Both the position numbers and the translations under genes were made by a program. 64,000 nt of DNA, taken from positions 16,090 through 80,089 of the forward strand of contig JBGSUL010000089.1 of assembly GCA_041736155.1 (NCBI GenBank), in the 5' to 3' direction. The notes below the pieces were generated by a model. It was not told the origin of the DNA and searched no databases. It saw only the letters and a list, made by a program, of their open reading frames with translations. This DNA is from Bdellovibrionales bacterium (lineage in GTDB: Bacteria; Bdellovibrionota; Bdellovibrionia; Bdellovibrionales; JAGQZY01). Positions 1 through 64,000 of the stretch are shown here, in pieces; the stretch's first letter is position 1; each line of letters starts with the position of its first letter.

Positions 1-86
1 TCCTTGAGAAGATGCGAAGGACGCTCTACCACTTCACCAGCTGCAATTTGATCGACCACCTCGGACGAGAGAACCTGAATTTCCAT
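1..86 (-). CDS. mutL: DNA mismatch repair protein MutL, 5' end only (runs off the window)
   Basis: Manual translation from ATG at 86 gives MEIQVLSSEVVDQIAAGEVVERPSHLLK, the MutL N-terminal IAAGEVVERP signature; not in the ORF track. Confidence 0.93.
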   Translation of the reverse strand, partial: MEIQVLSSEVVDQIAAGEVVERPSHLLK

Positions 87-140
87 GAAATAGATATAGG
101 TGGATGTAGCAAGGCTGTCTATAGTGCCGCAGAGCGACTT

Positions 141-542
141 TTAGACAGGCGGCTCCGTCCATTTATAATCTTTTACTTTTTTGATAATGGGACGAATATC
201 GGGCTGGGGTTTTAAAAGATAAAGAGGGTCCTTCTTTCTTTCGGCAAGAAAGGCCTTCACAGCGTCCGCAGCCACTTGAGGATTTCTTTTGTAAACGACC
301 GGATCAAAACCGCAAGCCGAACAACGTATCGACATACGCCAACGCATTTGCGCCACCATCTCTGCCGTCACCGCGAGGATCAGAAAAAGCACGACACCCG
401 TCCAGTGAAAATCCTGCCAAACAAGATAGGTAAATACGGCACCGACCACCGTCAAAGCCAAAATCACAAAGACGCCAATGTGTTTGGATTTGTAGACTTT
501 TTGTGGGAGCTTGCAAAAAGAGCAGTAGACTTTCTGTTTCAA
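141..542 (-). CDS. Hypothetical two-TM membrane protein with two CxxC motifs
   Basis: CSFC, two hydrophobic helices, CSAC; TTG start preceded by GGAGG. Confidence 0.7.
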   Translation of the reverse strand: MKQKVYCSFCKLPQKVYKSKHIGVFVILALTVVGAVFTYLVWQDFHWTGVVLFLILAVTAEMVAQMRWRMSIRCSACGFDPVVYKRNPQVAADAVKAFLAERKKDPLYLLKPQPDIRPIIKKVKDYKWTEPPV

Positions 543-620
543 CTAGACCTCCGGCCCTATTCCTTTGAACCTCAGTGAAAAGTCATAGTTCGCATCTAGG
601 TTTGTTGCTAAAGTGAAACT

Positions 621-1234
621 ATGAAACACATCTTTATCCTACTCGTCTTTTTTACGCCTGTCTGTTTTGCAGCTGAGAAACCCTACGAAAGTTATGATGA
701 AATCGTCAACAAACTCAGCAAGTACCGCCGCGAGCAAGCCAACGAGCAAATGTCATTGAGCGTTCCTCGTCAAAACTTCCACGTCAGTTTTGGTCTTGGC
801 AATAACTCCACGCGCATAAGCAACTCTCAAGTCGGTGCTGTTAGCCAAAATGGTTTTATCTTTGGCGTGGCTCAACCCTGGTATCACAATTGTTATTTGC
901 CGAAGTTTTTGGAAAGTTCTATCAAGATGCCAAAACCGACAGCGTCACCAGCGAACTTCAGCAGTATGAACTGCGTATTAGTCTCAAAGAAAAAATGGAT
1001 TTTGCTATTCTCAATTTTGGTGTGGGCACGGCGGCACGATTTCTCTCGGTGCAAACGCCTTCGCTGAAAAACGACTACCGCATTCCGAGCATGCTGGCCA
1101 CCATCGGTCTTGAGCGTCGTTTTACCTCTCGCCTGAGCATTGCTGGCGATGTGGCTTTTCATCGCAGTCTCAAAGAAGATAGTAACGGTAAGAATGCGAC
1201 CGAGATTGTTTTGCGACTCAATTACCACCTCTGA
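621..1234 (+). pseudogene. Outer-membrane beta-barrel-like protein split by a one-base frameshift near 876-878 (real lesion or sequencing error)
   Basis: Signal peptide in ORF 621..1067; amphipathic strands ending LRLNYHL in ORF 890..1234; one extra C in the CCC run joins them (QP-LVSQLLFAEVFG). Confidence 0.65.
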
Positions 1235-1241
1235 GGAGTTT

Positions 1242-1832
1242 ATGGTTAAGATTTCTAAAAGTGATTACTATCGCGACTGCGAACGAATGAAAAAATTCCT
1301 GCCAGTTTTTCTCAAGAACCCTTTTGAAGGCATACAAAAGCCACTCATTCTTCCTTGGCAAAGCACAGCGCTCACCTTACTTTTTATCAATGTCTTTTTC
1401 GGTTTGATTCACGGATTTTATAAGATGGATTTAATACAATGGGTGATCAGCCTGTTGGTGACACCCCTCATCGCCCCCGGATTTCTTCTTCTCATCGCCC
1501 TTTTTCTTTATTATTTTTCCCAGTATATGTTCGATGTCACACATAACTTTGATCATATCTGCAGTGTGATTTTTTGGGCGTACGTTCCGGCATCCCTATT
1601 TTTTATGGCGTCGCTGTTTTACCCACCGATTTATCTTTTGGGTTTATTAATTCTTGCTGTGCTCAGCGTGAAAGGTTTAATTGAAAACTTTCAGATCCCC
1701 AAAAACACTGTGGTAACTCTGGCGGTGATTGGTTTTATGGTGGCGTTGGTGTTTTGGATTCTCAACGAGGTTTATGGCTATAAACCCCCATTCAAACCGA
1801 AATCTTTGGATCAATTAGAACAAGAGCTGTAA
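1242..1832 (+). CDS. Yip1-like multi-pass membrane protein
   Basis: GAGGAG before ATG 1242; LKNP N-terminal motif, about 5 TM helices, AYVP motif. Confidence 0.6.
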   Translation: MVKISKSDYYRDCERMKKFLPVFLKNPFEGIQKPLILPWQSTALTLLFINVFFGLIHGFYKMDLIQWVISLLVTPLIAPGFLLLIALFLYYFSQYMFDVTHNFDHICSVIFWAYVPASLFFMASLFYPPIYLLGLLILAVLSVKGLIENFQIPKNTVVTLAVIGFMVALVFWILNEVYGYKPPFKPKSLDQLEQEL

Positions 1833-1857
1833 AGGTTGAGTCAAGCGCTCTCGCTTT

Positions 1858-2622
1858 TTAACGTCCGTCTGGTCTAAACTCTGCCCAGTCGCGCTGAAGA
1901 AGAAATCCAAAATATCCTTTATGATTCCATCCACCATATCCTGCTTCCACATCCCAGGCACAAAGAAGATGATGTTTATCATTACGATTAAAATCGCGAC
2001 ATGTTAAGGCATGCGTTCCATATCTAGTGCGTGCCACCCAGCGAATATTATTATCTTGCCTGTATTGGGATTCCCACACAAAAACCATATTTCTGTTTCC
2101 ATTCCAATTTTCTATTACTAAATTTCTATTTTGATCAATCCACATCAATCCCATAGGAGAATCATTTGCCACATTATAAACCAGCAAGGGTTGTCGAGGG
2201 TTATTAGGATTTTGCTTCATATAGAATTCATTGCCGCGGTGCCCAGTGGGATTTACATAAGTCACAATAACCCAATTCGCCTGCCACGCTTGCCATGTGG
2301 AATTATTGATCTCATAGAAAGGAAATATACCGCCACCAAAGGTGGCAGTTGTACATGCATAGGTGTGCGGATTCACTCGAAAGTCACAATTTGTGCTGGT
2401 GACACAATAACCGCGCGAAGCATACGGATCAGCGGCTATATCGGGCGGTAGCGGTATATTATTGGAGTAGGGGTTCGAAGGGCAGACGGCTGAAGTTCCT
2501 TGCCCCTGATACCCTGCTTGGTAGTTGCCATTGTTGAGTGAGTTACAGCTTGCACAAACCAAAGCAAAAAACACAACAGCAACAAAATATTCGATGCATT
2601 TGAAAGTAAAAGAAACACCCAC
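1858..2622 (-). CDS. Secreted or lipoprotein hypothetical protein, paralog of 2823..3725
   Basis: Hydrophobic leader ending CASC; shares NPHT.AC, WV.VTYV, C.DFNRN.KHH and KGY.GFL with the neighbouring gene. Confidence 0.75.
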   Translation of the reverse strand: MGVSFTFKCIEYFVAVVFFALVCASCNSLNNGNYQAGYQGQGTSAVCPSNPYSNNIPLPPDIAADPYASRGYCVTSTNCDFRVNPHTYACTTATFGGGIFPFYEINNSTWQAWQANWVIVTYVNPTGHRGNEFYMKQNPNNPRQPLLVYNVANDSPMGLMWIDQNRNLVIENWNGNRNMVFVWESQYRQDNNIRWVARTRYGTHALTCRDFNRNDKHHLLCAWDVEAGYGGWNHKGYFGFLLQRDWAEFRPDGR

Positions 2623-2643
2623 GCACAGCCCCCTTGCTAGAAT

Positions 2644-2751
2644 GTTTCCTCAATTTGACATAGTGCTAAATTGAGGAAACGCCCTCTTGCTCCCACCAGT
2701 GAGTCTTTTCACCTTGGGCGTAGAGATTCACTGGTTAGAGCACTAGTCAAA
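2644..2751 (-). promoter_or_regulatory. Structured intergenic leader with two hairpins and an alternative long-range pairing
   Basis: Perfect 13-bp IR 2644-2656/2668-2680; near-perfect IR 2695-2706/2724-2735; 2739-2751 complementary to 2654-2667 with one bulge. Confidence 0.5.
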
Positions 2752-2822
2752 ATTATCGAAACATTATAATGCAAAGACAAGTTCTACTGTATTAACGTAG
2801 GTCAACTGGACTATGGTTTGCC

Positions 2823-3725
2823 TTACTGACAAACTGGGGGTTGCGTTCTCTTAGGGAGAAAGTTTTCCCAATCCGTTCTAAATAAAAACCCAATGTAGCC
2901 TTTGAACTCAACTCTGTCTTGGGCGTATATTTGATCGTACTGATAATTGGGCCATGTTCTGTAAGTTGTGGACCACTGGCAATTCATATGATGCTTATTG
3001 TTGCGATTAAAATCCACACACTTAAGATTTTCGCTCCATCGACAACTCCAACTCTGACCACCTTGGTAGCGGGCAGGGAGGCGGCATGAAGGGTCGATCC
3101 AAACCCATGTGACTATATAATTGCTTTCTTCAACATAACTGCTCTTCTCAAAAACAAGATCTCGCCCATTCCAATTATTAATTCTCATGCTTTGGTAATA
3201 GGGATCAATGGTCATACTGCCCACCTGCAGATTCGTCACTGTGTTGTAGACACCCATGGGTTGACTTTGATGATAGGGGTTCACTGCCATCGTAAATTCA
3301 GGACCGCTGTGAGAGTCTGAAGCTCCCACATAAGTCACAGCTACCCAACTATCTTGCGCCCACACATTCCAATCTACGTTGTAATAGGGAAAAAAACCAT
3401 TTCGTCCTTGGCGAATAAAGGACAGGTGATTGCAAGCTATCGTATGTGGATTTTTTCGAGCATCACAAGTGCCACTTGAAGCGGCAAGGACAGCGTCGGC
3501 TGCTGCGTAATCAAATGGGATTTGTGGGTTACATGCCTGCGCCATACCATTTTGATATTGTTGTTGTGGCGGATTGTATTGTTGCTGAGGAGGTGGATTA
3601 TGCTGCTGAGGTTGATTGTTGTAATTAACGCCCTCATCAATATATTCCACCGGCAAAAGGCCATCCGCACGGGTGGATTGAGAATTTAAGAGGGTGAACG
3701 TCAAAAGCATTAATAATTGCTTCAC
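2823..3725 (-). CDS. Secreted hypothetical protein with Q/P-rich N-terminus, paralog of 1858..2622
   Basis: AGGAG before GTG; signal peptide; PPQQQY repeats; same Cys/Trp motifs as the neighbouring gene. Confidence 0.78.
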   Translation of the reverse strand: MKQLLMLLTFTLLNSQSTRADGLLPVEYIDEGVNYNNQPQQHNPPPQQQYNPPQQQYQNGMAQACNPQIPFDYAAADAVLAASSGTCDARKNPHTIACNHLSFIRQGRNGFFPYYNVDWNVWAQDSWVAVTYVGASDSHSGPEFTMAVNPYHQSQPMGVYNTVTNLQVGSMTIDPYYQSMRINNWNGRDLVFEKSSYVEESNYIVTWVWIDPSCRLPARYQGGQSWSCRWSENLKCVDFNRNNKHHMNCQWSTTYRTWPNYQYDQIYAQDRVEFKGYIGFLFRTDWENFLPKRTQPPVCQ

Positions 3726-4030
3726 GGAGACTCCTTATTGGCGCCACACTGCTGTTGGTGGCTTGAAAATTTATAAATACAAAACCCTTATTATACAATG
3801 CGTTAAAAAAGTAAAGTTCACCCTATTGATGTGAAATAATTACTTAAAACTCCCTAATTTTTGACACTTTAAAATGCACTATGGAAGGCAATTTGTCGCA
3901 TTTCTGCCAAGTTTGCAGTGCTTAGTAGACAAAAAGTCCGGCTTCACCTAACTTCGCTTCTACGCATTGAGTAGGGTTAAAAAACGTCAAATTTATAAGG
4001 GTTTGGCGCTAAAGATGGGGTTACTTGTTC

Positions 4031-4774
4031 ATGAGATTCGGGTTCTTTTTTCTTATTCTGAGCTTGCTTGCAGGGGTGCCCCAAGTCCGAGCGCAACACT
4101 TCGTCGTTACGGACTGCCGTGATTTCGCTACATCCGACGACCTTAACCTGCGCCTCTGTGATTATGTCTCCGTTGATAAACTCAAAACCGATGTTTTAGC
4201 CCTCCTCGTTACTGAACAAAAATTGATCGAAAGTGAATTGTTTCTTGTTGTAGACGAAGCCTCTACCCAGCGTTTGCAAACACTCAAACAATTCTTATTT
4301 TTCATCGAACAGTCTGCTCTGCAGAAAATAGAAGAAATATGCTCACTCAAGGGTTCGACCATTCCTTCCGCTTCCCACCTTGTTTCTGGGTGTATTTACA
4401 ATCAATACAATTTGATCAAAAATTATTTATTAAAAGTCACCAGTCATAACAAACAAATCCTCCCTCGCACCCCCTGGCTCAATGCCATTGAACAAACCCA
4501 TTTTGACGAATTTATTAATGATGTGCTCTTAGAGCTCGCCGAAAAAAGTAAAAATGATTCGGATCTGAGCGCACAGAAAAAAATTCTAATGGCGGAAGTC
4601 TTAAAAATTTATGAATCCGATGGAAAGTCTCTCTACGAAGCTTTTCAAGGAATTTGTGGTCTAAAAATGTTTAGTGAGTCCCCTACAGATTTACTCGATA
4701 TCCAAATCGCTCTCACCTGCGAAAAAGATCACCTCGACGATCTCACCACTATCCTCTTTAAAACGTTAGAATAG
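4031..4774 (+). CDS. Secreted helical hypothetical protein with several Cys
   Basis: Long ORF; signal peptide ending VRA-Q. Confidence 0.65.
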   Translation: MRFGFFFLILSLLAGVPQVRAQHFVVTDCRDFATSDDLNLRLCDYVSVDKLKTDVLALLVTEQKLIESELFLVVDEASTQRLQTLKQFLFFIEQSALQKIEEICSLKGSTIPSASHLVSGCIYNQYNLIKNYLLKVTSHNKQILPRTPWLNAIEQTHFDEFINDVLLELAEKSKNDSDLSAQKKILMAEVLKIYESDGKSLYEAFQGICGLKMFSESPTDLLDIQIALTCEKDHLDDLTTILFKTLE

Positions 4775-4785
4775 TGACGACTGGC

Positions 4786-5241
4786 TTATTGACAATTTTG
4801 GCAAAGGCCACGAACAACAATGGCGTCTGTGGTCATGCGAAAACGCGCTTCGTTTTGTAGAAAATCCGACAGCACCTGTAATGTTTTGTCCGTTCCGCCC
4901 ACATCTTGGACAGTGCCGCACTTTTCGCAAATAGCTATGACGTGTTTACTGTGGCCGCAGGCTTGGTGTTTACAATAAATATATTTTCCATCACCCACAG
5001 AGTGGACAATTTCCAGCTCTTCGAATTTTTCTAAAATTCTATAAACAGTCACCCGATCAAAATCTTCGTTCTTAAATTTTTTTTGTAACTGAGAGAACAC
5101 TTCTGACGGCGATAAGGATTTGCGCGTCAGCTCAAGGAGCTGCAGTATTCGTAGACGCGACTGCGTGAGCCGCAGTCCTTCGTCTTTCATTTTTTTAAGG
5201 ACCTGCTCATTGAGGTCTAAATGCTCGTGATCCTTTTTCAT
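4786..5241 (-). CDS. Fur/Zur-family transcriptional regulator
   Basis: [15 protein letters not shown]...CEKCG and C-terminal GLCQNC. Confidence 0.9.
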
Positions 5242-5687
5242 GGATTAACTGAAACTCCTGTGCTTCCAAAACCACCCGCACCACGCTGAGTATCACTCAG
5301 CTCCTCAACCAGTTCCATGTCTGCCTGAAGTACAGGGCATAAAACACATTGAGCAATACGGTCTTGATCTTGAATTACAAAAGGTTCAGCACCAAGGTTG
5401 ATCAATATCACTTTCACTTCTCCGCGATAATCCGCATCGATGGTGCCTGGAGTGTTCAGGACCGTGACGGATTTTTTAGCGGCCAACCCGCTGCGTGGAC
5501 GCACTTGAATTTCGTAACCCACGGGGATTTCAAAGCTCAGTCCTGTCGGTACCATCACCGAGGCTCCTGGCGCTACGGTGAGTGTGGTTTCCACTTGTGC
5601 GCGAATATCAAATCCACTGGCTAATTTTGTTTCGTACTTAGGAAGATCACCCTTGTAGTGTGACCATTTTTTGACTTTCATTTTCAT
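5238..5687 (-). CDS. dut: dUTP diphosphatase
   Basis: [34 protein letters not shown]; ATG at 5687 overlaps the upstream stop. Confidence 0.97.
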
Positions 5688-6952
5688 AACCCCTCCATCC
5701 ATTGACGATCTTTAATTTCTGAGACAGCCCCCATTAAATAAAGACTCATTGTTTTTAGATCCAAAAATTCTTCGATATATTGATTCACTTGTTTTAACTT
5801 AACAGATTCCATCTCTTTAATCACAGACTCCACCGAACGGTATTTACCATAGGTCATTTCGTTGGTAGCGAGAGAAATCATCCGGCTCTCCACGTCTTCA
5901 GAGGCAATCAACAATTGTCCTTCGACCTGGCGTCGGTAAAAGTCTAATTCTTTTTGCTTCATTTTTGTTTTATGGAAAAGGCGAGTTTCCGAAATCACTT
6001 CTTCCACTAATTTGTGGTAGGATTTTTTATCCGTGGCTGCATAAATGATCTGCACACCAAAATCTGTATAGGTGTTGAGCATGCTAAAGATCGAATAGGC
6101 CCAACCTTTTTCCTCACGAATCTTTTGATAAAGACGCGATGTCATGCCACCGCCTAAGGCTGCGTTGACCATAAAGGCTTCAAAGCGTCGAGGTGAACCA
6201 AATGGTAGCGAGGGCGCACCCAGAACAATGTGAACTTGTTCACTCTCACGCATTTTTGCGTCGAGCAGAGACTGAAGTCCTCGTGTCGTTCGCTGCACCT
6301 CTTGTTTGACCGCCGGCATATGGCCCATGTACTTTTCCACAAGTTTAACCACTTTGTTGTGCTCGACATTTCCCGCAACGCTCACGACTAAATTTCCGGC
6401 GAGATAATTTTTTCGGTACCAAGAGACCACATCTTTTTGTGTGATGTTTTTTAAAGACTCTTCTGTTCCTAAAATAGGCCAGCCAATGCTGTCTTGAGGA
6501 AAAGCTTTGGCGAAGTACTCATCAAACACCGAGTCTTCGATATCATCGCGACTCATAAAGAGTTCTTGCAGAACAACGTTTTTCTCTTTTTCAAATTCTT
6601 CTTCATCAAATTGTGCAAACTGGAAGAGTTGGGCAAGTATCTGTACACTCAATTCTAAATCTTCTTTGAGCGTGGTCGCATGGAAACACGTATTCTCTTT
6701 AGACGTAAAAGCATTGATTTCGCCGCCCACCGCTTCAATCTTTTGGGCGATTTGTAAGGCCGAGAACTTTTTCGTTCCTTTAAAAACTAAATGTTCTATG
6801 AGATGGGAAACACCAACGTATTGGGGATCTTCATCACGCGTACCACGGTCGAGCCAAAAGCCGACCACCGCACAGCGCGTAGTTTTATGGGATTCGGTTA
6901 AAACACGAATCCCATTTTTTAATATGGTTTTTTTAAAGACAGGCTTCGACAT
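5684..6952 (-). CDS. M16 (pitrilysin/insulinase) family zinc peptidase
   Basis: HLIEH inverted zinc motif, [23 protein letters not shown]; usual position after pnp. Confidence 0.93.
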
Positions 6953-6972
6953 AAGACCCGTCTCCCTTCTGA

Positions 6973-9093
6973 CTAGGCTTCACCTTCTGCGCCGTCTGCA
7001 GGGAGCAAAGCTCTGCGCGACAATTTTACGCGACCGGAACGATCCACTTCCATGACCTTCACATCTACTTTATCGCCCTCTTTGAGAACGTCAGTCACAT
7101 TGCGAATTCGCTCGTTCGAAATTTCCGAAATATGGAGTAGACCTTGAGTTCCTGGAAGAATTTCGACAAACGCTCCGAAATCGACAACTTTCACCACTTT
7201 TCCAGAGTACTTTTGGCCGACTTGGGCTTCTGCACAAATAGATTCGATGATCGAAATCGCTCGGTTGGTCATTTCTGGATCCGAAGAAGCAATGTTGATT
7301 GAACCATCATCTTGGATGTAAATTTTAACGCCAGTTTCTTCGATAATGCCTTTGATCACTTTACCGCCAGCACCGATCACTTCGCGAACTTTGTCTGGCT
7401 TAATTTTAATGGTAACGATACGCGGAGCAAAAGGCGACAATTGTCCTTTCGGCTGTTTAATGACCGCATCCATTTTATCTAAGATATGGAGACGACCCGC
7501 TTTGGCTTGCTTAAGTGCTTGTTCCATCACCGCAAAGCTAATGCTATCAATTTTGATATCCATTTGCACTGCCGTTACACCTTCACGAGTTCCGGCCACT
7601 TTAAAGTCCATATCGCCCAGATGATCTTCATCGCCCAAAATATCTGTTAACACAGCTGTGCGGCCACCTTCACTGATAAGGCCCATCGCAATACCCGCCA
7701 CTGGCGCAACCATTGGTACACCTGCATCCAGGAGAGCCAATGTTCCCGAACAGACCGTGCCCATGGAGCTTGAACCGTTCGATTCAAGAACTTCACTCAC
7801 GATACGAATGGTGTACGGAAATTTATCAGCAGCAGGCAACATGCCTTGAAGAGCGCGTTCTGCCAAATTTCCGTGACCGATTTCACGGCGACTTTGTCCA
7901 CCCATACGACCTGTTTCGCCAACGCTGAATGGTGGAAAGTTGTAATGTAGAAGGAATTTCTTTTTGAATGTTTTGTTAAGACCATCGATCATTTGCTCAT
8001 CATCACCCGTTCCAAGAGTGACGGTGCCCAAAACCTGAGTTTCCCCACGAGTGAAAAGACCGGACCCGTGAACACGAGGAAGGAGGTTAATCTCACACGC
8101 AATCGGACGAACCGTCGTAAGATCACGACCATCAATACGAGCCCCTTTATCTAAAATCGCTGCACGAGAAATGCGATATTTGAGATCTTCGATAATCATG
8201 CCCAAATCTTTTTTGCGAAGTTTTAAAACATCATCAGCAAAACCCTGACCTTTGATCAATTGCTCATTGGCCAATTTAGAGATGGTTGAATATTTCATAT
8301 AACGCTCGTTTTTTTCACGAGTGTTAAGAGCATCGGTGATTTTGTCAGTTAACAATGCTTCCGCTTTTGTTTTGAAATCCGCATCGATGGTGTACGGAGT
8401 AAATTCACGCTTGGCTGGTGCTTTTGACTTCTCACGAAGTTCATCTTGCATATCCAGAAGTGGCTTCAATTGCTCATGTCCGTATTTCAGTGCTGCTAAA
8501 AAGTCTTCTTCGCTGATGAGTTTGGCTTCGCCTTCCACCATGAGAATTCCATTGCGCGTTCCCGAAACGATGATGTCCATGTCCGAAGTCTCAAGAACTT
8601 CAGGACTTGGATTGACCACAAACTGACCGTTCACGCGACCGATTTGAATGGCCGCCGTAGGTCCGTTAAAAGGAATATCACTAATGTGAAGAGCCGCAGA
8701 AGCGCCAAGACTTGCCAACATTTCAGTCGAGTATTGTCCATCATAGCTGAGTACTGTCGCCACCACTTGCGTTTCGAAACGATAGCCTTCGGGAAAACAC
8801 GGGCGAATCGGACGATCAATCAAACGCGATGTTAAAGTCGCGTTGGTTGTTGGTTTTCCTTCACGTTTAAAAAATCCACCGGGGATTTTGCCTGAAGAAT
8901 AAAATTTTTCGACGTACTCTACTGTCAGTGGAAAAAAGTCCAAATCCGATTCTTTGCGATTGGAGACAGCAGTGACGAGCACCATGTTGTTTCCGCAAGT
9001 GACGAGCGCCGAACCATCGGCTTGTTTTGCCAAGCGACCGGTTTCGATTTTAATCTGCTGGCCACCTAATGTTGTTGTAACTGTTTGAACCAT
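6973..9093 (-). CDS. pnp: Polyribonucleotide nucleotidyltransferase
   Basis: LAKQADG, SRLIDRPIRP, ESNGSSSM, GDMDFKVAGT; KH and S1 domains. Confidence 0.99.
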   Translation of the reverse strand: MVQTVTTTLGGQQIKIETGRLAKQADGSALVTCGNNMVLVTAVSNRKESDLDFFPLTVEYVEKFYSSGKIPGGFFKREGKPTTNATLTSRLIDRPIRPCFPEGYRFETQVVATVLSYDGQYSTEMLASLGASAALHISDIPFNGPTAAIQIGRVNGQFVVNPSPEVLETSDMDIIVSGTRNGILMVEGEAKLISEEDFLAALKYGHEQLKPLLDMQDELREKSKAPAKREFTPYTIDADFKTKAEALLTDKITDALNTREKNERYMKYSTISKLANEQLIKGQGFADDVLKLRKKDLGMIIEDLKYRISRAAILDKGARIDGRDLTTVRPIACEINLLPRVHGSGLFTRGETQVLGTVTLGTGDDEQMIDGLNKTFKKKFLLHYNFPPFSVGETGRMGGQSRREIGHGNLAERALQGMLPAADKFPYTIRIVSEVLESNGSSSMGTVCSGTLALLDAGVPMVAPVAGIAMGLISEGGRTAVLTDILGDEDHLGDMDFKVAGTREGVTAVQMDIKIDSISFAVMEQALKQAKAGRLHILDKMDAVIKQPKGQLSPFAPRIVTIKIKPDKVREVIGAGGKVIKGIIEETGVKIYIQDDGSINIASSDPEMTNRAISIIESICAEAQVGQKYSGKVVKVVDFGAFVEILPGTQGLLHISEISNERIRNVTDVLKEGDKVDVKVMEVDRSGRVKLSRRALLPADGAEGEA

Positions 9094-9142
9094 GTTGAGT
9101 TGTCTCCTTCTATGGATCTAGTCTGTTAAAAACGGCCGCGAA

Positions 9143-9412
9143 TTATTTGCGGAGTTCTAACTCGGTAATGACTTGTTGGTATTTTTTGAAGTCTGTTTTT
9201 TTCAAATAATCCAAAAGACGACGACGACGATTCACAAGCTTAACGAGACCCACTGTTCCGTGATTGTCTTTGGGGTGTTTTTTGAAGTGTCCAGTAAGTT
9301 CTTTGATTTGAAAAGTCAAAAGCGCAACTTGCACTTCAGAACTTCCAGTATCAAGATCTTTGCGTTGGAACTTTTTTACGATTTGCGTTTTTTGCGCAGT
9401 AGTGAGTGCCAT
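9143..9412 (-). CDS. rpsO: 30S ribosomal protein S15
   Basis: DTGSSEVQVALLT, HPKDNH, RRRLLDYL. Confidence 0.99.
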   Translation of the reverse strand: MALTTAQKTQIVKKFQRKDLDTGSSEVQVALLTFQIKELTGHFKKHPKDNHGTVGLVKLVNRRRRLLDYLKKTDFKKYQQVITELELRK

Positions 9413-9563
9413 ATGTCCTCCTTTAAGAACAAACCTCTTAGAGCGTCATGGCGATCGTCTCCAGAAGTTAAAATAAGTTTCGACAAAGTATGTCTAAGCC
9501 CTTGGCAGGTCAAGAGAAACTGCTGAAATCTGGTGCCTAGGCAGGGGCTAAGGCTTGTTTTGC

Positions 9564-10463
9564 CTAATGCTTATTTTGAAAGACCCGGCGAATAGAGAAA
9601 CCTCGCTCATCGCGAGTCAACAGCGCCATAAGGTCACTGTCTTTGCTATCGAGGACTTTGACCCCCCGAAAACGAGGGTCGGAAAACTCAATTTCAAGAA
9701 AACGTGCTAAACGGTGAGAAATCTGTCCATTTTTAAGCAGTTTTTCGTCCATCCCCCCCACTTTAAAGGAGGGCCAATCTGGCAAAGTCTTATCAAAGGG
9801 CACCCAATGCGGACTGCCAACTTGTAAGAGTTTTTCATCGGTCAACGGCAAAGCACTTTGCAGATCATAGGGAAAGGAGCTTTCCCGACGCAACATGGAG
9901 ACTGTGGCTCCACAACCGAGCTTTTCCCCTAATTTTTCCACCCAAGTGCGCACAAAACTTCCCTTGCTACAATGGAGGCGGGCTTGAACGCGGTTTTCGT
10001 TAAAACTGATAAATTCGGCTTTATAAAAGGTCATCGACTTACTGGGAGGCGTAAAAACTTCCTGATTTCGGGCCTTTTCGTAAAGTTTCTGCCCTTGGAC
10101 TTTCACAGCTGAGTAAATAGGAACCGGCCAAACAAACTCGCCCTGAAGCTCCTGCACGGCTTTTACAACCTGGTCCATTTGTACGTTCACGGTTTTGGTT
10201 TCAATCACGGTACCATCGGTGTCACCCGTGTCAGAACGCACACCCAAAAGAGCTTCCACAATATAGGATTTGTCACCCGAAAGGATAAAGTCGGAGAGTT
10301 TCGTAGCTTCACCCATCAGCACTACCATCAACCCTGTGGCCAAAGGATCCAAGGTGCCTGCATGCCCCACCTGTCTTTGTGCTGATAAACGGCGAACCGA
10401 ACTCACCACATCGTGGCTCGTCATTCCCCTTGGTTTATCAATAAGGAGTAATCCACTTTTCAT
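9564..10463 (-). CDS. truB: tRNA pseudouridine(55) synthase
   Basis: DKPRGMTSHDVV, GHAGTLDPLATG, CSKGSFVR. Confidence 0.97.
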   Translation of the reverse strand: MKSGLLLIDKPRGMTSHDVVSSVRRLSAQRQVGHAGTLDPLATGLMVVLMGEATKLSDFILSGDKSYIVEALLGVRSDTGDTDGTVIETKTVNVQMDQVVKAVQELQGEFVWPVPIYSAVKVQGQKLYEKARNQEVFTPPSKSMTFYKAEFISFNENRVQARLHCSKGSFVRTWVEKLGEKLGCGATVSMLRRESSFPYDLQSALPLTDEKLLQVGSPHWVPFDKTLPDWPSFKVGGMDEKLLKNGQISHRLARFLEIEFSDPRFRGVKVLDSKDSDLMALLTRDERGFSIRRVFQNKH

Positions 10464-10464
10464 A

Positions 10465-10800
10465 CTAGTTTTTTATCTTACTCAAGATTTCATCAATTTT
10501 TTGGCCAGAGACCACACTGTCGTCATTGACGAACTGGAGCTTCGGGCAAAATTTCATGCGCAAATGTTTCATGATTTGTCTTTGCATTTCGCCGGCTTGA
10601 TCTTGCAGCTCTTCCAAAGTTTCTTTTGACGCCGCATCTTTGCCCAAAGCACTGATATAAACTTTGGCGGCTCGTAAATCTTTAGATACGCGGACTTGGC
10701 TCACACTTAAGAGATGTCCGGTAAAATGGCGAACTACAAAACCGGAGACGATTTCACGGAGTTCTTTTTCAACTCTTTGAATACGTCTCCCATCACTCAT
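10465..10800 (-). CDS. rbfA: Ribosome-binding factor A
   Basis: RIQRV, VSKDLRAAKVY, PKLQFVND; lies between infB and truB. Confidence 0.95.
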   Translation of the reverse strand: MSDGRRIQRVEKELREIVSGFVVRHFTGHLLSVSQVRVSKDLRAAKVYISALGKDAASKETLEELQDQAGEMQRQIMKHLRMKFCPKLQFVNDDSVVSGQKIDEILSKIKN

Positions 10801-13553
10801 AGTTCACGAACCACGGACTCTTGGGTATAAGCCTCGATTTCATCGCCGACTTTAATGTCGTTGTAATTTTCGATACTGATACCGCACTCAAATCCGGTTT
10901 GCACTTCACGCGCATCATCTTTAAAGCGTTTGAGGTTGCTGATCTTTCCTTGATAAACAACTTTGCCTTCTCTCAACAAGCGCAACATGCTGTTGCGAGT
11001 GATCGAACCATCGGTCACGAAGCAACCCGCAATGGTTCCCACTTTGGGAACGGTAAAGATGTTGCGGACTTGCACACGACCCAAAACTTTCTCTCTAATA
11101 ATAGGATCAAGAAGTCCGGCCATCGCTTTTCTCATGTCATCGACGAGTTCGTAAACAACGGAGTACGTTTTGATTTCGACGCCTTTATTTTTAGCCGCAG
11201 CTTGCGCCCCTGTATCCGGACGCACGTTGAAACCGACAATCATGCCCTTGGTTGTACTCGCCAAAAGAACATCAGACTCGCTGATCGCGCCAATTCCGGT
11301 ATGAATCAGTTTTAATTTTACTTCACTGGTCGAGAGTTTATCAAAAAGTCCCTTTACGGCTTCTACAGAACCCGTCATGTCACATTTCAAAATGACCGCA
11401 AGTTCTTTCACATCGCCGGTTTTAATCTTGGAAAATAAATCTTCCAAGGTTGGTGGTTTAGCTTCTTTGGATTTAGCGATTTCTTCTTTGCGAACGCGGG
11501 CGATTTCTTCTGCAGCTTTGTCGTCTTTACAAACGTCAAAACGATCCCCGGCATTGGGACTTTCCGGCAAACCAATGATCTCCACTGGCATACTGGGTCC
11601 CGCTTCTTTTAGAACTTTCCCCGCATCATCATTAATCACACGCACGCGGGTGACCACAGTGCCAACGACTAACGATTGACCGACCTTGAGTGTTCCATCT
11701 TGAATTAAAAGTGTGGCAACGTTTCCACGTCCTCTTTCCACACGACTTTCGATCACAATACCCGTGGCCGAACGATCGGGACTGGCTTTAAGTTCCAATA
11801 CTTCCGCGAGAACAGAAACTTGTTCGAGAAGTTCGGCAATCCCATCACCTTTGAGCGCGGAGACAGGACAAAACTGTGTAGAACCGCCCCACTCTTCGGG
11901 AATCAATTCATACTCTGTCATCTGTTGTTTAATACGGTCAGGTGAAGCGTCAGGTTTATCCATTTTATTGACGGCCACAATGATCGGCACTTTGGCCGCT
12001 TTGGCGTGACTGATAGCTTCAATGGTTTGTGGCATCACACCGTCATCGGCGGCTACCACAAGAATCACGATATCCGTGAAGTTGGCTCCACGCGCACGCA
12101 TCGCGGTGAACGCTTCGTGGCCGGGAGTATCAATAAAGGTCACTTCCCCAAGTGTGGTCTTCACGCGATAGGCACCGATATGCTGAGTGATCCCTCCGGC
12201 TTCGCCGGCGGCCACTCGCGCTTTACGAATGGAATCCAAAAGTGTGGTTTTGCCATGATCGACGTGACCCATAACTGTAACCACAGGAGCACGGCTGACG
12301 AGATCTGCACCATCTTGTAAAGACGCTGCTTCTCTGATGAGTTCCACATCTGTTTTTTTGATATTTTGTGCTTCAAATTTAAACTCGGGAGCCACTAAGG
12401 CAATGGTGTCAAAATCGAGTGTGGCGTTGATATTTGCTGTCACACCATTGGTCATCAAGGCTCTGATCAATGCTGGAGCTTTAATGCCTAATGCCGCTGC
12501 AAGCTCTGATACCGACATGCTACCATGAACTTTGACAATGCGTTTGTGAGCGGCCGGCATAGTAATTTGTGTTTTTCTAATGGGGCCCTCGGCAATTTTC
12601 TTTTTCTTTGGCTGGAAAACCAGCTCGCGCTTCATAAAGTCAGCAGACACAAAAGATGGAGGTGCTTGCTCTTTATCTTTGGCCGGAACGACCGGTGTCA
12701 TCACTCGACGTTTTTTATCTTTATTACGATCATCGGCCTCGCTGGCAATTGGCGGTGCTTCTTCGGGAGTTTGCGAAATAAAACCTGTTCGCAAGTTACT
12801 GCGATTGGTTGTTTTTGTTTGGCGCGCCTGTGGCAATTGGCTGACACGATTGAGATCCATACGGCCAACAATGTTTCTCTTTACAGAGCGAACACCACTG
12901 ATGGGTCCATCTTCGGTCATCAAAACTTCGCGCTTACGTGGACCTGTCACGGCGGATTTGTCTTCGACAGCAGAGACAGGTGCTGTCGCAGCAACAACAG
13001 GAGCCACAGCGACGGGGGTTGTTGTTGCTTCAGGTGTCGACGTCAGCACAGTAGATGTCGGCGTCGATTCTTCTTCTGCCTCTGGGGTTACAACGGCTGG
13101 TGTTTCTTCGCCCTCGAAGGCTTGTGCTACTTTTTCTTCAGCGACGGCTTCTTCAGCCTCTGTCTTTTTACGACGAATCACTGTTTTTGATGCGACTTTG
13201 GCTGCAGGTTTGACCTCAGCTGCTTTATTCGCGAGTGGAGTTTTTGTCGCCGCTTTGACAACCGTCGTTTTGGTCGGCTTTTTTGCGACTTTCGCTGGCG
13301 CTTCTGCGTCCGCGTCTTTGCTTTCGCTGGTGGCTTTTTTAGCAACTTTCTTAGTCACTTTTTTCTTACCGGAGTCGTCTTTCCCCGATTTCGACTCTTC
13401 ATTGAGCTTCGTACGAATTTGCTCGATGAGATCGTCTGTCAAATCAGCCATGTGGCTCTTGATAGGCAGTCCCCACTTACGGATTTTATCCATAAGAGTG
13501 AGCGTTTCCACGCCGATTTCTTTTGCAAATTCATAGACTTTTTGTGTCGTCAA
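10797..13553 (-). CDS. infB: Translation initiation factor IF-2
   Basis: [32 protein letters not shown]; TTG start. Confidence 0.99.
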
Positions 13554-13572
13554 ATGATCTCCCTTGAGAAGC

Positions 13573-15021
13573 TTAAGTAAGCTTCACATCCTCATCGGAT
13601 GTTGTTTTTTCAGTGTCGGCCGTCTCAGCTGTCTCTTCTGTGACTTTCAGCTTCGCCATTTGTTCTCTCAGTTGTTGTTCTGCTTGTTGTTTTGCATCGC
13701 CTTTGACTTCGTGAGCTTCCATGGTCACTGGCGCTTTAGGAATTTCAATTCCTTCATCTTGATACTTCTTCACAAGGTTCTTCGCTTCGTCGATCAAAGC
13801 TTGCGCTTTTTCTTCAGCTTCGTAACCCGCAATGGCCATCACTTCTTTCACGTTGGCATCCGCGATGGATTGGAACGAACCAAAACCACTTTGAAAAATA
13901 TTTTGTGCCATCGTATCTGACATTCCCGGTAACAACATAAGATTGAAAATCGACTCGGCAGTCCGCGCCGAAGCATTGGCTTCAGAAATAATATCGATTT
14001 TCCAGGTTGTCAGCTTAGAAGCCAAACGCACGTTTTGACCTTTTTTACCAATGGCCAAGCTCAATTGCGAATCGGCAACCACAATTTCCATTTCTTTTGA
14101 ATTCTCGTCAAGGAACACGCGCGAAATTTCAGCCGGTGCTAAAGCATTGCACGCAAAACGGGTAATGTCCTCGTCCCACTCAACGATATCGATTTTTTCG
14201 CCCTTGAGCTCTTGCACGATGGTTTGCACTCGTGAGCCCTTCATGCCCACGCACGCGCCCACAGGATCAACCGTCGAGTCTTTGCTGTAAACGGCAATCT
14301 TAGCACGCTGTCCTGGCTCTCTCGCGGCGGCCATGATTTGCACAATGCCGTCGTAGATTTCTGGAACTTCCGCTTCGAAAAGTTTTACTAAATAATCAGG
14401 ATGAGCCCGCGACATAATGATCTGTGGCCCTTTGGTCGTTTGACGTACATCGAGAAGATGTCCTTGAATACGATCGCCGGGTTTAAACGTTTCACCAGGA
14501 ATTTGCTCACGCGGCGGCATCAATGCTTCGGTTTTTCCCAAATCGACAATAATGTGATTACGCTCAATACGACGAATGATCCCAGAAGCCACTTCCCCTT
14601 TGCGCGCTTCAAACTCGTTGAAGATAATTTCGCGTTCGGCATCGCGGACTTTTTGTAAGATAATTTGTTTAGCGGTTTGTGCGGCGATACGTCCCAAGTC
14701 AGACGTGTCTAACTTAATACCGATTTGATCATGCATCTGGGCATCGGGATCCAGCTTGCGAGCGTTCTCCATGGTGATTTCGATTTCTTCATCTTCAAAA
14801 TCTTCATCGGGAACAACTTCATTAAATTGGAAAAGTTCCACTTCGCCGGTTTCTTCGTTGTACTGGGCTTCGATATCTCTGTAAGTGCCATACACTTTGC
14901 GTGCAGCTACCAACATACCTTGGACCACGGCATCGATGATTAATTTTTTTTCGATTCCTTTATCCTTACCTAATTGGTCGATCACTCTGTTTAGGTCAGA
15001 AAACATTCCATCTGCTGCCAT
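13573..15021 (-). CDS. nusA: Transcription termination factor NusA
   Basis: GRIAAQTAKQ, VPEIYDG, AREPG, AIGKKGQNVRLA. Confidence 0.99.
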   Translation of the reverse strand: MAADGMFSDLNRVIDQLGKDKGIEKKLIIDAVVQGMLVAARKVYGTYRDIEAQYNEETGEVELFQFNEVVPDEDFEDEEIEITMENARKLDPDAQMHDQIGIKLDTSDLGRIAAQTAKQIILQKVRDAEREIIFNEFEARKGEVASGIIRRIERNHIIVDLGKTEALMPPREQIPGETFKPGDRIQGHLLDVRQTTKGPQIIMSRAHPDYLVKLFEAEVPEIYDGIVQIMAAAREPGQRAKIAVYSKDSTVDPVGACVGMKGSRVQTIVQELKGEKIDIVEWDEDITRFACNALAPAEISRVFLDENSKEMEIVVADSQLSLAIGKKGQNVRLASKLTTWKIDIISEANASARTAESIFNLMLLPGMSDTMAQNIFQSGFGSFQSIADANVKEVMAIAGYEAEEKAQALIDEAKNLVKKYQDEGIEIPKAPVTMEAHEVKGDAKQQAEQQLREQMAKLKVTEETAETADTEKTTSDEDVKLT

Positions 15022-15030
15022 CGGTGCTCC

Positions 15031-15540
15031 TTATTGCTTTTTTCCGTAATCAAAGACCACATTGGCTTTTGCCACGGTCTCGAGGGGAACTTTTAACATT
15101 TTTCCTTCAAATTCGATGTCTAATTGCTGGTCTTGAAATCCGGTGACCGTACCGGTGAGTTTTTTGCGTGCTGCCAGGTGAGGTTCAATTTGCGGGAGAA
15201 TTTGTCCCAACGGTTTGAAAAGACTGACGGCGATGGACTTGCCCACGCTTTGCTCATAATGCCACGGCTTTTTGAGTTCGCGCTCGATCCCAGGACTGGA
15301 AACTTCCAGATTGTAGGCTCCATCAATGGGATCCTCCACATCTAAAACTAAACTCAGTGCCTTGGAAAACTCCGAGCAATCCTCTAAAGAGACTTTTTCT
15401 GTGACGTCGGCGCGGTCGATAAAAATACGCAATGTCTTTCCGCGACCAGAACCAAAAAGCTCCAGATCATAAACCTTTAGACCCTTGTGGCTGGCGATAC
15501 GATCCGCCAATTCTGTTAATTTTAAAACAGTTGAATTCAT
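15031..15540 (-). CDS. rimP: Ribosome maturation factor RimP
   Basis: LRIFID, YNLEVSSPGIER; first gene of the nusA operon. Confidence 0.96.
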   Translation of the reverse strand: MNSTVLKLTELADRIASHKGLKVYDLELFGSGRGKTLRIFIDRADVTEKVSLEDCSEFSKALSLVLDVEDPIDGAYNLEVSSPGIERELKKPWHYEQSVGKSIAVSLFKPLGQILPQIEPHLAARKKLTGTVTGFQDQQLDIEFEGKMLKVPLETVAKANVVFDYGKKQ

Positions 15541-15548
15541 AAGCTCTC

Positions 15549-15574
15549 AAAATATAAAGGCCCCATAGGGGCCT
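15549..15574 (-). promoter_or_regulatory. rimP-leader hairpin with U-rich tail (putative attenuator)
   Basis: AGGCCCC-TAT-GGGGCCT followed by TTATATTTT just upstream of the rimP ATG. Confidence 0.6.
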
Positions 15575-15634
15575 GTTGAATGTCCGTTTTTAACAAAGCC
15601 TCAAAAAAAAGGCAAGACAATGCTCAAAAATCTC

Positions 15635-16054
15635 TTAAAAATTGAATAAAATCGCTGCGCTACCGTCGCGGTAGTAATGCGGGCGACGGCCCACTTGGTG
15701 AAATCCTTTTTTTAGATAAAGATCCCGTGCGGTTAGGTTGTCTTCGCGACACTCCAACCAGATCTCTCGCCCCGCCTCTTCGGCAAGAAAGCGCTCTAAA
15801 AGCCGCCCCATAACTCCGCTATGCCGCACGACAGGCGAAGTGCCTAAAAAAAGGATCTCCACCAGATCTGGTGCCGGCCGAACGTAGCTGATCAACGCGG
15901 TGAGCTCTTGCCCGCCCGTTTCCACAAACAAATGGTTTTGCACACAATTTTTAAATAACAGATCGTGTGTCCAACCATTTTTAAAAAGCTCTTGAGCACA
16001 GAAAGAATGAATCCATGTTTCGAGTTCCCAATCCTTGGGCGCTATCCTTTGCAG
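15635..16054 (-). CDS. rimI: GNAT acetyltransferase, RimI-like (probable CTG start)
   Basis: WLECREDNLTARDLYLKKGF..VGRRPHYY.DG; the frame stays open to CTG at 16054, 5 nt after AAGGAGG. Confidence 0.8.
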   Translation of the reverse strand: MQRIAPKDWELETWIHSFCAQELFKNGWTHDLLFKNCVQNHLFVETGGQELTALISYVRPAPDLVEILFLGTSPVVRHSGVMGRLLERFLAEEAGREIWLECREDNLTARDLYLKKGFHQVGRRPHYYRDGSAAILFNF

Positions 16055-16081
16055 TCATGCCTCCTTGGCCTCTATCACCAG

Positions 16082-16687
16082 TTACTTCACCTTGTAGCCC
16101 GAATAATAGACCACTCCATGGGTTCTAATAACGGCAGCCATCCAATCGCGAAAACGCTCGTGGTTTTTCTGCGCACGCAAGGTGTTCTGAATCTTCTCGC
16201 GCAACTCCTCGAGGGGTTTATGTCCCAATTGATTTTTATTTTGCATATAATAGCTCTGTACGGCCTCGTCACTGACAGCATAGAGATCTCGTGGCATTTT
16301 GAGATTGAGGATCTGCTGCACGGTCAACTTCCTTAAAACATGCGGGCGTAACTCCGCAGGAGGCACATGCAAACTTTGCCATAGACGATCCTTCTGCAAT
16401 TGTGCGGACCATTTGTTCTGTGTGCTGTCTAAATCAGCATCTGACACTTTTACCACCAAAAGCGATTGCGCCTCTTTGACGATCAGATATTCACTGACCA
16501 GGTCTTTCAATGGGTCGGCGCGATCGACAAAATCTTTGAGCGGATTGTCAATTTCGTTGAGGAAGAGATGAATTTGCAAATCGCGAGACGTGATCACACT
16601 GTCCCCGACACGCGCGAGTGCCGCCACAACAACCTCAGGTTCTGCCGCCATCGATATATTTAAAACGAGAAGTAAAATTCCCCACAT
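16082..16687 (-). CDS. SurA N-terminal-domain-like periplasmic protein
   Basis: Signal peptide; ARVGDSVITSRDL, VSDEAVQSYY..NK, LEELREKI...L. Confidence 0.65.
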   Translation of the reverse strand: MWGILLLVLNISMAAEPEVVVAALARVGDSVITSRDLQIHLFLNEIDNPLKDFVDRADPLKDLVSEYLIVKEAQSLLVVKVSDADLDSTQNKWSAQLQKDRLWQSLHVPPAELRPHVLRKLTVQQILNLKMPRDLYAVSDEAVQSYYMQNKNQLGHKPLEELREKIQNTLRAQKNHERFRDWMAAVIRTHGVVYYSGYKVK

Positions 16688-16724
16688 AGGTAAACACTAA
16701 CATTGTCGTGAGGCCTGAGACAGT

Positions 16725-16756
16725 AAAAAAAAAGCCCAGTCAGGAGCTGACTGGGC
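16725..16756 (-). terminator. Rho-independent terminator of 16794..18146
   Basis: 10-bp stem GCCCAGTCAG/CTGACTGGGC followed by 9 T on the minus strand. Confidence 0.88.
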
Positions 16757-16793
16757 GTGTGCTAAAGGGGGACGCAGTATCTAACTTACTTGA

Positions 16794-18146
16794 TTAATAA
16801 ATGGACCATTTTGCTGTTAACATAAGAATCTGTTTGTTTTGTGCTTCAATAGGATCCGAGTAGTTATTATAACCGCCGTAGCGACCATAATTTCCGTTAC
16901 CGTTGTAACCGTTATTACGATAACCGCCACCACCGTAACCGTTGCTGTATTGGCTGCCTCCGTAATAAGTGTTATCAGAGTCTCTCTCGAAAGTAATATT
17001 GCTCATGAATGTATAAGCTAAGGATACGCTGAGTGTTCTGCTCACTCGAACATCCACACCCACAACTAAACCACCATCCAAGGCTGTCGACGAAGTGCTA
17101 TCGTTTGAATAACGTCCGCCACCGTAACCACCGTTATTCCAAGGATTTTGGAAATCACGATAGGTAAAGGCGAGATTCGCTCCGATAAACGGCGTGATTC
17201 CATAACCGACACCAAAATTATAGTTAAGACCTAATCCCAAAGTGTACTGGTCGACATCCTGATAAGCCGGAGAGTATTGGCCATCGATAAGCTCAGAGCT
17301 GTAAGGGCTCATTTCTATATTGGAGTATAAAAATGTTCCGTTAAAACTGAAACCTGTTGCGTAGTTGGTACCAAATTGTAAACCATAACCCACATCACCA
17401 GTGATATTGTCTGGCGGATTCATAAAAGCCAAAGTGGGCCCAACAAAGAAGGAATCATATCCAAAATACGAATAATTGGAAGTTGCATAGTTGCTGTTGC
17501 TTCCGTAGCTGTTGTTTCCATAGCTACCACCGTTGTTATAGTTGGCGCCAGTGCCGTAAGCCGCTCCGCCGTTATTATAACCATCATTGTTGTTGTTATA
17601 GTTGTTACCGTTATTGTAACCACCACCGTAAGCGCCATTGCTATAGCTGGTGTTAAAAACTTTTTGTGCGCGATATCTTTCATCTTCGATGCGCGAATAT
17701 TCGAGCTGGTTCACAGCTGCATCGTTGACTTGATACTCTAGATTTCTACGAACATTGGATAAATTCGAACCATATTGATTATTGTAGTCAAGCTGGCTAT
17801 TCGCATTTGCGTACCCATCAGCAGCTGATGTTGTCGCCGCTTTTTGTTTATTCGCATTCGAGTTCGCATTGTAAATATTAATTTGCGGACTGCTTTGCGT
17901 ATTGCTCGCATCGTTCGCACCTTTGAAATTATCAATTTGCGAAGTATCCGCGCCATTTGTGTAATTGTTGCTGGTGTCTTGACTCTCATTATAGTCAGGA
18001 TCATTCCCACGATAATTGTTATCTACATAGGGACGCGCATATGCAGGTCCAACGTTTTGATAACCAGGTCGTATGTTGCCGCCATATTGTGCAGATGCCA
18101 CACTTGCACCTAATACAACCAGCAACGTTAATAATTTTTGTCCCAT
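16794..18146 (-). CDS. Outer-membrane beta-barrel protein with N/G/Y-rich low-complexity regions
   Basis: Signal peptide, AGGAGG RBS, Asn/Gly/Tyr tracts, amphipathic strands, C-terminal WSIY. Confidence 0.78.
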   Translation of the reverse strand: MGQKLLTLLVVLGASVASAQYGGNIRPGYQNVGPAYARPYVDNNYRGNDPDYNESQDTSNNYTNGADTSQIDNFKGANDASNTQSSPQINIYNANSNANKQKAATTSAADGYANANSQLDYNNQYGSNLSNVRRNLEYQVNDAAVNQLEYSRIEDERYRAQKVFNTSYSNGAYGGGYNNGNNYNNNNDGYNNGGAAYGTGANYNNGGSYGNNSYGSNSNYATSNYSYFGYDSFFVGPTLAFMNPPDNITGDVGYGLQFGTNYATGFSFNGTFLYSNIEMSPYSSELIDGQYSPAYQDVDQYTLGLGLNYNFGVGYGITPFIGANLAFTYRDFQNPWNNGGYGGGRYSNDSTSSTALDGGLVVGVDVRVSRTLSVSLAYTFMSNITFERDSDNTYYGGSQYSNGYGGGGYRNNGYNGNGNYGRYGGYNNYSDPIEAQNKQILMLTAKWSIY

Positions 18147-18187
18147 CTGTTCCTCCTAAGCCTTTAGCGTTTTACGTCACCCTAATT

Positions 18188-18203
18188 AGCAAGGGCCGTT
18201 CCA
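18188..18203 (-). promoter_or_regulatory. Putative sigma-54 (-24/-12) promoter
   Basis: TGGAACGGCCCTTGCT gives GG-N10-GC, about 40 nt upstream of ATG 18146. Confidence 0.6.
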
Positions 18204-18409
18204 CTTTTTTACTCATGCAGATTATTCGTGTATTTTATTGATTTTACTTAGTTTTTTCGATCAACTGGTTCCAGATTGGAATCACTTATGGTTGGCATAA
18301 CATTTTTTTTGGCTTGTGTTCACTAGCTAACGATTTGACACCTCTGAAAATAATTCTTGCTCGTCGCGACGCTATCATTTAGCTTCATGAGCTCTTAATT
18401 TGTTCCTGT

Positions 18410-18496
18410 GGCCTTTTGGCGGAACTGGTAGACGCGCACGATTCAAAATCGTGTGGGCTTACGCTCATCCGAGTTCGATTCTCGGAAAGGCCACCA
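18410..18496 (+). tRNA. tRNA-Leu (anticodon CAA)
   Basis: Acceptor stem GGCCTTT/AAAGGCC, anticodon arm CACGA-TTCAAAA-TCGTG, long variable arm, GTTCGATTC, encoded CCA. Confidence 0.97.
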
Positions 18497-18629
18497 CTTC
18501 AAAGATGGCGACCGCTGGTCGCCTTTGCTGGCTCCGTAATCTTTTGCGTTCTGTTGATTGGTCGCTCCGCTCCGGTTCGTGATGACCACGTTTCTTGCCA
18601 GTTTTTGCAATTTCTATTAGGATTTATTC

Positions 18630-19343
18630 ATGTGGATCTTAAGTTCTCTCATCTCAATGGCCTTGGCTTCTTCTCCCACAGCTTTTTCGGCGCGCTTTGA
18701 ATTAGGGGTGGCACAAAATACCAAAAATGAGTTTCAAATCCCCAACAACAGTGGCACAGCCTTCTCTCTTCCCAACAATAGTGTCCCTTATGGCCGCTTT
18801 GAAGGCGTTTGGAATATGAAACCCTCCCATGCCCTTCGCTTGGTCATCGCCCCCTTCGAGATCGAAAACGAAATCACCTCTTCCACGCCTCTATTATTTG
18901 AAAACCAAAATTTTGCGGCCAACACACCGACCACTGTGGGTTTTAAATTTAACTCTTACCGTCTTGGTTATCTCTACAACTTCCACAATTCAGAGCGCTG
19001 GACGTGGACTTTGGGCGCCACATTAAAGGCTCGCGATGCCTCTATTTATGTCGAACAAAATGGAGTTCAGGAAAAATTCACAGATTTTGGTTTTGTTCCC
19101 CTCCTTTATCTTGGCGCTCGCTACCAACTTTCAACGGATTGGTTTTTCCATTTCAACCTTGATGGAGCCGGCAGTCCTCAAGGGCGGGCCATTGATGCTC
19201 TTAGCGAATTCCAATACACTTACCGAGAGCAATCACAAATAGGCATTGGCTTTCGCTGGCTTGATGGTGGCGCTGACAACGAAAAGATCAAAAACTTTGC
19301 GACGATTCAATATTGGCTGGTCAGTGCCACACATTTTTTTTAG
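18630..19343 (+). CDS. Outer-membrane beta-barrel protein
   Basis: Signal peptide, alternating strands, C-terminal Phe. Confidence 0.72.
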   Translation: MWILSSLISMALASSPTAFSARFELGVAQNTKNEFQIPNNSGTAFSLPNNSVPYGRFEGVWNMKPSHALRLVIAPFEIENEITSSTPLLFENQNFAANTPTTVGFKFNSYRLGYLYNFHNSERWTWTLGATLKARDASIYVEQNGVQEKFTDFGFVPLLYLGARYQLSTDWFFHFNLDGAGSPQGRAIDALSEFQYTYREQSQIGIGFRWLDGGADNEKIKNFATIQYWLVSATHFF

Positions 19344-19438
19344 CCTAGAGAAAACAACGAAAAATAGAATTGGATCTGGCAGAGGTTACTTTCACCTATT
19401 ATCTTGCGGATACCCCGCCCTTAAGTAATCATTGACCC

Positions 19439-19804
19439 ATGATCAAGCATGTTCGCATTCACCACAATTTTATGAAGGATTATCTCAGAGATCTCTTTAA
19501 GGCGCTCTTTCGACCCGCCATGATCTTTCTCTTTTTTTTATCATTATCGTTGATCCTGGCTTCGGCATTTTTATTCTTTTATCTTGAGCATCCTATAAAT
19601 AAAAATATCAGCGAGTTTTTAGATGCTCTTTATTATATTGTGTCCATATTCACAGGAGTGGGCCTGGGCGACATCGCGCCGATCACCAAACAAGGACGAG
19701 TTCTTTCCATGTTTGTCATGTTTATCGGTACGGCTATTTATGTCAGTCTGGCTGGGGTTGTGGCGGCGACAATTATCGAACTTGAATCTGCGAGACGGAA
19801 ATAA
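19439..19804 (+). CDS. Two-TM ion channel pore protein (KcsA / Ion_trans_2-like)
   Basis: TM-FLDALYY..S.FTGVGLGDIAPIT..GR-TM. Confidence 0.85.
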   Translation: MIKHVRIHHNFMKDYLRDLFKALFRPAMIFLFFLSLSLILASAFLFFYLEHPINKNISEFLDALYYIVSIFTGVGLGDIAPITKQGRVLSMFVMFIGTAIYVSLAGVVAATIIELESARRK

Positions 19805-19831
19805 CCCCGCCTTATTGTGATGTGAGGGGGC

Positions 19832-19867
19832 TTGCTCAAGAGGCTGTCATCTTGAGCAAAGCGAAGG
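19832..19867. repeat. REP-like palindrome, degenerate copy of the 20303 element
   Basis: TTGCTCAAGA/TCTTGAGCAA IR; TCTTGAGCAAAGCGAAGG resembles TCCTGAGCGCAGCGAAGG. Confidence 0.55.
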
Positions 19868-19878
19868 TTTTCTACGAC

Positions 19879-20166
19879 TTAGATAACGGAAGATATTTTG
19901 CAAATGGCTCTGACCTTTGTGGACAGCACTCGTTTGCCATCGTGGTTACGAATTTCAGAAATCTCTATAACATCTACTTCGACTTGAAAATCAGAAGTCT
20001 TATATCTATTACATTGTCCTTCTACCTGATTCATCGCCGCATCGAGACTATATAAATATCCAGACTCAACAAACCTGTTCATGGGTTGTGATTGTTGGGC
20101 GTGGGCGAACGGTGCGATCAGCGTGCTGAGCACCAATACTGAATTCATTAGACAAGACTTAAACAT
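19879..20166 (-). CDS. Small secreted hypothetical protein
   Basis: Signal peptide ending AHA-Q; two Cys in the mature part. Confidence 0.6.
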   Translation of the reverse strand: MFKSCLMNSVLVLSTLIAPFAHAQQSQPMNRFVESGYLYSLDAAMNQVEGQCNRYKTSDFQVEVDVIEISEIRNHDGKRVLSTKVRAICKISSVI

Positions 20167-20302
20167 GCTTTCTTGGGTTTAAATTTAGGAACTAGGAAGT
20201 GTCTATGCAAGCGTGCCAATTTCGTTTTAAGCAATATAACAGATAACAGAGCGCGCTTTACGGCACTGTGGAGACCAGCTTGAATATGAAGGGTGAGGGC
20301 TG

Positions 20303-20358
20303 AGGTCCTTCGCTGCGCTCAGGAAGTCTCGATGAGTCCTGAGCGCAGCGAAGGACCT
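20303..20358. repeat. REP-like perfect 22-bp inverted repeat
   Basis: AGGTCCTTCGCTGCGCTCAGGA-12 nt-TCCTGAGCGCAGCGAAGGACCT. Confidence 0.85.
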
Positions 20359-20365
20359 ACTGTAT

Positions 20366-21124
20366 TTAGAAGTAGAATGTCGCGAGGGCGCCGGTGCGAA
20401 ATTGATGGGCTTCGATAGCGTCTTTGTCGATGACAGGTGTCGCTGTTTGCTCGATAAAGAAATTGAGGCCAAAAACATTTCCTAAGCGCAGGTTGTATCC
20501 TATTTGAATCGGTACAAATAAAGACGATGCGGCATCTTTTACGCAGGGATAAATAGAGACACTGTTGTCACTTTTGGCGGAACAGTGTTGGGTTACTGGT
20601 GTGGCCAAGCGGGGTCCAGCATAGAGAGAATGTTTACCGCTCCCTAAAACCAACTCGAAATAAATAGGAATCTCAAAACTTAAAACTTGATAAGATGTTT
20701 CGCCCGAACTCGTCCATAACCACCAAGTGTAATCTTGCGTGAGCTGACGATAAACCAACTCACCACCTGTGCTCATGGCAAATTTGGGAGTGAAGTAATG
20801 CCTAACGAGAAAACCACCAGCGCCACCGATTTCGGTTTCACTTTCGGGATCTTCATAGGACCCTTGGGGATTGATTTTAGAATTTGCTACTTGAAAATCA
20901 AGACCAACCACGGCTCGCCATTGCCAATCCTCACGCTCTTGAACGTTGTGGTGAGCTTCTTCCTGCACAGGCTCCACGGGCACATAGACAGGAGGCGCTG
21001 GCGACACAGGTGCCACGACCGCTTCTGGTTTTGCTTTTTTGTTTTTGGCAGGCGCACTTGGTTCTGCGGCAAAAACAGATGAGACAAAAACTGTCGACAA
21101 AATTATAATTAAAAACGATTTCAT
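20366..21124 (-). CDS. Outer-membrane beta-barrel protein
   Basis: Signal peptide MKSFLII..VFA, Pro-rich linker, FEIPIYF and YAGP strands, C-terminal FYF. Confidence 0.78.
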   Translation of the reverse strand: MKSFLIIILSTVFVSSVFAAEPSAPAKNKKAKPEAVVAPVSPAPPVYVPVEPVQEEAHHNVQEREDWQWRAVVGLDFQVANSKINPQGSYEDPESETEIGGAGGFLVRHYFTPKFAMSTGGELVYRQLTQDYTWWLWTSSGETSYQVLSFEIPIYFELVLGSGKHSLYAGPRLATPVTQHCSAKSDNSVSIYPCVKDAASSLFVPIQIGYNLRLGNVFGLNFFIEQTATPVIDKDAIEAHQFRTGALATFYF

Positions 21125-21134
21125 GGAGTTCTCC

Positions 21135-21602
21135 TTACTCTGCTTTGTCTGCTTTTTTCCAAACAAGATTGTTAGCTATTTTTTTACCGGTGATTTTACC
21201 ATCGCCGCTAGGATTGTCATAAACACTGCCAATAGTGATTTTATAATCGCCCTTGGCTTCCTCTTCGTGGCGGCACACGAGGCCAAATTTCTTTTGCTCA
21301 TGGGGCCTGAAATCAATAGTTCTTTCTCCGGTGTTAAAAAAAGTGTGTTTCACTTCACCATGACGGGAACCCCGGTCACAACTGATCTCGTAAAGATAAA
21401 CAATTATGCCCTTATCACTCTCATTTTTAATGACCATTTCAAAGTCAAATTTTTCTCCCTTGTCTTTGATCCAATTGACCCACATCGAAGCCACACCCGG
21501 TGCCGTCACTGGTTTTTGATCGGTCATGACTTTCTCTGAGGCTTGCGCGCCGGAGATAGTAAAACTGCTCAAAAAGAAAATTCCTAAAAATATATGTTTC
21601 AT
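21135..21602 (-). CDS. Secreted beta-rich hypothetical protein
   Basis: AGGAG RBS; signal peptide ending AQA-S; ATG overlaps the deacetylase stop. Confidence 0.7.
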   Translation of the reverse strand: MKHIFLGIFFLSSFTISGAQASEKVMTDQKPVTAPGVASMWVNWIKDKGEKFDFEMVIKNESDKGIIVYLYEISCDRGSRHGEVKHTFFNTGERTIDFRPHEQKKFGLVCRHEEEAKGDYKITIGSVYDNPSGDGKITGKKIANNLVWKKADKAE

Positions 21603-22285
21603 ACAGACTCCTTGTCTTTTTTCGGTAGAGCTGCAAATTCCCATCCATGCTCGCGTCCTTGTTTTAATAACAGTCTCAGCGTGCACAAAAACGAAAGCTG
21701 ATTCTGCAACTTCTGTCTATCGTGTAAAAGAAGGATGTCACCACTTTGCAGGCGAGGCAATAGCTTTAACACCTGCGACTCTTGCCAGGAAAAAAGCGTG
21801 TCGTAAAAACGACGATTCCATAAATAAAGCGGTGTGTGAATCTGTCGAAGTGCTTGCAACAGTGGCGGACAAACCACACCACTGGGAGAACGAAAACCCA
21901 CCGTTGCTTCCCCGAGGATTTGACTCAAGGCATCCTCACTGCGCAAAATCCAATCACGCAGATGCGGGACTCCTTTAAAAAAGTGTGCGTACGTGTGGTC
22001 CTCGGAGTGATTACCCACTCGATGCCCCTGCTGATGGATTTTTTTTACTAAGGATTTTTCTTGCTGTGCTTTTTGTGCAATTAAAAAAAAAGTAGCCGAG
22101 ACGGAATATTCGCTCAGTACGGCAAGCACTTGCTCAGTAAATACGGCATCCGGACCATCGTCAAAAGTTAAAAACAGAGTGCGCTCATGAACAGGTAAAG
22201 AGCGAATCACTTGTTCATTGCCAAAAAGTTTTTGCGTTATGACATCAAACATGAAGTGCCCAACGGATTTGTGATTTTCCACCAT
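21599..22285 (-). CDS. Polysaccharide deacetylase (CE4/NodB), cluster-associated
   Basis: LTFDDGP, ATFF, GNHSEDH, FRSPSG, ILLLHD. Confidence 0.92.
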   Translation of the reverse strand: MVENHKSVGHFMFDVITQKLFGNEQVIRSLPVHERTLFLTFDDGPDAVFTEQVLAVLSEYSVSATFFLIAQKAQQEKSLVKKIHQQGHRVGNHSEDHTYAHFFKGVPHLRDWILRSEDALSQILGEATVGFRSPSGVVCPPLLQALRQIHTPLYLWNRRFYDTLFSWQESQVLKLLPRLQSGDILLLHDRQKLQNQLSFLCTLRLLLKQGREHGWEFAALPKKDKESV

Positions 22286-23018
22286 TGGGTTTAGCCATAT
22301 TTAAGGGCGATGAGTCTTTGCGAAGCACTGCTTGTGCCAAAGATTCTATCGCTTGTGAGTCGTAAAACTCACCCGTCGCAAATTGCTCACCGACATGATG
22401 AAACGTTTGCGACTGACAATAGTCAATTTGAGGAACCTGCAGAGAACCCAAGGGAGGCAGATTGTGCTGCTGACAAAAACTTTCGTTGGCAAGAACAACC
22501 GCTCCCGCCCCCTGCCCCCAACCCGCATGAGGAAATCCTTCGCCCTTGAGAAAAGAAAAACTTTCGTGAATGCGTGTATCGACACCAACCACGGCCACTA
22601 CTGGACACAACCTTGCGGTCAAAAGCTGCAACGCCATATCTAACGCTTCTTCTCCGCTAAAATAATGATGACTGAGTGTGAAAGTCGGCGCCGTGATGTG
22701 CTCGTGCAGAGATAAAAAACCCGTTGTTGAATTGTGCAGGCTGCTTTGAAAAACAAAAGGACGCGCATGTTTATGGACCGCCCACTCTTTCAAAAATTCA
22801 ATGGTGGAATTAAACTCACCGTGACCCGTGGCCAAGATCAAACTCATCTGTTCCGCAAAAGCGGGAACAGCTTGGCGCAAGGGACCGAGGGCCTCGCTCA
22901 AAACAGCGCTGGCCATTTTCATATTGAGTGTGGCTTTGCGAAATTCGGCGCGTCGATCGAGCTCTTGAACATGAGCGGGATTTAATGCCGCAGCGGCGAT
23001 GATTTGCATTTGCTCCAT
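22245..23018 (-). CDS. Ketosynthase chain-length-factor-like protein
   Basis: KS N-terminal fold features, PFVFQSSLHN motif, no catalytic Cys-His-His; adjacent to a KS. Confidence 0.75.
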   Translation of the reverse strand: MEQMQIIAAAALNPAHVQELDRRAEFRKATLNMKMASAVLSEALGPLRQAVPAFAEQMSLILATGHGEFNSTIEFLKEWAVHKHARPFVFQSSLHNSTTGFLSLHEHITAPTFTLSHHYFSGEEALDMALQLLTARLCPVVAVVGVDTRIHESFSFLKGEGFPHAGWGQGAGAVVLANESFCQQHNLPPLGSLQVPQIDYCQSQTFHHVGEQFATGEFYDSQAIESLAQAVLRKDSSPLNMAKPNGGKSQIRWALHV

Positions 23019-24166
23019 CAGACCCGCCCCAAAACCAGGCTGGCATTGACGCCACCAAAACCCAAAGTGTTTTTTAAAATGATATCCACCGGCTGATGAG
23101 CATGCTCTTTGGCAATGCTCAGATTGATTTGTGGATCGAGATCTTGCAACCCCATGGTGGCAATTTGTGTTTGCTCACAGAGTCCTTGATAACTAATAAC
23201 AGATTCAAAAACTCCCGAAATACCCAGCGTGTGTCCGTGCGACCCTTTTGTGGAGCTAATAAAAGGTCGATGATTTTTTAAAAGATATTTGAGAGCGGCA
23301 CCTTCGGCCAAATCATTGTTAATTGATCCGGTTCCATGCGTGTGCACCCAACCGATTTGCTCTTCACTGATTTTGGCTTTGGCCAACGCACTGGCCATGG
23401 CACGGTACGCTCCTTGGCCTTCGGGGTGAGGCGACGTCATATGGTAGGCGTCCGAAGACAAACCGTACCCAAGCAACTTTGCTTTGGCTGAGCCCTTGTC
23501 TTTCTGTAGACACAAAAAAGCGGCACCTTCCGAAAGATTAATACCTGCACGTTGCTGATCAAAAGGACGGCACGGCTGCGCCGAAAGAAGTTTCAAGGAG
23601 CGAAAACCTTCGACGGTGAGATCACACAAAACTTCGGCACCACCCACCAAACAACGATCTACCTTGCCGGTTTCAATCCACAGACTGGCCAGTGCCAAAG
23701 CTTGGGTGGAGGCCGCACAGGCCGATGCTATTAACGTCCGTGGACCCGTAAATTCTTGGGGAAACCCTAGGTACTCTGGAGCCGAAACACAGAACTCATC
23801 CAAGACGGTTCCCAAAGGATGGTGCTTAAACGGTGGTGATTCGGATTGGTGTTGAAATAAATAGGCGAGCTCTTTTTCCCAAACAATAATTTGCCCCGTC
23901 GTGGTGGCAAAAATAATTCCGTCGCGCGGGGAAAAGTGGGTCCAACCGGCTTCGTGAATCGCTTCACGAGCGGCCCACAGACTCATTTGCAAAGGCCAAC
24001 TTTTTGATTTTAATTCTTGTGCGATAAGATGCCGATCACCGTCGCCCACATAACCGAGACCTTGCTCATTGAGGCCGATCCGTCGCTGATACAGCGCTTG
24101 AAAAAGTTTTTCTTTTCCAAGGCCGAAGCTACTGACCACACCGGCGCCAGCGATCCATATCGACAT
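23018..24166 (-). CDS. Beta-ketoacyl-ACP synthase (KS 1)
   Basis: SACAAS, HGTGS, GHTLG, GFGG. Confidence 0.93.
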   Translation of the reverse strand: MSIWIAGAGVVSSFGLGKEKLFQALYQRRIGLNEQGLGYVGDGDRHLIAQELKSKSWPLQMSLWAAREAIHEAGWTHFSPRDGIIFATTTGQIIVWEKELAYLFQHQSESPPFKHHPLGTVLDEFCVSAPEYLGFPQEFTGPRTLIASACAASTQALALASLWIETGKVDRCLVGGAEVLCDLTVEGFRSLKLLSAQPCRPFDQQRAGINLSEGAAFLCLQKDKGSAKAKLLGYGLSSDAYHMTSPHPEGQGAYRAMASALAKAKISEEQIGWVHTHGTGSINNDLAEGAALKYLLKNHRPFISSTKGSHGHTLGISGVFESVISYQGLCEQTQIATMGLQDLDPQINLSIAKEHAHQPVDIILKNTLGFGGVNASLVLGRV

Positions 24167-24447
24167 TAAGCGCCCTGGGTCGCGATAAAGTCCACCAAAG
24201 TTCCCAAGTTTTGCATGTGAACGCGGGCCATCTCAGCATCGGGAAACTTCAATTTGTACTTTTGCTCAATGGCAATTACAATTTCGAGAATATCCACAGA
24301 GTCCAAACCTAAACCCGTAGCACCAAAAACAGTCTCACGCTGGAAGCTCTCACGGGGAACGTGGCGGAGATTGACCGATTCGATTATTAATCCCACAAGA
24401 TCTTCAAAAAGAATTTGCTTATTTTCAGACATTTCCTGGCTTATCAT
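24166..24447 (-). CDS. Acyl carrier protein 1
   Basis: GLGLDSVDILE. Confidence 0.9.
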   Translation of the reverse strand: MISQEMSENKQILFEDLVGLIIESVNLRHVPRESFQRETVFGATGLGLDSVDILEIVIAIEQKYKLKFPDAEMARVHMQNLGTLVDFIATQGA

Positions 24448-24496
24448 GATCGCTCCACTTGACTCTCGACTTCAGAACCTTTTAATACAGTTAATT

Positions 24497-25120
24497 ATGC
24501 GCAGTCCAATCTTTTTACGTAGTCTTCCCCTTCTGTTTTTCGTTTATGTTGCACATAGCCGAACCCTTGCTGCCACTCAGGTGAGCTCTCAAGAACTTTC
24601 GCAACTCCTTGCCCCCTATACACAAATCCAAAAAATCAGCGCCGACTTTAATCAAAAGAAATTCCTTAAAGATTTAAAAATTGAACTTCTTTCCAACGGC
24701 TCCATGACTTTTGAACGCCCGCAAAATATTCGCTGGACGATCCATAAACCTAGCCCGTTGGAAGTGGCCATTGATAACGACAAAATATCCCTCACCACAC
24801 AAAATGGCGACGCACCGGTGGTGATTCCTTTTTCTCAGATTGGCAAAAATCAAAACACCTCGGGGCTTTCGTTGATGATTCCCTGGCTGGCTGGAGATGC
24901 TGAGCAGATTTTAAAGTCTTTTGAAGTTACGAAAGAGGGAGATCAACTGTTTTCATTGGTTCCGCGGACGTCGGGCTCGCTCTTTCGCTTGATCCAAATT
25001 AAAACAGCTTCGGCAAAAGGCAAAAATCCCGGGTGGATTGAATCGCTCACGCTCAATGAAACATCTGGAGATGCCATCGAAATCCGTTTTAAGGCCGTGA
25101 AAATTGCAAAAACTCGCTAG
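24497..25120 (+). CDS. LolA-like lipid/lipoprotein carrier
   Basis: Signal peptide; SADFNQKK, SNGSMTFERP..IRW...P, ETSGD...IRF. Confidence 0.88.
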   Translation: MRSPIFLRSLPLLFFVYVAHSRTLAATQVSSQELSQLLAPYTQIQKISADFNQKKFLKDLKIELLSNGSMTFERPQNIRWTIHKPSPLEVAIDNDKISLTTQNGDAPVVIPFSQIGKNQNTSGLSLMIPWLAGDAEQILKSFEVTKEGDQLFSLVPRTSGSLFRLIQIKTASAKGKNPGWIESLTLNETSGDAIEIRFKAVKIAKTR

Positions 25121-27272
25121 TTTCTTTTTACTGACTCTGCTTGTCCTTCCTGTTTCTGTCCGTGCCTTGTCGTGGATGGACCGTTCGCATTCGGTATTTT
25201 TGCCAAACAGTCTTAATGCCCAACTCACCATGCAGATGGATTTTCCATTATTCTGGTGGAACTTTGTGATTATCGAACCCCAAGATCAGAAACCGGCTTT
25301 TGCATTGGCCAATGAATTTTGCCAAGCTCTACGTCAGCACACCACCGGCCCCCAAGCGCCCATTAAGAAATCGGCGTGTCCTGATCTGTCTCCACTCCTC
25401 CCCTTAATCACCAGTTGGAGTCAGGATCTTTTTTCTCGTGAGCCGGCCCCCTCGCGTGTCCAGGTGCAAACACAATTTTCGCTCGCGATGACCAAAGCCA
25501 GTCAGCCCTTAGATCGTGCTCTATTGGATATTGTTCGGTATGATCCGATGAATTCGGTGGCGCAGCTACAGAGTCGTTTGTTGGAAAATGTGTCTTTTGG
25601 CTTCACCAAAGAAAATGGTTTTTTTGTCGATAAAACCACAAAGCGAATAATTCTCCCCTTCCAAATGACTTTTCCTCCCAGCGATACACAAACGACCCGC
25701 CAAATAGTCAGCGCCCTTCCACTTCCCCCTACGTTTTCGCTGATCGGCCCGCATTTTTCCACTTTGGAGAATGAAGACAACGTCATGCAAAGTTTGGATC
25801 GCACGACTCTTTTGGGAGTTTTGCTTTTGTTTTTGCAAATTGCTTTGGTGATTTGGAAACGGCGATGGAGTTACTTTCTACTCATTCCTCCAGTACTGGG
25901 CGGAATGCTCGGAGCTACTCTTACGACCGTGGCGATTTATGGATCGATTCATGGACTCACTCTCTCGCTCGGCGCGGGACTGATTGCCCTCGCTCTGGAT
26001 TATGGTTTGCACAGTGCCCATAACATTCGTTGGAAAGGCGTATGGAAAGCCAATCTCTTCGGTTTGCTCACCACGTTTGCGGGGCTCTTGTCGATTGCCC
26101 TCAGTGATATTCCTCTTCTGCAACAAATGATGGTTTTTGCATCCTCAGGTCTGGCACTCTCCTATTTATTTTATTATCTCCTCCATACGGCTTACCCACA
26201 GTGGACTTACGCCAAACCTTTTGCCATCACAATTAAAACCCATAAGCTCAAAACAACCATAGCTTTAGCACTTTCCGTTTTGGGAATCATCTGTGCCATG
26301 GTTTTAAAGCCCGACCTCAATATGCATCAATTCGATGCGCAAAGTCCTGCGACACTGGAAAAATTGCGCTGGCTTTATTCGCATATTCATCAGCGCATGC
26401 CACTCTTCTCGGTGCGTCCTCTTTCCGAAAACACCTGGCGTGAGGCCGAACAACAAAAGACCTGGGCGCAACAGCACTCCCTTTCTGCCAGTAATTTTTC
26501 CTATTTTGTAGCTCCGCCTGAGGAACAGTTGAAGAATCTCGAGTCTTGGAAAAAACTATGTCCTTTAACATTTTTTAACAATACCGAAAAAATTCTTTTT
26601 GATCCTTTTCTCTCTCACTGGCCCTGCGAAAACTTACCTACGGTTTCTTTGCAGTCACCGCCTGAATATATCAAAGACATGGTGACCAAAACCCATTGGC
26701 TCACCAGTTGGTTCCCACAAAATGATCAACATATTAAAGAAATTCAGAGCGAAGATCCACTGGCCCTTTCTTTGCGTGAACTCATTCAAAAATTTCCAGA
26801 GATCTTACAAAAAGAATTGCAGTGGATGTTGCCGCTATCGATTTTAATTTGTCTCGCCTTACTCACGACCTATTTTGGTTTTAGAAAGTGGCGCGAGTGT
26901 ATCATCTGCTTGCTGCCCTTCTTTTGTGGCGGTGGGGCTTACTTTTTTTGTGTGCTTGTTTTTGGTTGGAGTTTTAGTTTTATCAGCGTCGTGGCATTGA
27001 TCATGGTTTTTGGCTTGAGTCTTGATTACGGGATTTTTGCAGCTAACCTGTATCTTCTCGAACGCCCCCCTCCTGCGGAAGGTGTGTGGTCGTGCCTGGC
27101 TCTGTGCGCCCTCATTACTATTCTTGGATTTTTACCTCTCGCCGTTTGCCAACATCCCGTTTTGCGCCATTTAGGACAAACCTTGGTGATGGGTTCTCTC
27201 GGCACTTGGATTGGCACTGCGTGGGGAATCCCCGGAGTGTTTGCATGGCTCAAAAAGGAACCTTTGTTGTGA
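25104..27272 (+). CDS. MMPL/RND-type lipid exporter
   Basis: Two TM bundles with ALDY and GLSLDYGIF motifs, each with a large periplasmic loop. Confidence 0.85.
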   Translation: MQKLASFFLLTLLVLPVSVRALSWMDRSHSVFLPNSLNAQLTMQMDFPLFWWNFVIIEPQDQKPAFALANEFCQALRQHTTGPQAPIKKSACPDLSPLLPLITSWSQDLFSREPAPSRVQVQTQFSLAMTKASQPLDRALLDIVRYDPMNSVAQLQSRLLENVSFGFTKENGFFVDKTTKRIILPFQMTFPPSDTQTTRQIVSALPLPPTFSLIGPHFSTLENEDNVMQSLDRTTLLGVLLLFLQIALVIWKRRWSYFLLIPPVLGGMLGATLTTVAIYGSIHGLTLSLGAGLIALALDYGLHSAHNIRWKGVWKANLFGLLTTFAGLLSIALSDIPLLQQMMVFASSGLALSYLFYYLLHTAYPQWTYAKPFAITIKTHKLKTTIALALSVLGIICAMVLKPDLNMHQFDAQSPATLEKLRWLYSHIHQRMPLFSVRPLSENTWREAEQQKTWAQQHSLSASNFSYFVAPPEEQLKNLESWKKLCPLTFFNNTEKILFDPFLSHWPCENLPTVSLQSPPEYIKDMVTKTHWLTSWFPQNDQHIKEIQSEDPLALSLRELIQKFPEILQKELQWMLPLSILICLALLTTYFGFRKWRECIICLLPFFCGGGAYFFCVLVFGWSFSFISVVALIMVFGLSLDYGIFAANLYLLERPPPAEGVWSCLALCALITILGFLPLAVCQHPVLRHLGQTLVMGSLGTWIGTAWGIPGVFAWLKKEPLL

Positions 27273-28927
27273 AAAAGTCCATACAGCTAGCAAAAAAACT
27301 TTTTTTAGGCGGGATTTTAAGTTTATGGCTTTTGTGGTCGTGTGCGGTGTTGATTTTTCATTGGGGCACACTCCCACAAAAAGATTTCCTCGCTTTGCAA
27401 AAAATTCCGATAACTCATTCAGCACTGTGGATCAAAAGCACTCCCGAATTTCCCATGCAGCATCTGGTTTTAGAGGGGTCGGCTTTTGAGCGCGGTTGGC
27501 TGGCTGGCCAACACACTCAGCATCTCCTATACGAGCAAGAAAAAGAATTGACCACACTTTTAAAAAAAGTTTTCCCCTACCGTTTTTTGTTTCAAACTTT
27601 TGAACTGGCATTGATTCCCCTTTTTAAAGGCACCGAAAAAGATATTCCTCGCGATTTCCTCGAAGAAATGTACGGAGTGTCTCTCGCCACTTCGGCCGAA
27701 TTTGCGCCTTACGCTGAAGCCTTTACTCGTCAATTGGCCTATCACGGCCTCTACGAAGTAGGACAAATGATGGTGGATCAGTTCCATGATGACCGTTTGG
27801 AAAATATGGGCTGCACGGCTGTTCTCGCCCAACAAGAAAACTCGTGGATGGTGGGACGTAACTTTGATTTTGAAGGCGGCCCCACACTCGACGAGAAAAA
27901 AATTCTTAAGTGGGTCTTTCCGGAAGGAAAATATGCCTACCTCTCTGTGATTTGGGCAGGTATGGTGGGTTCCGTCACCGCAGTCAATGAGCATGGCCTG
28001 TACTTATCTATCAACGCCGCGGGCACTCAAGAATTCCGCCGCCAGGGTGTACCCACCACACTTCTTCTCACGCGCGTGATGGACTCCGCCCGAAACAGTG
28101 ACGAAGCTCTTCAGCTATTGCAAAACACACCAACGATTTCATCGGCACTTTTTGTACTTGTCTCCGCCCGCGAAAACAAAGCCTTTCGTGTAGAAAAATC
28201 TCCCAATACCACACGCATAATCCCCATCGCAGAAAATACCGCTATCACCAATCATTTTATCAGTGCTGATTGGGATCACGACCCCATCAATCTCTTTCGC
28301 AAGGAAGAACTCACCAGTCAGTATCGACAAGCGCGCGGGCAAGAGCTTGCGCACGCACTGACTCCACAATTTCAAGAAAAAGAGATGGCTGAGATTTTGC
28401 GCGACAAACACGGTTTGCACAATGCACCCCGCTCTCTCGGGCATCGCCAAAGTATTGATTCTTTGATCGCCAACCATTCGGTGATTTACAATGGTGAAAA
28501 AGAGCACATTTATGTCAGTGTAGGCCCCCATCTGATCAACGACTATTTAGGTTACGATCTGAAAGCGTCTTTTCAACAACGTCGTCCGCAATTTGTGCAG
28601 AAAATATCTGCCGATCCTGAGGTGACTCCCGAAATTTATGAAAACTACCTAGGGTTTCAAAGACAGCTCGAGGAATTGGCCCAGCACTTACACACGAATA
28701 AAGATGTTGGCTGGCTCGCCACCTCCCCTCTCTTGCGAGAAATGCAACAAAGAGTGCAAACATACCCACAGCTAGAAAATTCGACCTACAATGAACTCCT
28801 TGGTCAACTCGCCCGTCGGCAAAATCAAAAGGACCAAGCTAAAAAATATTTTCTACGGGCTTTACAACTTGTTCCCGCCTACAAACGCGAGCAAACTTAT
28901 ATAACAGAGGTGCTTCATGCTTTATAA
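27269..28927 (+). CDS. C45-family (Ntn-hydrolase) acyltransferase with C-terminal TPR-like tail
   Basis: MG-CT autocleavage site, GRNFDF, NEHGL, TNHF; GTG start overlaps the MMPL stop. Confidence 0.87.
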   Translation: MKKSIQLAKKLFLGGILSLWLLWSCAVLIFHWGTLPQKDFLALQKIPITHSALWIKSTPEFPMQHLVLEGSAFERGWLAGQHTQHLLYEQEKELTTLLKKVFPYRFLFQTFELALIPLFKGTEKDIPRDFLEEMYGVSLATSAEFAPYAEAFTRQLAYHGLYEVGQMMVDQFHDDRLENMGCTAVLAQQENSWMVGRNFDFEGGPTLDEKKILKWVFPEGKYAYLSVIWAGMVGSVTAVNEHGLYLSINAAGTQEFRRQGVPTTLLLTRVMDSARNSDEALQLLQNTPTISSALFVLVSARENKAFRVEKSPNTTRIIPIAENTAITNHFISADWDHDPINLFRKEELTSQYRQARGQELAHALTPQFQEKEMAEILRDKHGLHNAPRSLGHRQSIDSLIANHSVIYNGEKEHIYVSVGPHLINDYLGYDLKASFQQRRPQFVQKISADPEVTPEIYENYLGFQRQLEELAQHLHTNKDVGWLATSPLLREMQQRVQTYPQLENSTYNELLGQLARRQNQKDQAKKYFLRALQLVPAYKREQTYITEVLHAL

Positions 28928-29429
28928 GTTTGTGTTTTTTGTCCTTCTCTTAAGTCCATTGAGCTGTGCGCACCGCCCACCGTTTCGCCATATGAATTCC
29001 CTTTTTCCGGTAGGCACTTATAAACACACTGTGAAGGTCGAGGCCTTGAACTTGCCTGCCATGTCCTTTAACGGCATTCTTTCCCTCAACGCTGACGAAT
29101 TAAAACTTTATCTTTTAGGTCCAATGGATATCACTGCCGCCAAGGTGGTGGAAAACTTCCCGCAAGAAAAGTTGGACATCTCTGTGCATTTACTTCAACT
29201 GAAACAGTACGAGAGCCAAATAGAAGCTCTCTACGAGGTGCTGCGTTCCTTTATTCTTTTCCCACGCGATCAAGCAGAGTGGGGACTTTTGCGCTTTCAG
29301 GAGGATGTTTACAAAGGGCCAAGGCAACTAGAAATTACTGTGCAAAAAGTCTCGCCAAAAGATTTTCACCCCACGCATTTTACGCTGAAAAATCCTCAAT
29401 TCACTGTCCGTGTCGAGGAGCAGCTATGA
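28917..29429 (+). CDS. Lipoprotein, DUF3261-like
   Basis: Lipobox LSC; beta-rich; position resembles the lipoprotein of aryl-polyene clusters. Confidence 0.55.
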   Translation: MLYKFVFFVLLLSPLSCAHRPPFRHMNSLFPVGTYKHTVKVEALNLPAMSFNGILSLNADELKLYLLGPMDITAAKVVENFPQEKLDISVHLLQLKQYESQIEALYEVLRSFILFPRDQAEWGLLRFQEDVYKGPRQLEITVQKVSPKDFHPTHFTLKNPQFTVRVEEQL

Positions 29430-29638
29430 TGCGAACCTTTTTCTGGTCCTTCCTTGCCGCCTGCTTACTGCTGAGCAATGGGATTATTTTATACCAACGC
29501 TGGTGGTTGATCCAGGTCCCGGGACAGGTGCCGGTGTCTCTGGTCTACTCAACTCTTCTAATAAATGGTGGGTTAAGTTATTATTTTTTTCGTCGTGCAC
29601 GAAGCGCGGCAATGTGGACCAAAAAGGGTAAAAGTTAA
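29426..29638 (+). CDS. Possible small two-TM protein overlapping the opposite-strand gene
   Basis: GAGGAG and ATGA overlap with the upstream stop; two hydrophobic helices and a basic tail. Confidence 0.35.
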   Translation: MMRTFFWSFLAACLLLSNGIILYQRWWLIQVPGQVPVSLVYSTLLINGGLSYYFFRRARSAAMWTKKGKS

Positions 29639-31634
29639 ACCACTGATAGGGAAACTGACGGACCTTGCCTTCCAAATCCTGGGCGAATTCTTGTGCCCAA
29701 GCAAAAATTTGTAAGCGTCTATCCATTTCGGCGGAATACTTCATTTCGTTGTGTTGTGCCGTCTCACGAGGCTGTGACGAAATAAATAAATATTCCTGCG
29801 AATTCAATCTATACGTGTATGTAAAAATCATCGGTGCCCGGCAAGCGGCGGCAATACGATAAGGGCCCACCTCAAAAGGTGCAAGTTTTCCCATAAATCG
29901 TACCAATTCAATTTGTGAACCCATCGGGCGATCGACAAGAAAACCCACATGCTTTTTATTTTCTAAAAAGTCTTTCACCACCAGACTCGAATTAGCAGAT
30001 GAGTTGCCTAACGAAGTGGACGAAGACGAAAAGACTGAAGATGAAGACGTGGTATGCGCTGCTGTGTTGGCCTTCGCACGAATACTATCCACCTTGAGTT
30101 GCTTTTGCGACTGAATCATTTTTTCAAAGGTGAGTCCCTCGGCGATAAAATGAACTTTTCCTAAACGTCCCATCTGCGGATTTCTTTGCATAAAAACGGT
30201 CGAGAGATCCCAGCCACCGACGTGGGCACCGATAAAGACCCAGCCTTTTTGTGACTCCACAACATCGTAAATATTGATGGGACCAGCCGTGGAAATTTTA
30301 AATTGCAAGGTCTCGTGGAACGACTGATACATACGATCCATGAGAACTTTTCCAAAAGTTAAAAAATGTTGCAAAATATGTAACTGTCGACGCGTCCACC
30401 CCTGCTGCGACATTTGCTGCCAGTACTGATTGAGACCGCGACGTCCACGAGGGGCAAAAAGATAAAAATACGGTACAATGAAATAGAGAAAAAAGTATCC
30501 CGTTCGCAAACCAAAAAATCTGAGCATGATTTTTAAAAAACCATTTCCTATAAAACCGCCGCGGGTTTTCCCCGTCCACGCTTCTTTCTTTTTTAAAAAA
30601 CGTTTTTTGATAAAATAAATGCTCACCGTTCCTAACGTGCCAAGAAGCACTCCTAAGACGATTGATCCACACAACCAACGAAGAAAAAAAGAAGGCGTTG
30701 GGCCCAATAAGAGTTTACCTAGCACCGCCGATCCCGAAACTAAAAACGGCGCCACCCATGGAACGCTGATATTACTTCCAACAAATAACCAAAAGAAATT
30801 CAGACGAAAAACGACTGCGGCAGCCATGGCGATGAACACATGAAACCCAAAAAAGGGGGTGCACCCGATAAAAATGCCTACCCCAAAAGCCAAAGCCATC
30901 CGCCACGGCGACGCCGATGTGCGCAGCAAGGAGAGCATGACCAAAATGGTATTCAATACCGAAATGCGCACATTGTCCCACCATTTATCAAAATGGCTGA
31001 CCCGTTCTTCAGGTGGCGGATAATAAGCTTGAATCTCCACCTCACGCACTTCGACCTTGGCCCACAGCAAGCGAATTAAAATTTCGATCTCAAAATCATA
31101 TTTTCGCGTGATCAACTTTAAATTCTGGACGTAAAATAATGGGTAAATGCGAAAACCACTTTGCGAATCCAGAGCTTTGTAATCTGTTTCGTATTTGACC
31201 CAAAAATTAGAAAACGTTCTGCCAAACTTAGAAACATTGGGCACGTTCTCCTGGAACTTGCGCGAGCCGATAATCAACGCCCACGGATTTTGTCGAGACT
31301 CTTGCACCAAGTGAGCCACTTCCTCGACAAGATGTTGACCATCGCTGTCCATGGAAATCACATGCGTTTTGTCATTCTCGAGCGCCCATTGAAAAGCGGT
31401 CTTGAGTGCCACACCTTTCCCGCGATTACTCTCATGGCGAAGAAGGGTCAATCGTTGCGACTTCAGCGCCTCTTGAACGACAGAGCTTTGTAAGAGTTCA
31501 CTCACTGGAACCGTTGAGCCATCGTCAACAATCAAAACAGGAAATGCCGTGTTCGCTAAAACCTGCTGCGCCACATGTTCTATGGTTTTTGGATTGTTAT
31601 AACAAGGCAGTACCACGACATAACGTAATATCAC
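29484..31634 (-). CDS. GT2 glycosyltransferase - DUF2062 - LpxL-like acyltransferase fusion
   Basis: PCYN, VDDGS, NRGKG, DSDGQH, DSQSGFR; MALAFGVGIFIG..P.FG (DUF2062-like); AHVGGWD, DRP, QWFNFY. Confidence 0.88.
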   Translation of the reverse strand: MILRYVVVLPCYNNPKTIEHVAQQVLANTAFPVLIVDDGSTVPVSELLQSSVVQEALKSQRLTLLRHESNRGKGVALKTAFQWALENDKTHVISMDSDGQHLVEEVAHLVQESRQNPWALIIGSRKFQENVPNVSKFGRTFSNFWVKYETDYKALDSQSGFRIYPLFYVQNLKLITRKYDFEIEILIRLLWAKVEVREVEIQAYYPPPEERVSHFDKWWDNVRISVLNTILVMLSLLRTSASPWRMALAFGVGIFIGCTPFFGFHVFIAMAAAVVFRLNFFWLFVGSNISVPWVAPFLVSGSAVLGKLLLGPTPSFFLRWLCGSIVLGVLLGTLGTVSIYFIKKRFLKKKEAWTGKTRGGFIGNGFLKIMLRFFGLRTGYFFLYFIVPYFYLFAPRGRRGLNQYWQQMSQQGWTRRQLHILQHFLTFGKVLMDRMYQSFHETLQFKISTAGPINIYDVVESQKGWVFIGAHVGGWDLSTVFMQRNPQMGRLGKVHFIAEGLTFEKMIQSQKQLKVDSIRAKANTAAHTTSSSSVFSSSSTSLGNSSANSSLVVKDFLENKKHVGFLVDRPMGSQIELVRFMGKLAPFEVGPYRIAAACRAPMIFTYTYRLNSQEYLFISSQPRETAQHNEMKYSAEMDRRLQIFAWAQEFAQDLEGKVRQFPYQWFNFYPFWSTLPRFVHDEKNNNLTHHLLEELSRPETPAPVPGPGSTTSVGIK

Positions 31635-32329
31635 TGGAGCTCCCTTAACATCACTTGGCGGACATCGGCACTGAGGGTTTCCGCGGAGGAGTATTTAGCA
31701 GAGTGGATTACGGGCAACGTACGCACGCGCACTGTATGTCCCGCATGAAGTTTCATAGAGTTTTTGGGCCAAGCCTTCTCTGTACCCGTGATCACAATGG
31801 GCAGAATTTCTGTCCCCGCCTGCTGTGCCATGCGAAACGGCGGCAACGTAAACTCCTGCAAGGTGGATGAGGAACGAGTCATTTCCGGAAATAACAAAAC
31901 CACTTCTTGTCGTTGCAAATATTCTTCGACCGTTTTCAATGATTCAAAATAGGAGACCACACTCCCTCGTACGATGGGGATCTGATAACTCATACGCATG
32001 ATAAACCCCAAAAAAGGAATGCGAAAAAGAGTATCTTTAGCCACCACACGCACGCCGCGCACATAGGCAAGAAATAAAAATACATCCAAATGGGAGCGAT
32101 GGTTCGCCATTAAAAGTTTTCCGCGAGGGGAAAGGGGCAATTGCACATCCAACCGCAACCACGGCTGGAGGCTCATCAACCCCCCGATGCCGCGCTGAAG
32201 GATGAAATCAGCGACCGTCACGGCGGGTTTATAAAATCGTGAAAGGATATAAAAAGGCACAGCCAAGCAATACGCCAGCACGAAGCCCAACACGGCAATG
32301 GTAAAAAGAAAATACATCATCCAAACCAT
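31631..32329 (-). CDS. PlsC-like lysophospholipid acyltransferase
   Basis: ANHRSHLD, VAK, FPEMTRS, PIVITG. Confidence 0.9.
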   Translation of the reverse strand: MVWMMYFLFTIAVLGFVLAYCLAVPFYILSRFYKPAVTVADFILQRGIGGLMSLQPWLRLDVQLPLSPRGKLLMANHRSHLDVFLFLAYVRGVRVVAKDTLFRIPFLGFIMRMSYQIPIVRGSVVSYFESLKTVEEYLQRQEVVLLFPEMTRSSSTLQEFTLPPFRMAQQAGTEILPIVITGTEKAWPKNSMKLHAGHTVRVRTLPVIHSAKYSSAETLSADVRQVMLRELQ

Positions 32330-32426
32330 AAAACATCTTCAAAGAGAATTGTGTTGATTTACCAGCCATCTCATTATTAAAGTCGCACTTTAAATGTTAT
32401 TTCTAAAGGATTTCAAGGGGTTTGAT

Positions 32427-33164
32427 TTGAAGCGGGTCGCCATAGTGACAGGAAGCTCCTCGGGCATAGGACGAGCCATCGCCAAACGTTTGGCAAAGGA
32501 TGGTTTTTACACGATCGTCCACTACGGAAAGAACCAACAAGGCGCTGAGGACACTCTTCAGCAGATTGAGTCCCTGGGTGGACAGGGCCAAATTTTCCAG
32601 CTCGACGTCTCCCAAGCCGCAGGTGTGGAAGAAAAACTCGACACCCTTTTTAAACAAATCCCTGAAGCGCGTTTTGAAGTGTTAATCAACAATGCGGGTA
32701 TTCATAGTGATGGTTTAGCGGCACTTATGTCAGATGACCAATTTCAAAGAGTTCTGCGCACCAACATTGAAGGTCCCTTTTATCTGATGAAATTTGCTGT
32801 TCGACGCATGTTGCGCCAACGCGCGGGTTGTATTGTCAATGTAGCCTCCCTCGCAGGACAAACCGGCAATCCCGGACAAATCAACTACGCTGCCAGCAAA
32901 GCGGCGTTGATTGCTATGACCAAAACTCTGAGTTTTGAAGTGGGACCTCGTGGCGTTCGTGTCAATGCCGTGGCCCCCGGTTTAATCCAAACAGAAATGA
33001 TCACTAAAATTCCACAACTAGAACAAATGGTGGCGCGCATTCCGCTTGGCCGCGTGGGCCAACCTGAAGAAGTGGCTGGCGCCGTATCTTTTTTATGCTC
33101 TCCCGACGCTTCTTATATCACGGGGCATACCCTCAGTATTAACGGTGGCCTTTTTCCATCATGA
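32427..33164 (+). CDS. fabG: 3-oxoacyl-ACP reductase (FabG-like SDR)
   Basis: [23 protein letters not shown]. Confidence 0.92.
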
Positions 33165-34714
33165 AACACGTCGATGTTATTATTTTAGGATCAGGAATTT
33201 CGGCACTCACTGCTGGTCTTATTTTAGCCAAAAACAATAAATCGGTCTTATTGTTAGAACAACACACTAAAATCGGTGGCTATTTGCACTGCTTCCGCCG
33301 TTTTGGCGAACGTTTTGATACCGGCGCACACTATGCTGGCTCCCTGGGACAAGGAGAAGCTTTTCAAAACTTACTTAAATATCTAGAAATATGGGACCCC
33401 GAGGACTATTCCCCTCTCGACCATGAAGGATTTGACGAATTTATCACTCCCCACTTTCATTTTTCTGTGCCGAAAGGTTATGCGGCGTTTGAAAAAAAAT
33501 TGATTGCGCAATTTCCGCATGAAAAAGACGGCATTCAGTTGCTGTTACAAAAAGTGCAGTCCGCAGTACAATATTTTTCCACATACCAGCTCAGCGAGTT
33601 TTCACCGCAAAATTTTCCGCCCGAAATCTTTGATCGTTCGTTGGCCTCTGTCGTGGAAACTTTGATAAAAGATACCGATCTTCAGCAACTTTTTTACATT
33701 TACTGCGCTCTCCACGGCGCCTCTCCCCGAGAGGTGAGTTTTGGTTTTCACTCCGTGATCATCGACACCCTGCTGACTGGTGCCTATGGGTTTCGCCATG
33801 GAGGTGATCTCCTTGCTCAACGCTATCAAAAGGAAATTGAAAAATACGGAGGGGAAATATTAACTAAACACAAAGTCATTCGCCTCGAAACCCGTGAGAA
33901 AAATATCACCACCGTCCACACCTCCAATGGTGAGGTTTTCACCAGCACATGGGTGATCTCGTCACTCCATCCGCGCAATACTTTTGATCTCGTCGATCGC
34001 CCCGAAGTTCTCACTCCGCTGTTTCGCAGCCGTATTCAAAATCTCCAAGAAGGTCCGTCCTTTTTTGGAATTTATGCACTTCTTAAAAATGATGGCTCTT
34101 TTCGCCACGACAAAAATTACTTTTTTATCAACTCTACACAGCCAGATATGTTCCCCCAATTACCTGACGTGAATGATCCTCAACTGATTATTTTTATGTC
34201 ACCCGCACGCCGCACCCCACAGCCCGACGCCGAATTTTTCCCAGTCAACATTCATGCCCTTGCTCCCTACGAATGGTTTGCACCATGGGCAGAATCTACT
34301 TATGGCAGACGGCCCGAAGAATATAAAAGTTTCAAAAAAGACATTGCCGATAAAGTTTTGGCCAGCATTGAATCTCGTCATCCTGGCTTCTGCGATAAAA
34401 TATTTAAATTTGAAACCTCCTCCCCTCTCAGTCATTTACATTTTAATGGCTCGCACCAAGGTTCGGCGTACGGAGTGAACCACAGCATGAGCCAAAGTGG
34501 CCCCCGCGCGATTGGACCGCGCACAAAAATTCTCAATTTATTACTCACTGGCCAAAACTCCCTCTTCCCTGGCCTGCTCGGTTCTGCTATTTCTGGCATG
34601 CGCACCGCTGGACATATTGTTGGCCTTAAACAACTCGTGAGCCAAATGGCCCAGCAGACCGATCATCCATCACAAATCGAAACTGTGGTCGTGAACCAAG
34701 GAGGAATTTCGTGA
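33161..34714 (+). CDS. FAD-dependent oxidoreductase, phytoene-desaturase / retinol-saturase-like
   Basis: [34 protein letters not shown]. Confidence 0.88.
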
Positions 34715-35928
34715 AAGTTTTTGTCACCGGCATGGGATGTATCTCCTCTCTCGGCAATACGCCCGACGAACTCTACGCGTCTCTGCGCGGACAAAGTAGC
34801 GCATCGCAGTTTTATCCTGAGTGGCAAAAATTAAATGGTTTACACGCGCATTTAGGAGCGCCCGCCCATTCTTACGATGTAAAAAGTCTCCCGCGCACAG
34901 TGCGCAGAACTATGTCCCGTATGTCGGAAATGGCCAGCCTCGCCACTTTGCAAGCCCTGCAACAAGCTCAACTCACACTGACGCCTTCTTCGCGTACACT
35001 TTTAATTTTAGGATCCACCACCGGCAGTCCCGAAACCATGCAAGCTTACTTTAAGTTAATGGAAGATCGTGGCGGCCCCGAAGGGCAAGTCTCCACCTCT
35101 TTTTTTAAAATCATGAATCACTCGGTGGCTGCCAACGTCGGCGCCGCTTTGCAATTCAAAGGCCCCTACCTCTCGCCGAGCACCGCCTGCTCCACCTCTT
35201 CGCAAGCCATGATTTTAGGTTGGGAGCTATTGCAAACCGGACTCTATGATTGCGTGATTGCTGGCGGTGCAGATGAGATGAGCCCCCTCACGTCGGCGAT
35301 TTTTGATATTGTTTTTGCCGCCTCGAGAAAGTTCAACGAAACTCCCCAACAAAGTCCGCGCCCTTTTGATCAAGAGCGCGATGGTTTGGTGGTCTCCGAA
35401 GGTGCCGGCGTAGTTGTTCTTGAAACCGAAGACCATATGCTCAAAAGAAAAACCCGAGCCCTGGCAGAGCTGGCTGGGGGTGCCTATGTGGCCGATTGCA
35501 GTCATATGAGCCAAAGTCATAAAGAAGCCATGCTCATCACCATGAACGAGGCCCTTAACCGTGCGAAATTACCGGTTCATTCTGTGGATTACGTCAATGC
35601 CCACGCCACCGGCACTATGCAAGGCGACATTGAGGAAGCTCAGGCCATTGGCGCCATCTTTGGCTCGCAAGTGCCTATCAGTAGCCTCAAAGGACATATG
35701 GGACATAGTCTTGCCGCCTGCGGGGCTCTTGAAGCTATTGCTTGCATAAAAATGATGGAAATGGCAGAAATAATCCCTACAAAAAACCTGCACAAAATCG
35801 ATCCATTTTGTGGCGGTGCTATGTTGTTAAAAGAAGGACCTCCACTCAAACAAAAGGTTACGACGGTGATGAGTAACAATTTTGCTTTCGGTGGTATGAA
35901 CACAAGTTTTGTCCTTAAAACTGTTTAA
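34711..35928 (+). CDS. Beta-ketoacyl-ACP synthase (KS 2, FabF-like)
   Basis: STACSTS, NAHATGT, GHSLAACG, NNFAFGG. Confidence 0.94.
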   Translation: MKVFVTGMGCISSLGNTPDELYASLRGQSSASQFYPEWQKLNGLHAHLGAPAHSYDVKSLPRTVRRTMSRMSEMASLATLQALQQAQLTLTPSSRTLLILGSTTGSPETMQAYFKLMEDRGGPEGQVSTSFFKIMNHSVAANVGAALQFKGPYLSPSTACSTSSQAMILGWELLQTGLYDCVIAGGADEMSPLTSAIFDIVFAASRKFNETPQQSPRPFDQERDGLVVSEGAGVVVLETEDHMLKRKTRALAELAGGAYVADCSHMSQSHKEAMLITMNEALNRAKLPVHSVDYVNAHATGTMQGDIEEAQAIGAIFGSQVPISSLKGHMGHSLAACGALEAIACIKMMEMAEIIPTKNLHKIDPFCGGAMLLKEGPPLKQKVTTVMSNNFAFGGMNTSFVLKTV

Positions 35929-35944
35929 AGTTGGAGTGCTTGCC

Positions 35945-36223
35945 ATGACCGAAAAAGAGATCGTTGCCAAGATCAACGACGTTCTTTGTACTGGATTCGA
36001 ATTAGACAGCGCACTGTTAAAACCAGAGGCCCGTTTAAAAGAAGATCTCCAATTAGATAGTTTAGATGCCGTCGATATGCTTGTTTATCTCGAAGAAAAT
36101 TTTAAAATCCAAGTGGAAGGTGAACGCCTCACCGAAATCAAAGTTCTGGGTGATGTTTACAAACTGGTGACTGACGTTTTATTGAGTACGAAGGCCGATA
36201 CGCAATTGAGCGAAAACATCTAA
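35945..36223 (+). CDS. Acyl carrier protein 2
   Basis: DLQLDSLDAVD; GGAG RBS. Confidence 0.92.
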   Translation: MTEKEIVAKINDVLCTGFELDSALLKPEARLKEDLQLDSLDAVDMLVYLEENFKIQVEGERLTEIKVLGDVYKLVTDVLLSTKADTQLSENI

Positions 36224-36490
36224 GTTATTTGTGTCTTTCCAAACAACCTGCCACAAGTTTTGTGTAGTGTTTATGAGTGTAACTTCCAAGTTAATGGTCG
36301 AATTCGGCCGCACAGGTTGTGAAAACTTGGCATCCACCACTTCCTGCAGTTCCATATTTTGTGGGGCTTGCGATCTTTTTAAAAAATCCACACTGAGATC
36401 TATAATGGCCACCGCTGGAAGTACCGGGTTATGAGGAAAGTGTCCGTCAAAATAAAAAAGATCGGCGGGAATAGTGATTTGCGTGGTCAT
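36179..36490 (-). CDS. Hotdog-fold dehydratase, ApeI-like
   Basis: YFDGHFPHNPVLPAV, KFSQPVRP. Confidence 0.85.
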   Translation of the reverse strand: MTTQITIPADLFYFDGHFPHNPVLPAVAIIDLSVDFLKRSQAPQNMELQEVVDAKFSQPVRPNSTINLEVTLINTTQNLWQVVWKDTNNLDVFAQLRIGLRTQ

Positions 36491-36525
36491 ATCACCTTTC
36501 ATAACAAATCCTTATTGGGCTGTCT

Positions 36526-37647
36526 ATGTGGCTCGTAGCTTACGGCGCCGCCACCTCCGCTGGCCCCACGTCCACGCATCTGTGGAATCAGCTCGCACGC
36601 GGTGCCAATTCGTCATGCCCGATTCCCTTGCAGCTTCTTAAAAACAAACCAGATGTTCTCCCTGATTATCGTATTCATCTGCGCCTGGATCTGCCCGTCA
36701 CTCTGACCCATCGGCAGCGTCTTTTGCACCTACTGCAAGAAGCGTGGAGCGAAGTGTGCGGAAAAATTTCGCCGCAGGATTTTCATGCGCGCATGGGAAT
36801 TATTTTTACCAGCACCAAAGGGTTTGCCGAAGATTTTGTGTGGAAATCAGATTCTTTTGTCGATGGTCTTACTCCGCTTCTGCACGATTTTATCAAAGAG
36901 CAGAAACTGGCGCCGCAGGAAACGCTGGTCCTCAGCGAAGCTTGCTCATCCGTTGCCGCCGCCGTGACCATGGCCGAAGAGTGGTTGAATTTAGAGATGG
37001 TAGATCATGTATTGGTGTTGAGTTGTGATAGCATCGGTGAGTTTGTGATTCGCGGTTTTCACAGTTTACACGCTCTCACTCCCCGCTCTCAAGCTCAGCC
37101 CTTTGATAAAGAGCGGCTTGGGCTACAACTGGGAGAAGCGGCGGCGGTGTTGTTGCTGTCAAAAAAGATTCCTGGTCCATCGATGATTTCGGCAAAAATC
37201 TGCTGCGAGGGCGTGGCCGCCACTCGGCCCGATCGTCATGGGCGCAGCTTGCAAACAGCGTTGAGCCAGGTGATTGGCGACAAGGCGCTGCCGGTGCTGA
37301 TCATCGCCCATGGTACCGGAACGGTGATCAACGATGTCACCGAAGACTCGGTTTTTCAAAATATCTATAGCCAAAAATCAGCACCCCCACCGTCTGTCAC
37401 CTCTTTGAAGTGGAGTATTGGCCATACCTTGGCGGTCAGCTGCGCGCTGGATATTATTGCTGCGCAAGAATGTCTTACCCATGGACGCGCCTTTGCACTC
37501 GCGCAAACCCAAACGGTGGATGAGACTTTTCGCTCGAATTATCTTTTAAAAACCTGGGAAAAGCCCCTTTCTGCTGTTTTGGTTTCTTCACTAGGCTTCG
37601 GCGGCGTCCATGGTGGCGTTTACCTGCAAAGGAGCCCTGATGTTTAA
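36526..37647 (+). CDS. Beta-ketoacyl-ACP synthase (KS 3, divergent)
   Basis: STKG, SEACSS, AHGTGT, GHTLA, GFGG. Confidence 0.88.
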   Translation: MWLVAYGAATSAGPTSTHLWNQLARGANSSCPIPLQLLKNKPDVLPDYRIHLRLDLPVTLTHRQRLLHLLQEAWSEVCGKISPQDFHARMGIIFTSTKGFAEDFVWKSDSFVDGLTPLLHDFIKEQKLAPQETLVLSEACSSVAAAVTMAEEWLNLEMVDHVLVLSCDSIGEFVIRGFHSLHALTPRSQAQPFDKERLGLQLGEAAAVLLLSKKIPGPSMISAKICCEGVAATRPDRHGRSLQTALSQVIGDKALPVLIIAHGTGTVINDVTEDSVFQNIYSQKSAPPPSVTSLKWSIGHTLAVSCALDIIAAQECLTHGRAFALAQTQTVDETFRSNYLLKTWEKPLSAVLVSSLGFGGVHGGVYLQRSPDV

Positions 37648-38098
37648 CCTCACTCAGTGGCAACATCCGCTAGAAACTTTACCCACCTCGCCTCCTGAGT
37701 GGGCCTCTTTGGTGGAGCGCTGGTACCAGCTCGACGCTCCTTCCTATCTGCTTTGCCAAAGCTACTGGGAGTCTAAAAGCAAGCTGACAGCCCCCCCTGA
37801 CCTGATCCTCCTCAATAGCCCACAAACCTCCTTTGTGACCGACAGGGCCTTCTGTCAAACTCTCAGCCCTTCGAAGTTTGTTCACACCTTGCCCAACGTA
37901 CGGAGCTCGGCCCTTTTACAGCTTCTGGAGTGGCGAGGCCCTCTCTTTTCTTTTGTTGACGAGAAGGCAAAAATTTTAAAGTATGCAGAAAATGTTTTAA
38001 ACAAGACTCCGGTGAGTCGAATTTGGGTTCTCCAAGTAATGGAACAGCCTGTGTTGAAAGTAGATTGGTGTGTCTATGAGAAAAAAAATACTCATTGA
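37640..38098 (+). CDS. Short KS/chain-length-factor-like protein
   Basis: SPSKFVHTLPN motif; translationally coupled to KS 3. Confidence 0.6.
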   Translation: MFNLTQWQHPLETLPTSPPEWASLVERWYQLDAPSYLLCQSYWESKSKLTAPPDLILLNSPQTSFVTDRAFCQTLSPSKFVHTLPNVRSSALLQLLEWRGPLFSFVDEKAKILKYAENVLNKTPVSRIWVLQVMEQPVLKVDWCVYEKKNTH

Positions 38099-39668
38099 TA
38101 ATCAACGACTAACGTTGAAGAGTTTTATTGATTATTCCGTTGCTGCGACCGACGATTCCACTGATTCAGAAGTGTCTTTTTCTCCGACAACTTTAGAAAA
38201 TGCCCAAGCGTCGCACATGCAACTCCTTCAACTCATCGAAAACAACACACCTCTTTATGGCGTCACTACCGGTTTTGGCGACAGCAGTCAGCGCAGTCTG
38301 CATGCCCATCAATCCGAAGAGTTGCAGAAAAATTTAATCAATTATCTTTCTTGCGGCACGGGTCCCTACTTATCAGAAGAAGTGTGTCGAGCTATTTTAT
38401 TAGCGCGACTGAAATCTCTCAGTCGAGGTTACTCGGGCATTCGCCCACAACTTCTTGAACAAATGCGTTTGTATCTCAATAACAATTGGATTCCCGCCAT
38501 CCGCTCCGAAGGTTCGCTCGGCGCCAGCGGTGACTTAGTACCGTTGGCGGCCATCGCGCAGTGTTTGCAGGGACAAGGTACGGTCTATGTGCAAGGAAAA
38601 CTCACCGACGTTGCGCCTTTGCTCAAACAACAAAACCAAACCGGCATTGCACTTTTTGCCAAAGAAGGTTTGGCTCTGGTGAACGGTACATCGGCTATGG
38701 TCGGAGCCGCGAGCATTAACTATTCCCATATCCGTCGTTTGTTCGATCTTCATATGGTGGCCTCCACGTGGACCTGTCTCGCCTTGGGCGGACGCCGAGA
38801 AGCCTTTGGTCCGCTGGTCAATTCCGTAGCGGCTCAGCACTCTGGCCAAGCTCTGGTGGCAAAAACCATTTCTACTTTTCTCGAACAACAAAATTATCAA
38901 AATAAACCGTTGCAAACGATTGCCCGTGTGAATGATCTGTTGGAACAACCGGTACAGGATAAATACTCTTTGCGATGTGTTCCGCAAATTCTCGGACCCG
39001 TGCAAGAAACCCTGGCGCTGTGTGAGCGTTGGCTAGAAGACGAACTCAACTCCACCAGTGACAATCCACTGATTTCTGCCGAAGGTGATTTAGCTAACGG
39101 AGGAAATTTTTATGGCGGATACATTGCGCACGCCATGGACTATCTTAAGATCTGTCTTGTGCAAATGGCCGATTTGGCCGATCGCCAGTTGATTCAAATT
39201 ATGGATGAAAAATCCAACCGTGGTCTGCCTTCTAATCTGGTCGATTGGGATGGACTTCCTCCGAGTGATCGACATTTGCATCATGGTCTCAAAGGACTGC
39301 ATCAGAGTGCTTCAGCCATCACTTCGGAAATTGCCGCACTCAGTTTAGCAAACAGTATTTTTTCTCGATCTGCCGAAAGCCACAACCAAGATAAAGTGAG
39401 TTTGGGCATGAGTGCCGCTAATCAGTGCCAGTGGATGATTGAAAAATCCTACACAGTACTCACGCTGCATCTGATTTGTCTCGCGCAAGCTTTAGATCTG
39501 CGCGGTGTTCAACTGACGAGTGCACCTCTGCGCGACGTTTATGAAGTCATTCGCAAGCATGTGCCCTTCTGCAAAAAGGATACAGCTCTGCAAGAACCCA
39601 TTCTCAACCTTACAAACCATTTAAAAACATTTAATTTAATTCAAGGAATACAAAATGAAAAACTTTGA
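38076..39668 (+). CDS. MIO-dependent aromatic amino acid ammonia-lyase (HAL/PAL/TAL family)
   Basis: YGVTTGFG, GASGDL, KEGLALVNGT, QDKYSLRC, DNP, GGNF, HNQDKVSLG. Confidence 0.95.
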   Translation: MRKKILIDNQRLTLKSFIDYSVAATDDSTDSEVSFSPTTLENAQASHMQLLQLIENNTPLYGVTTGFGDSSQRSLHAHQSEELQKNLINYLSCGTGPYLSEEVCRAILLARLKSLSRGYSGIRPQLLEQMRLYLNNNWIPAIRSEGSLGASGDLVPLAAIAQCLQGQGTVYVQGKLTDVAPLLKQQNQTGIALFAKEGLALVNGTSAMVGAASINYSHIRRLFDLHMVASTWTCLALGGRREAFGPLVNSVAAQHSGQALVAKTISTFLEQQNYQNKPLQTIARVNDLLEQPVQDKYSLRCVPQILGPVQETLALCERWLEDELNSTSDNPLISAEGDLANGGNFYGGYIAHAMDYLKICLVQMADLADRQLIQIMDEKSNRGLPSNLVDWDGLPPSDRHLHHGLKGLHQSASAITSEIAALSLANSIFSRSAESHNQDKVSLGMSAANQCQWMIEKSYTVLTLHLICLAQALDLRGVQLTSAPLRDVYEVIRKHVPFCKKDTALQEPILNLTNHLKTFNLIQGIQNEKL

Positions 39669-40839
39669 TGTGATTATTATTGGTGGTGGTCCCTCAGGAA
39701 GTGTCGCCGCTTCTCATCTGGCTAAAAATGGAATTAACGTGGCTGTGATTGAGCGCGAAAACTTTCCGCGTTTTCATATCGGCGAATCTCTTCTTCCAGC
39801 CTCTATGCCCATCTATAAAGAAATTGGGTTTTTCCCTAAATTAGCAGCCGGAAAATTTATCGAAAAATACGGTGCACGCTTTATTGATTATACCAATGAC
39901 GACGAAATCTATTTTGGTTTCGGAAATGGGTTTAACCCAGATATCCCTATGGCTTTTGAAGTGGAGCGCAGTGAGTTTGATAAAGATCTTTTGGATCATG
40001 CCAAAGAATGTGGCGCTATGGTTTTTCAACCCGAACGCGTAAAAGATGTAGAAGAGCACGCGGACTATTTAACCATCACGACCAACAAAGACCAGTACCA
40101 AGCCAAATATGTTTTGGATTGCACCGGGCGCGATGCTTTTTTAGGAAAAAAACAAGCGTTGCGTTCGGCCGACAAAGATCTGAATAACTTTGCGGTCTTT
40201 GCGCATTTTGTGGGTGTTCAACGTTACAGCGGAAAAAATGAAGGTGACATTACAGTGGGTCTCCTCCCCAACCGCTCATGGACTTGGATTATCCCATTTA
40301 AAGGTGAAAAAACCTCGGTGGGTGTGGTGGCCTCATCGATCAATGTTCCTCCGGGCATGGATCTCAACGAGTACCTGGACACGCAACTGCGCCAAAGTCC
40401 GCGAGTGACTAACATTATGAAAAATGCTGAGCGCACCATGGAAGTTACGACCATCGCCAACTACTCCCAAACTTGTTCTCAATATTACGGCGATCGTTGG
40501 ATGATGTCGGGTGATGCTTCGACGTTTTTAGATCCCATTTTCTCATCCGGCGTGCACGTCGGTTCGCAATCCAGTCTTTTTGCGGCGAAAACCTTGATTC
40601 AAGCTCTGCAAAAGAATTTGAAAATCACGGAGCAAGGACTGGGCGCCGATTATGAAGCGCAAGTGCGTAAAGGGATCGCTCGTTTTAAAAATTTGATCAT
40701 GCTATTTTACAATGGAAATTTTGTGACGCAGATGAAACAAACGTTGGAGCGCAAGAACATGCGCGAAGGTTTCACTTCGGCCGTTGCGGGCGATGTGTGG
40801 AATGATCGCAATTTCCTTTTTGAAAAGGGTGTTTTGTAA
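39655..40839 (+). CDS. Flavin-dependent halogenase-like oxidoreductase
   Basis: GGGPSG, FPRFHIGESL, KYGA, WTWIIP, GDA..FLDPIFSSGV. Confidence 0.85.
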   Translation: MKNFDVIIIGGGPSGSVAASHLAKNGINVAVIERENFPRFHIGESLLPASMPIYKEIGFFPKLAAGKFIEKYGARFIDYTNDDEIYFGFGNGFNPDIPMAFEVERSEFDKDLLDHAKECGAMVFQPERVKDVEEHADYLTITTNKDQYQAKYVLDCTGRDAFLGKKQALRSADKDLNNFAVFAHFVGVQRYSGKNEGDITVGLLPNRSWTWIIPFKGEKTSVGVVASSINVPPGMDLNEYLDTQLRQSPRVTNIMKNAERTMEVTTIANYSQTCSQYYGDRWMMSGDASTFLDPIFSSGVHVGSQSSLFAAKTLIQALQKNLKITEQGLGADYEAQVRKGIARFKNLIMLFYNGNFVTQMKQTLERKNMREGFTSAVAGDVWNDRNFLFEKGVL

Positions 40840-42105
40840 GTGAGCGGATTTTCCGTTCACCTTTATAAGGGCTATCATTCGCCGCAACTGCCCACGCTGC
40901 TTACATCCTCGCTGGAGAAGCGCGAATTGTTTATTTTTTGCCCACCGTCACTCAACGATTTTTCGTTTGTGCAACTTCTCCCAGCGGGTGAGCTGGTTCT
41001 CCATGGTGAATGGACTGCGCTGGAAAAACAACACCTGAGCGAGGTGCCTCGGCAGACACCTCCTTACCCACAAACTCCGATTTTGGGGCTCTTTACCAGC
41101 GGCACCAGTTCACAAGGTTTAAAACTGGTGATGTATTCCATGGAAAACATCGAAGCCTCTCTTGCTGGAGTTCTGTCTTTTTTTGATGTGACAAGAATCA
41201 AAACTGTTTTTTGCTACCCACATCCTTTTCACACCTTTGGACTTCTGCTCGGTTACGTCAATGCGCTGATTCACCGCTGGAACTTTGTCACCCTTGACGG
41301 AAAATACTCCTCCTCCTTTCATCAAAAGTGGTTGGAAACTGTGAGCGAAAACACTCTCACTCTTGGTACCCCCACCCATTTTATTGATTTGCTTAAATTT
41401 GTACGAGAAACCAAGAGTTCGCCACACCCTTCTTATTCATGTATCGTCGGTGGCGCACCGGTGCCGCCCTCACTCTGGCAAAACATTCATCGGCAACTTT
41501 TAATTCATCAACCTTCGGTGGGCTATGGCTGTACCGAGGCTTCGCCAGCGCTGACCCACTTGCCGCCGGGAGTTTGCCCTGCCAATGACGGCCATGTGGG
41601 ATTTGCTATTCCCCAGGTACAAATGGAATTAGCTCAGGATGGATTTTTATTTCGTGGACCTAATGTTTGCACGGCTTTTATTCAAAACGGTGTGTTGGAA
41701 TTTCCTAGCGAGATTTTTATTCGCGATCAGCTACAACTTCATGCCGATGGCAGTTTTTCGTTTTTAGGGCGCAGTGATCTGGTTCTGAACCGCGGCGGCG
41801 AAAAATATTTACTGGAAGAAATCGAGGCCTTTTTATTAAAGACGCTCGATCTGCGAGTGATTGCTCTCGCCACGCCCCATCCACGCCTCGGTCATGATTT
41901 AGGACTTTTGATTGAAGAAAAAAAAGGATACGATCCCACCATGCACGGAAATATTCTCGAAGCTTTAATGACTCGCTACAAAGCGCGGTTTGATGATCGC
42001 TACTTTTTAAAAGTGGCAAGTCTGCCCACCAATCCGTCGGGCAAAATCCATCGCCGTGAAGCGCAGCAGATTTTCCACAGCCAGCTGCATGGAGGTACCG
42101 TATGA
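40840..42105 (+). CDS. AMP-forming acyl/aryl ligase (ANL superfamily)
   Basis: FTSGTSS..LK, HTFG, GYGCTE, GRSD...NRGGEK, LPTNPSGK. Confidence 0.85.
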   Translation: MSGFSVHLYKGYHSPQLPTLLTSSLEKRELFIFCPPSLNDFSFVQLLPAGELVLHGEWTALEKQHLSEVPRQTPPYPQTPILGLFTSGTSSQGLKLVMYSMENIEASLAGVLSFFDVTRIKTVFCYPHPFHTFGLLLGYVNALIHRWNFVTLDGKYSSSFHQKWLETVSENTLTLGTPTHFIDLLKFVRETKSSPHPSYSCIVGGAPVPPSLWQNIHRQLLIHQPSVGYGCTEASPALTHLPPGVCPANDGHVGFAIPQVQMELAQDGFLFRGPNVCTAFIQNGVLEFPSEIFIRDQLQLHADGSFSFLGRSDLVLNRGGEKYLLEEIEAFLLKTLDLRVIALATPHPRLGHDLGLLIEEKKGYDPTMHGNILEALMTRYKARFDDRYFLKVASLPTNPSGKIHRREAQQIFHSQLHGGTV

Positions 42106-42551
42106 AACCCCTGTCGAGCGCTGAACTTTACCCCTACTTGACCCATCGCCCACCGATGGTATGGATTGACTCGGTCGTGGCCGTGGAAGAAGCCGCCGGT
42201 GCGACCTTAACGCAACTTAAGCCGGATGGATATTACAGCACGGACGGCGTTTTTCGTCCCAGTTCTTTTGTTGAATTGATCGCACAGAGTTATGCCTTTA
42301 CTTCTTTGGTGTATCTTCTTAACCAAAATACTCCACCGACATCGCAAAAAAATTATTTAGTGGCCATTAAAGATTTTAAGGTTCTTGCCACCAATCTCCC
42401 GCAAGCTCCGCAAGAAATCCGCACTGAAGTGCAACGCAAGAGAGTTTTTGGTCCCATCACTTTTATCTCCGGTCAATGCTATTGGGTCGATCAAAATCTC
42501 AATCGCCAACTCCTCGCCACCGGCGACTTGAAAGTCTTTAGCGAACAATAA
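42102..42551 (+). CDS. Hotdog-fold dehydratase partner, ApeP-like
   Basis: HRPPMVWID, ELIAQS. Confidence 0.8.
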   Translation: MKPLSSAELYPYLTHRPPMVWIDSVVAVEEAAGATLTQLKPDGYYSTDGVFRPSSFVELIAQSYAFTSLVYLLNQNTPPTSQKNYLVAIKDFKVLATNLPQAPQEIRTEVQRKRVFGPITFISGQCYWVDQNLNRQLLATGDLKVFSEQ

Positions 42552-42591
42552 ACTCTAGACACTACAAAACTTCCATGCGAGCCTATTCACG

Positions 42592-43470
42592 ATGGCTTAC
42601 AAATTTGTATCCTTTATCTTGGTTCAGCTGTTAATCACTCAAATCGCACTGGCGACACCACAGAAGGTCGCTTTTACATCTGACTATGTTCTTTTTTATT
42701 CATCTCTTAAAGACACGCACGCTCTAGCGAAAGCGGCTCTCCCTTATCAAAAAATGAATCGCAACGTTCCGCTTTCTATAAAAACTCTACAATCGTTGCC
42801 AGCACAAAAACTTCCCAAGCTGACCTTGCGAGGAAGAGATTTAGTTTTTCAGTCTTCCGGAACAACCACGACATTGGTACCTATGGGCGGCACTCGTTTT
42901 TTATTAGATGGCCAGCGTATTGATCTCAAAGATGATCTTAGCAAGTATTTTACAAAAAACACCCCGTGGCCCTTGTTGATTGAAGAAGCTCATGCCATTG
43001 GCCCTTTCATCTGGGCTCTCATTGTTGCTTTTTCCGTTGCTGGAGCCGGGGCTTGTTTTAATTCCACTGTGAATAAATATCTCAGTCATGTTAAAGACGA
43101 AATACAGGCAAAATGGGTCAGCGCTCCAGGGACATTGAATAGCTATTTTCGAGAAGCCAAGAATCTTGTGAGACCTATCTGCCCAGGCGCTGCGTGGGCT
43201 GATGACACCATGGCATTTGATTATGAACTTTTCTTTGATAATTATTGTTCGCGAGTGCGCGCGCAATCGACATTGCCGGTACAAACTCATACCTTTGATG
43301 AAAATCTCGCTACCAATTTTTATGGTGGTTCCGATGAGGTCGATCGTACTATAATCAAAGTGGCCATGGAACAGGACCCAGAGTTTATTCTCGAATGTAT
43401 CAATAAGCCTCGCCTCATCAATCAGGCGCCGACCACGCCGGTGGAATCCCCCACCCCACGCGCTCAATAA
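42592..43470 (+). CDS. Secreted/membrane hypothetical protein
   Basis: Signal peptide; internal EAHA followed by a hydrophobic segment; several Cys. Confidence 0.65.
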   Translation: MAYKFVSFILVQLLITQIALATPQKVAFTSDYVLFYSSLKDTHALAKAALPYQKMNRNVPLSIKTLQSLPAQKLPKLTLRGRDLVFQSSGTTTTLVPMGGTRFLLDGQRIDLKDDLSKYFTKNTPWPLLIEEAHAIGPFIWALIVAFSVAGAGACFNSTVNKYLSHVKDEIQAKWVSAPGTLNSYFREAKNLVRPICPGAAWADDTMAFDYELFFDNYCSRVRAQSTLPVQTHTFDENLATNFYGGSDEVDRTIIKVAMEQDPEFILECINKPRLINQAPTTPVESPTPRAQ

Positions 43471-43542
43471 GTTAACATTTCCTTGGTTGTCATTTTGCAT
43501 ACCTGCTATATATTCGGCCCTAAGAATTTATATGGAGCATTT

Positions 43543-45549
43543 ATGGCAAAATTTTTCCAAGTTTTGTGTCTCTTTTTAACTATTTTTGTCACTTTAGAAT
43601 CTGCCTGGGCGCAAATTACGCCACGAATTGAAGACGGTCTCGCCATCACCCACCCACGTGTTCTCGGCACTATGGAACAACGTTTAAATGGTGTAGGTAT
43701 CGGTCTGGGTTATTATCTCGACCCCACTGGACGATCGACACCCAAGCTCTCTAATAAGTTTTTAGCAGAACTCCCTGTCTTTCAAACTATTTTAAGAGAT
43801 CTCGAATCAGAACTGGCTCTATTTCAAAGGAGCTTCACCTCCAATTCCGATACCGCGGGTGTGGGGCTTAACTTTCATAATCGCATGTTTGACATTCGCT
43901 TTCTTAAAGAAGATCGCGCTGTGCTTTCCCTGATCGGCGTGGTCAATCGCATGGATCAAGGCTATAAAAATTCTGCCACATGTGGTGAAACTCGCCTCAT
44001 CTATCGATTGGCTTACTCCGTAGAACTTCCGAGTGATCAAGGTCCGAAGCGTGTTTCTTCGCGACTGCCAATGACCGTGAACCTTATCCTCAACGCCCGT
44101 CCCGCTAACTCCTCACTCTCCTGTGCCGATATTGCTCGCCGTTGGAAAAACATCAATATCAATGGTCTCTCGGTAACCCAAGCCGTAGACAGCCTTTTTA
44201 GCGACGAAGGTCCTCTCAGCCCAGAGCTTCGCGATCGAAGTTTGATCAAACAACTGGAAATCAATTTACAACTTTCGCGCAAAGCCGCAGCTGTAAGTCC
44301 TGACTTTGGTGGGCACGCAGTTTATTTACTCAAGGTTTATGGTTGGAACGCTCAACAACAAACCTTCTCTCCCATACTTCTTGATAACCAGGTGGATCGA
44401 CAAAAATCAGAAGCCTTTTTTACATGGCTTCTCGCCCCTGCAAATCTTCAACAAAATCTCACTCAACTAGATCAGGGAACTCTGCGTATTCCGGAAACAT
44501 TTTTAGCGCCTCGCGCTTATTCCATTGCTCCCGGTGGTTTAGGACGTGCGCAGAACCATGTGCTTTTTAACACACTTTCAGATGACAAAATTCAAACAGC
44601 ACTTTCTCAGTGGCACCCCCCATCGCCGCGCAATATTTTATCGGTAGATGGTTTTAAGCGTCGCCTCACTGATATGAGCTGCACCGGATGTCACCAAACC
44701 CGCGCCATCGGTGGTTTTCACTTTATGGGACAAGATCCTTACCGATGGAATCCTGACAACAGCAGTTTTTCTGGACTCTATCCTGGCAACGCCGTGATTG
44801 TTCCGGCTTCAGCACATTTCTTTGCCGATCTAGAACGTCGCCGGCGCATTGTCGATGCGATTTCGCTTGAGCAACCCGTGGATTATGCTTCGGGTTTTTC
44901 TTCGAAACCCGATGGATCCAACAGTCGGCTCTACACCAATTGGGGCGCTCATTGTTATGTGGGCCATGATCCGAGTTTTAAACAGTGGACCTGCTCAGCA
45001 CAATATCAATGCTTGCAACTTCACCAATCTCCACTCGCACCAGGCATGGGTGTGTGCGTTTCAAAAACTCTGAAAGAAATCGGCGACCCTACAGAAACAG
45101 GACGAATCACTCTGACCGGACGTACATGGTATTCAGATGCCTACAATCGCCAACAAACATTTTCGCTTCCCAACGACAAAGACTACGTAAACTCTCCTCA
45201 AAGCGCACAATCGGGAAGCAAGACGGGTGGCTTCCCTGGCGGATCTATTCGTACGAAAACGTGTGATCCCACTGTGATGTCTCGCCACCCTGAAGCTCTC
45301 TGTGGCGCTTTGCCTGCTGCCAAAAGTGGGTTTAATGCATGCCTCACTGATCCCAAACAAAGTTTTAAAGATTGCATTGATGAATACTCAACAGGAGTGG
45401 GTTTAAGAGGCTGCAGTCGACGCAACCCTTGTCGCGATGATTATATTTGTGCCGAACCCCTCAACTCTAAAGATCAAGATGCAGGAGTTTGTGTGCCTCC
45501 TTACTTCTTGTTTCAATTTCGCGTCGATGGGCACCCGATTAGGTTTTAA
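43543..45549 (+). CDS. Secreted Cys-rich protein with one c-type heme motif
   Basis: Signal peptide ending AWA-Q; CTGCH; many C-terminal Cys. Confidence 0.75.
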   Translation: MAKFFQVLCLFLTIFVTLESAWAQITPRIEDGLAITHPRVLGTMEQRLNGVGIGLGYYLDPTGRSTPKLSNKFLAELPVFQTILRDLESELALFQRSFTSNSDTAGVGLNFHNRMFDIRFLKEDRAVLSLIGVVNRMDQGYKNSATCGETRLIYRLAYSVELPSDQGPKRVSSRLPMTVNLILNARPANSSLSCADIARRWKNININGLSVTQAVDSLFSDEGPLSPELRDRSLIKQLEINLQLSRKAAAVSPDFGGHAVYLLKVYGWNAQQQTFSPILLDNQVDRQKSEAFFTWLLAPANLQQNLTQLDQGTLRIPETFLAPRAYSIAPGGLGRAQNHVLFNTLSDDKIQTALSQWHPPSPRNILSVDGFKRRLTDMSCTGCHQTRAIGGFHFMGQDPYRWNPDNSSFSGLYPGNAVIVPASAHFFADLERRRRIVDAISLEQPVDYASGFSSKPDGSNSRLYTNWGAHCYVGHDPSFKQWTCSAQYQCLQLHQSPLAPGMGVCVSKTLKEIGDPTETGRITLTGRTWYSDAYNRQQTFSLPNDKDYVNSPQSAQSGSKTGGFPGGSIRTKTCDPTVMSRHPEALCGALPAAKSGFNACLTDPKQSFKDCIDEYSTGVGLRGCSRRNPCRDDYICAEPLNSKDQDAGVCVPPYFLFQFRVDGHPIRF

Positions 45550-46021
45550 GTAATTCCAGAATGCGCTCGCGCAACTTGGCGGGCGTTGTTGTAGGTGCAA
45601 AACGTTGGATTTTTGTGCCATTGGATGACACTAAAAATTTTGTGAAATTCCATTTGATATTTTTTGTTCCTAAAAAACCCGGAGCTTGGCTTTTGAGAAA
45701 TTGATACAGTGGATGAGCATTTTCACCGTTGACCTCCACTTTAGCGAACATAGGAAACTTAATCCCAAAAGATGTCGTGCAAAATTGCTCAATAGCCGCC
45801 TCATCACCTGGTTCCTGTTGACCAAATTGATTGCACGGAAAACCCAAGATCACTAAACCTTTATCGCCAAACTCTTCGTGCAGTTTTTCGAGATCAGCGT
45901 ACTGATTGGTAAATCCACATTGTGAGGCTGTGTTCACAATCAACAAAACTTTTCCGCGATATCGTTCGAGCGATACGTCACCCTCGCGAATGGATTTGGC
46001 CGTGTAACCGTAAATACTCAT
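45539..46021 (-). CDS. Glutathione peroxidase
   Basis: VNTASQCGFT, GFPCNQFG.QEP, IKWNFTKFL. Confidence 0.96.
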   Translation of the reverse strand: MSIYGYTAKSIREGDVSLERYRGKVLLIVNTASQCGFTNQYADLEKLHEEFGDKGLVILGFPCNQFGQQEPGDEAAIEQFCTTSFGIKFPMFAKVEVNGENAHPLYQFLKSQAPGFLGTKNIKWNFTKFLVSSNGTKIQRFAPTTTPAKLRERILELLKT

Positions 46022-46028
46022 AAAACTC

Positions 46029-46574
46029 CTAACTCAATTTTTGACAATACTGTACAAAGGCCGCCGTCAGTGCTTTTATTCTTTCCGCATTTTTAGAATC
46101 CACGAATGTTCCTTCTGCCGTGAAAGCTTCGTGGGCTTTTGCTAAACCAAATGTCTGCGGATAAACATAGGAACCCACCACCTCGAGTGGAACTTTTCCG
46201 TGCAACAACCCTCGCACGCCACCCAAACCTCCAGGACTCGCGGCCAAGAGAAGCACAGGCTTTTGCTCGAGAGGAACAGGTTTGAGTCGCGACAACCAAT
46301 CAATGGTATTTTTCAACGGACTCGAAATCGAGCCATTGTACTCGGGGGAAGAAATGACCACGCCCTGCGCGCCTTGTATCAGTGTCGCCAAAAGCTGCAC
46401 ACCTTCGGGAATTCCCTCCACCTCAACATCACCATCGTAGAGAGGAATATTCAAAGTTTTAATATCCACCACAGTGGCCTCCACCGAAGTTGGTAAAAGC
46501 TTTTGGGTCGCTGCCACTAATTTTTTATTGAGAGAATCTTTGCGTAAACTTCCTGCAAAAAGAACCAGCTTCAT
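46029..46574 (-). CDS. NADPH-dependent FMN reductase
   Basis: GSLRKDSLN, SPEYNGS, LKNTIDWLSR, SPGGLGG. Confidence 0.95.
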   Translation of the reverse strand: MKLVLFAGSLRKDSLNKKLVAATQKLLPTSVEATVVDIKTLNIPLYDGDVEVEGIPEGVQLLATLIQGAQGVVISSPEYNGSISSPLKNTIDWLSRLKPVPLEQKPVLLLAASPGGLGGVRGLLHGKVPLEVVGSYVYPQTFGLAKAHEAFTAEGTFVDSKNAERIKALTAAFVQYCQKLS

Positions 46575-46639
46575 TGAAGCCTCCTATTTTGTTGACGCTT
46601 TTGCGTCGTTTCTTACGTCGTTGTTAGCGCAGCGCCTCT

Positions 46640-48520
46640 TCACGTCGCTGTTTCAATAATCAAAAGAATAATGCCGATGATCGATCCGCCGGCAATAATG
46701 CCTGCGCCGATGGACTCTTTGTTGTCGATCACATTTTCATAAAACTCACTGCGCAGACTTTTTGATTTTCTTTCTAATAACCAGAATACAAAAGCGCCCA
46801 TAAACATCAAAAAAACATCAGTAAATGGAATCACAAACGGCAACCCCAGGCCCACAGGTGACAGAGGGAATTTTCCATTGGATCTTTTAACCATCATCTC
46901 AAGAACCACACCTAAGACTGCGCCCACCAAAATAGCCCATTGCGCTGAGATATGCAGGGCTGAAATTCCCTTCGATAAAACTTCGGCGACAGCTTTCCAC
47001 ACCAGAGCACTCGGCATCGGAAACTGCTCAGTACCAAACACATTGATGTCCCCGTGAAAAAGCATGTAAAACACCGGCACGGCGACCAAGCCTCCAGCAA
47101 ATATCCCAATCACGTGTCCCACGGCTTGCTGGCGAGGCTTAGCTCCCAACATGTAGCCTGGTTTAATATCCATTAAAAGATTACTCGCGTTGAGGGAAAC
47201 TTCTGAGGTGATACCGGCTGTGATAAGACTCACATTCATATTTCCAGGAGCGAGAAAACTAAAGAATACCTGAGTGATTTTAGCCAGCGCACCACCCGGC
47301 GTAATGGCCGTAAGACCCGTAGATTTCACCGCCATGATACTCAATACAAAAACCAAAGGCACGGAGACAAGTCCCAGCCAATAATCCACAGCAAAAAAAG
47401 TATGCCCCATCCAAGAAATGACCAAAGCCATGATGGGAATTCCAATCAAAGAAACTCGCGACGGTAATTCGATGTCGGCAAGAATATCTTTCTTTTTTAC
47501 AGTTTTTGTCGCTTTCTTTTTAAATAATTCTCTCACACTTTGTTTGGTGGATTCAGAAAAGAAAAAGGAATAGAGAGAGGCCGTCGTCATTAATGCAGCT
47601 CCACCCCATAACGCCCATAAAGAGATATTACGAAATCCTCCTGCGGCCGGAATAATGCCTTTTTGAATCATGATTGGCGCAAGAATTCCGTAATTGATAA
47701 TACCACCGATCAGCATGGACATCGCCACACGCATGGACATCAGCATTCCTGTTCCCATCATCACGATAGACGAATCGTAACGAAGAAGGAGATCCTTCAT
47801 CGGTGTGCCTAAGATGGTCGGTGTATAGAACTTATAAATAAATTCATCCCAGTAATGAGGGATGGCCAAAAACGGCACGCCGATTTTAGCCAGCACAGCT
47901 TCGCTACGCAAAAATTCGATCAACGCGGATACACCTGCACCGCACGCTAAAAATTTGGCGCGCAAAAGTCCTACTTTAGCATCTGAATTGTGAAGATTAT
48001 CCATCACCACACCCGAAGCGTAACCTTCCGGGAAGGGCAATTGCTCGTCGTTAATAGAACGTTTTTTCAGAGGGAACGCATAGAGAACGCCCAGCAACCC
48101 CAAAGCCACGCACCAACAATACACTTGCCACATGGGCGGAATGGTTCCCGACACCATCATATAGCCCGAAATAGAAGCCATCAGAGGCGCTGTCATATAA
48201 CCCGCACTGGTGGCAATGGATTGCATGGCATTGTTCTCAAGGAGAGTCATATCTTTAGCAATATTGGCTTTGGACAGCATTTTAAATACGGCAAAAGAAA
48301 CGATCACCGAAGTGATCCCCACACCCAATGTCCACCCTGTACGAATCCCAATATAAAGATTGGTCAGACTTAAAATCATACCGAGCAAAGCTCCGGTGAT
48401 CGCCGAACGCACCGTCAGCTGGGGCATATTTCCGCGGTAGACATTTTCCAACCACCACTTGTCTTTTTGTTCAAGAGTCCAATCGCGGATTTGTTCTTCG
48501 GTCAGTTGTTTAATAGCCAT
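46640..48520 (-). CDS. OPT/YSL-family oligopeptide transporter
   Basis: QLTVRS, LENNAMQS, LPFPEG, DIKPGYMLGAKPR. Confidence 0.92.
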   Translation of the reverse strand: MAIKQLTEEQIRDWTLEQKDKWWLENVYRGNMPQLTVRSAITGALLGMILSLTNLYIGIRTGWTLGVGITSVIVSFAVFKMLSKANIAKDMTLLENNAMQSIATSAGYMTAPLMASISGYMMVSGTIPPMWQVYCWCVALGLLGVLYAFPLKKRSINDEQLPFPEGYASGVVMDNLHNSDAKVGLLRAKFLACGAGVSALIEFLRSEAVLAKIGVPFLAIPHYWDEFIYKFYTPTILGTPMKDLLLRYDSSIVMMGTGMLMSMRVAMSMLIGGIINYGILAPIMIQKGIIPAAGGFRNISLWALWGGAALMTTASLYSFFFSESTKQSVRELFKKKATKTVKKKDILADIELPSRVSLIGIPIMALVISWMGHTFFAVDYWLGLVSVPLVFVLSIMAVKSTGLTAITPGGALAKITQVFFSFLAPGNMNVSLITAGITSEVSLNASNLLMDIKPGYMLGAKPRQQAVGHVIGIFAGGLVAVPVFYMLFHGDINVFGTEQFPMPSALVWKAVAEVLSKGISALHISAQWAILVGAVLGVVLEMMVKRSNGKFPLSPVGLGLPFVIPFTDVFLMFMGAFVFWLLERKSKSLRSEFYENVIDNKESIGAGIIAGGSIIGIILLIIETAT

Positions 48521-48539
48521 ACTCTCTCCCCTTCAAAAC

Positions 48540-49127
48540 TTATTTTGTGCAATTCTCGACGACTTCGGTGGATAAATTCAATGAAACCTGTGACCAGGTT
48601 TTTGATTTTCCATCGGGACCTTTATGCAGATCATAACAAGTCTTATTTAAGGCCTCGAGAGGTTTTTGCATTTTAAAATCGAGGATGTCGATGTCGGTTT
48701 CGGCCGAGTATTTGTTGCCTTCGATTTTCATGCGGAAAGGCACGACACGATTCTGTCCGTTCATTTCTATTTTGATTTTGCTAATCGCCGGATCAAACGC
48801 CACCACAGTGCCTTTGATTTTTCCACCGATCATTTTTTTAAAAAAAGATTTACGTAAATTTTCATCGCGACCGGAATCGCCTGAATCTACACCGAGCGGG
48901 TCGATCTCAATAGACGTTTGCGTAAAGAGTTCGACAAGGCTGTTGGCCGAAGCTGGGGCATTTAATTTAAAGGATGCAGGCGAAAATGATGCTTTTACGC
49001 CTTTTTTCTCTGTGAACTTATAGGCGGTCCATTCAATCACCAATGAGTCTGGTTTATAAGAATAGGTACATTTGGCGGGCTGCTGAGCAGTAGCGATAAA
49101 GAACGATAAAAAACCAATCAAGAACAT
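48540..49127 (-). CDS. YceI-family protein
   Basis: IEWTAYKF, VDSGDSGRDENLR..FF. Confidence 0.82.
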   Translation of the reverse strand: MFLIGFLSFFIATAQQPAKCTYSYKPDSLVIEWTAYKFTEKKGVKASFSPASFKLNAPASANSLVELFTQTSIEIDPLGVDSGDSGRDENLRKSFFKKMIGGKIKGTVVAFDPAISKIKIEMNGQNRVVPFRMKIEGNKYSAETDIDILDFKMQKPLEALNKTCYDLHKGPDGKSKTWSQVSLNLSTEVVENCTK

Positions 49128-49150
49128 AGTGACCTCCTAAAGAGGTCACT
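49128..49150 (-). promoter_or_regulatory. Hairpin overlapping the Shine-Dalgarno of the YceI gene
   Basis: AGTGACCTC-TTTAG-GAGGTCACT directly followed by ATG. Confidence 0.5.
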
Positions 49151-49218
49151 GTATTCGACTCTATGCGTGGGGGCAAGAAACCGGGGGCTTATCGCACCCC
49201 GATAGACGTTTTTTCAGC

Positions 49219-51066
49219 TTATGATGACCGCACAAGTTTACGTGTCCATGAACTGATCGAGGATGTCTGCGTTTCGGCCATATCACAGAACTGCACTCCG
49301 TAAGACTTGCGTTCTTGGCTCCACACAACTTTCCCGAGGACTTGCACGCGCTCTTTGCCATCCGGACTCATAATATTCATCTCGACGATGCCGCCCTTTT
49401 CGAGAAGAGCTTCGGTATCAATTTTTACACCACCCAGAGAAATCGAGCTCACGGAACCGACCAGCTCTTTGTCACCCATACTAATACGAACTTCTGACTG
49501 TATGTTGTAACGATGGTGAGTTCGACGCTCATCTTCCTTCTTACGACGTCTCTTGAGAACAAACGCCACAGCAAAGGGACTGAGGACGATCATCATCAAA
49601 AGCATGCGACCGAGATTATCTGTACCACCTGCTGAACTGCTGCTCAGGCTTTTAACCAATCCACAACCACCGGCGGCACCACCGCTGTCCGAGGCCAGAC
49701 CACGCGTTGTATACGTGGCCTCATCCGGCTGTGTGGCACTGATGGTGTTGGTTTTTGCATAGTGCACTGATTTGTAAACATTCACGCGGGAATTGGTATT
49801 CACCTTGCCATTCACGTTGCCCACATTCGCATCCCCCTGACCGAAGAGAATTTGCGCCGCTTGATAACCATTGATTTGTGTTTGTGCTTCGCGCTCCATC
49901 AGAGCGACGATACCGGCCACCAAAGGGGCCGCCATACTTGTTCCTGAAGCGTAAGCATAAGAATCGTTGGGCAGAGTGCTTAATATGCTCACTCCTGGGC
50001 TGGCAATGTGCACCGTATTTTTACCGAAGTTTGAAAATCCCGCCACAGTGTCACTGTCGTTGGTCGCCGCAATGGAAATTAAATTTCCAATAGAATAGTT
50101 CGCCGGATAGGTCGGACTAGAGTCGTTATTGTTGCTGGCATTTCCAGCAGCCGCCACAAAGGTCACTCGATTGTTGTAAGCTTCGATGATGGCATCGCGA
50201 AGGGCTGCACTGTAGCTTCCGCCACCCCAAGATGCATTGATCACAGAAGCGCCATTTTCGATAGCATAATAGATCGCTTCCACGGCATCAGATGTAGCTC
50301 CACTGCCCGTGTTATCCAAAAATTTGAGCGGCATGATTTTCACTTTGGCCGGCGTGAGTGTACTGGCAAAAATATCTTGAGAAAGGCCAAAGATAATTCC
50401 CGAAACGTGCGTTCCATGGTCTTCATCGTCCATAGGATTATTATTGTTAGCCACAAAGTTCCAACCGCGCACATCATCTATATAGCCGTTATGATCGTCA
50501 TCGATACCATTGGAGGCGATTTCACCCGGATTACTCCACACCGCACCGGTAGAAGCAAAGACTTCGTGATTGTAATCTATACCGGTATCGATCACCGCCA
50601 CCACAGGCATCACCGAAGATGAGGCCGATAAATCCGCCCAGGCTTCTTCTGTCTGAATATCGGCATCCGATTGGTAATAGTTCGTAGTAAAACTGGTGTT
50701 GACTGGAGATGAAAATCCTTGCACAGCTTGGCTCTTATCAAACCGTGCGCTTTCGATGCCCACACTTTGTTTGTGGAAAATATAATTGGGCTCAGCGTAC
50801 TCTACATTGGGATCCGCTTGCAGCTGCTTTACCAACTGCTCAACATTTTCTTGGCCGACTTTGGCTTGCAGCTGATGCATATTGAGCACTGACCATGATT
50901 TTTTAACTTTCATGCTAAAATTGAGAGCTTTGCTACTGAAATTGGCTTTACCCTGTTGTTCTTTTTTAAACTTCACAATCACTTCGCCAGGAACATATTC
51001 CTGTGCCCACGCCGAATGAGTCACCAACGCGAGAAGTATGAATGGTAGCGATTTAGTAAAATACAC
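49219..51066 (-). CDS. S8 subtilase with propeptide, TM anchor and C-terminal PilZ domain
   Basis: VEYAEPN; triad VIDTG / HGTHVSG / GTSMAAP; GGCG, TM, RRRKK; ERRTHHR and SISLGG, GKVVW, YGVQF. Confidence 0.9.
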   Translation of the reverse strand: MYFTKSLPFILLALVTHSAWAQEYVPGEVIVKFKKEQQGKANFSSKALNFSMKVKKSWSVLNMHQLQAKVGQENVEQLVKQLQADPNVEYAEPNYIFHKQSVGIESARFDKSQAVQGFSSPVNTSFTTNYYQSDADIQTEEAWADLSASSSVMPVVAVIDTGIDYNHEVFASTGAVWSNPGEIASNGIDDDHNGYIDDVRGWNFVANNNNPMDDEDHGTHVSGIIFGLSQDIFASTLTPAKVKIMPLKFLDNTGSGATSDAVEAIYYAIENGASVINASWGGGSYSAALRDAIIEAYNNRVTFVAAAGNASNNNDSSPTYPANYSIGNLISIAATNDSDTVAGFSNFGKNTVHIASPGVSILSTLPNDSYAYASGTSMAAPLVAGIVALMEREAQTQINGYQAAQILFGQGDANVGNVNGKVNTNSRVNVYKSVHYAKTNTISATQPDEATYTTRGLASDSGGAAGGCGLVKSLSSSSAGGTDNLGRMLLMMIVLSPFAVAFVLKRRRKKEDERRTHHRYNIQSEVRISMGDKELVGSVSSISLGGVKIDTEALLEKGGIVEMNIMSPDGKERVQVLGKVVWSQERKSYGVQFCDMAETQTSSISSWTRKLVRSS

Positions 51067-51259
51067 GTGAGCTCCCCTTGTGTATGGCCTTTATCCCTAT
51101 CGGACAAAAGTATAAAAAAACGAGGGGTTACGTAAAATAAATGACAAGTTCTCCGAGTGAGATACCGAGTGTCTCAACTTGGCTCAACTATGAAAAAAGA
51201 CTTTGTCAAAAAACTCAAAAAAGTGTTCGATTTTGAGTCTGACAAAGCCCTATTTGTGA

Positions 51260-52741
51260 TTACTGATTGATCACTTTTTGGTTAATTTTAATGGAAGCTG
51301 TTTTGCGCAACTGCTCCATCCACCCTTGGAACATTTCAAAGGATTTTTGGCGAGCAAAAATCTGTTTGAAAAAGTCCATATTGGTCTCTTTCTTCTGCGC
51401 AACAGTTTGTTTCGCAGACATGTCTTTGCGTTTGATGATGTAATAGGAACCATCTTTTTCGATGACTTGTCCATACACAGGGTTCGCAGCAGTGAGTGTC
51501 AGCGCGGCTGACAACACTTCATTATTGTCGCCCAGTTTAGGAATCATCATATCTCCTAAACCAAAAACGCCTGTCTCTTCCCACTTCCAACCTTTTTGCG
51601 CCACCAAGGCATCCGCTTGACCAGCTTTTAACTTTTCATTGATCGACTTCACCACGTCCGTCTTTTTCTCTTGTTTCACGAGATCCGTAGCGATTTGCTT
51701 TTTCACATCATCAAAGGAGGGTGTAGACGCTGGTTTCTTATCGTTGACGAGAATGATGTGATAACCAAACGAGGTTTTCACTGGCTTAGAAATCTGACCA
51801 GGGGGCAAAGAAAAGGCCATCTCATCAAACTCTTTCACCATACGACCTTTTTCAAAAAAGCCGAGATCACCACCGCGATCTTTTGAACCTGGATCTTGAC
51901 TCCATTTTTTTGCCAATTCGGCAAAATTTTGTGGAGTGGCCTGCCCTGCAATCTCAGTAATGGTGGCGAGCGCTTTGTTGTCATCGATCTTTTCATCAAC
52001 CTTGATCAAAATATGCTGCGCTTTGACCGAGTCTTTTTGCATAAAAGAGCCTTTATTTTGATCATAAAACTGCTGCACTTTTTTGCCGTTCGCGCTGAGA
52101 TACGCATCCACATCCTGCGGGGTGATGGTCATATCTACCACCAGCTCGGGTTGTGATTTTTTGATAAAGTCGATGTTCAATTTCACTTCGTTAATGGCCT
52201 TTTCTTGGTCATCAATCAGCGAACTATCTTCTGTGCTGATTTGGTAAAATTGATTCATCTTTTGCACAATTAGATCTTCGATGATTTGCTCTTCAAAACG
52301 CGCTTCTGTGAGACGTTGCATGCGCAGGATTTCTTTATAGCGCAAGAGTGAAAAGACGCCATTTTCTTGGAATTGGGGAATCTGTTTTAGAAAATCGCGA
52401 ACTTCTTCTTGGCCTACCACAACACCTTGTTCTTTGGCCGCTTGTAAAATCAAAGTGCGGTTCACCAGGCTGTCCACCACTTCTTGATTGAGACGATTGC
52501 GCTCTTCGTTGGACATTTTTGCAGCACCACGATTTTCTTGCACACGATCGAGATAGCGCGAAAACTCGCTAAAACTGATCACTTTGCCGTTCACTTGTGC
52601 AACCGAGGATGCTGAGCCCAACATATCTACATCTGGAGAATAACCAACAAACATAAAAATAACGACCACAAGAATCAAAAGTCCCCATCCTGCAATATTG
52701 AAGAGAGGATTTTTTCTTTTTTTATAAATGGCCTCAAACAT
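51260..52741 (-). CDS. PpiD-like periplasmic chaperone / parvulin PPIase
   Basis: N-terminal TM, SurA-N-like domain, HILIK, SQDPGSK.RGGDLG, FGYHII. Confidence 0.9.
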   Translation of the reverse strand: MFEAIYKKRKNPLFNIAGWGLLILVVVIFMFVGYSPDVDMLGSASSVAQVNGKVISFSEFSRYLDRVQENRGAAKMSNEERNRLNQEVVDSLVNRTLILQAAKEQGVVVGQEEVRDFLKQIPQFQENGVFSLLRYKEILRMQRLTEARFEEQIIEDLIVQKMNQFYQISTEDSSLIDDQEKAINEVKLNIDFIKKSQPELVVDMTITPQDVDAYLSANGKKVQQFYDQNKGSFMQKDSVKAQHILIKVDEKIDDNKALATITEIAGQATPQNFAELAKKWSQDPGSKDRGGDLGFFEKGRMVKEFDEMAFSLPPGQISKPVKTSFGYHIILVNDKKPASTPSFDDVKKQIATDLVKQEKKTDVVKSINEKLKAGQADALVAQKGWKWEETGVFGLGDMMIPKLGDNNEVLSAALTLTAANPVYGQVIEKDGSYYIIKRKDMSAKQTVAQKKETNMDFFKQIFARQKSFEMFQGWMEQLRKTASIKINQKVINQ

Positions 52742-52843
52742 GACATCTCCTTAGTTACTGAGGGTGCATTACAAAATTTTTCCCTCTTTTTTTCAAGGAG
52801 AATTCTTGATCTACAGCGACTTTTTGTTATCCTCTTTGTTGAT

Positions 52844-53659
52844 ATGCAGTTTTTTCGACTCGATTTTCAGAAAGTTTTTTCAATTGCGGCCTTTTTTGCT
52901 GTGTGTGGAGTGATTTATACACTGCAACAGGCAGCGGAACCCTCCGCTTTGCCTATTGCCCCCACTTTTCTCACTGCTGCTTTGCAACCGAGCTATAACA
53001 AAGCTGCTGATATGATAGGCACAACCACCCGTCAGTATCTTGATCTGCTCTCCCTCAAAGAGAAGATGCTGCAAACGCAAATTGAAAATCAGACCCTCAA
53101 GGCGCAACTTTTAGTCATGGAAGAAGTTCGCTCGGAAAATACGCGACTCAAAGAAATTTTCAAACTGCACGAAGCCCACCCCCAATTTGAATTTGTCGTA
53201 GCCAAAGTGACCGCCAAAGATCTGTTTACCGATCATTATTCGCTGACCATCTCCAAGGGCTCCGAAGACGGCATCGAAAAACTGAGTGGTGTTATTACCG
53301 GCGATGGCGTGGTGGGTTATGTGGTGGACGTGCAAGATCATAGTGCCCGCTTGCTTCTTGTCACCGATCGTTTAATCAGTATTGATTCCACCATTCAGCG
53401 CACACGCGGTCGCGGAATTATCTCTGGCCAATCCAAAAGCGAGTCGCTCTTAAAATTTATCGACCGTCCGCAAGATATGGCCGCGGGCGATGTGGTCGTC
53501 ACCAGCGACGATCAGCGTATGTTTCCTATTGGTTATCCCGTGGGTAATATCGTGCGTGTCCAGGTCAGTCCCTTTGGTGTAGGTCACACCGCCATCGTCA
53601 AACCGTCGGTAGATCCTAAAAAACTGGATGAAGTGATTGTCCTAAAGGCGAAAAAATGA
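52844..53659 (+). CDS. mreC: Rod shape-determining protein MreC
   Basis: ENTRLK coiled coil, SKGSEDGI, GVVG, GDVVVTS, FPIGYPVG. Confidence 0.93.
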   Translation: MQFFRLDFQKVFSIAAFFAVCGVIYTLQQAAEPSALPIAPTFLTAALQPSYNKAADMIGTTTRQYLDLLSLKEKMLQTQIENQTLKAQLLVMEEVRSENTRLKEIFKLHEAHPQFEFVVAKVTAKDLFTDHYSLTISKGSEDGIEKLSGVITGDGVVGYVVDVQDHSARLLLVTDRLISIDSTIQRTRGRGIISGQSKSESLLKFIDRPQDMAAGDVVVTSDDQRMFPIGYPVGNIVRVQVSPFGVGHTAIVKPSVDPKKLDEVIVLKAKK

Positions 53660-54201
53660 GGATTCTTTCGCTCCTCATGCCCAGCCAACTCCTCATGTTT
53701 TTAAGTTTTTTGTTTTTAATTATCTCGGCACTGCTCGCGCAAACGACGGTGTGGTTTGGGCTTTTGGGTTGGCTTCCCTGCCCCAATTTGTGGATTCCTC
53801 TTTTTGTCTACTTAATGCTCAATCGTGAAAAAAAACCGCGCATCTTATGGTTTATGGGGATCTATCTCCTTCTTCTCACTTGTACCGTCGCTTCGGCGAT
53901 GTCCACATTTCTCTCGCTAGTGCTGACCTATTATATTATTCATTTTTTACAAAGCCGTTTTTCGACTTTGAGCATTTTCGATCTGGTGCTGCTAAGCTCT
54001 GTGGCGAATGTCACGTTTCCGCTCACCTATGCTCTCATGTTGTGGATGACTTCATTGCCTTTTTCTTTCGACTGGTTAGGCCACTTCCTCTCACTGCTTC
54101 TTTCGCTTACGATTATTCCAGCACTGCTCATGCTCTGTCGTCGTATTGATCGCACCTTTAATCCCAACAACTCCTTTGATGATTTGGTCCTTGAATTATG
54201 A
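53656..54201 (+). CDS. mreD: Rod shape-determining protein MreD (by synteny)
   Basis: Polytopic membrane protein coupled between mreC and mrdA. Confidence 0.7.
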   Translation: MRILSLLMPSQLLMFLSFLFLIISALLAQTTVWFGLLGWLPCPNLWIPLFVYLMLNREKKPRILWFMGIYLLLLTCTVASAMSTFLSLVLTYYIIHFLQSRFSTLSIFDLVLLSSVANVTFPLTYALMLWMTSLPFSFDWLGHFLSLLLSLTIIPALLMLCRRIDRTFNPNNSFDDLVLEL

Positions 54202-56138
54202 AGATCCATATCTCCTATGAAGAACCCGCGTTAAGAGAGCTGCAAAGTCGTGCCACGATCCTCTACGGCGGTTTGGGATTTCTGTTTTTTCTTTTATTAG
54301 TTCGCCTTATCGTCCTCCAAGTCATCCAAGGAAGCGCACTCTATGCCTTCTCGGAAAAAAACCTTTTAAAAGAAATTCGTGTGCAGCCGCCACGGGGAAT
54401 AATTTACGACCGCGATCATCGCATCCTCGCTGAAAATCTTCCCAACTTTGCTCTCACTCTGTCACCCCAGTTTATCAAAGACTTGGAGCCCCTCGCTCGA
54501 GAGATTGGCAAAATCATCAAAGTCCCACCCGAAGATCTGATGGCTCGATTTAAAAAAGAATCCCGCATCAATGGCGCCTTCCGCCCCGTCACTATTAAAA
54601 ACTTCCTCTCGCGCACTGAGATCAATCAGCTCGAGCTTCTTAAAATTGAGTTCCCAGGTGTTGATATCGAAGAACTGATTTTTCGCGAGTACCCACATCA
54701 CGATGCGTTTGCCCATGTGATCGGCTATATCAGTGAAATCTCCGATACTGAACTCCCGCGTCTGCGCGAAAGAGGAAATCGTATTGTTCAGCAAGGCGAT
54801 GTGATTGGAAAAAGTGGGCTTGAAGATCGTTTTGATGATTCTGTTCGCGGCGTCACAGGGATCTCCTACGTGAAAGTGGATGCCAAAGGACGCGAAGCCT
54901 TAGGAGAATCTCTTAAATTTTTAGGTCACATTGAAGATTTACCTCCCAAAGCAGGACAAAGCATCGAAACCACGCTGGATCTCGATCTCCAGCTCGCAGC
55001 ACAAGCCACTTTTCTTAAACACAATCAAACCGGCGCATTGATTGCCATCAATAAGCAAGGCGAAATCCTCGCTCTCTATAACAATCCGTCGTTTGACCCA
55101 GGGCTGTTCTCTCGCGGAATCACCAGTGATGTATGGTCTAAGCTCATTAACAATCCCGATAAGCCTCTGCGCAATAAAGCCATTCAAGATCATCACTCTC
55201 CCGGTTCGACATTTAAGCCTTTTGTCGCTCTCTCCAGTTTACAAGATGGAAACATCAAGGAGAACACGCTGGTGCATGCGCCGCCGGTTTTTATGTTCGG
55301 CAATCGCCCTTATCACGATCACACCAAAACCGGCCAAGGTTATGTCACCGTCACACAAGCCATTGAATTGTCGAGCAATGTGTTTTTTTACAAACAAGGC
55401 TTGGCAACAGGTGTAGATAAGATCGCTCTTTATACCAAAGCTCTGGGATTAGGCAGTCGTACGGATATTGATCTAAAGAATGAAATTCCTGGTTTAATTC
55501 CTACCTCCGAATGGAAACAAAAAAATCGCGGTGAACCATGGCAAGAGGGTGAAAACCTGAGCATTGCCATTGGCCAAGGTTTTGTGTCGGTCACCACACT
55601 GCAATTAGCAGTCGCCTACATGGCCATCGCCAACGGTGGATTGGTTTACAAACCCATGATTGTTAAAAAAATTACGGACACCGACAATCAGACACTGCAA
55701 GAATTTTCACCCACATTGGTGCGCGACCTGACCGATGCCACTCAGCCTTATTATATTTCTCCAGAAAATTTTAAAATTGTGCAAAAAGGACTTTATCTGG
55801 TCGCCAACGGACCGCACGGAACCGCTCGTGGCGCAAAAATTCCGGGTTTTATCATCGCCGGAAAAACCGGAACCGCGCAGGTTCGTGGCTTCTCCGCCGA
55901 TCAAGTTTATTCCAACTGTTACACGCGCCCTAAAAAGCAACGTCACAATGGTTTATATGTCGCTTACGGTCCTTTTGAGTCACCCGAAATCACGGTGGCC
56001 GTCCTCACCGAAGGCTCCTGCGCGTCCAAAGAAGCGGTGCCTTTAGTGCGCGACTTCTACGAAGCTTATGCTCGCAAATATCATCCGCAAGCCGTGGCCC
56101 AAGCTGAGGAACAAAGTAAAAAGAAGGGAGCTCACTGA
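54198..56138 (+). CDS. mrdA: Penicillin-binding protein 2
   Basis: PRGIIYDR, GKSGLE, PGSTFK, SSN, KTGTAQ. Confidence 0.96.
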   Translation: MKIHISYEEPALRELQSRATILYGGLGFLFFLLLVRLIVLQVIQGSALYAFSEKNLLKEIRVQPPRGIIYDRDHRILAENLPNFALTLSPQFIKDLEPLAREIGKIIKVPPEDLMARFKKESRINGAFRPVTIKNFLSRTEINQLELLKIEFPGVDIEELIFREYPHHDAFAHVIGYISEISDTELPRLRERGNRIVQQGDVIGKSGLEDRFDDSVRGVTGISYVKVDAKGREALGESLKFLGHIEDLPPKAGQSIETTLDLDLQLAAQATFLKHNQTGALIAINKQGEILALYNNPSFDPGLFSRGITSDVWSKLINNPDKPLRNKAIQDHHSPGSTFKPFVALSSLQDGNIKENTLVHAPPVFMFGNRPYHDHTKTGQGYVTVTQAIELSSNVFFYKQGLATGVDKIALYTKALGLGSRTDIDLKNEIPGLIPTSEWKQKNRGEPWQEGENLSIAIGQGFVSVTTLQLAVAYMAIANGGLVYKPMIVKKITDTDNQTLQEFSPTLVRDLTDATQPYYISPENFKIVQKGLYLVANGPHGTARGAKIPGFIIAGKTGTAQVRGFSADQVYSNCYTRPKKQRHNGLYVAYGPFESPEITVAVLTEGSCASKEAVPLVRDFYEAYARKYHPQAVAQAEEQSKKKGAH

Positions 56139-57265
56139 TGCTTCATCGCAGTATTGCCATGCCTCTCGGCCAGAGCTCCGCCTTTAAACGTTTTAACATC
56201 TATATGGTATTTTGCATTCTCTCGCTCAATGCCATTTCGTTACTTAATTTGTTAAGTGCCACCACCAACATTGCTAAACATCTCAAGGGTATTTTTTATT
56301 CCCAACTGATGTGGATTGCCGTGGGTTGGGGAATTTACTGGCTGCTGACCTTTGTGAACTATCGTATTTTTGTGCGCCTCGCTTATGCCTTTTACTTTCT
56401 CAATATTATTGCGCTCATTGCGGTGATGTATGTGGGAAAAACCTCCTATGGGGCCCAACGCTGGATCAATCTTGGATTTTTTAGTTACCAACCGTCGGAG
56501 ACTATGAAACTAGCGATGATTTTGGTTTTGACCAAACATCTTTCCAAGTTTAATCCCAGCGATGGCATTGGCTTTCGCGATTTGTTAGTGCCAATGATTC
56601 TGGTCGGGCTTCCTTTTGCTTTGACAGCTAAGCAGCCAGATTTGGGAACAGCCCTCCTCATTTTAACAATTTCTGGCTCACTCCTTCTCACCATGCGTGT
56701 GAAGTGGCATGTTTTGATCACCGCCATGTGCGTGGCTCTGGTGGCGGGCCCCTTGGCCTGGCAGTATGCTCTCAAGCCTTATCAAAAAAACCGGGTGATG
56801 ACTTTTTTATATCCCAACAAAGATCCACGCGGCGCTGGCTACAACAGCATCCAGGCCAAGATTGCTGTGGGCAGTGGACAGATTTTTGGCAAAGGCTTTC
56901 GTAACGGATCGCAAAGTCAGCTTGAGTTTCTTCCCGAAAAACAGACAGATTTTATTTTTTGTGTTCTCAGTGAAGAGCACGGATTTTTAGGCTGCCTTCT
57001 CACGCTGGGAATTTACACCATTCTGTTGCTGTCTATTCTACAATCGGCATTTAGCGCCAAAGATCTGTACGGCGCCCTCTTATCCATAGGAATCTTTTCA
57101 CTCATTCTCTGGCATGTGTTCGTCAATGTCGGCATGGTGACGGGGCTCCTCCCTATTGTCGGAGTGCCGTTGCCCCTGATCTCTTATGGCGGAACCAGCA
57201 GTCTCACCATGATGGTGGGACTGGGCTGGGTTTCCAGTGTGTATTATCGCAAAGACATGTTTTAA
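56138..57265 (+). CDS. rodA: SEDS peptidoglycan glycosyltransferase RodA
   Basis: GAQRW, QPSE, QPDLGTA, PEKQTDFIF, PLISYGG. Confidence 0.96.
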   Translation: MLHRSIAMPLGQSSAFKRFNIYMVFCILSLNAISLLNLLSATTNIAKHLKGIFYSQLMWIAVGWGIYWLLTFVNYRIFVRLAYAFYFLNIIALIAVMYVGKTSYGAQRWINLGFFSYQPSETMKLAMILVLTKHLSKFNPSDGIGFRDLLVPMILVGLPFALTAKQPDLGTALLILTISGSLLLTMRVKWHVLITAMCVALVAGPLAWQYALKPYQKNRVMTFLYPNKDPRGAGYNSIQAKIAVGSGQIFGKGFRNGSQSQLEFLPEKQTDFIFCVLSEEHGFLGCLLTLGIYTILLLSILQSAFSAKDLYGALLSIGIFSLILWHVFVNVGMVTGLLPIVGVPLPLISYGGTSSLTMMVGLGWVSSVYYRKDMF

Positions 57266-57588
57266 ACGTGCTTCGCAAGCATTGCTTTGATGCTGTCTTT
57301 GGGGTGGTTGCCAACCAGTTGGTCAACTAATTTGCCATCTTTAAAAAGCATCAAAGTAGGAACACCACGCACACTGTACTGGACCGGCGTCTGTTGATTG
57401 CTGTCGATGTCTACTTTGCAAACTTTCATCTTGGCATCGAACTCAAGGGCGAGTTCTTCAAGTTTTGGAGCTAATGCGCGACAGGGGCCACACCACTCTG
57501 CCCAAAAATCCACAAGGACAGGAACACTGGACTTCAGTACATCTGTATCAAACGTCGCATCACTCGAATTCATAATATTTTGTGCCAC
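57262..57588 (-). CDS. trxA: Thioredoxin
   Basis: DFWAEWCGPC; GGAGG before GTG 57588. Confidence 0.97.
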   Translation of the reverse strand: MAQNIMNSSDATFDTDVLKSSVPVLVDFWAEWCGPCRALAPKLEELALEFDAKMKVCKVDIDSNQQTPVQYSVRGVPTLMLFKDGKLVDQLVGNHPKDSIKAMLAKHV

Positions 57589-57754
57589 ACGCACCTCCTT
57601 TGGGGAATATGAGTACCTATTAAATAAGATCAAGTTCGAGTACCCAATCTAGCCAATGGACCAAAGTCTGTCATGTGTTTCGCCTTGCGTCTGAAAGCTT
57701 CGAAATTGACCCTTAAGACTAAACAAAAACACCATTGTTTCCGATACCTTGCTT

Positions 57755-59656
57755 ATGGATAAAAAGATCAAAGTTCTCCTCGTAGAGGATGATAAAAAAT
57801 TCGCTGAATCGCTGCAAAGAATCCTCACAGAAGAAGGCTTTGAGTGCGTCACTGCTGAAAAACCGCAAACCGCCCTTTCTTTAATCAAAACCCATAATTT
57901 TGATGTCGCTCTTGTTGATTGCATGCTCCCTCAGATGAATGGAATTGATCTCGCTCTCAAAATCAAAGAGGCGGCCGGCGATTCTATCGTTTTGTATCTC
58001 ATGAGTGGTATTTACAAAGATAAAAATTTTTCGGTCAATGCGCTTAAAAAAACGGGCGCCCAATCTTTCCTTATCAAACCTTTTAATGCCGACGATTTGA
58101 TTCAAATGATTAAAGACTCTTTTAAAGATGTCACCAGCGAGATCAGTCTCAAAACAAAATCCATCAAAGGGCTCTTTTCTCAGGAACATTTGAGTCAAGG
58201 CCTGATCCTCAACATTCTCAGCAGCAATCCCATCATTAATGGCAACGAGCTGCCTTTTGTTTTTAACGCACTGATGGCCTATAAATGCCTGGGCCACATG
58301 CGTTTATCGTATGGCCAAGAAAACTTGGAACTCTATTTTCATGATCTGCAAATTTCTGCAGACCCAACAAATACCACACCACAAAAACTCAAGACATCCC
58401 TTATCGGCGGTGGCTGGATGCTTCCCGAAGATTTAGATTCTATCACCCCTTCCGAGGTCAGCCCTTTGCGACTTTTAGAACTCAACTTGGTCAGCCCGCA
58501 TGCCTGTGTGCAAGTTGAAAAAGATTTCTTCTTTCAACAATTGTCGCGATTTTTTGTCAATGACTCTGTCCATGTAAAGTTTTCTCTCAATCGCAGCGAA
58601 CAGAAAAAATTGCGCTTTGAATATTCTGAGATAGAGAATCAAATTTACAACTATACCATCAATACGGATGTCAATTGGCTCAAAGCCTTTTATCTCAGCC
58701 AAATGGGAACACAGATTCGTAAAATGAGCATGAGTCACAATAAAACACAGTTTTTACCTATCGTCGCCGCCAATAAAAATGCCGTCTCCATTATGATGAA
58801 AAATCAATCTGCGACAGATTTCTTAGCTGAAAATAAATTGACTGATGATGAAAATTATCGACTGTTACATGTTATGCTCGTATTCCGCGAATTTTACCTT
58901 GGCGATGAGCAAGCGGAAATCAACTACGATTCACAAAAAGAGCGTCTACGTAAACTGCAAACAAGCCTTGAGCAACAAAATGCTTTTGAACGTTTAGGAC
59001 TTACCGATAAGTCCAGTGAACAAGACATGAAGCGTTCCTACCAAGAGATGTCGCAAAACCTCCACCCTGATCGTCTGATCAATGCGCCTCAGGAAGTACG
59101 CACACTGTCACTTTTGGTCTATGAAAAAATTCAAGAAGCTTATAATCAGATTAAAACCCCTGAAAAGCGTGAGCTCTACTTAAAAAAACTAGAAAGCCAA
59201 AGAAAAGAGAATCTACAAAAAGCAGATCTTTTTTTCGATCGTGCCATCACCACCCTCTCGCGCGGCGATTTTACAGAAGCGGAACGCATTCTTTCCGATG
59301 CAAACACGCTAGCTCCCTACTCGCCCCGCCTTAAGCTTTTGCAAGGTTGGTTGCATGTAAAGACAAAACAAACCCCTGTCGCTCAAATTACCAGAACCTT
59401 ACAAAGTCTTCCTCAAGATGAAAAAGAAACCACTATTTATTTGTATGTACGTGGTCTCCTCCATTTAAATGCGAATGAAAATGACAAAGCCGGTACTTTT
59501 TTTAAGAATGCTCTCAGTAAAGATCCCAATTTTATGCCGGCTCGCCGAGAGCTCACGGCTTTAACAAAAGATGAGAAAAAAGGGGCTAATCCCAACATCC
59601 TGAATGCCGATCTCAAAGACGTCGTCGGTCTCTTTTTTAATCGTAAAAAGAAGTAA
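57755..59656 (+). CDS. Receiver domain - DnaJ domain - TPR protein
   Basis: LLVEDD, VDCMLP.MNG, KPF; RLGL...YQEMSQNLHPD..IQEAY; TPR-like tail. Confidence 0.85.
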   Translation: MDKKIKVLLVEDDKKFAESLQRILTEEGFECVTAEKPQTALSLIKTHNFDVALVDCMLPQMNGIDLALKIKEAAGDSIVLYLMSGIYKDKNFSVNALKKTGAQSFLIKPFNADDLIQMIKDSFKDVTSEISLKTKSIKGLFSQEHLSQGLILNILSSNPIINGNELPFVFNALMAYKCLGHMRLSYGQENLELYFHDLQISADPTNTTPQKLKTSLIGGGWMLPEDLDSITPSEVSPLRLLELNLVSPHACVQVEKDFFFQQLSRFFVNDSVHVKFSLNRSEQKKLRFEYSEIENQIYNYTINTDVNWLKAFYLSQMGTQIRKMSMSHNKTQFLPIVAANKNAVSIMMKNQSATDFLAENKLTDDENYRLLHVMLVFREFYLGDEQAEINYDSQKERLRKLQTSLEQQNAFERLGLTDKSSEQDMKRSYQEMSQNLHPDRLINAPQEVRTLSLLVYEKIQEAYNQIKTPEKRELYLKKLESQRKENLQKADLFFDRAITTLSRGDFTEAERILSDANTLAPYSPRLKLLQGWLHVKTKQTPVAQITRTLQSLPQDEKETTIYLYVRGLLHLNANENDKAGTFFKNALSKDPNFMPARRELTALTKDEKKGANPNILNADLKDVVGLFFNRKKK

Positions 59657-59663
59657 TCAGAAT

Positions 59664-60326
59664 CTATTTTTTTAACAGAGCTTTGACAAAGGCTCGCTTC
59701 TTTTGCAAGAGATCGGTCGTATTTCCGCCTGGATCCTCGCGCAGAGACTTATCCAATTCACGCATAGAAAACACTTTATCTTGAGGCTCAATTTTTTTGG
59801 CGAGATCTTTATACTTGCTCGTGCGCGCGGAATCTTCAAAAGGATCAGCTATGCCTTTCACAAAGGTGTGTTTTGCTGCTGGTGCTGTGGATGCCGACGC
59901 CGTTTTGCTCGATGTTGTTGAGTGACCCATTAAAAGTTTACGGTAGGTTTGTAAATATTCAGCCTCATCCAACTGAAACAAACGGCACACCGACTGAATC
60001 AAAACATCGGGCTGAATCGGTGTGGGAAGGTTGGCATCAATCAATTGTCGCTGTACGGTGGTCAACTTATCGAGACGAGAGGCGGCCCCCACCCAAATGA
60101 ACTTCGGAGTCCCTCGCGCCTGTCGCACCTTAATAAATTCACTTAAAAAGTCAGCATCCGAACCGAGAACAGACGTAATCACCAATTCGGGGAAGTTCTT
60201 GCTCAGCTTCTCACGCGAATTATCGCCTTTTTGTAGCCACACGACTTGAAAACCCAATTTTTGTAAGACCGTTTTCGTAAGATCAAACTCGAGCTGGTTT
60301 TCCAAAATAAGAAGAATGTTACGCAT
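59664..60326 (-). CDS. Degenerate receiver-like domain protein
   Basis: ILLILE..., FPELVITS (no phospho-acceptor Asp), PTPI. Confidence 0.6.
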   Translation of the reverse strand: MRNILLILENQLEFDLTKTVLQKLGFQVVWLQKGDNSREKLSKNFPELVITSVLGSDADFLSEFIKVRQARGTPKFIWVGAASRLDKLTTVQRQLIDANLPTPIQPDVLIQSVCRLFQLDEAEYLQTYRKLLMGHSTTSSKTASASTAPAAKHTFVKGIADPFEDSARTSKYKDLAKKIEPQDKVFSMRELDKSLREDPGGNTTDLLQKKRAFVKALLKK

Positions 60327-60412
60327 TGTCAGATTGTCTCCCTTTGCTCTGCGGAGAACAATATCTAAGCTATTTGACGCGTAATGCTGACAATGATACT
60401 TTTGAGTAACTC

Positions 60413-61516
60413 ATGAGAAAGAACATTTCCTTTATCTACATTCTAAGCCAGATTCTCCCCACCTTTTTACTGGGAATTACTGTCTTTATTTTTATTATTC
60501 TGATGTTTCAATTTCTCAAACTCACCGAGATGATTCTGATTCACAATGTGGATATGTCCCGTGTGATGCAACTCCTTCTCAATATCTCCGTGGGCTTTTT
60601 ACCCATCATTTTACCGATGAGTTTATTGTTTTCAGTGTTACTCACCTATTCCCGCTTGAGTTCTGACTCCGAAATCGTCGCTTTTAAAGCCCTGGGCTAT
60701 TCCCACTGGACCCTCGCACTGCCGGCCATCGTCTTTTCGTTGGTGATCAGTGTTATATCAGCGCAAAACCTCTTCGAGATGGGACCTCGGGCGCGCTTGC
60801 GTGTGGACTCTCTCATCTCACAAATTGGCAATCAAAAAATCATAAGTACAATTCAAGAGGGAACCTTTTCGGAAAGTTTTTTTGATCTTGTTCTGTATAC
60901 CAATCAAATCGATAAAGAGAAAAAAATTCTCTACGATCTTTTTATCTACGATCGACGAAATAAAAAAAGTCCGGTGGCGATTATCGCCAAACACGGAGAA
61001 ATTTTCACCGAATCCAACACCGCAAACCAATCGGCGCGAATTCTTTTAAAAGATGGCAATATTTATAAGCTTGGTGAGGCTTCGCATACCAAAGTGAAAT
61101 TTGACACTTACCAACTGAATATTTCTTCGCCGGTGTCGATCATCAGCGACGAAAAGGACACCGACGCACTCACCTTGCCGCAACTCTCCTTCTTGTTGGA
61201 AAATAAAGAGCTGACAGATCGCCAGCGCGTGGAGTTTTCGTCGGAATATCATGGCCGCTGGGCTATCGCTCTGTCTTGTTTGCTTTTTGGTTTTCTCGGC
61301 GCTTCATTGGGCTCGCAGACCAATCGTCGATCCAGCGCCTCGTCGGGTTTTATCATCAGTGTGATTTGTATTATTTCGTACTGGGTTCTATATGTGGTCG
61401 CAACAACGCTCGCCAAAAAAATGCTGGCGCCGCCGGCTGTGCTCATTTGGATTCCCAATGCCATTTTTCTCGCCGTGACCATCTGGTCGTGGAGAAAACA
61501 CGCCGGCGAAGCTTAG
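60413..61516 (+). CDS. lptF: LPS export permease, LptF/LptG family
   Basis: LPMSLL..VL..YSRLSSDSEIVA.KALG, WIPN. Confidence 0.88.
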   Translation: MRKNISFIYILSQILPTFLLGITVFIFIILMFQFLKLTEMILIHNVDMSRVMQLLLNISVGFLPIILPMSLLFSVLLTYSRLSSDSEIVAFKALGYSHWTLALPAIVFSLVISVISAQNLFEMGPRARLRVDSLISQIGNQKIISTIQEGTFSESFFDLVLYTNQIDKEKKILYDLFIYDRRNKKSPVAIIAKHGEIFTESNTANQSARILLKDGNIYKLGEASHTKVKFDTYQLNISSPVSIISDEKDTDALTLPQLSFLLENKELTDRQRVEFSSEYHGRWAIALSCLLFGFLGASLGSQTNRRSSASSGFIISVICIISYWVLYVVATTLAKKMLAPPAVLIWIPNAIFLAVTIWSWRKHAGEA

Positions 61517-61541
61517 AGCGATTCCTCCTTTTGACATAGTG

Positions 61542-62369
61542 CTAAGTGGAACTTACAAAATCCACAAGATCGCGATGATTGGCGATAAAAAAGGCCCCTT
61601 CTTTTAATAACTTTATGTTTCCCGAAGATTCATAGTGTCCTGGAAAATCTGGTAAGGTTGCCACTTGTGTGGCCACATCGAGAGCATGTTTCACCGTGAT
61701 CATTGTGCCACTTTTCTCCGCGCATTGAACAACTAACAAATGATTTGTTAATGCGGCGACAAGTCGATTTCTCTTAAGAAAGTGATGCTTGCGCATGCAC
61801 TGATCTGGAAGGTACTCCGTCAAAAATGACACTTTGGGGTCGCTCCACCAGGATTTTAACAGCGTCGGATAGAGAGCGTTCAATCCGCTGGGCACCACAA
61901 TCAAAGTGTCATGATGATGTCGCAAGGCCACCCGAGAGGCTTGCTGATCCACGCCCCATGCGCCACCACTGATTACGGCTCCACTAAAATGTCTTATGAA
62001 AAGTCCAAACTCATGATCCATCCATTGACTAAATACGGGCGCCATATTGCGACTGCCAATCACGGCTACATTCTGTTGCTGGAGGATTCGCCGTTGTCCG
62101 TGGTAATGCAAAAACAACGGCGGAGTGTGCAACCGCTCAAAGCCTTTTGGATAATCTTCGTGACCCCAAAAAATCACATCCTGAGGCATGACACTCTTAA
62201 ATTCGCTGTGAAATTGACTTTGTTGAAGATCGCGCTGCTCACGAGTCCAACGATATCGATCCTGGAGCGCCAGCCAGAGATCGCCGGGAAGAGCTCCGCG
62301 ATATTGAAGAAATGTATCTAGGGATAGATTAAAAAAGGAACAGAGTGCTGCATGATAAACGTCATCCAT
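61542..62369 (-). CDS. dprA: DNA-processing protein DprA
   Basis: AVIGSR, ISGGAWGVD, FLKRNRLVA, SGTMIT. Confidence 0.9.
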   Translation of the reverse strand: MDDVYHAALCSFFNLSLDTFLQYRGALPGDLWLALQDRYRWTREQRDLQQSQFHSEFKSVMPQDVIFWGHEDYPKGFERLHTPPLFLHYHGQRRILQQQNVAVIGSRNMAPVFSQWMDHEFGLFIRHFSGAVISGGAWGVDQQASRVALRHHHDTLIVVPSGLNALYPTLLKSWWSDPKVSFLTEYLPDQCMRKHHFLKRNRLVAALTNHLLVVQCAEKSGTMITVKHALDVATQVATLPDFPGHYESSGNIKLLKEGAFFIANHRDLVDFVSST

Positions 62370-62424
62370 TCACCAGGGACGTTCATCATTTATGCCGGTA
62401 AGAACGGCCATAAATTACAGTTGA

Positions 62425-63618
62425 TTAGAACCAGGAGTCTTTTTCGGATTTTTGTGGCGACGAAATGGACATTTGATCGATGGCCGAATTGGAATGCAAC
62501 ACGACAGCCGTGGCATAAGGCGGTGATACCGACACCACTTTTAAAACACCATTTTGCGTGTAGTAATCGATACGGCGATCAAACTGATTGTGCATTTTTA
62601 TCAGATCTCCCACATTGACATCGAAAGTTTTCATTTTTAAAAAAACGATATCTCCGATAGACCAAATCTGCTTGTCTTTACTGAGAATCTTGAGATTTTT
62701 TTCTTGCGGCTCCCCTTCCGTACGCATGTTGACATACTTGGGGATAAAATCGAGCACTGCTGCTTTACGATAAAGAGCATCAAACTGGCGTAAAACTTCT
62801 GCTTCGTACATACGAGGCGCAATCATTTTTACGACTTTTACAATCGAAAGAACCCGCACCCCAAACCCACGTTCCAGCTCTTCAAAATCTTCATTGACGA
62901 TGCTCAGCTGTGCGCCTTCACTCAGAGTTTTGTCTTCTTCCGTTTTTAAAATGACGCGATTGGATTCACCCGAAACCAAACGATCACCGCCAATCGACTC
63001 CACTTGTGCCACCACCGCTGGTTCTTGCGCAAAAATCTCATTGGTTAAAAAGAAATCACTTTTGTATTCCATGGCTGGTCGAGGGATAACAGAAATTGGT
63101 GCGCCTAGGCGCAAATCAAGCGGAGGGCTTTCGATAAAAAAGGACGGCGGATTGGAATAGTAGTTTTGCTGACTTTCCCCACTATACGAATCCTGTGTTT
63201 TGCTTATTGTGAGGCTTTTATTGTTATTGCTTTTGCTGACCGAAATGGAGGGCGCCATTTTAAAATTTCCAGTAGAAAAGACAATCGTGTCGCCGACCAA
63301 AATAAGATGGGGATTCGTAATGTTTTGATTCACCGACCATAACTTAGACCAATAGTTTCCATCGCCAAAATAAATCTCACTGATTCCCCACAGCGTATCG
63401 CCTTTTAAGACGGTGTACGACTGCTCTTGAATACCAGCGATCATCTCACTCCAATCACTATCGAGAATGGGACTGTGATAATATTTTTCGTAAATACGAT
63501 GAAGACGAGCTTCCGTTGAATCCTCTTGCGCGGAGAGATCTCCTACGAGGAAAAAAAAACAAGTGACCAGTATCGTCTGTTGTAAAATTAAGAAGCAAGA
63601 TTTATTTTTCTGATTCAT
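62425..63618 (-). CDS. LysM peptidoglycan-binding protein
   Basis: YTVLKGDTLWGIS....W..LW..N..ITNPHLI; usual position upstream of dprA. Confidence 0.88.
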   Translation of the reverse strand: MNQKNKSCFLILQQTILVTCFFFLVGDLSAQEDSTEARLHRIYEKYYHSPILDSDWSEMIAGIQEQSYTVLKGDTLWGISEIYFGDGNYWSKLWSVNQNITNPHLILVGDTIVFSTGNFKMAPSISVSKSNNNKSLTISKTQDSYSGESQQNYYSNPPSFFIESPPLDLRLGAPISVIPRPAMEYKSDFFLTNEIFAQEPAVVAQVESIGGDRLVSGESNRVILKTEEDKTLSEGAQLSIVNEDFEELERGFGVRVLSIVKVVKMIAPRMYEAEVLRQFDALYRKAAVLDFIPKYVNMRTEGEPQEKNLKILSKDKQIWSIGDIVFLKMKTFDVNVGDLIKMHNQFDRRIDYYTQNGVLKVVSVSPPYATAVVLHSNSAIDQMSISSPQKSEKDSWF

Positions 63619-63758
63619 TTAAAGTACCTGCGCTGTCTCTGATGATGCTTCTCTTATTCTAAATCAGCTGTGGGAAACTGCTATTATAATTAGCAAAAAA
63701 CTGAACCTAGAGCGGGTATATTGCATTAAAAACATTCATTTTTTTTTAGTTTGAAGAC

Positions 63759-63767
63759 TTATCCACA
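63759..63767 (+). promoter_or_regulatory. Perfect DnaA box in an AT-rich non-coding stretch
   Basis: TTATCCACA. Confidence 0.5.
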
Positions 63768-64000
63768 TAAATTGTGGAACTTTGACATTATCTTTACATT
63801 AAAACCTTGATAATACTGACATTCAGCGAATTGCACAAAAAACAATCATCTATAACTTATTGATTTATATAATGTATTTCATATTTTTTTAGTTTTTTTA
63901 AGATAGATTTTAAGTTCTTAAATCGACATTCGGACAATCTGCCCTCAAACATATTTTATGCGTTCGAGTCATGGATTTTGTTTTTGCAATCCAGCGTGAT

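Follow-up and report, generated by a model that had tools for sequence, protein, structure and literature searches.

We consider it probable that the locus described here is an intact, chromosomally embedded gene cluster of the aryl-polyene (APE) family, of flexirubin type but without the dialkylresorcinol (DAR) module, working by the mechanism proposed below. It lies in a stretch of 64,000 nucleotides (the window) from a Bdellovibrionota genome, and by analogy its product would most likely be an aryl-polyene pigment, possibly halogenated, bound to the membrane on an APEL-type glycophospholipid. An earlier sequence-only reading had placed a type II PKS cluster of the APE/flexirubin family in a genome of this phylum, and the named relatives, all Bdellovibrionota MAGs, agree with this placement.

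Gene content and extent of the cluster

Twenty-two intact genes lie within positions 21135-42551 of the window, all 22 ORFs being open. Pfam and NCBIfam profile searches run on 25 ORFs recovered, at its coordinates, each item of the inventory drawn up by the sequence-only reading. The gene set comprises three Cys-His-His ketosynthases, two Cys-less partners, two ACPs, FabG, ApeI- and ApeP-like dehydratases, a MIO ammonia-lyase, an ANL ligase, a flavin halogenase, a CrtI-like oxidoreductase, a C45 acyltransferase, a deacetylase, PlsC, a GT2-DUF2062-acyltransferase fusion, LolA, an RND transporter and two small secreted proteins, and catalytic residues are intact in the ketosynthases, ACPs, C45 enzyme, lyase and halogenase. 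The cluster had first been delimited as 21599..42551; this end stands, while the start was moved to 21135 because a 183-aa secreted protein (hyp183) travels with the cluster in relatives, its homologs adjoining the deacetylase in G132, G212, G281 and G338. No Pfam or NCBIfam model matched hyp183, and a protein atlas returned nothing for it at a level of at least 0.9. With the cluster proteins, none of the NCBIfam flexirubin equivalogs reached its cut-off, and neither did the APE-linked models PRK09185, PRK09116, PRK09184 and PRK05350; orthology is therefore given at family level only. The genes are as follows.

21135..21686, minus: 183-aa secreted protein (hyp183), conserved cluster edge; signal-peptide-like N-terminus after an internal Met
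21599..22285, minus: polysaccharide deacetylase, NodB/PgdA-type (Pfam Polysacc_deac_1, 94 bits)
22245..23018, minus: CLF1, ApeC-type chain-length factor, 257 aa (Pfam PF13723, Ketoacyl-synt_2, 38.5 bits)
23018..24166, minus: KS1, ApeO-type ketosynthase (Pfam KS; NCBIfam PRK09185 281.6 bits, cut-off 407)
24166..24447, minus: ACP1, ApeE-like (PP-binding; NCBIfam PRK09184 51 bits, cut-off 70)
24254..25120, plus: LolA-like periplasmic carrier (Pfam LolA 49 bits; NCBIfam LolA2_flexi 52 bits, cut-off 125)
25104..27272, plus: RND/MMPL-like inner-membrane transporter, ApeM-like, a weak assignment (NCBIfam HAE3, BstA, HpnN)
27086..28927, plus: C45-family Ntn acyltransferase/hydrolase (NCBIfam C45_proenzyme 146.8 bits, cut-off 85; Pfam AAT 77 bits)
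28917..29429, plus: predicted lipoprotein, 170 aa, possible LolB/ApeN analogue (lipobox-like LSPLSC)
29484..31634, minus: GT2-DUF2062-acyltransferase fusion, ApeJ-like (Pfam, residues 7-162, 233-350 and 440-673, the last Lip_A_acyltrans)
31631..32329, minus: PlsC-type acyltransferase, ApeD-like (Pfam Acyltransferase 72.6 bits)
32394..33164, plus: FabG-type ketoreductase, ApeQ/FlxB-like (NCBIfam FlxB 272 bits, cut-off 340)
33161..34714, plus: CrtI/CrtISO-family FAD oxidoreductase (Pfam Amino_oxidase)
34711..35928, plus: KS2, ApeR-type ketosynthase (NCBIfam PRK09116 366.5 bits, cut-off 470)
35909..36223, plus: ACP2, ApeF-like (PP-binding; NCBIfam PRK05350 57 bits, cut-off 65)
36179..36502, minus: ApeI-like hot-dog dehydratase (Pfam ApeI-like 32 bits, cut-off 28.5; FabA 37.6 bits)
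36526..37647, plus: KS3, divergent third ketosynthase (Pfam KS N- and C-terminal domains; Cys-His-His checked)
37610..38098, plus: minimal ApeC-type CLF, 162 aa, KS3 partner (by profile, motif and predicted fold)
38070..39668, plus: MIO-type aromatic amino-acid ammonia-lyase or aminomutase (Pfam Lyase_aromatic 455 bits)
39655..40839, plus: flavin-dependent halogenase, carrier-protein-substrate type (Pfam Trp_halogenase 105.7 bits)
40840..42105, plus: short ANL adenylating ligase, ApeH-like, not FlxY-like (Pfam AMP-binding 76 bits)
42102..42551, plus: ApeP-like hot-dog dehydratase (Pfam 16.9 bits, cut-off 27; hhalign to E. coli ApeP)

Two reference clusters were compared, the APE cluster of E. 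coli CFT073 and the flexirubin cluster of Fluviicola taffensis, the latter locus being canonical by NCBIfam with FlxA, FlxB, FlxY, LolA2, DarB, DarG and DarH over cut-off. Neither gives a gene-for-gene match. The Fluviicola cluster contains counterparts of about 18 of the 22 genes, among them those for the lyase, halogenase, CrtI-like enzyme, C45 enzyme, deacetylase, KS3 partner and ApeP-like protein. The match to flexirubin clusters covers their polyene, anchoring and export genes but not those of the resorcinol half. The sequence-only reading saw a mix of APE and flexirubin genes. The C45, CrtI-like, deacetylase, halogenase and SPxxFVxTLPN partner genes are indeed shared with a canonical flexirubin cluster, but the locus is better described as a flexirubin-type cluster minus the resorcinol module.

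Polyene synthesis and a second ketosynthase pair

The core of the cluster is homologous to that of APE loci. KS1 shares 38% identity with E. coli ApeO and has AbApeO (7f28_B) as its top PDB match; in CLF1, the Cys, His and His columns are occupied by Tyr, Gln and Lys, i.e. the catalytic triad is absent, and its family profile best matches XdApeC 6qsp_B (E 6.8e-34) and AbApeC 7f28_A. KS2 groups in the tree with E. coli ApeR (support 100/98), its top PDB matches being PpApeR 4ewg and AbApeR 7f27. ACP1 (33% identity to E. coli ApeE) carries the DSV serine motif, and ACP2 (39% to ApeF) probably starts at the ATG at 35945. FabG is 39% identical to ApeQ and 41% to Fluviicola FlxB. The ApeI-like dehydratase, 33% identical to E. 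coli ApeI, keeps its position in relatives, on the opposite strand, and the ApeP-like one aligns by hhalign with E. coli ApeP (94.5%, E 7e-8) and with a 161-aa Fluviicola cluster protein (96.5%), as against 0.1% for the ApeK thioesterase. Matches of the CrtI-like enzyme to NCBIfam carot_isom and CrtD are far under the cut-offs; it shares 29% identity with one of the two such genes of the Fluviicola cluster.

The claim of three intact ketosynthases was confirmed by Cys-His-His in KS1, KS2 and KS3. KS3 forms its own long-branch clade adjoining Fluviicola KS-b, and its top PDB matches score only 63-69 bits. No Pfam match was found for the 162-aa ORF at 37610-38098; in profile-profile alignment (hhalign) it matches the CLF family at 92.8% (E 4e-7), and it carries the SPxxFVxTLPN motif in common with the Fluviicola partner (26% identity, E 2e-7). 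Its AF2 model (pLDDT 78.5) has as best PDB matches AbApeC 7f28 (E 1.5e-6, TMq 0.64-0.67) and XdApeC 6qsp_B. Judged by profile match, predicted fold and motif, this protein is a CLF, and the two CLF-like partners announced earlier are both upheld, CLF1 by residues and profile. The modelled complex of KS3 and the 162-aa protein reached an ipSAE of 0.94 against 0.02 for the best control (among solved complexes 58 of 80 attain the mark applied, among mismatched pairs 2 of 110), three runs sharing at least 97% of contacts with a partner pLDDT of at least 85; this pass may mirror likeness only, because ApeO-ApeC complexes are already solved. On sequence and model, KS3 and its partner are a second ApeC-type pair, one that flexirubin clusters also have.

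Proposed aryl starter unit

The MIO enzyme has the ASG triad, a Tyr-Leu selectivity switch and Gln at motif 2. It is read as aromatic-type because of this Gln, which is the rule for aromatic substrates of MIO lyases in PMC3992019, as against Glu in the HutH of the same genome, which belongs to a genuine hutH-hutU pair elsewhere. It scores under the cut-off of all NCBIfam equivalogs (e.g. FlxA 354 vs 700, HutH 375 vs 539), and in the PDB it comes nearest to AdmH, SgTAM and RsTAL. The Tyr-Leu switch differs from the His of known TALs, the Phe of PALs and the Ser-His of FlxA, and since solved relatives include aminomutases, a cinnamate or beta-amino acid starter could apply. The locus might then make a non-aryl or beta-amino-acid-primed polyene lipid, its MIO enzyme being an aminomutase or acting on another amino acid: AdmH and SgTAM are both aminomutases, the switch matches no characterised lyase class among those checked, and every equivalog model is under cut-off. 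We regard this as unlikely, since motif 2 Gln marks aromatic substrates and since the lyase-halogenase-ligase order, with a carrier-protein-type halogenase, parallels flexirubin initiation as given in PMC3992019; lyase and mutase are, for their part, inseparable by sequence alone.

The nearest PDB entries of the halogenase are PltA, ChlB4, Mpy16 (5buk), 3nix and CmlS. It shows the GxGxxG, WxWxIP (SWTWIIP) and FxxPxFSxG motifs and 33% identity to a gene in the Fluviicola cluster. The ANL ligase aligns with E. coli ApeH over the C-terminal 137 aa (27% identity, E 2e-6), and tblastn with Fluviicola FlxY gave no match in the genome.

Anchoring and export

The deacetylase is 34% identical to that of the Fluviicola cluster. 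The PlsC-type protein shares 27% identity with E. coli ApeD over 114 aa, and both halves of the fusion align to E. coli ApeJ (33% and 23%); in Fluviicola these halves are instead separate GT2-DUF2062 (38%) and Lip_A_acyltrans (23%) genes. The C45 enzyme, probably starting at the ATG at 27245, has an N-terminal membrane anchor and C-terminal TPR, with its Gly-Cys nucleophile kept in all eight aligned sequences, Fluviicola included. Translation of the LolA-like protein probably begins at an internal ATG, either the one at 24446 or that at 24497. For the transporter there was no Pfam match; NCBIfam HAE3, BstA and HpnN matched at E 1e-7 to 5e-5, far under cut-offs (TIGR00921 30 bits vs 352), and identities are 26-27% to E. 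coli ApeM over 167-206 aa and 26-38% to the same-position gene of relatives. The 170-aa lipoprotein is kept at the same position in four relatives and matches E. coli ApeN (DUF3261) weakly, at only 30% by hhalign.

The anchor analogy draws on the structure of APEL and on the functions proposed for ApeD and ApeJ (bioRxiv 10.1101/2020.12.19.423268). This preprint is the sole source of the anchor model, and its gammaproteobacterial APE cluster differs from ours in having no deacetylase, C45 or CrtI-like gene. It already describes a glycolipid anchor with two PKS-made chains for aryl-polyene lipids. The suggestion of a glycolipid with two chains thus follows known aryl-polyene lipid chemistry.

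Absence of the resorcinol module

DarA, DarB, methyltransferase and thioesterase had been reported missing from the window, and this was borne out: no methyltransferase or thioesterase domain occurs in its other large ORFs, and the genome, 99.67% complete in 126 contigs, yielded no DarA, DarB, DarG or DarH, no FlxJ methyltransferase, no FlxY ligase and no thioesterase. A search for darAB elsewhere in the genome by tblastn and HMMs found none. DarA, DarG and DarH had no tblastn match with queries from Fluviicola or from G159 of the same phylum, and DarB matched only FabH (19-21% identity). The DarB HMM scored 32 bits (cut-off 550; best StlD/DarB E 1.6e-8), and the DarH and DarG HMMs matched nothing in this genome; as positive control, the DarH model recovered DarH in G401, G056 and G159.

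An ordinary flexirubin pathway, its resorcinol module falling in an assembly gap at a second locus as in G159 and G056, is distinctly unlikely. With 126 contigs, an 8-kb DAR module could fall in a gap. Of the 35 cluster-bearing genomes of the phylum, six have a DarB over cut-off, always on another contig than the cluster, and G159 holds a complete module on a separate contig (hyp183-like, DarA-like, DarB, DarG, DarH, ABC, ABC, ACP, KS, CLF), headed by a 38% identical homolog of hyp183, the last cluster gene here. However, the completeness of the genome, the two query sets and the HMMs with their working control all speak against a gap, and 29 of the 35 lack DarB over cut-off, including the complete single-contig G313, G319 and G385.

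A flexirubin analogue in which an alkylresorcinol from a type III PKS locus (C106:3382-8532) replaces the DarAB-made dialkylresorcinol seems very unlikely. The genome does encode a DpgA-like type III PKS (161 bits, cut-off 425) followed by an FAD enzyme, a 215-aa protein and an MMPL transporter, but this PKS and the cluster lie on separate contigs, the search for a DarH-type transferase gave no match, and there is no co-occurrence, the PKS being present in 59 of 401 genomes of the phylum (5 of 35 cluster-bearing, 54 of 366 others).

Distribution, origin and proposed mechanism

A CLF1 homolog was detected in 35 of 401 sampled Bdellovibrionota genomes, the same gene order in 9 contigs of 8 genomes and in 32 of 80 named loci, and recurring cluster proteins at 35-60% identity across families of the phylum. 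The cluster is not a one-off: its architecture is kept across the phylum, with a DAR module at a second locus in 6 of 35. Two genomes of the same genus both lack the cluster, with flanks conserved at the syntenic site beside tRNA-Leu (18410-18496 in our window). Its GC content is 47.0% vs 44.4% for the genome, a value as high in only 1.9% of 314 equal-sized genome windows, and its proteins are closer to those of other families (G132: CrtI-like 47%, halogenase 59%) than to those of G400, of the same family (35% and 44%). The region beside tRNA-Leu that holds the cluster is variable, and transfer within Bdellovibrionota is the probable route by which the cluster was gained.

The mechanism proposed for the DAR-less flexirubin-type cluster builds on the observed domain assignments, catalytic residues and homologies, all of its chemistry being inferred. 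The MIO ammonia-lyase would convert tyrosine to 4-coumarate or phenylalanine to cinnamate, the ApeH-like ligase would activate the aryl acid and load it onto an ACP, and the PltA/CmlS-type halogenase may act on the carrier-bound aryl group. KS2, KS1-CLF1 and KS3 with its minimal CLF would then carry out elongation with malonyl units, and each keto group would become a double bond through FabG and the ApeI/ApeP dehydratases, so that the polyene would end up on ACP1 or ACP2; APE lipids suggest by analogy that a second acyl chain, likewise conjugated, may also be made. The PlsC-type protein, the ApeJ-like fusion and the deacetylase would attach the chain or chains to a glycero-phospho-aminosugar lipid, an acceptor other than resorcinol, and the RND transporter, LolA, the lipoprotein and the periplasmic, membrane-anchored C45 enzyme would move or remodel the lipid en route to the outer membrane.

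That the locus is instead a silent or decaying flexirubin remnant, its resorcinol half lost and no product made, is highly improbable: the missing DAR module, methyltransferase and thioesterase and the patchy distribution within the genus would fit, but the 22 open ORFs and intact catalytic residues do not, and the DAR-less form is the majority state, whose retention at 35-60% identity across families argues for selection. Since the polyene, anchoring and export genes match those of flexirubin clusters and the resorcinol genes are absent, we regard the cluster as a variant of a well-known pigment pathway, not as a system of a new kind.

Content and boundaries of the cluster

The region at 21135-42551 of the window is a real, intact and conserved cluster, encoding flexirubin-type machinery for polyene synthesis, anchoring and export but no dialkylresorcinol (DAR) module. 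Every gene that the sequence-only reading had listed for an aryl-polyene/flexirubin-like type II PKS cluster at 21599-42551 was recovered where that reading had placed it, using an ORF listing, Pfam and NCBIfam. This stretch contains three ketosynthases (KS1, KS2 and KS3), a 257-aa Ketoacyl-synt_2 partner (CLF1), a 162-aa ORF without Pfam match, two ACPs, FabG, ApeI-like and ApeP-like hot-dog proteins, an aromatic ammonia-lyase, an AMP-binding ligase, a Trp_halogenase-type flavoprotein, a CrtI-like flavoprotein, a PlsC-type acyltransferase, a GT2-DUF2062-Lip_A_acyltrans fusion, a C45 protein ending in TPR repeats, a polysaccharide deacetylase, LolA and an RND protein with weak matches. Aligned by MAFFT with the genome's own FabF, all three ketosynthases show the Cys-His-His triad claimed for them, the 257-aa partner having Tyr/Gln/Lys instead. 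The window's other large ORFs hold no methyltransferase or thioesterase domain, as had been reported.

Features of the window named in the text
18410-18496: tRNA-Leu(caa)
20366-21166: beta-barrel ORF, left of hyp183
21135-21686 (-): hyp183, a 183-aa secreted protein
28917-29429 (+): lip170, a 170-aa predicted lipoprotein
37610-38098: 162-aa partner of KS3
42592-43470: secreted protein of 292 aa
43483-45549: secreted protein of 688 aa
49219-51066 (-): subtilase fused to a PilZ domain
57749-59656 (+): receiver domain with DnaJ J-domain and TPR repeats

Boundaries were drawn by searching 9 contigs of 8 other phylum genomes with the cluster proteins, using tblastn and blastp. The gene for hyp183, which matched no family in Pfam, NCBIfam or the protein atlas, accompanies the deacetylase in four of them (G132, G212, G281 and G338), while neither the beta-barrel ORF on its left nor the two ORFs right of the cluster (42592-45549) accompany the cluster in the relatives compared. 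The conserved unit is 21135-42551, with 22 genes. The window (G000:C122:16090-80089) belongs to a genome of 3.21 Mb in 126 contigs (99.67% complete), and the flanks are composed of housekeeping genes, with rimP, nusA, infB, truB and pnp on one side and mreC, PBP2 and rodA on the other; the cluster is therefore chromosomal.

The 292-aa and 688-aa secreted proteins just right of the cluster, the latter with a Cys-rich C-terminal part, have no Pfam or NCBIfam family. Further on, a subtilase (Peptidase_S8 with a fervidolysin-like prodomain) carries a C-terminal PilZ domain, so that a protease of secreted type is combined, unusually, with a c-di-GMP-binding domain. In another protein, a response-regulator receiver domain is joined to a DnaJ J-domain and to TPR repeats.

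Relation to aryl polyene clusters

The E. coli CFT073 ape cluster served as reference for aryl polyene (APE) clusters, the core being defined as apeO, apeR, apeE, apeF, apeC, apeI, apeP, apeQ and apeM (legend of Fig. 1, bioRxiv 10.1101/2020.12.19.423268).

Counterparts in the E. coli CFT073 ape cluster
KS1: ApeO, 38% identity
KS2: ApeR, 37% identity
ACP1 and ACP2: ApeE and ApeF, 33% and 39% identity
ApeI-like protein: ApeI, 33% identity
FabG: ApeQ, 39% identity
GT2 fusion, two halves: ApeJ, 33% and 23% identity

An ApeO-ApeC pair is present as KS1 and the Cys-less CLF1, which matches PF13723 and lacks Cys/His/His. The best PDB match of KS1 is AbApeO (7f28_B), and a CLF profile of 10 sequences has XdApeC (6qsp_B, E 6.8e-34) and AbApeC as its top PDB matches. 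KS2 fills the place of ApeR: it groups with E. coli ApeR at 100/98 support, its best PDB matches are PpApeR (4ewg) and AbApeR (7f27), and it scores 366.5 bits with NCBIfam PRK09116, under the cut-off of 470. The identities of these PDB entries follow the relevant passages of PMC8358021. The maximum-likelihood tree had 21 hand-chosen rows, leaving out the ketosynthases of G281, G159 and G324 and the split KS1 of G385 (all sampled genomes), and placed KS1 in an unresolved group with ApeO and two Fluviicola ketosynthases. Both ACPs (ApeE, ApeF) are present with the PP-binding serine, under the cut-offs of the NCBIfam models, as is ApeQ in the form of FabG. The ApeI-like protein passes its Pfam cut-off and the ApeP-like protein stays under its own, the latter aligning with E. 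coli ApeP at 94.5% by hhalign (E 7e-8). That this protein could be the missing thioesterase was ruled out by its hhalign value of 0.1% to ApeK. The RND protein is a weak candidate for ApeM, matching it at 26-27% identity over 167-206 aa only, with 30 bits in NCBIfam against a cut-off of 352 and no Pfam match; its position is kept in relatives. For lip170, the hhalign probability to ApeN/DUF3261 is only 30%.

Compared with gammaproteobacterial APE and aryl-polyene lipid (APEL) clusters (E. coli CFT073 apeA-R, Xenorhabdus doucetiae and Acinetobacter baumannii), the cluster has in common ApeO-ApeC, ApeR, ApeE/F, ApeI/P, ApeQ, the ApeJ fusion, an ApeD-type acyltransferase, an ApeH-type ligase, LolA, a putative RND transporter and, as likely end product, a lipid-anchored outer-membrane pigment. 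Absent here are the ApeB methyltransferase, the ApeK thioesterase, ApeA and ApeG, none of which had a tblastn match in the genome at E <= 1e-3. In turn, the second KS-CLF pair, the lyase, the halogenase, the CrtI-like enzyme, C45, the deacetylase and hyp183 are extra. The starter also differs: here it would come from an amino acid, inside the cluster, whereas the E. coli cluster is without a lyase gene and the E. coli and Xenorhabdus APEs have a 4-hydroxyphenyl starter (bioRxiv 10.1101/2020.12.19.423268).

The second ketosynthase pair

KS3 is divergent, with best PDB matches of 63-69 bits and a long-branch clade of its own in the tree. Grouping it by tree with KS-b of Fluviicola taffensis was rejected; the two are neighbours, but the tree tool flagged a possible long-branch artefact, and so their link rests on the common partner and gene order. 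This partner, the 162-aa protein whose ORF overlaps the KS3 gene, has 26% identity (E 2e-7) to a 202-aa protein encoded after a ketosynthase in the Fluviicola flexirubin cluster, and both carry the motif S-P-x-x-F-V-x-T-L-P-N. Its profile (7 sequences) matches the CLF family profile at 92.8% probability (E 4e-7). Since the same profile found nothing in the PDB by sequence under E 0.3, the link to ApeC comes from profile-profile and fold comparison only: in Foldseek, the AlphaFold2 model (mean pLDDT 78.5, pTM 0.75) best matches AbApeC (7f28, E 1.5e-6, TMq 0.64-0.67) and XdApeC (6qsp_B). Moreover, a model of the KS3-partner complex has an ipSAE of 0.94, against 0.02 for the best of 3 controls, a mark attained among solved complexes by 58 of 80 and among mismatched pairs by 2 of 110. 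Between runs, at least 97% of contacts agree, the partner having a pLDDT of at least 85, and the predicted interface sets partner residues 111-117 against KS3 residues 133-139, beside the catalytic Cys140. As ApeO-ApeC complexes have been solved, this score may reflect likeness to them and is no proof of binding. With the 162-aa protein characterised as an ApeC-type CLF by motif, profile and fold, the cluster thus holds two ApeO/ApeC-type pairs and an ApeR-type enzyme.

Relation to flexirubin clusters and absence of the resorcinol module

The reference flexirubin locus, from Fluviicola taffensis (G401:C1, about 446-485 kb), came from a species-genome scan with the CrtI-like alignment, which returned 80 loci, and was then extended. 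It is canonical by NCBIfam, with seven flexirubin/DAR models over cut-off.

NCBIfam scores in the Fluviicola taffensis locus
FlxA: 819 bits, cut-off 700
FlxB: 392 bits, cut-off 340
FlxY: 560 bits, cut-off 520
LolA2: 150 bits, cut-off 125
DarB: 648 bits, cut-off 550
DarG: 195 bits, cut-off 170
DarH: 473 bits, cut-off 300
FlxJ: 456 bits, cut-off 560 (under)

With Bacteroidota flexirubin clusters (Chitinophaga pinensis flx, Flavobacterium johnsoniae, and Fluviicola as reference, counterpart identities 23-41%) the cluster shares the ammonia-lyase (35%), halogenase-like FDH (33%), CrtI-like enzyme (29%), C45 (28%), deacetylase (34%), FabG (41%), an ApeR-like ketosynthase (KS2, 32%), GT2-DUF2062 (38%), a lipid-A-type acyltransferase (23% to a separate Lip_A_acyltrans protein), LolA, an RND transporter (an RND-PlsC fusion in Fluviicola) and the hot-dog dehydratases (a FabA/ApeI-like and an ApeP-like 161-aa protein, the latter at 96.5% by hhalign). 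KS3 (28%) and its small SPxxFVxTLPN partner are likewise shared, and KS1 (32-37%), ACP1 (35%), ACP2 (37%) and the PF13723 CLF have Fluviicola counterparts too. The sub-operon ACP-KS-CLF-deacetylase is identical in the Fluviicola cluster. In PMC3992019, the deacetylase, acyltransferase, LolA, glycosyltransferase and exporter of flexirubin clusters are listed as genes that may serve export.

The cluster is without DarA, DarB, DarG, DarH, the ABC transporter, the third KS-CLF-ACP set, the FlxJ methyltransferase and the 4HBT thioesterase of flexirubin clusters; its ligase is ApeH-like rather than FlxY/PaaK-like; and GT2 and acyltransferase are fused, as in ApeJ, whereas they are separate in Fluviicola. 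The lyase scores 354 bits with the FlxA equivalog model (cut-off 700) and has Tyr-Leu at the selectivity switch, against Ser-His in the flexirubin cluster. FlxB and LolA2 models also stay under cut-off (272 vs 340 bits and 52 vs 125 bits), and FlxY has no tblastn match in the genome, the cluster ligase being of another ANL subtype.

The sequence-only reading had allowed for darAB elsewhere in the genome completing an ordinary flexirubin pathway, yet neither DarA/DarB nor DarG and DarH were found by tblastn or HMM in the 126-contig, 99.67%-complete genome. When 34 Fluviicola proteins were searched against it, 13 had no match at E <= 1e-4; at this threshold FlxJ, FlxY, the DarA candidate, DarG, DarH and LolA2 found nothing, and DarB found only the housekeeping FabH (21% identity). 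By HMM, the DarB model reached 32 bits against a cut-off of 550, the StlD/DarB family gave a best E of 1.6e-8, and DarG and DarH gave nothing. As a positive control, the DarH model was over cut-off in Fluviicola and in the Bdellovibrionota genomes G056 and G159, and found none in our genome or G132. Closer queries from G159 recovered no DarA, DarG or DarH in our genome, and no DAR genes lie on the 51 fetched loci L017-L032 and L034-L068.

Because the DAR genes, FlxJ and the thioesterase are absent, and the ligase, lyase and fusion differ, the product is read as other than a polyene-resorcinol ester. A rival explanation would have an alkylresorcinol from a type III PKS locus stand in for the DAR module; its likelihood is low, since type III PKS and cluster do not co-occur (5 of 35 cluster-bearing genomes, 54 of 366 others). 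In the phylum sample, the StlD/DarB model is over cut-off in 7 of 401 genomes, six of them among the 35 with a CLF1 homolog, so 29 of 35 cluster-bearing genomes, our own included, are without DarB over cut-off; four of these 29 (G090, G184, G281 and G400) have sub-cut-off matches in longer ORFs. In G159, the DAR module lies on a contig other than the cluster's (L116, G159:C144:5001-21000) with the gene order of Fluviicola: hyp183-like, DarA-like, DarB, DarG, DarH, two ABC genes, ACP, KS and CLF. G056 has a similar module (L117, G056:C67), again on a contig separate from the polyene cluster. Some Bdellovibrionota with a separate DAR module may thus make true flexirubin-type esters outside Bacteroidota.

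StlD/DarB-like ketosynthases of 336-370 bits, under cut-off, occur in G298, G250, G226, G156, G340, G361, G379, G400, G064, G356 and G184 in ORFs of about 610-640 aa, nearly twice the usual length, pointing to a fusion in several genomes of this order. Elsewhere in our own genome, a second lipid-type locus (L001, G000:C106:3382-8532) holds a type III PKS (DpgA-like, 161 bits, under cut-off), a geranylgeranyl-reductase-family FAD enzyme, a 215-aa protein and an MMPL/HAE3 transporter, a gene set resembling alkylresorcinol or alkylpyrone operons. PKSs of this type occur in 59 of 401 phylum genomes, with no link to the APE-like cluster.

The xanthomonadins and arcuflavin (a xanthomonadin-dialkylresorcinol hybrid of Azoarcus sp. 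BH72) belong to the same biosynthetic family, with a polyene esterified to a lipid or resorcinol and in some cases halogenated. Xanthomonadins are brominated. In these clusters, the starter is 3- or 4-hydroxybenzoate from a XanB2-type chorismate-utilising enzyme (PMC3949708), in place of which the cluster here has the lyase.

Tailoring enzymes

The lyase has the Ala-Ser-Gly MIO triad and, at motif 2, Gln, whereas the genome's genuine HutH, adjoining hutU, has Glu; Gln marks TAL/PAL and Glu marks HAL, as stated in PMC3992019. Tyr-Leu forms the selectivity switch in 6/6 Bdellovibrionota lyases, against Ser-His in HutH as in Fluviicola FlxA, and the nearest solved relatives are AdmH, SgTAM and RsTAL. 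The predicted substrate is therefore aromatic, the sequence accommodating Tyr or Phe, and a lyase or a mutase, alike.

The putative halogenase has GxGxxG, WxWxIP and FxxPxxSxG in its translation, the motifs of flavin-dependent halogenases. It is closest to halogenases of carrier-bound substrates, PltA (191.7 bits), ChlB4 and Mpy16, and also to CmlS. It is present in 11 of 14 related loci that hold both its neighbours, and missing at L049, L055 and L064; at L049, and likewise at the G385 locus, a FlxJ-like methyltransferase is found instead. The C45 protein has the Gly-Cys nucleophile in 8/8 aligned sequences, each with an N-terminal hydrophobic anchor, which points to a domain tethered to the membrane on the periplasmic side.

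Distribution and history

A CLF1 homolog was found in 35 of 401 sampled genomes of the phylum, with identities of 36% at best over most of the length and reaching 47% on a shorter segment, and in neither of the two same-genus genomes. Of 7999 candidates scored, 628 are related to KS3 at E <= 0.001, with 53% identity at best when KS3 itself is left aside; those named are MAGs of Bdellovibrionaceae, Bdellovibrionales and Pseudobdellovibrionaceae and two Bdellovibrio sp. isolates, the isolates at 32-33% identity. Gene content was counted on 32 of 80 named loci (L034-L064 and L068, CrtI-like identity 35-49%), three being titled Deltaproteobacteria, WWE3 and Polyangiaceae. Of the counted loci, 17 have both ACP2 and the lyase, and 16 of these also have KS3 with its partner; another count gives 17 with both the transporter and the GT2 fusion, and C45 is on every one of them.

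The two same-genus genomes have syntenic flanks, with 7-10 kb of unrelated genes in the gap. A homolog of the 292-aa secreted protein (26% identity) lies within the gap of genome G271. The tRNA-Leu gene borders a variable region of roughly 27 kb (18497-46028). Integration linked to this tRNA was considered and set aside; no repeat of at least 12 nt of the tRNA-Leu 3′ part occurs in 18600-47000 and no integrase was seen, and the claim is therefore kept to a variable region beside tRNA-Leu. The cluster has a GC content of 47.0% against 44.4% genome-wide, a value reached by only 1.9% of 314 equal-sized windows, and its proteins resemble those of other families more closely than those of G400, a genome of the same family. 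Together, distribution, synteny, GC and cross-family similarity favour transfer within the phylum, with loss in the sister species a less likely alternative. As for earlier work, expressed APE clusters in Bdellovibrionota MAGs are counted in the survey data of PMC13635244, and our literature search on Bdellovibrio with aryl polyenes or flexirubin found surveys counting such clusters and no study of one.

Likely product and implications

In Gammaproteobacteria, the product is an aryl polyene esterified to GalNAc-phosphate-glycerol, which also carries a PKS-made conjugated C26:5 acyl chain; ApeD was proposed to place the conjugated chain, ApeJ to add sugar and polyene, and ApeM, ApeL and ApeN to export the lipid (bioRxiv 10.1101/2020.12.19.423268). 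Since our cluster retains ApeD-, ApeJ-, ApeL- and, weakly, ApeM-like genes and no resorcinol genes, its product would, by homology, be an APEL-type lipid. The chromophore of this lipid would be primed with an amino-acid-derived (hydroxy)cinnamate, be built by three ketosynthase systems and probably be halogenated; the presence of a deacetylase hints at an aminosugar that is free at one stage or another. Tentatively, and with well under even confidence, we propose that most cluster-bearing Bdellovibrionota make an undescribed pigment class: a Tyr/Phe-primed, often halogenated polyene built by three ketosynthase systems and set on a deacetylated aminosugar-phospholipid rather than resorcinol, possibly joined to it by N-acylation once the deacetylase has acted, and finished by C45 in the periplasm.

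[quoted passage not shown] If our proposal is true, the polyene and resorcinol halves of flexirubin would be separable modules, combined or dropped by lineage. A phylum-wide lineage that keeps C45, the CrtI-like enzyme, the deacetylase and the second KS-CLF without DAR implies that these genes serve the polyene or lipid-anchor half and not the resorcinol ester, and offers a simpler system for assigning their roles. The cluster predicts a pigment lipid in Bdellovibrio-like predators and, if the proposal holds, the outer membrane of these predatory bacteria would carry an antioxidant lipid of a type peculiar to them.
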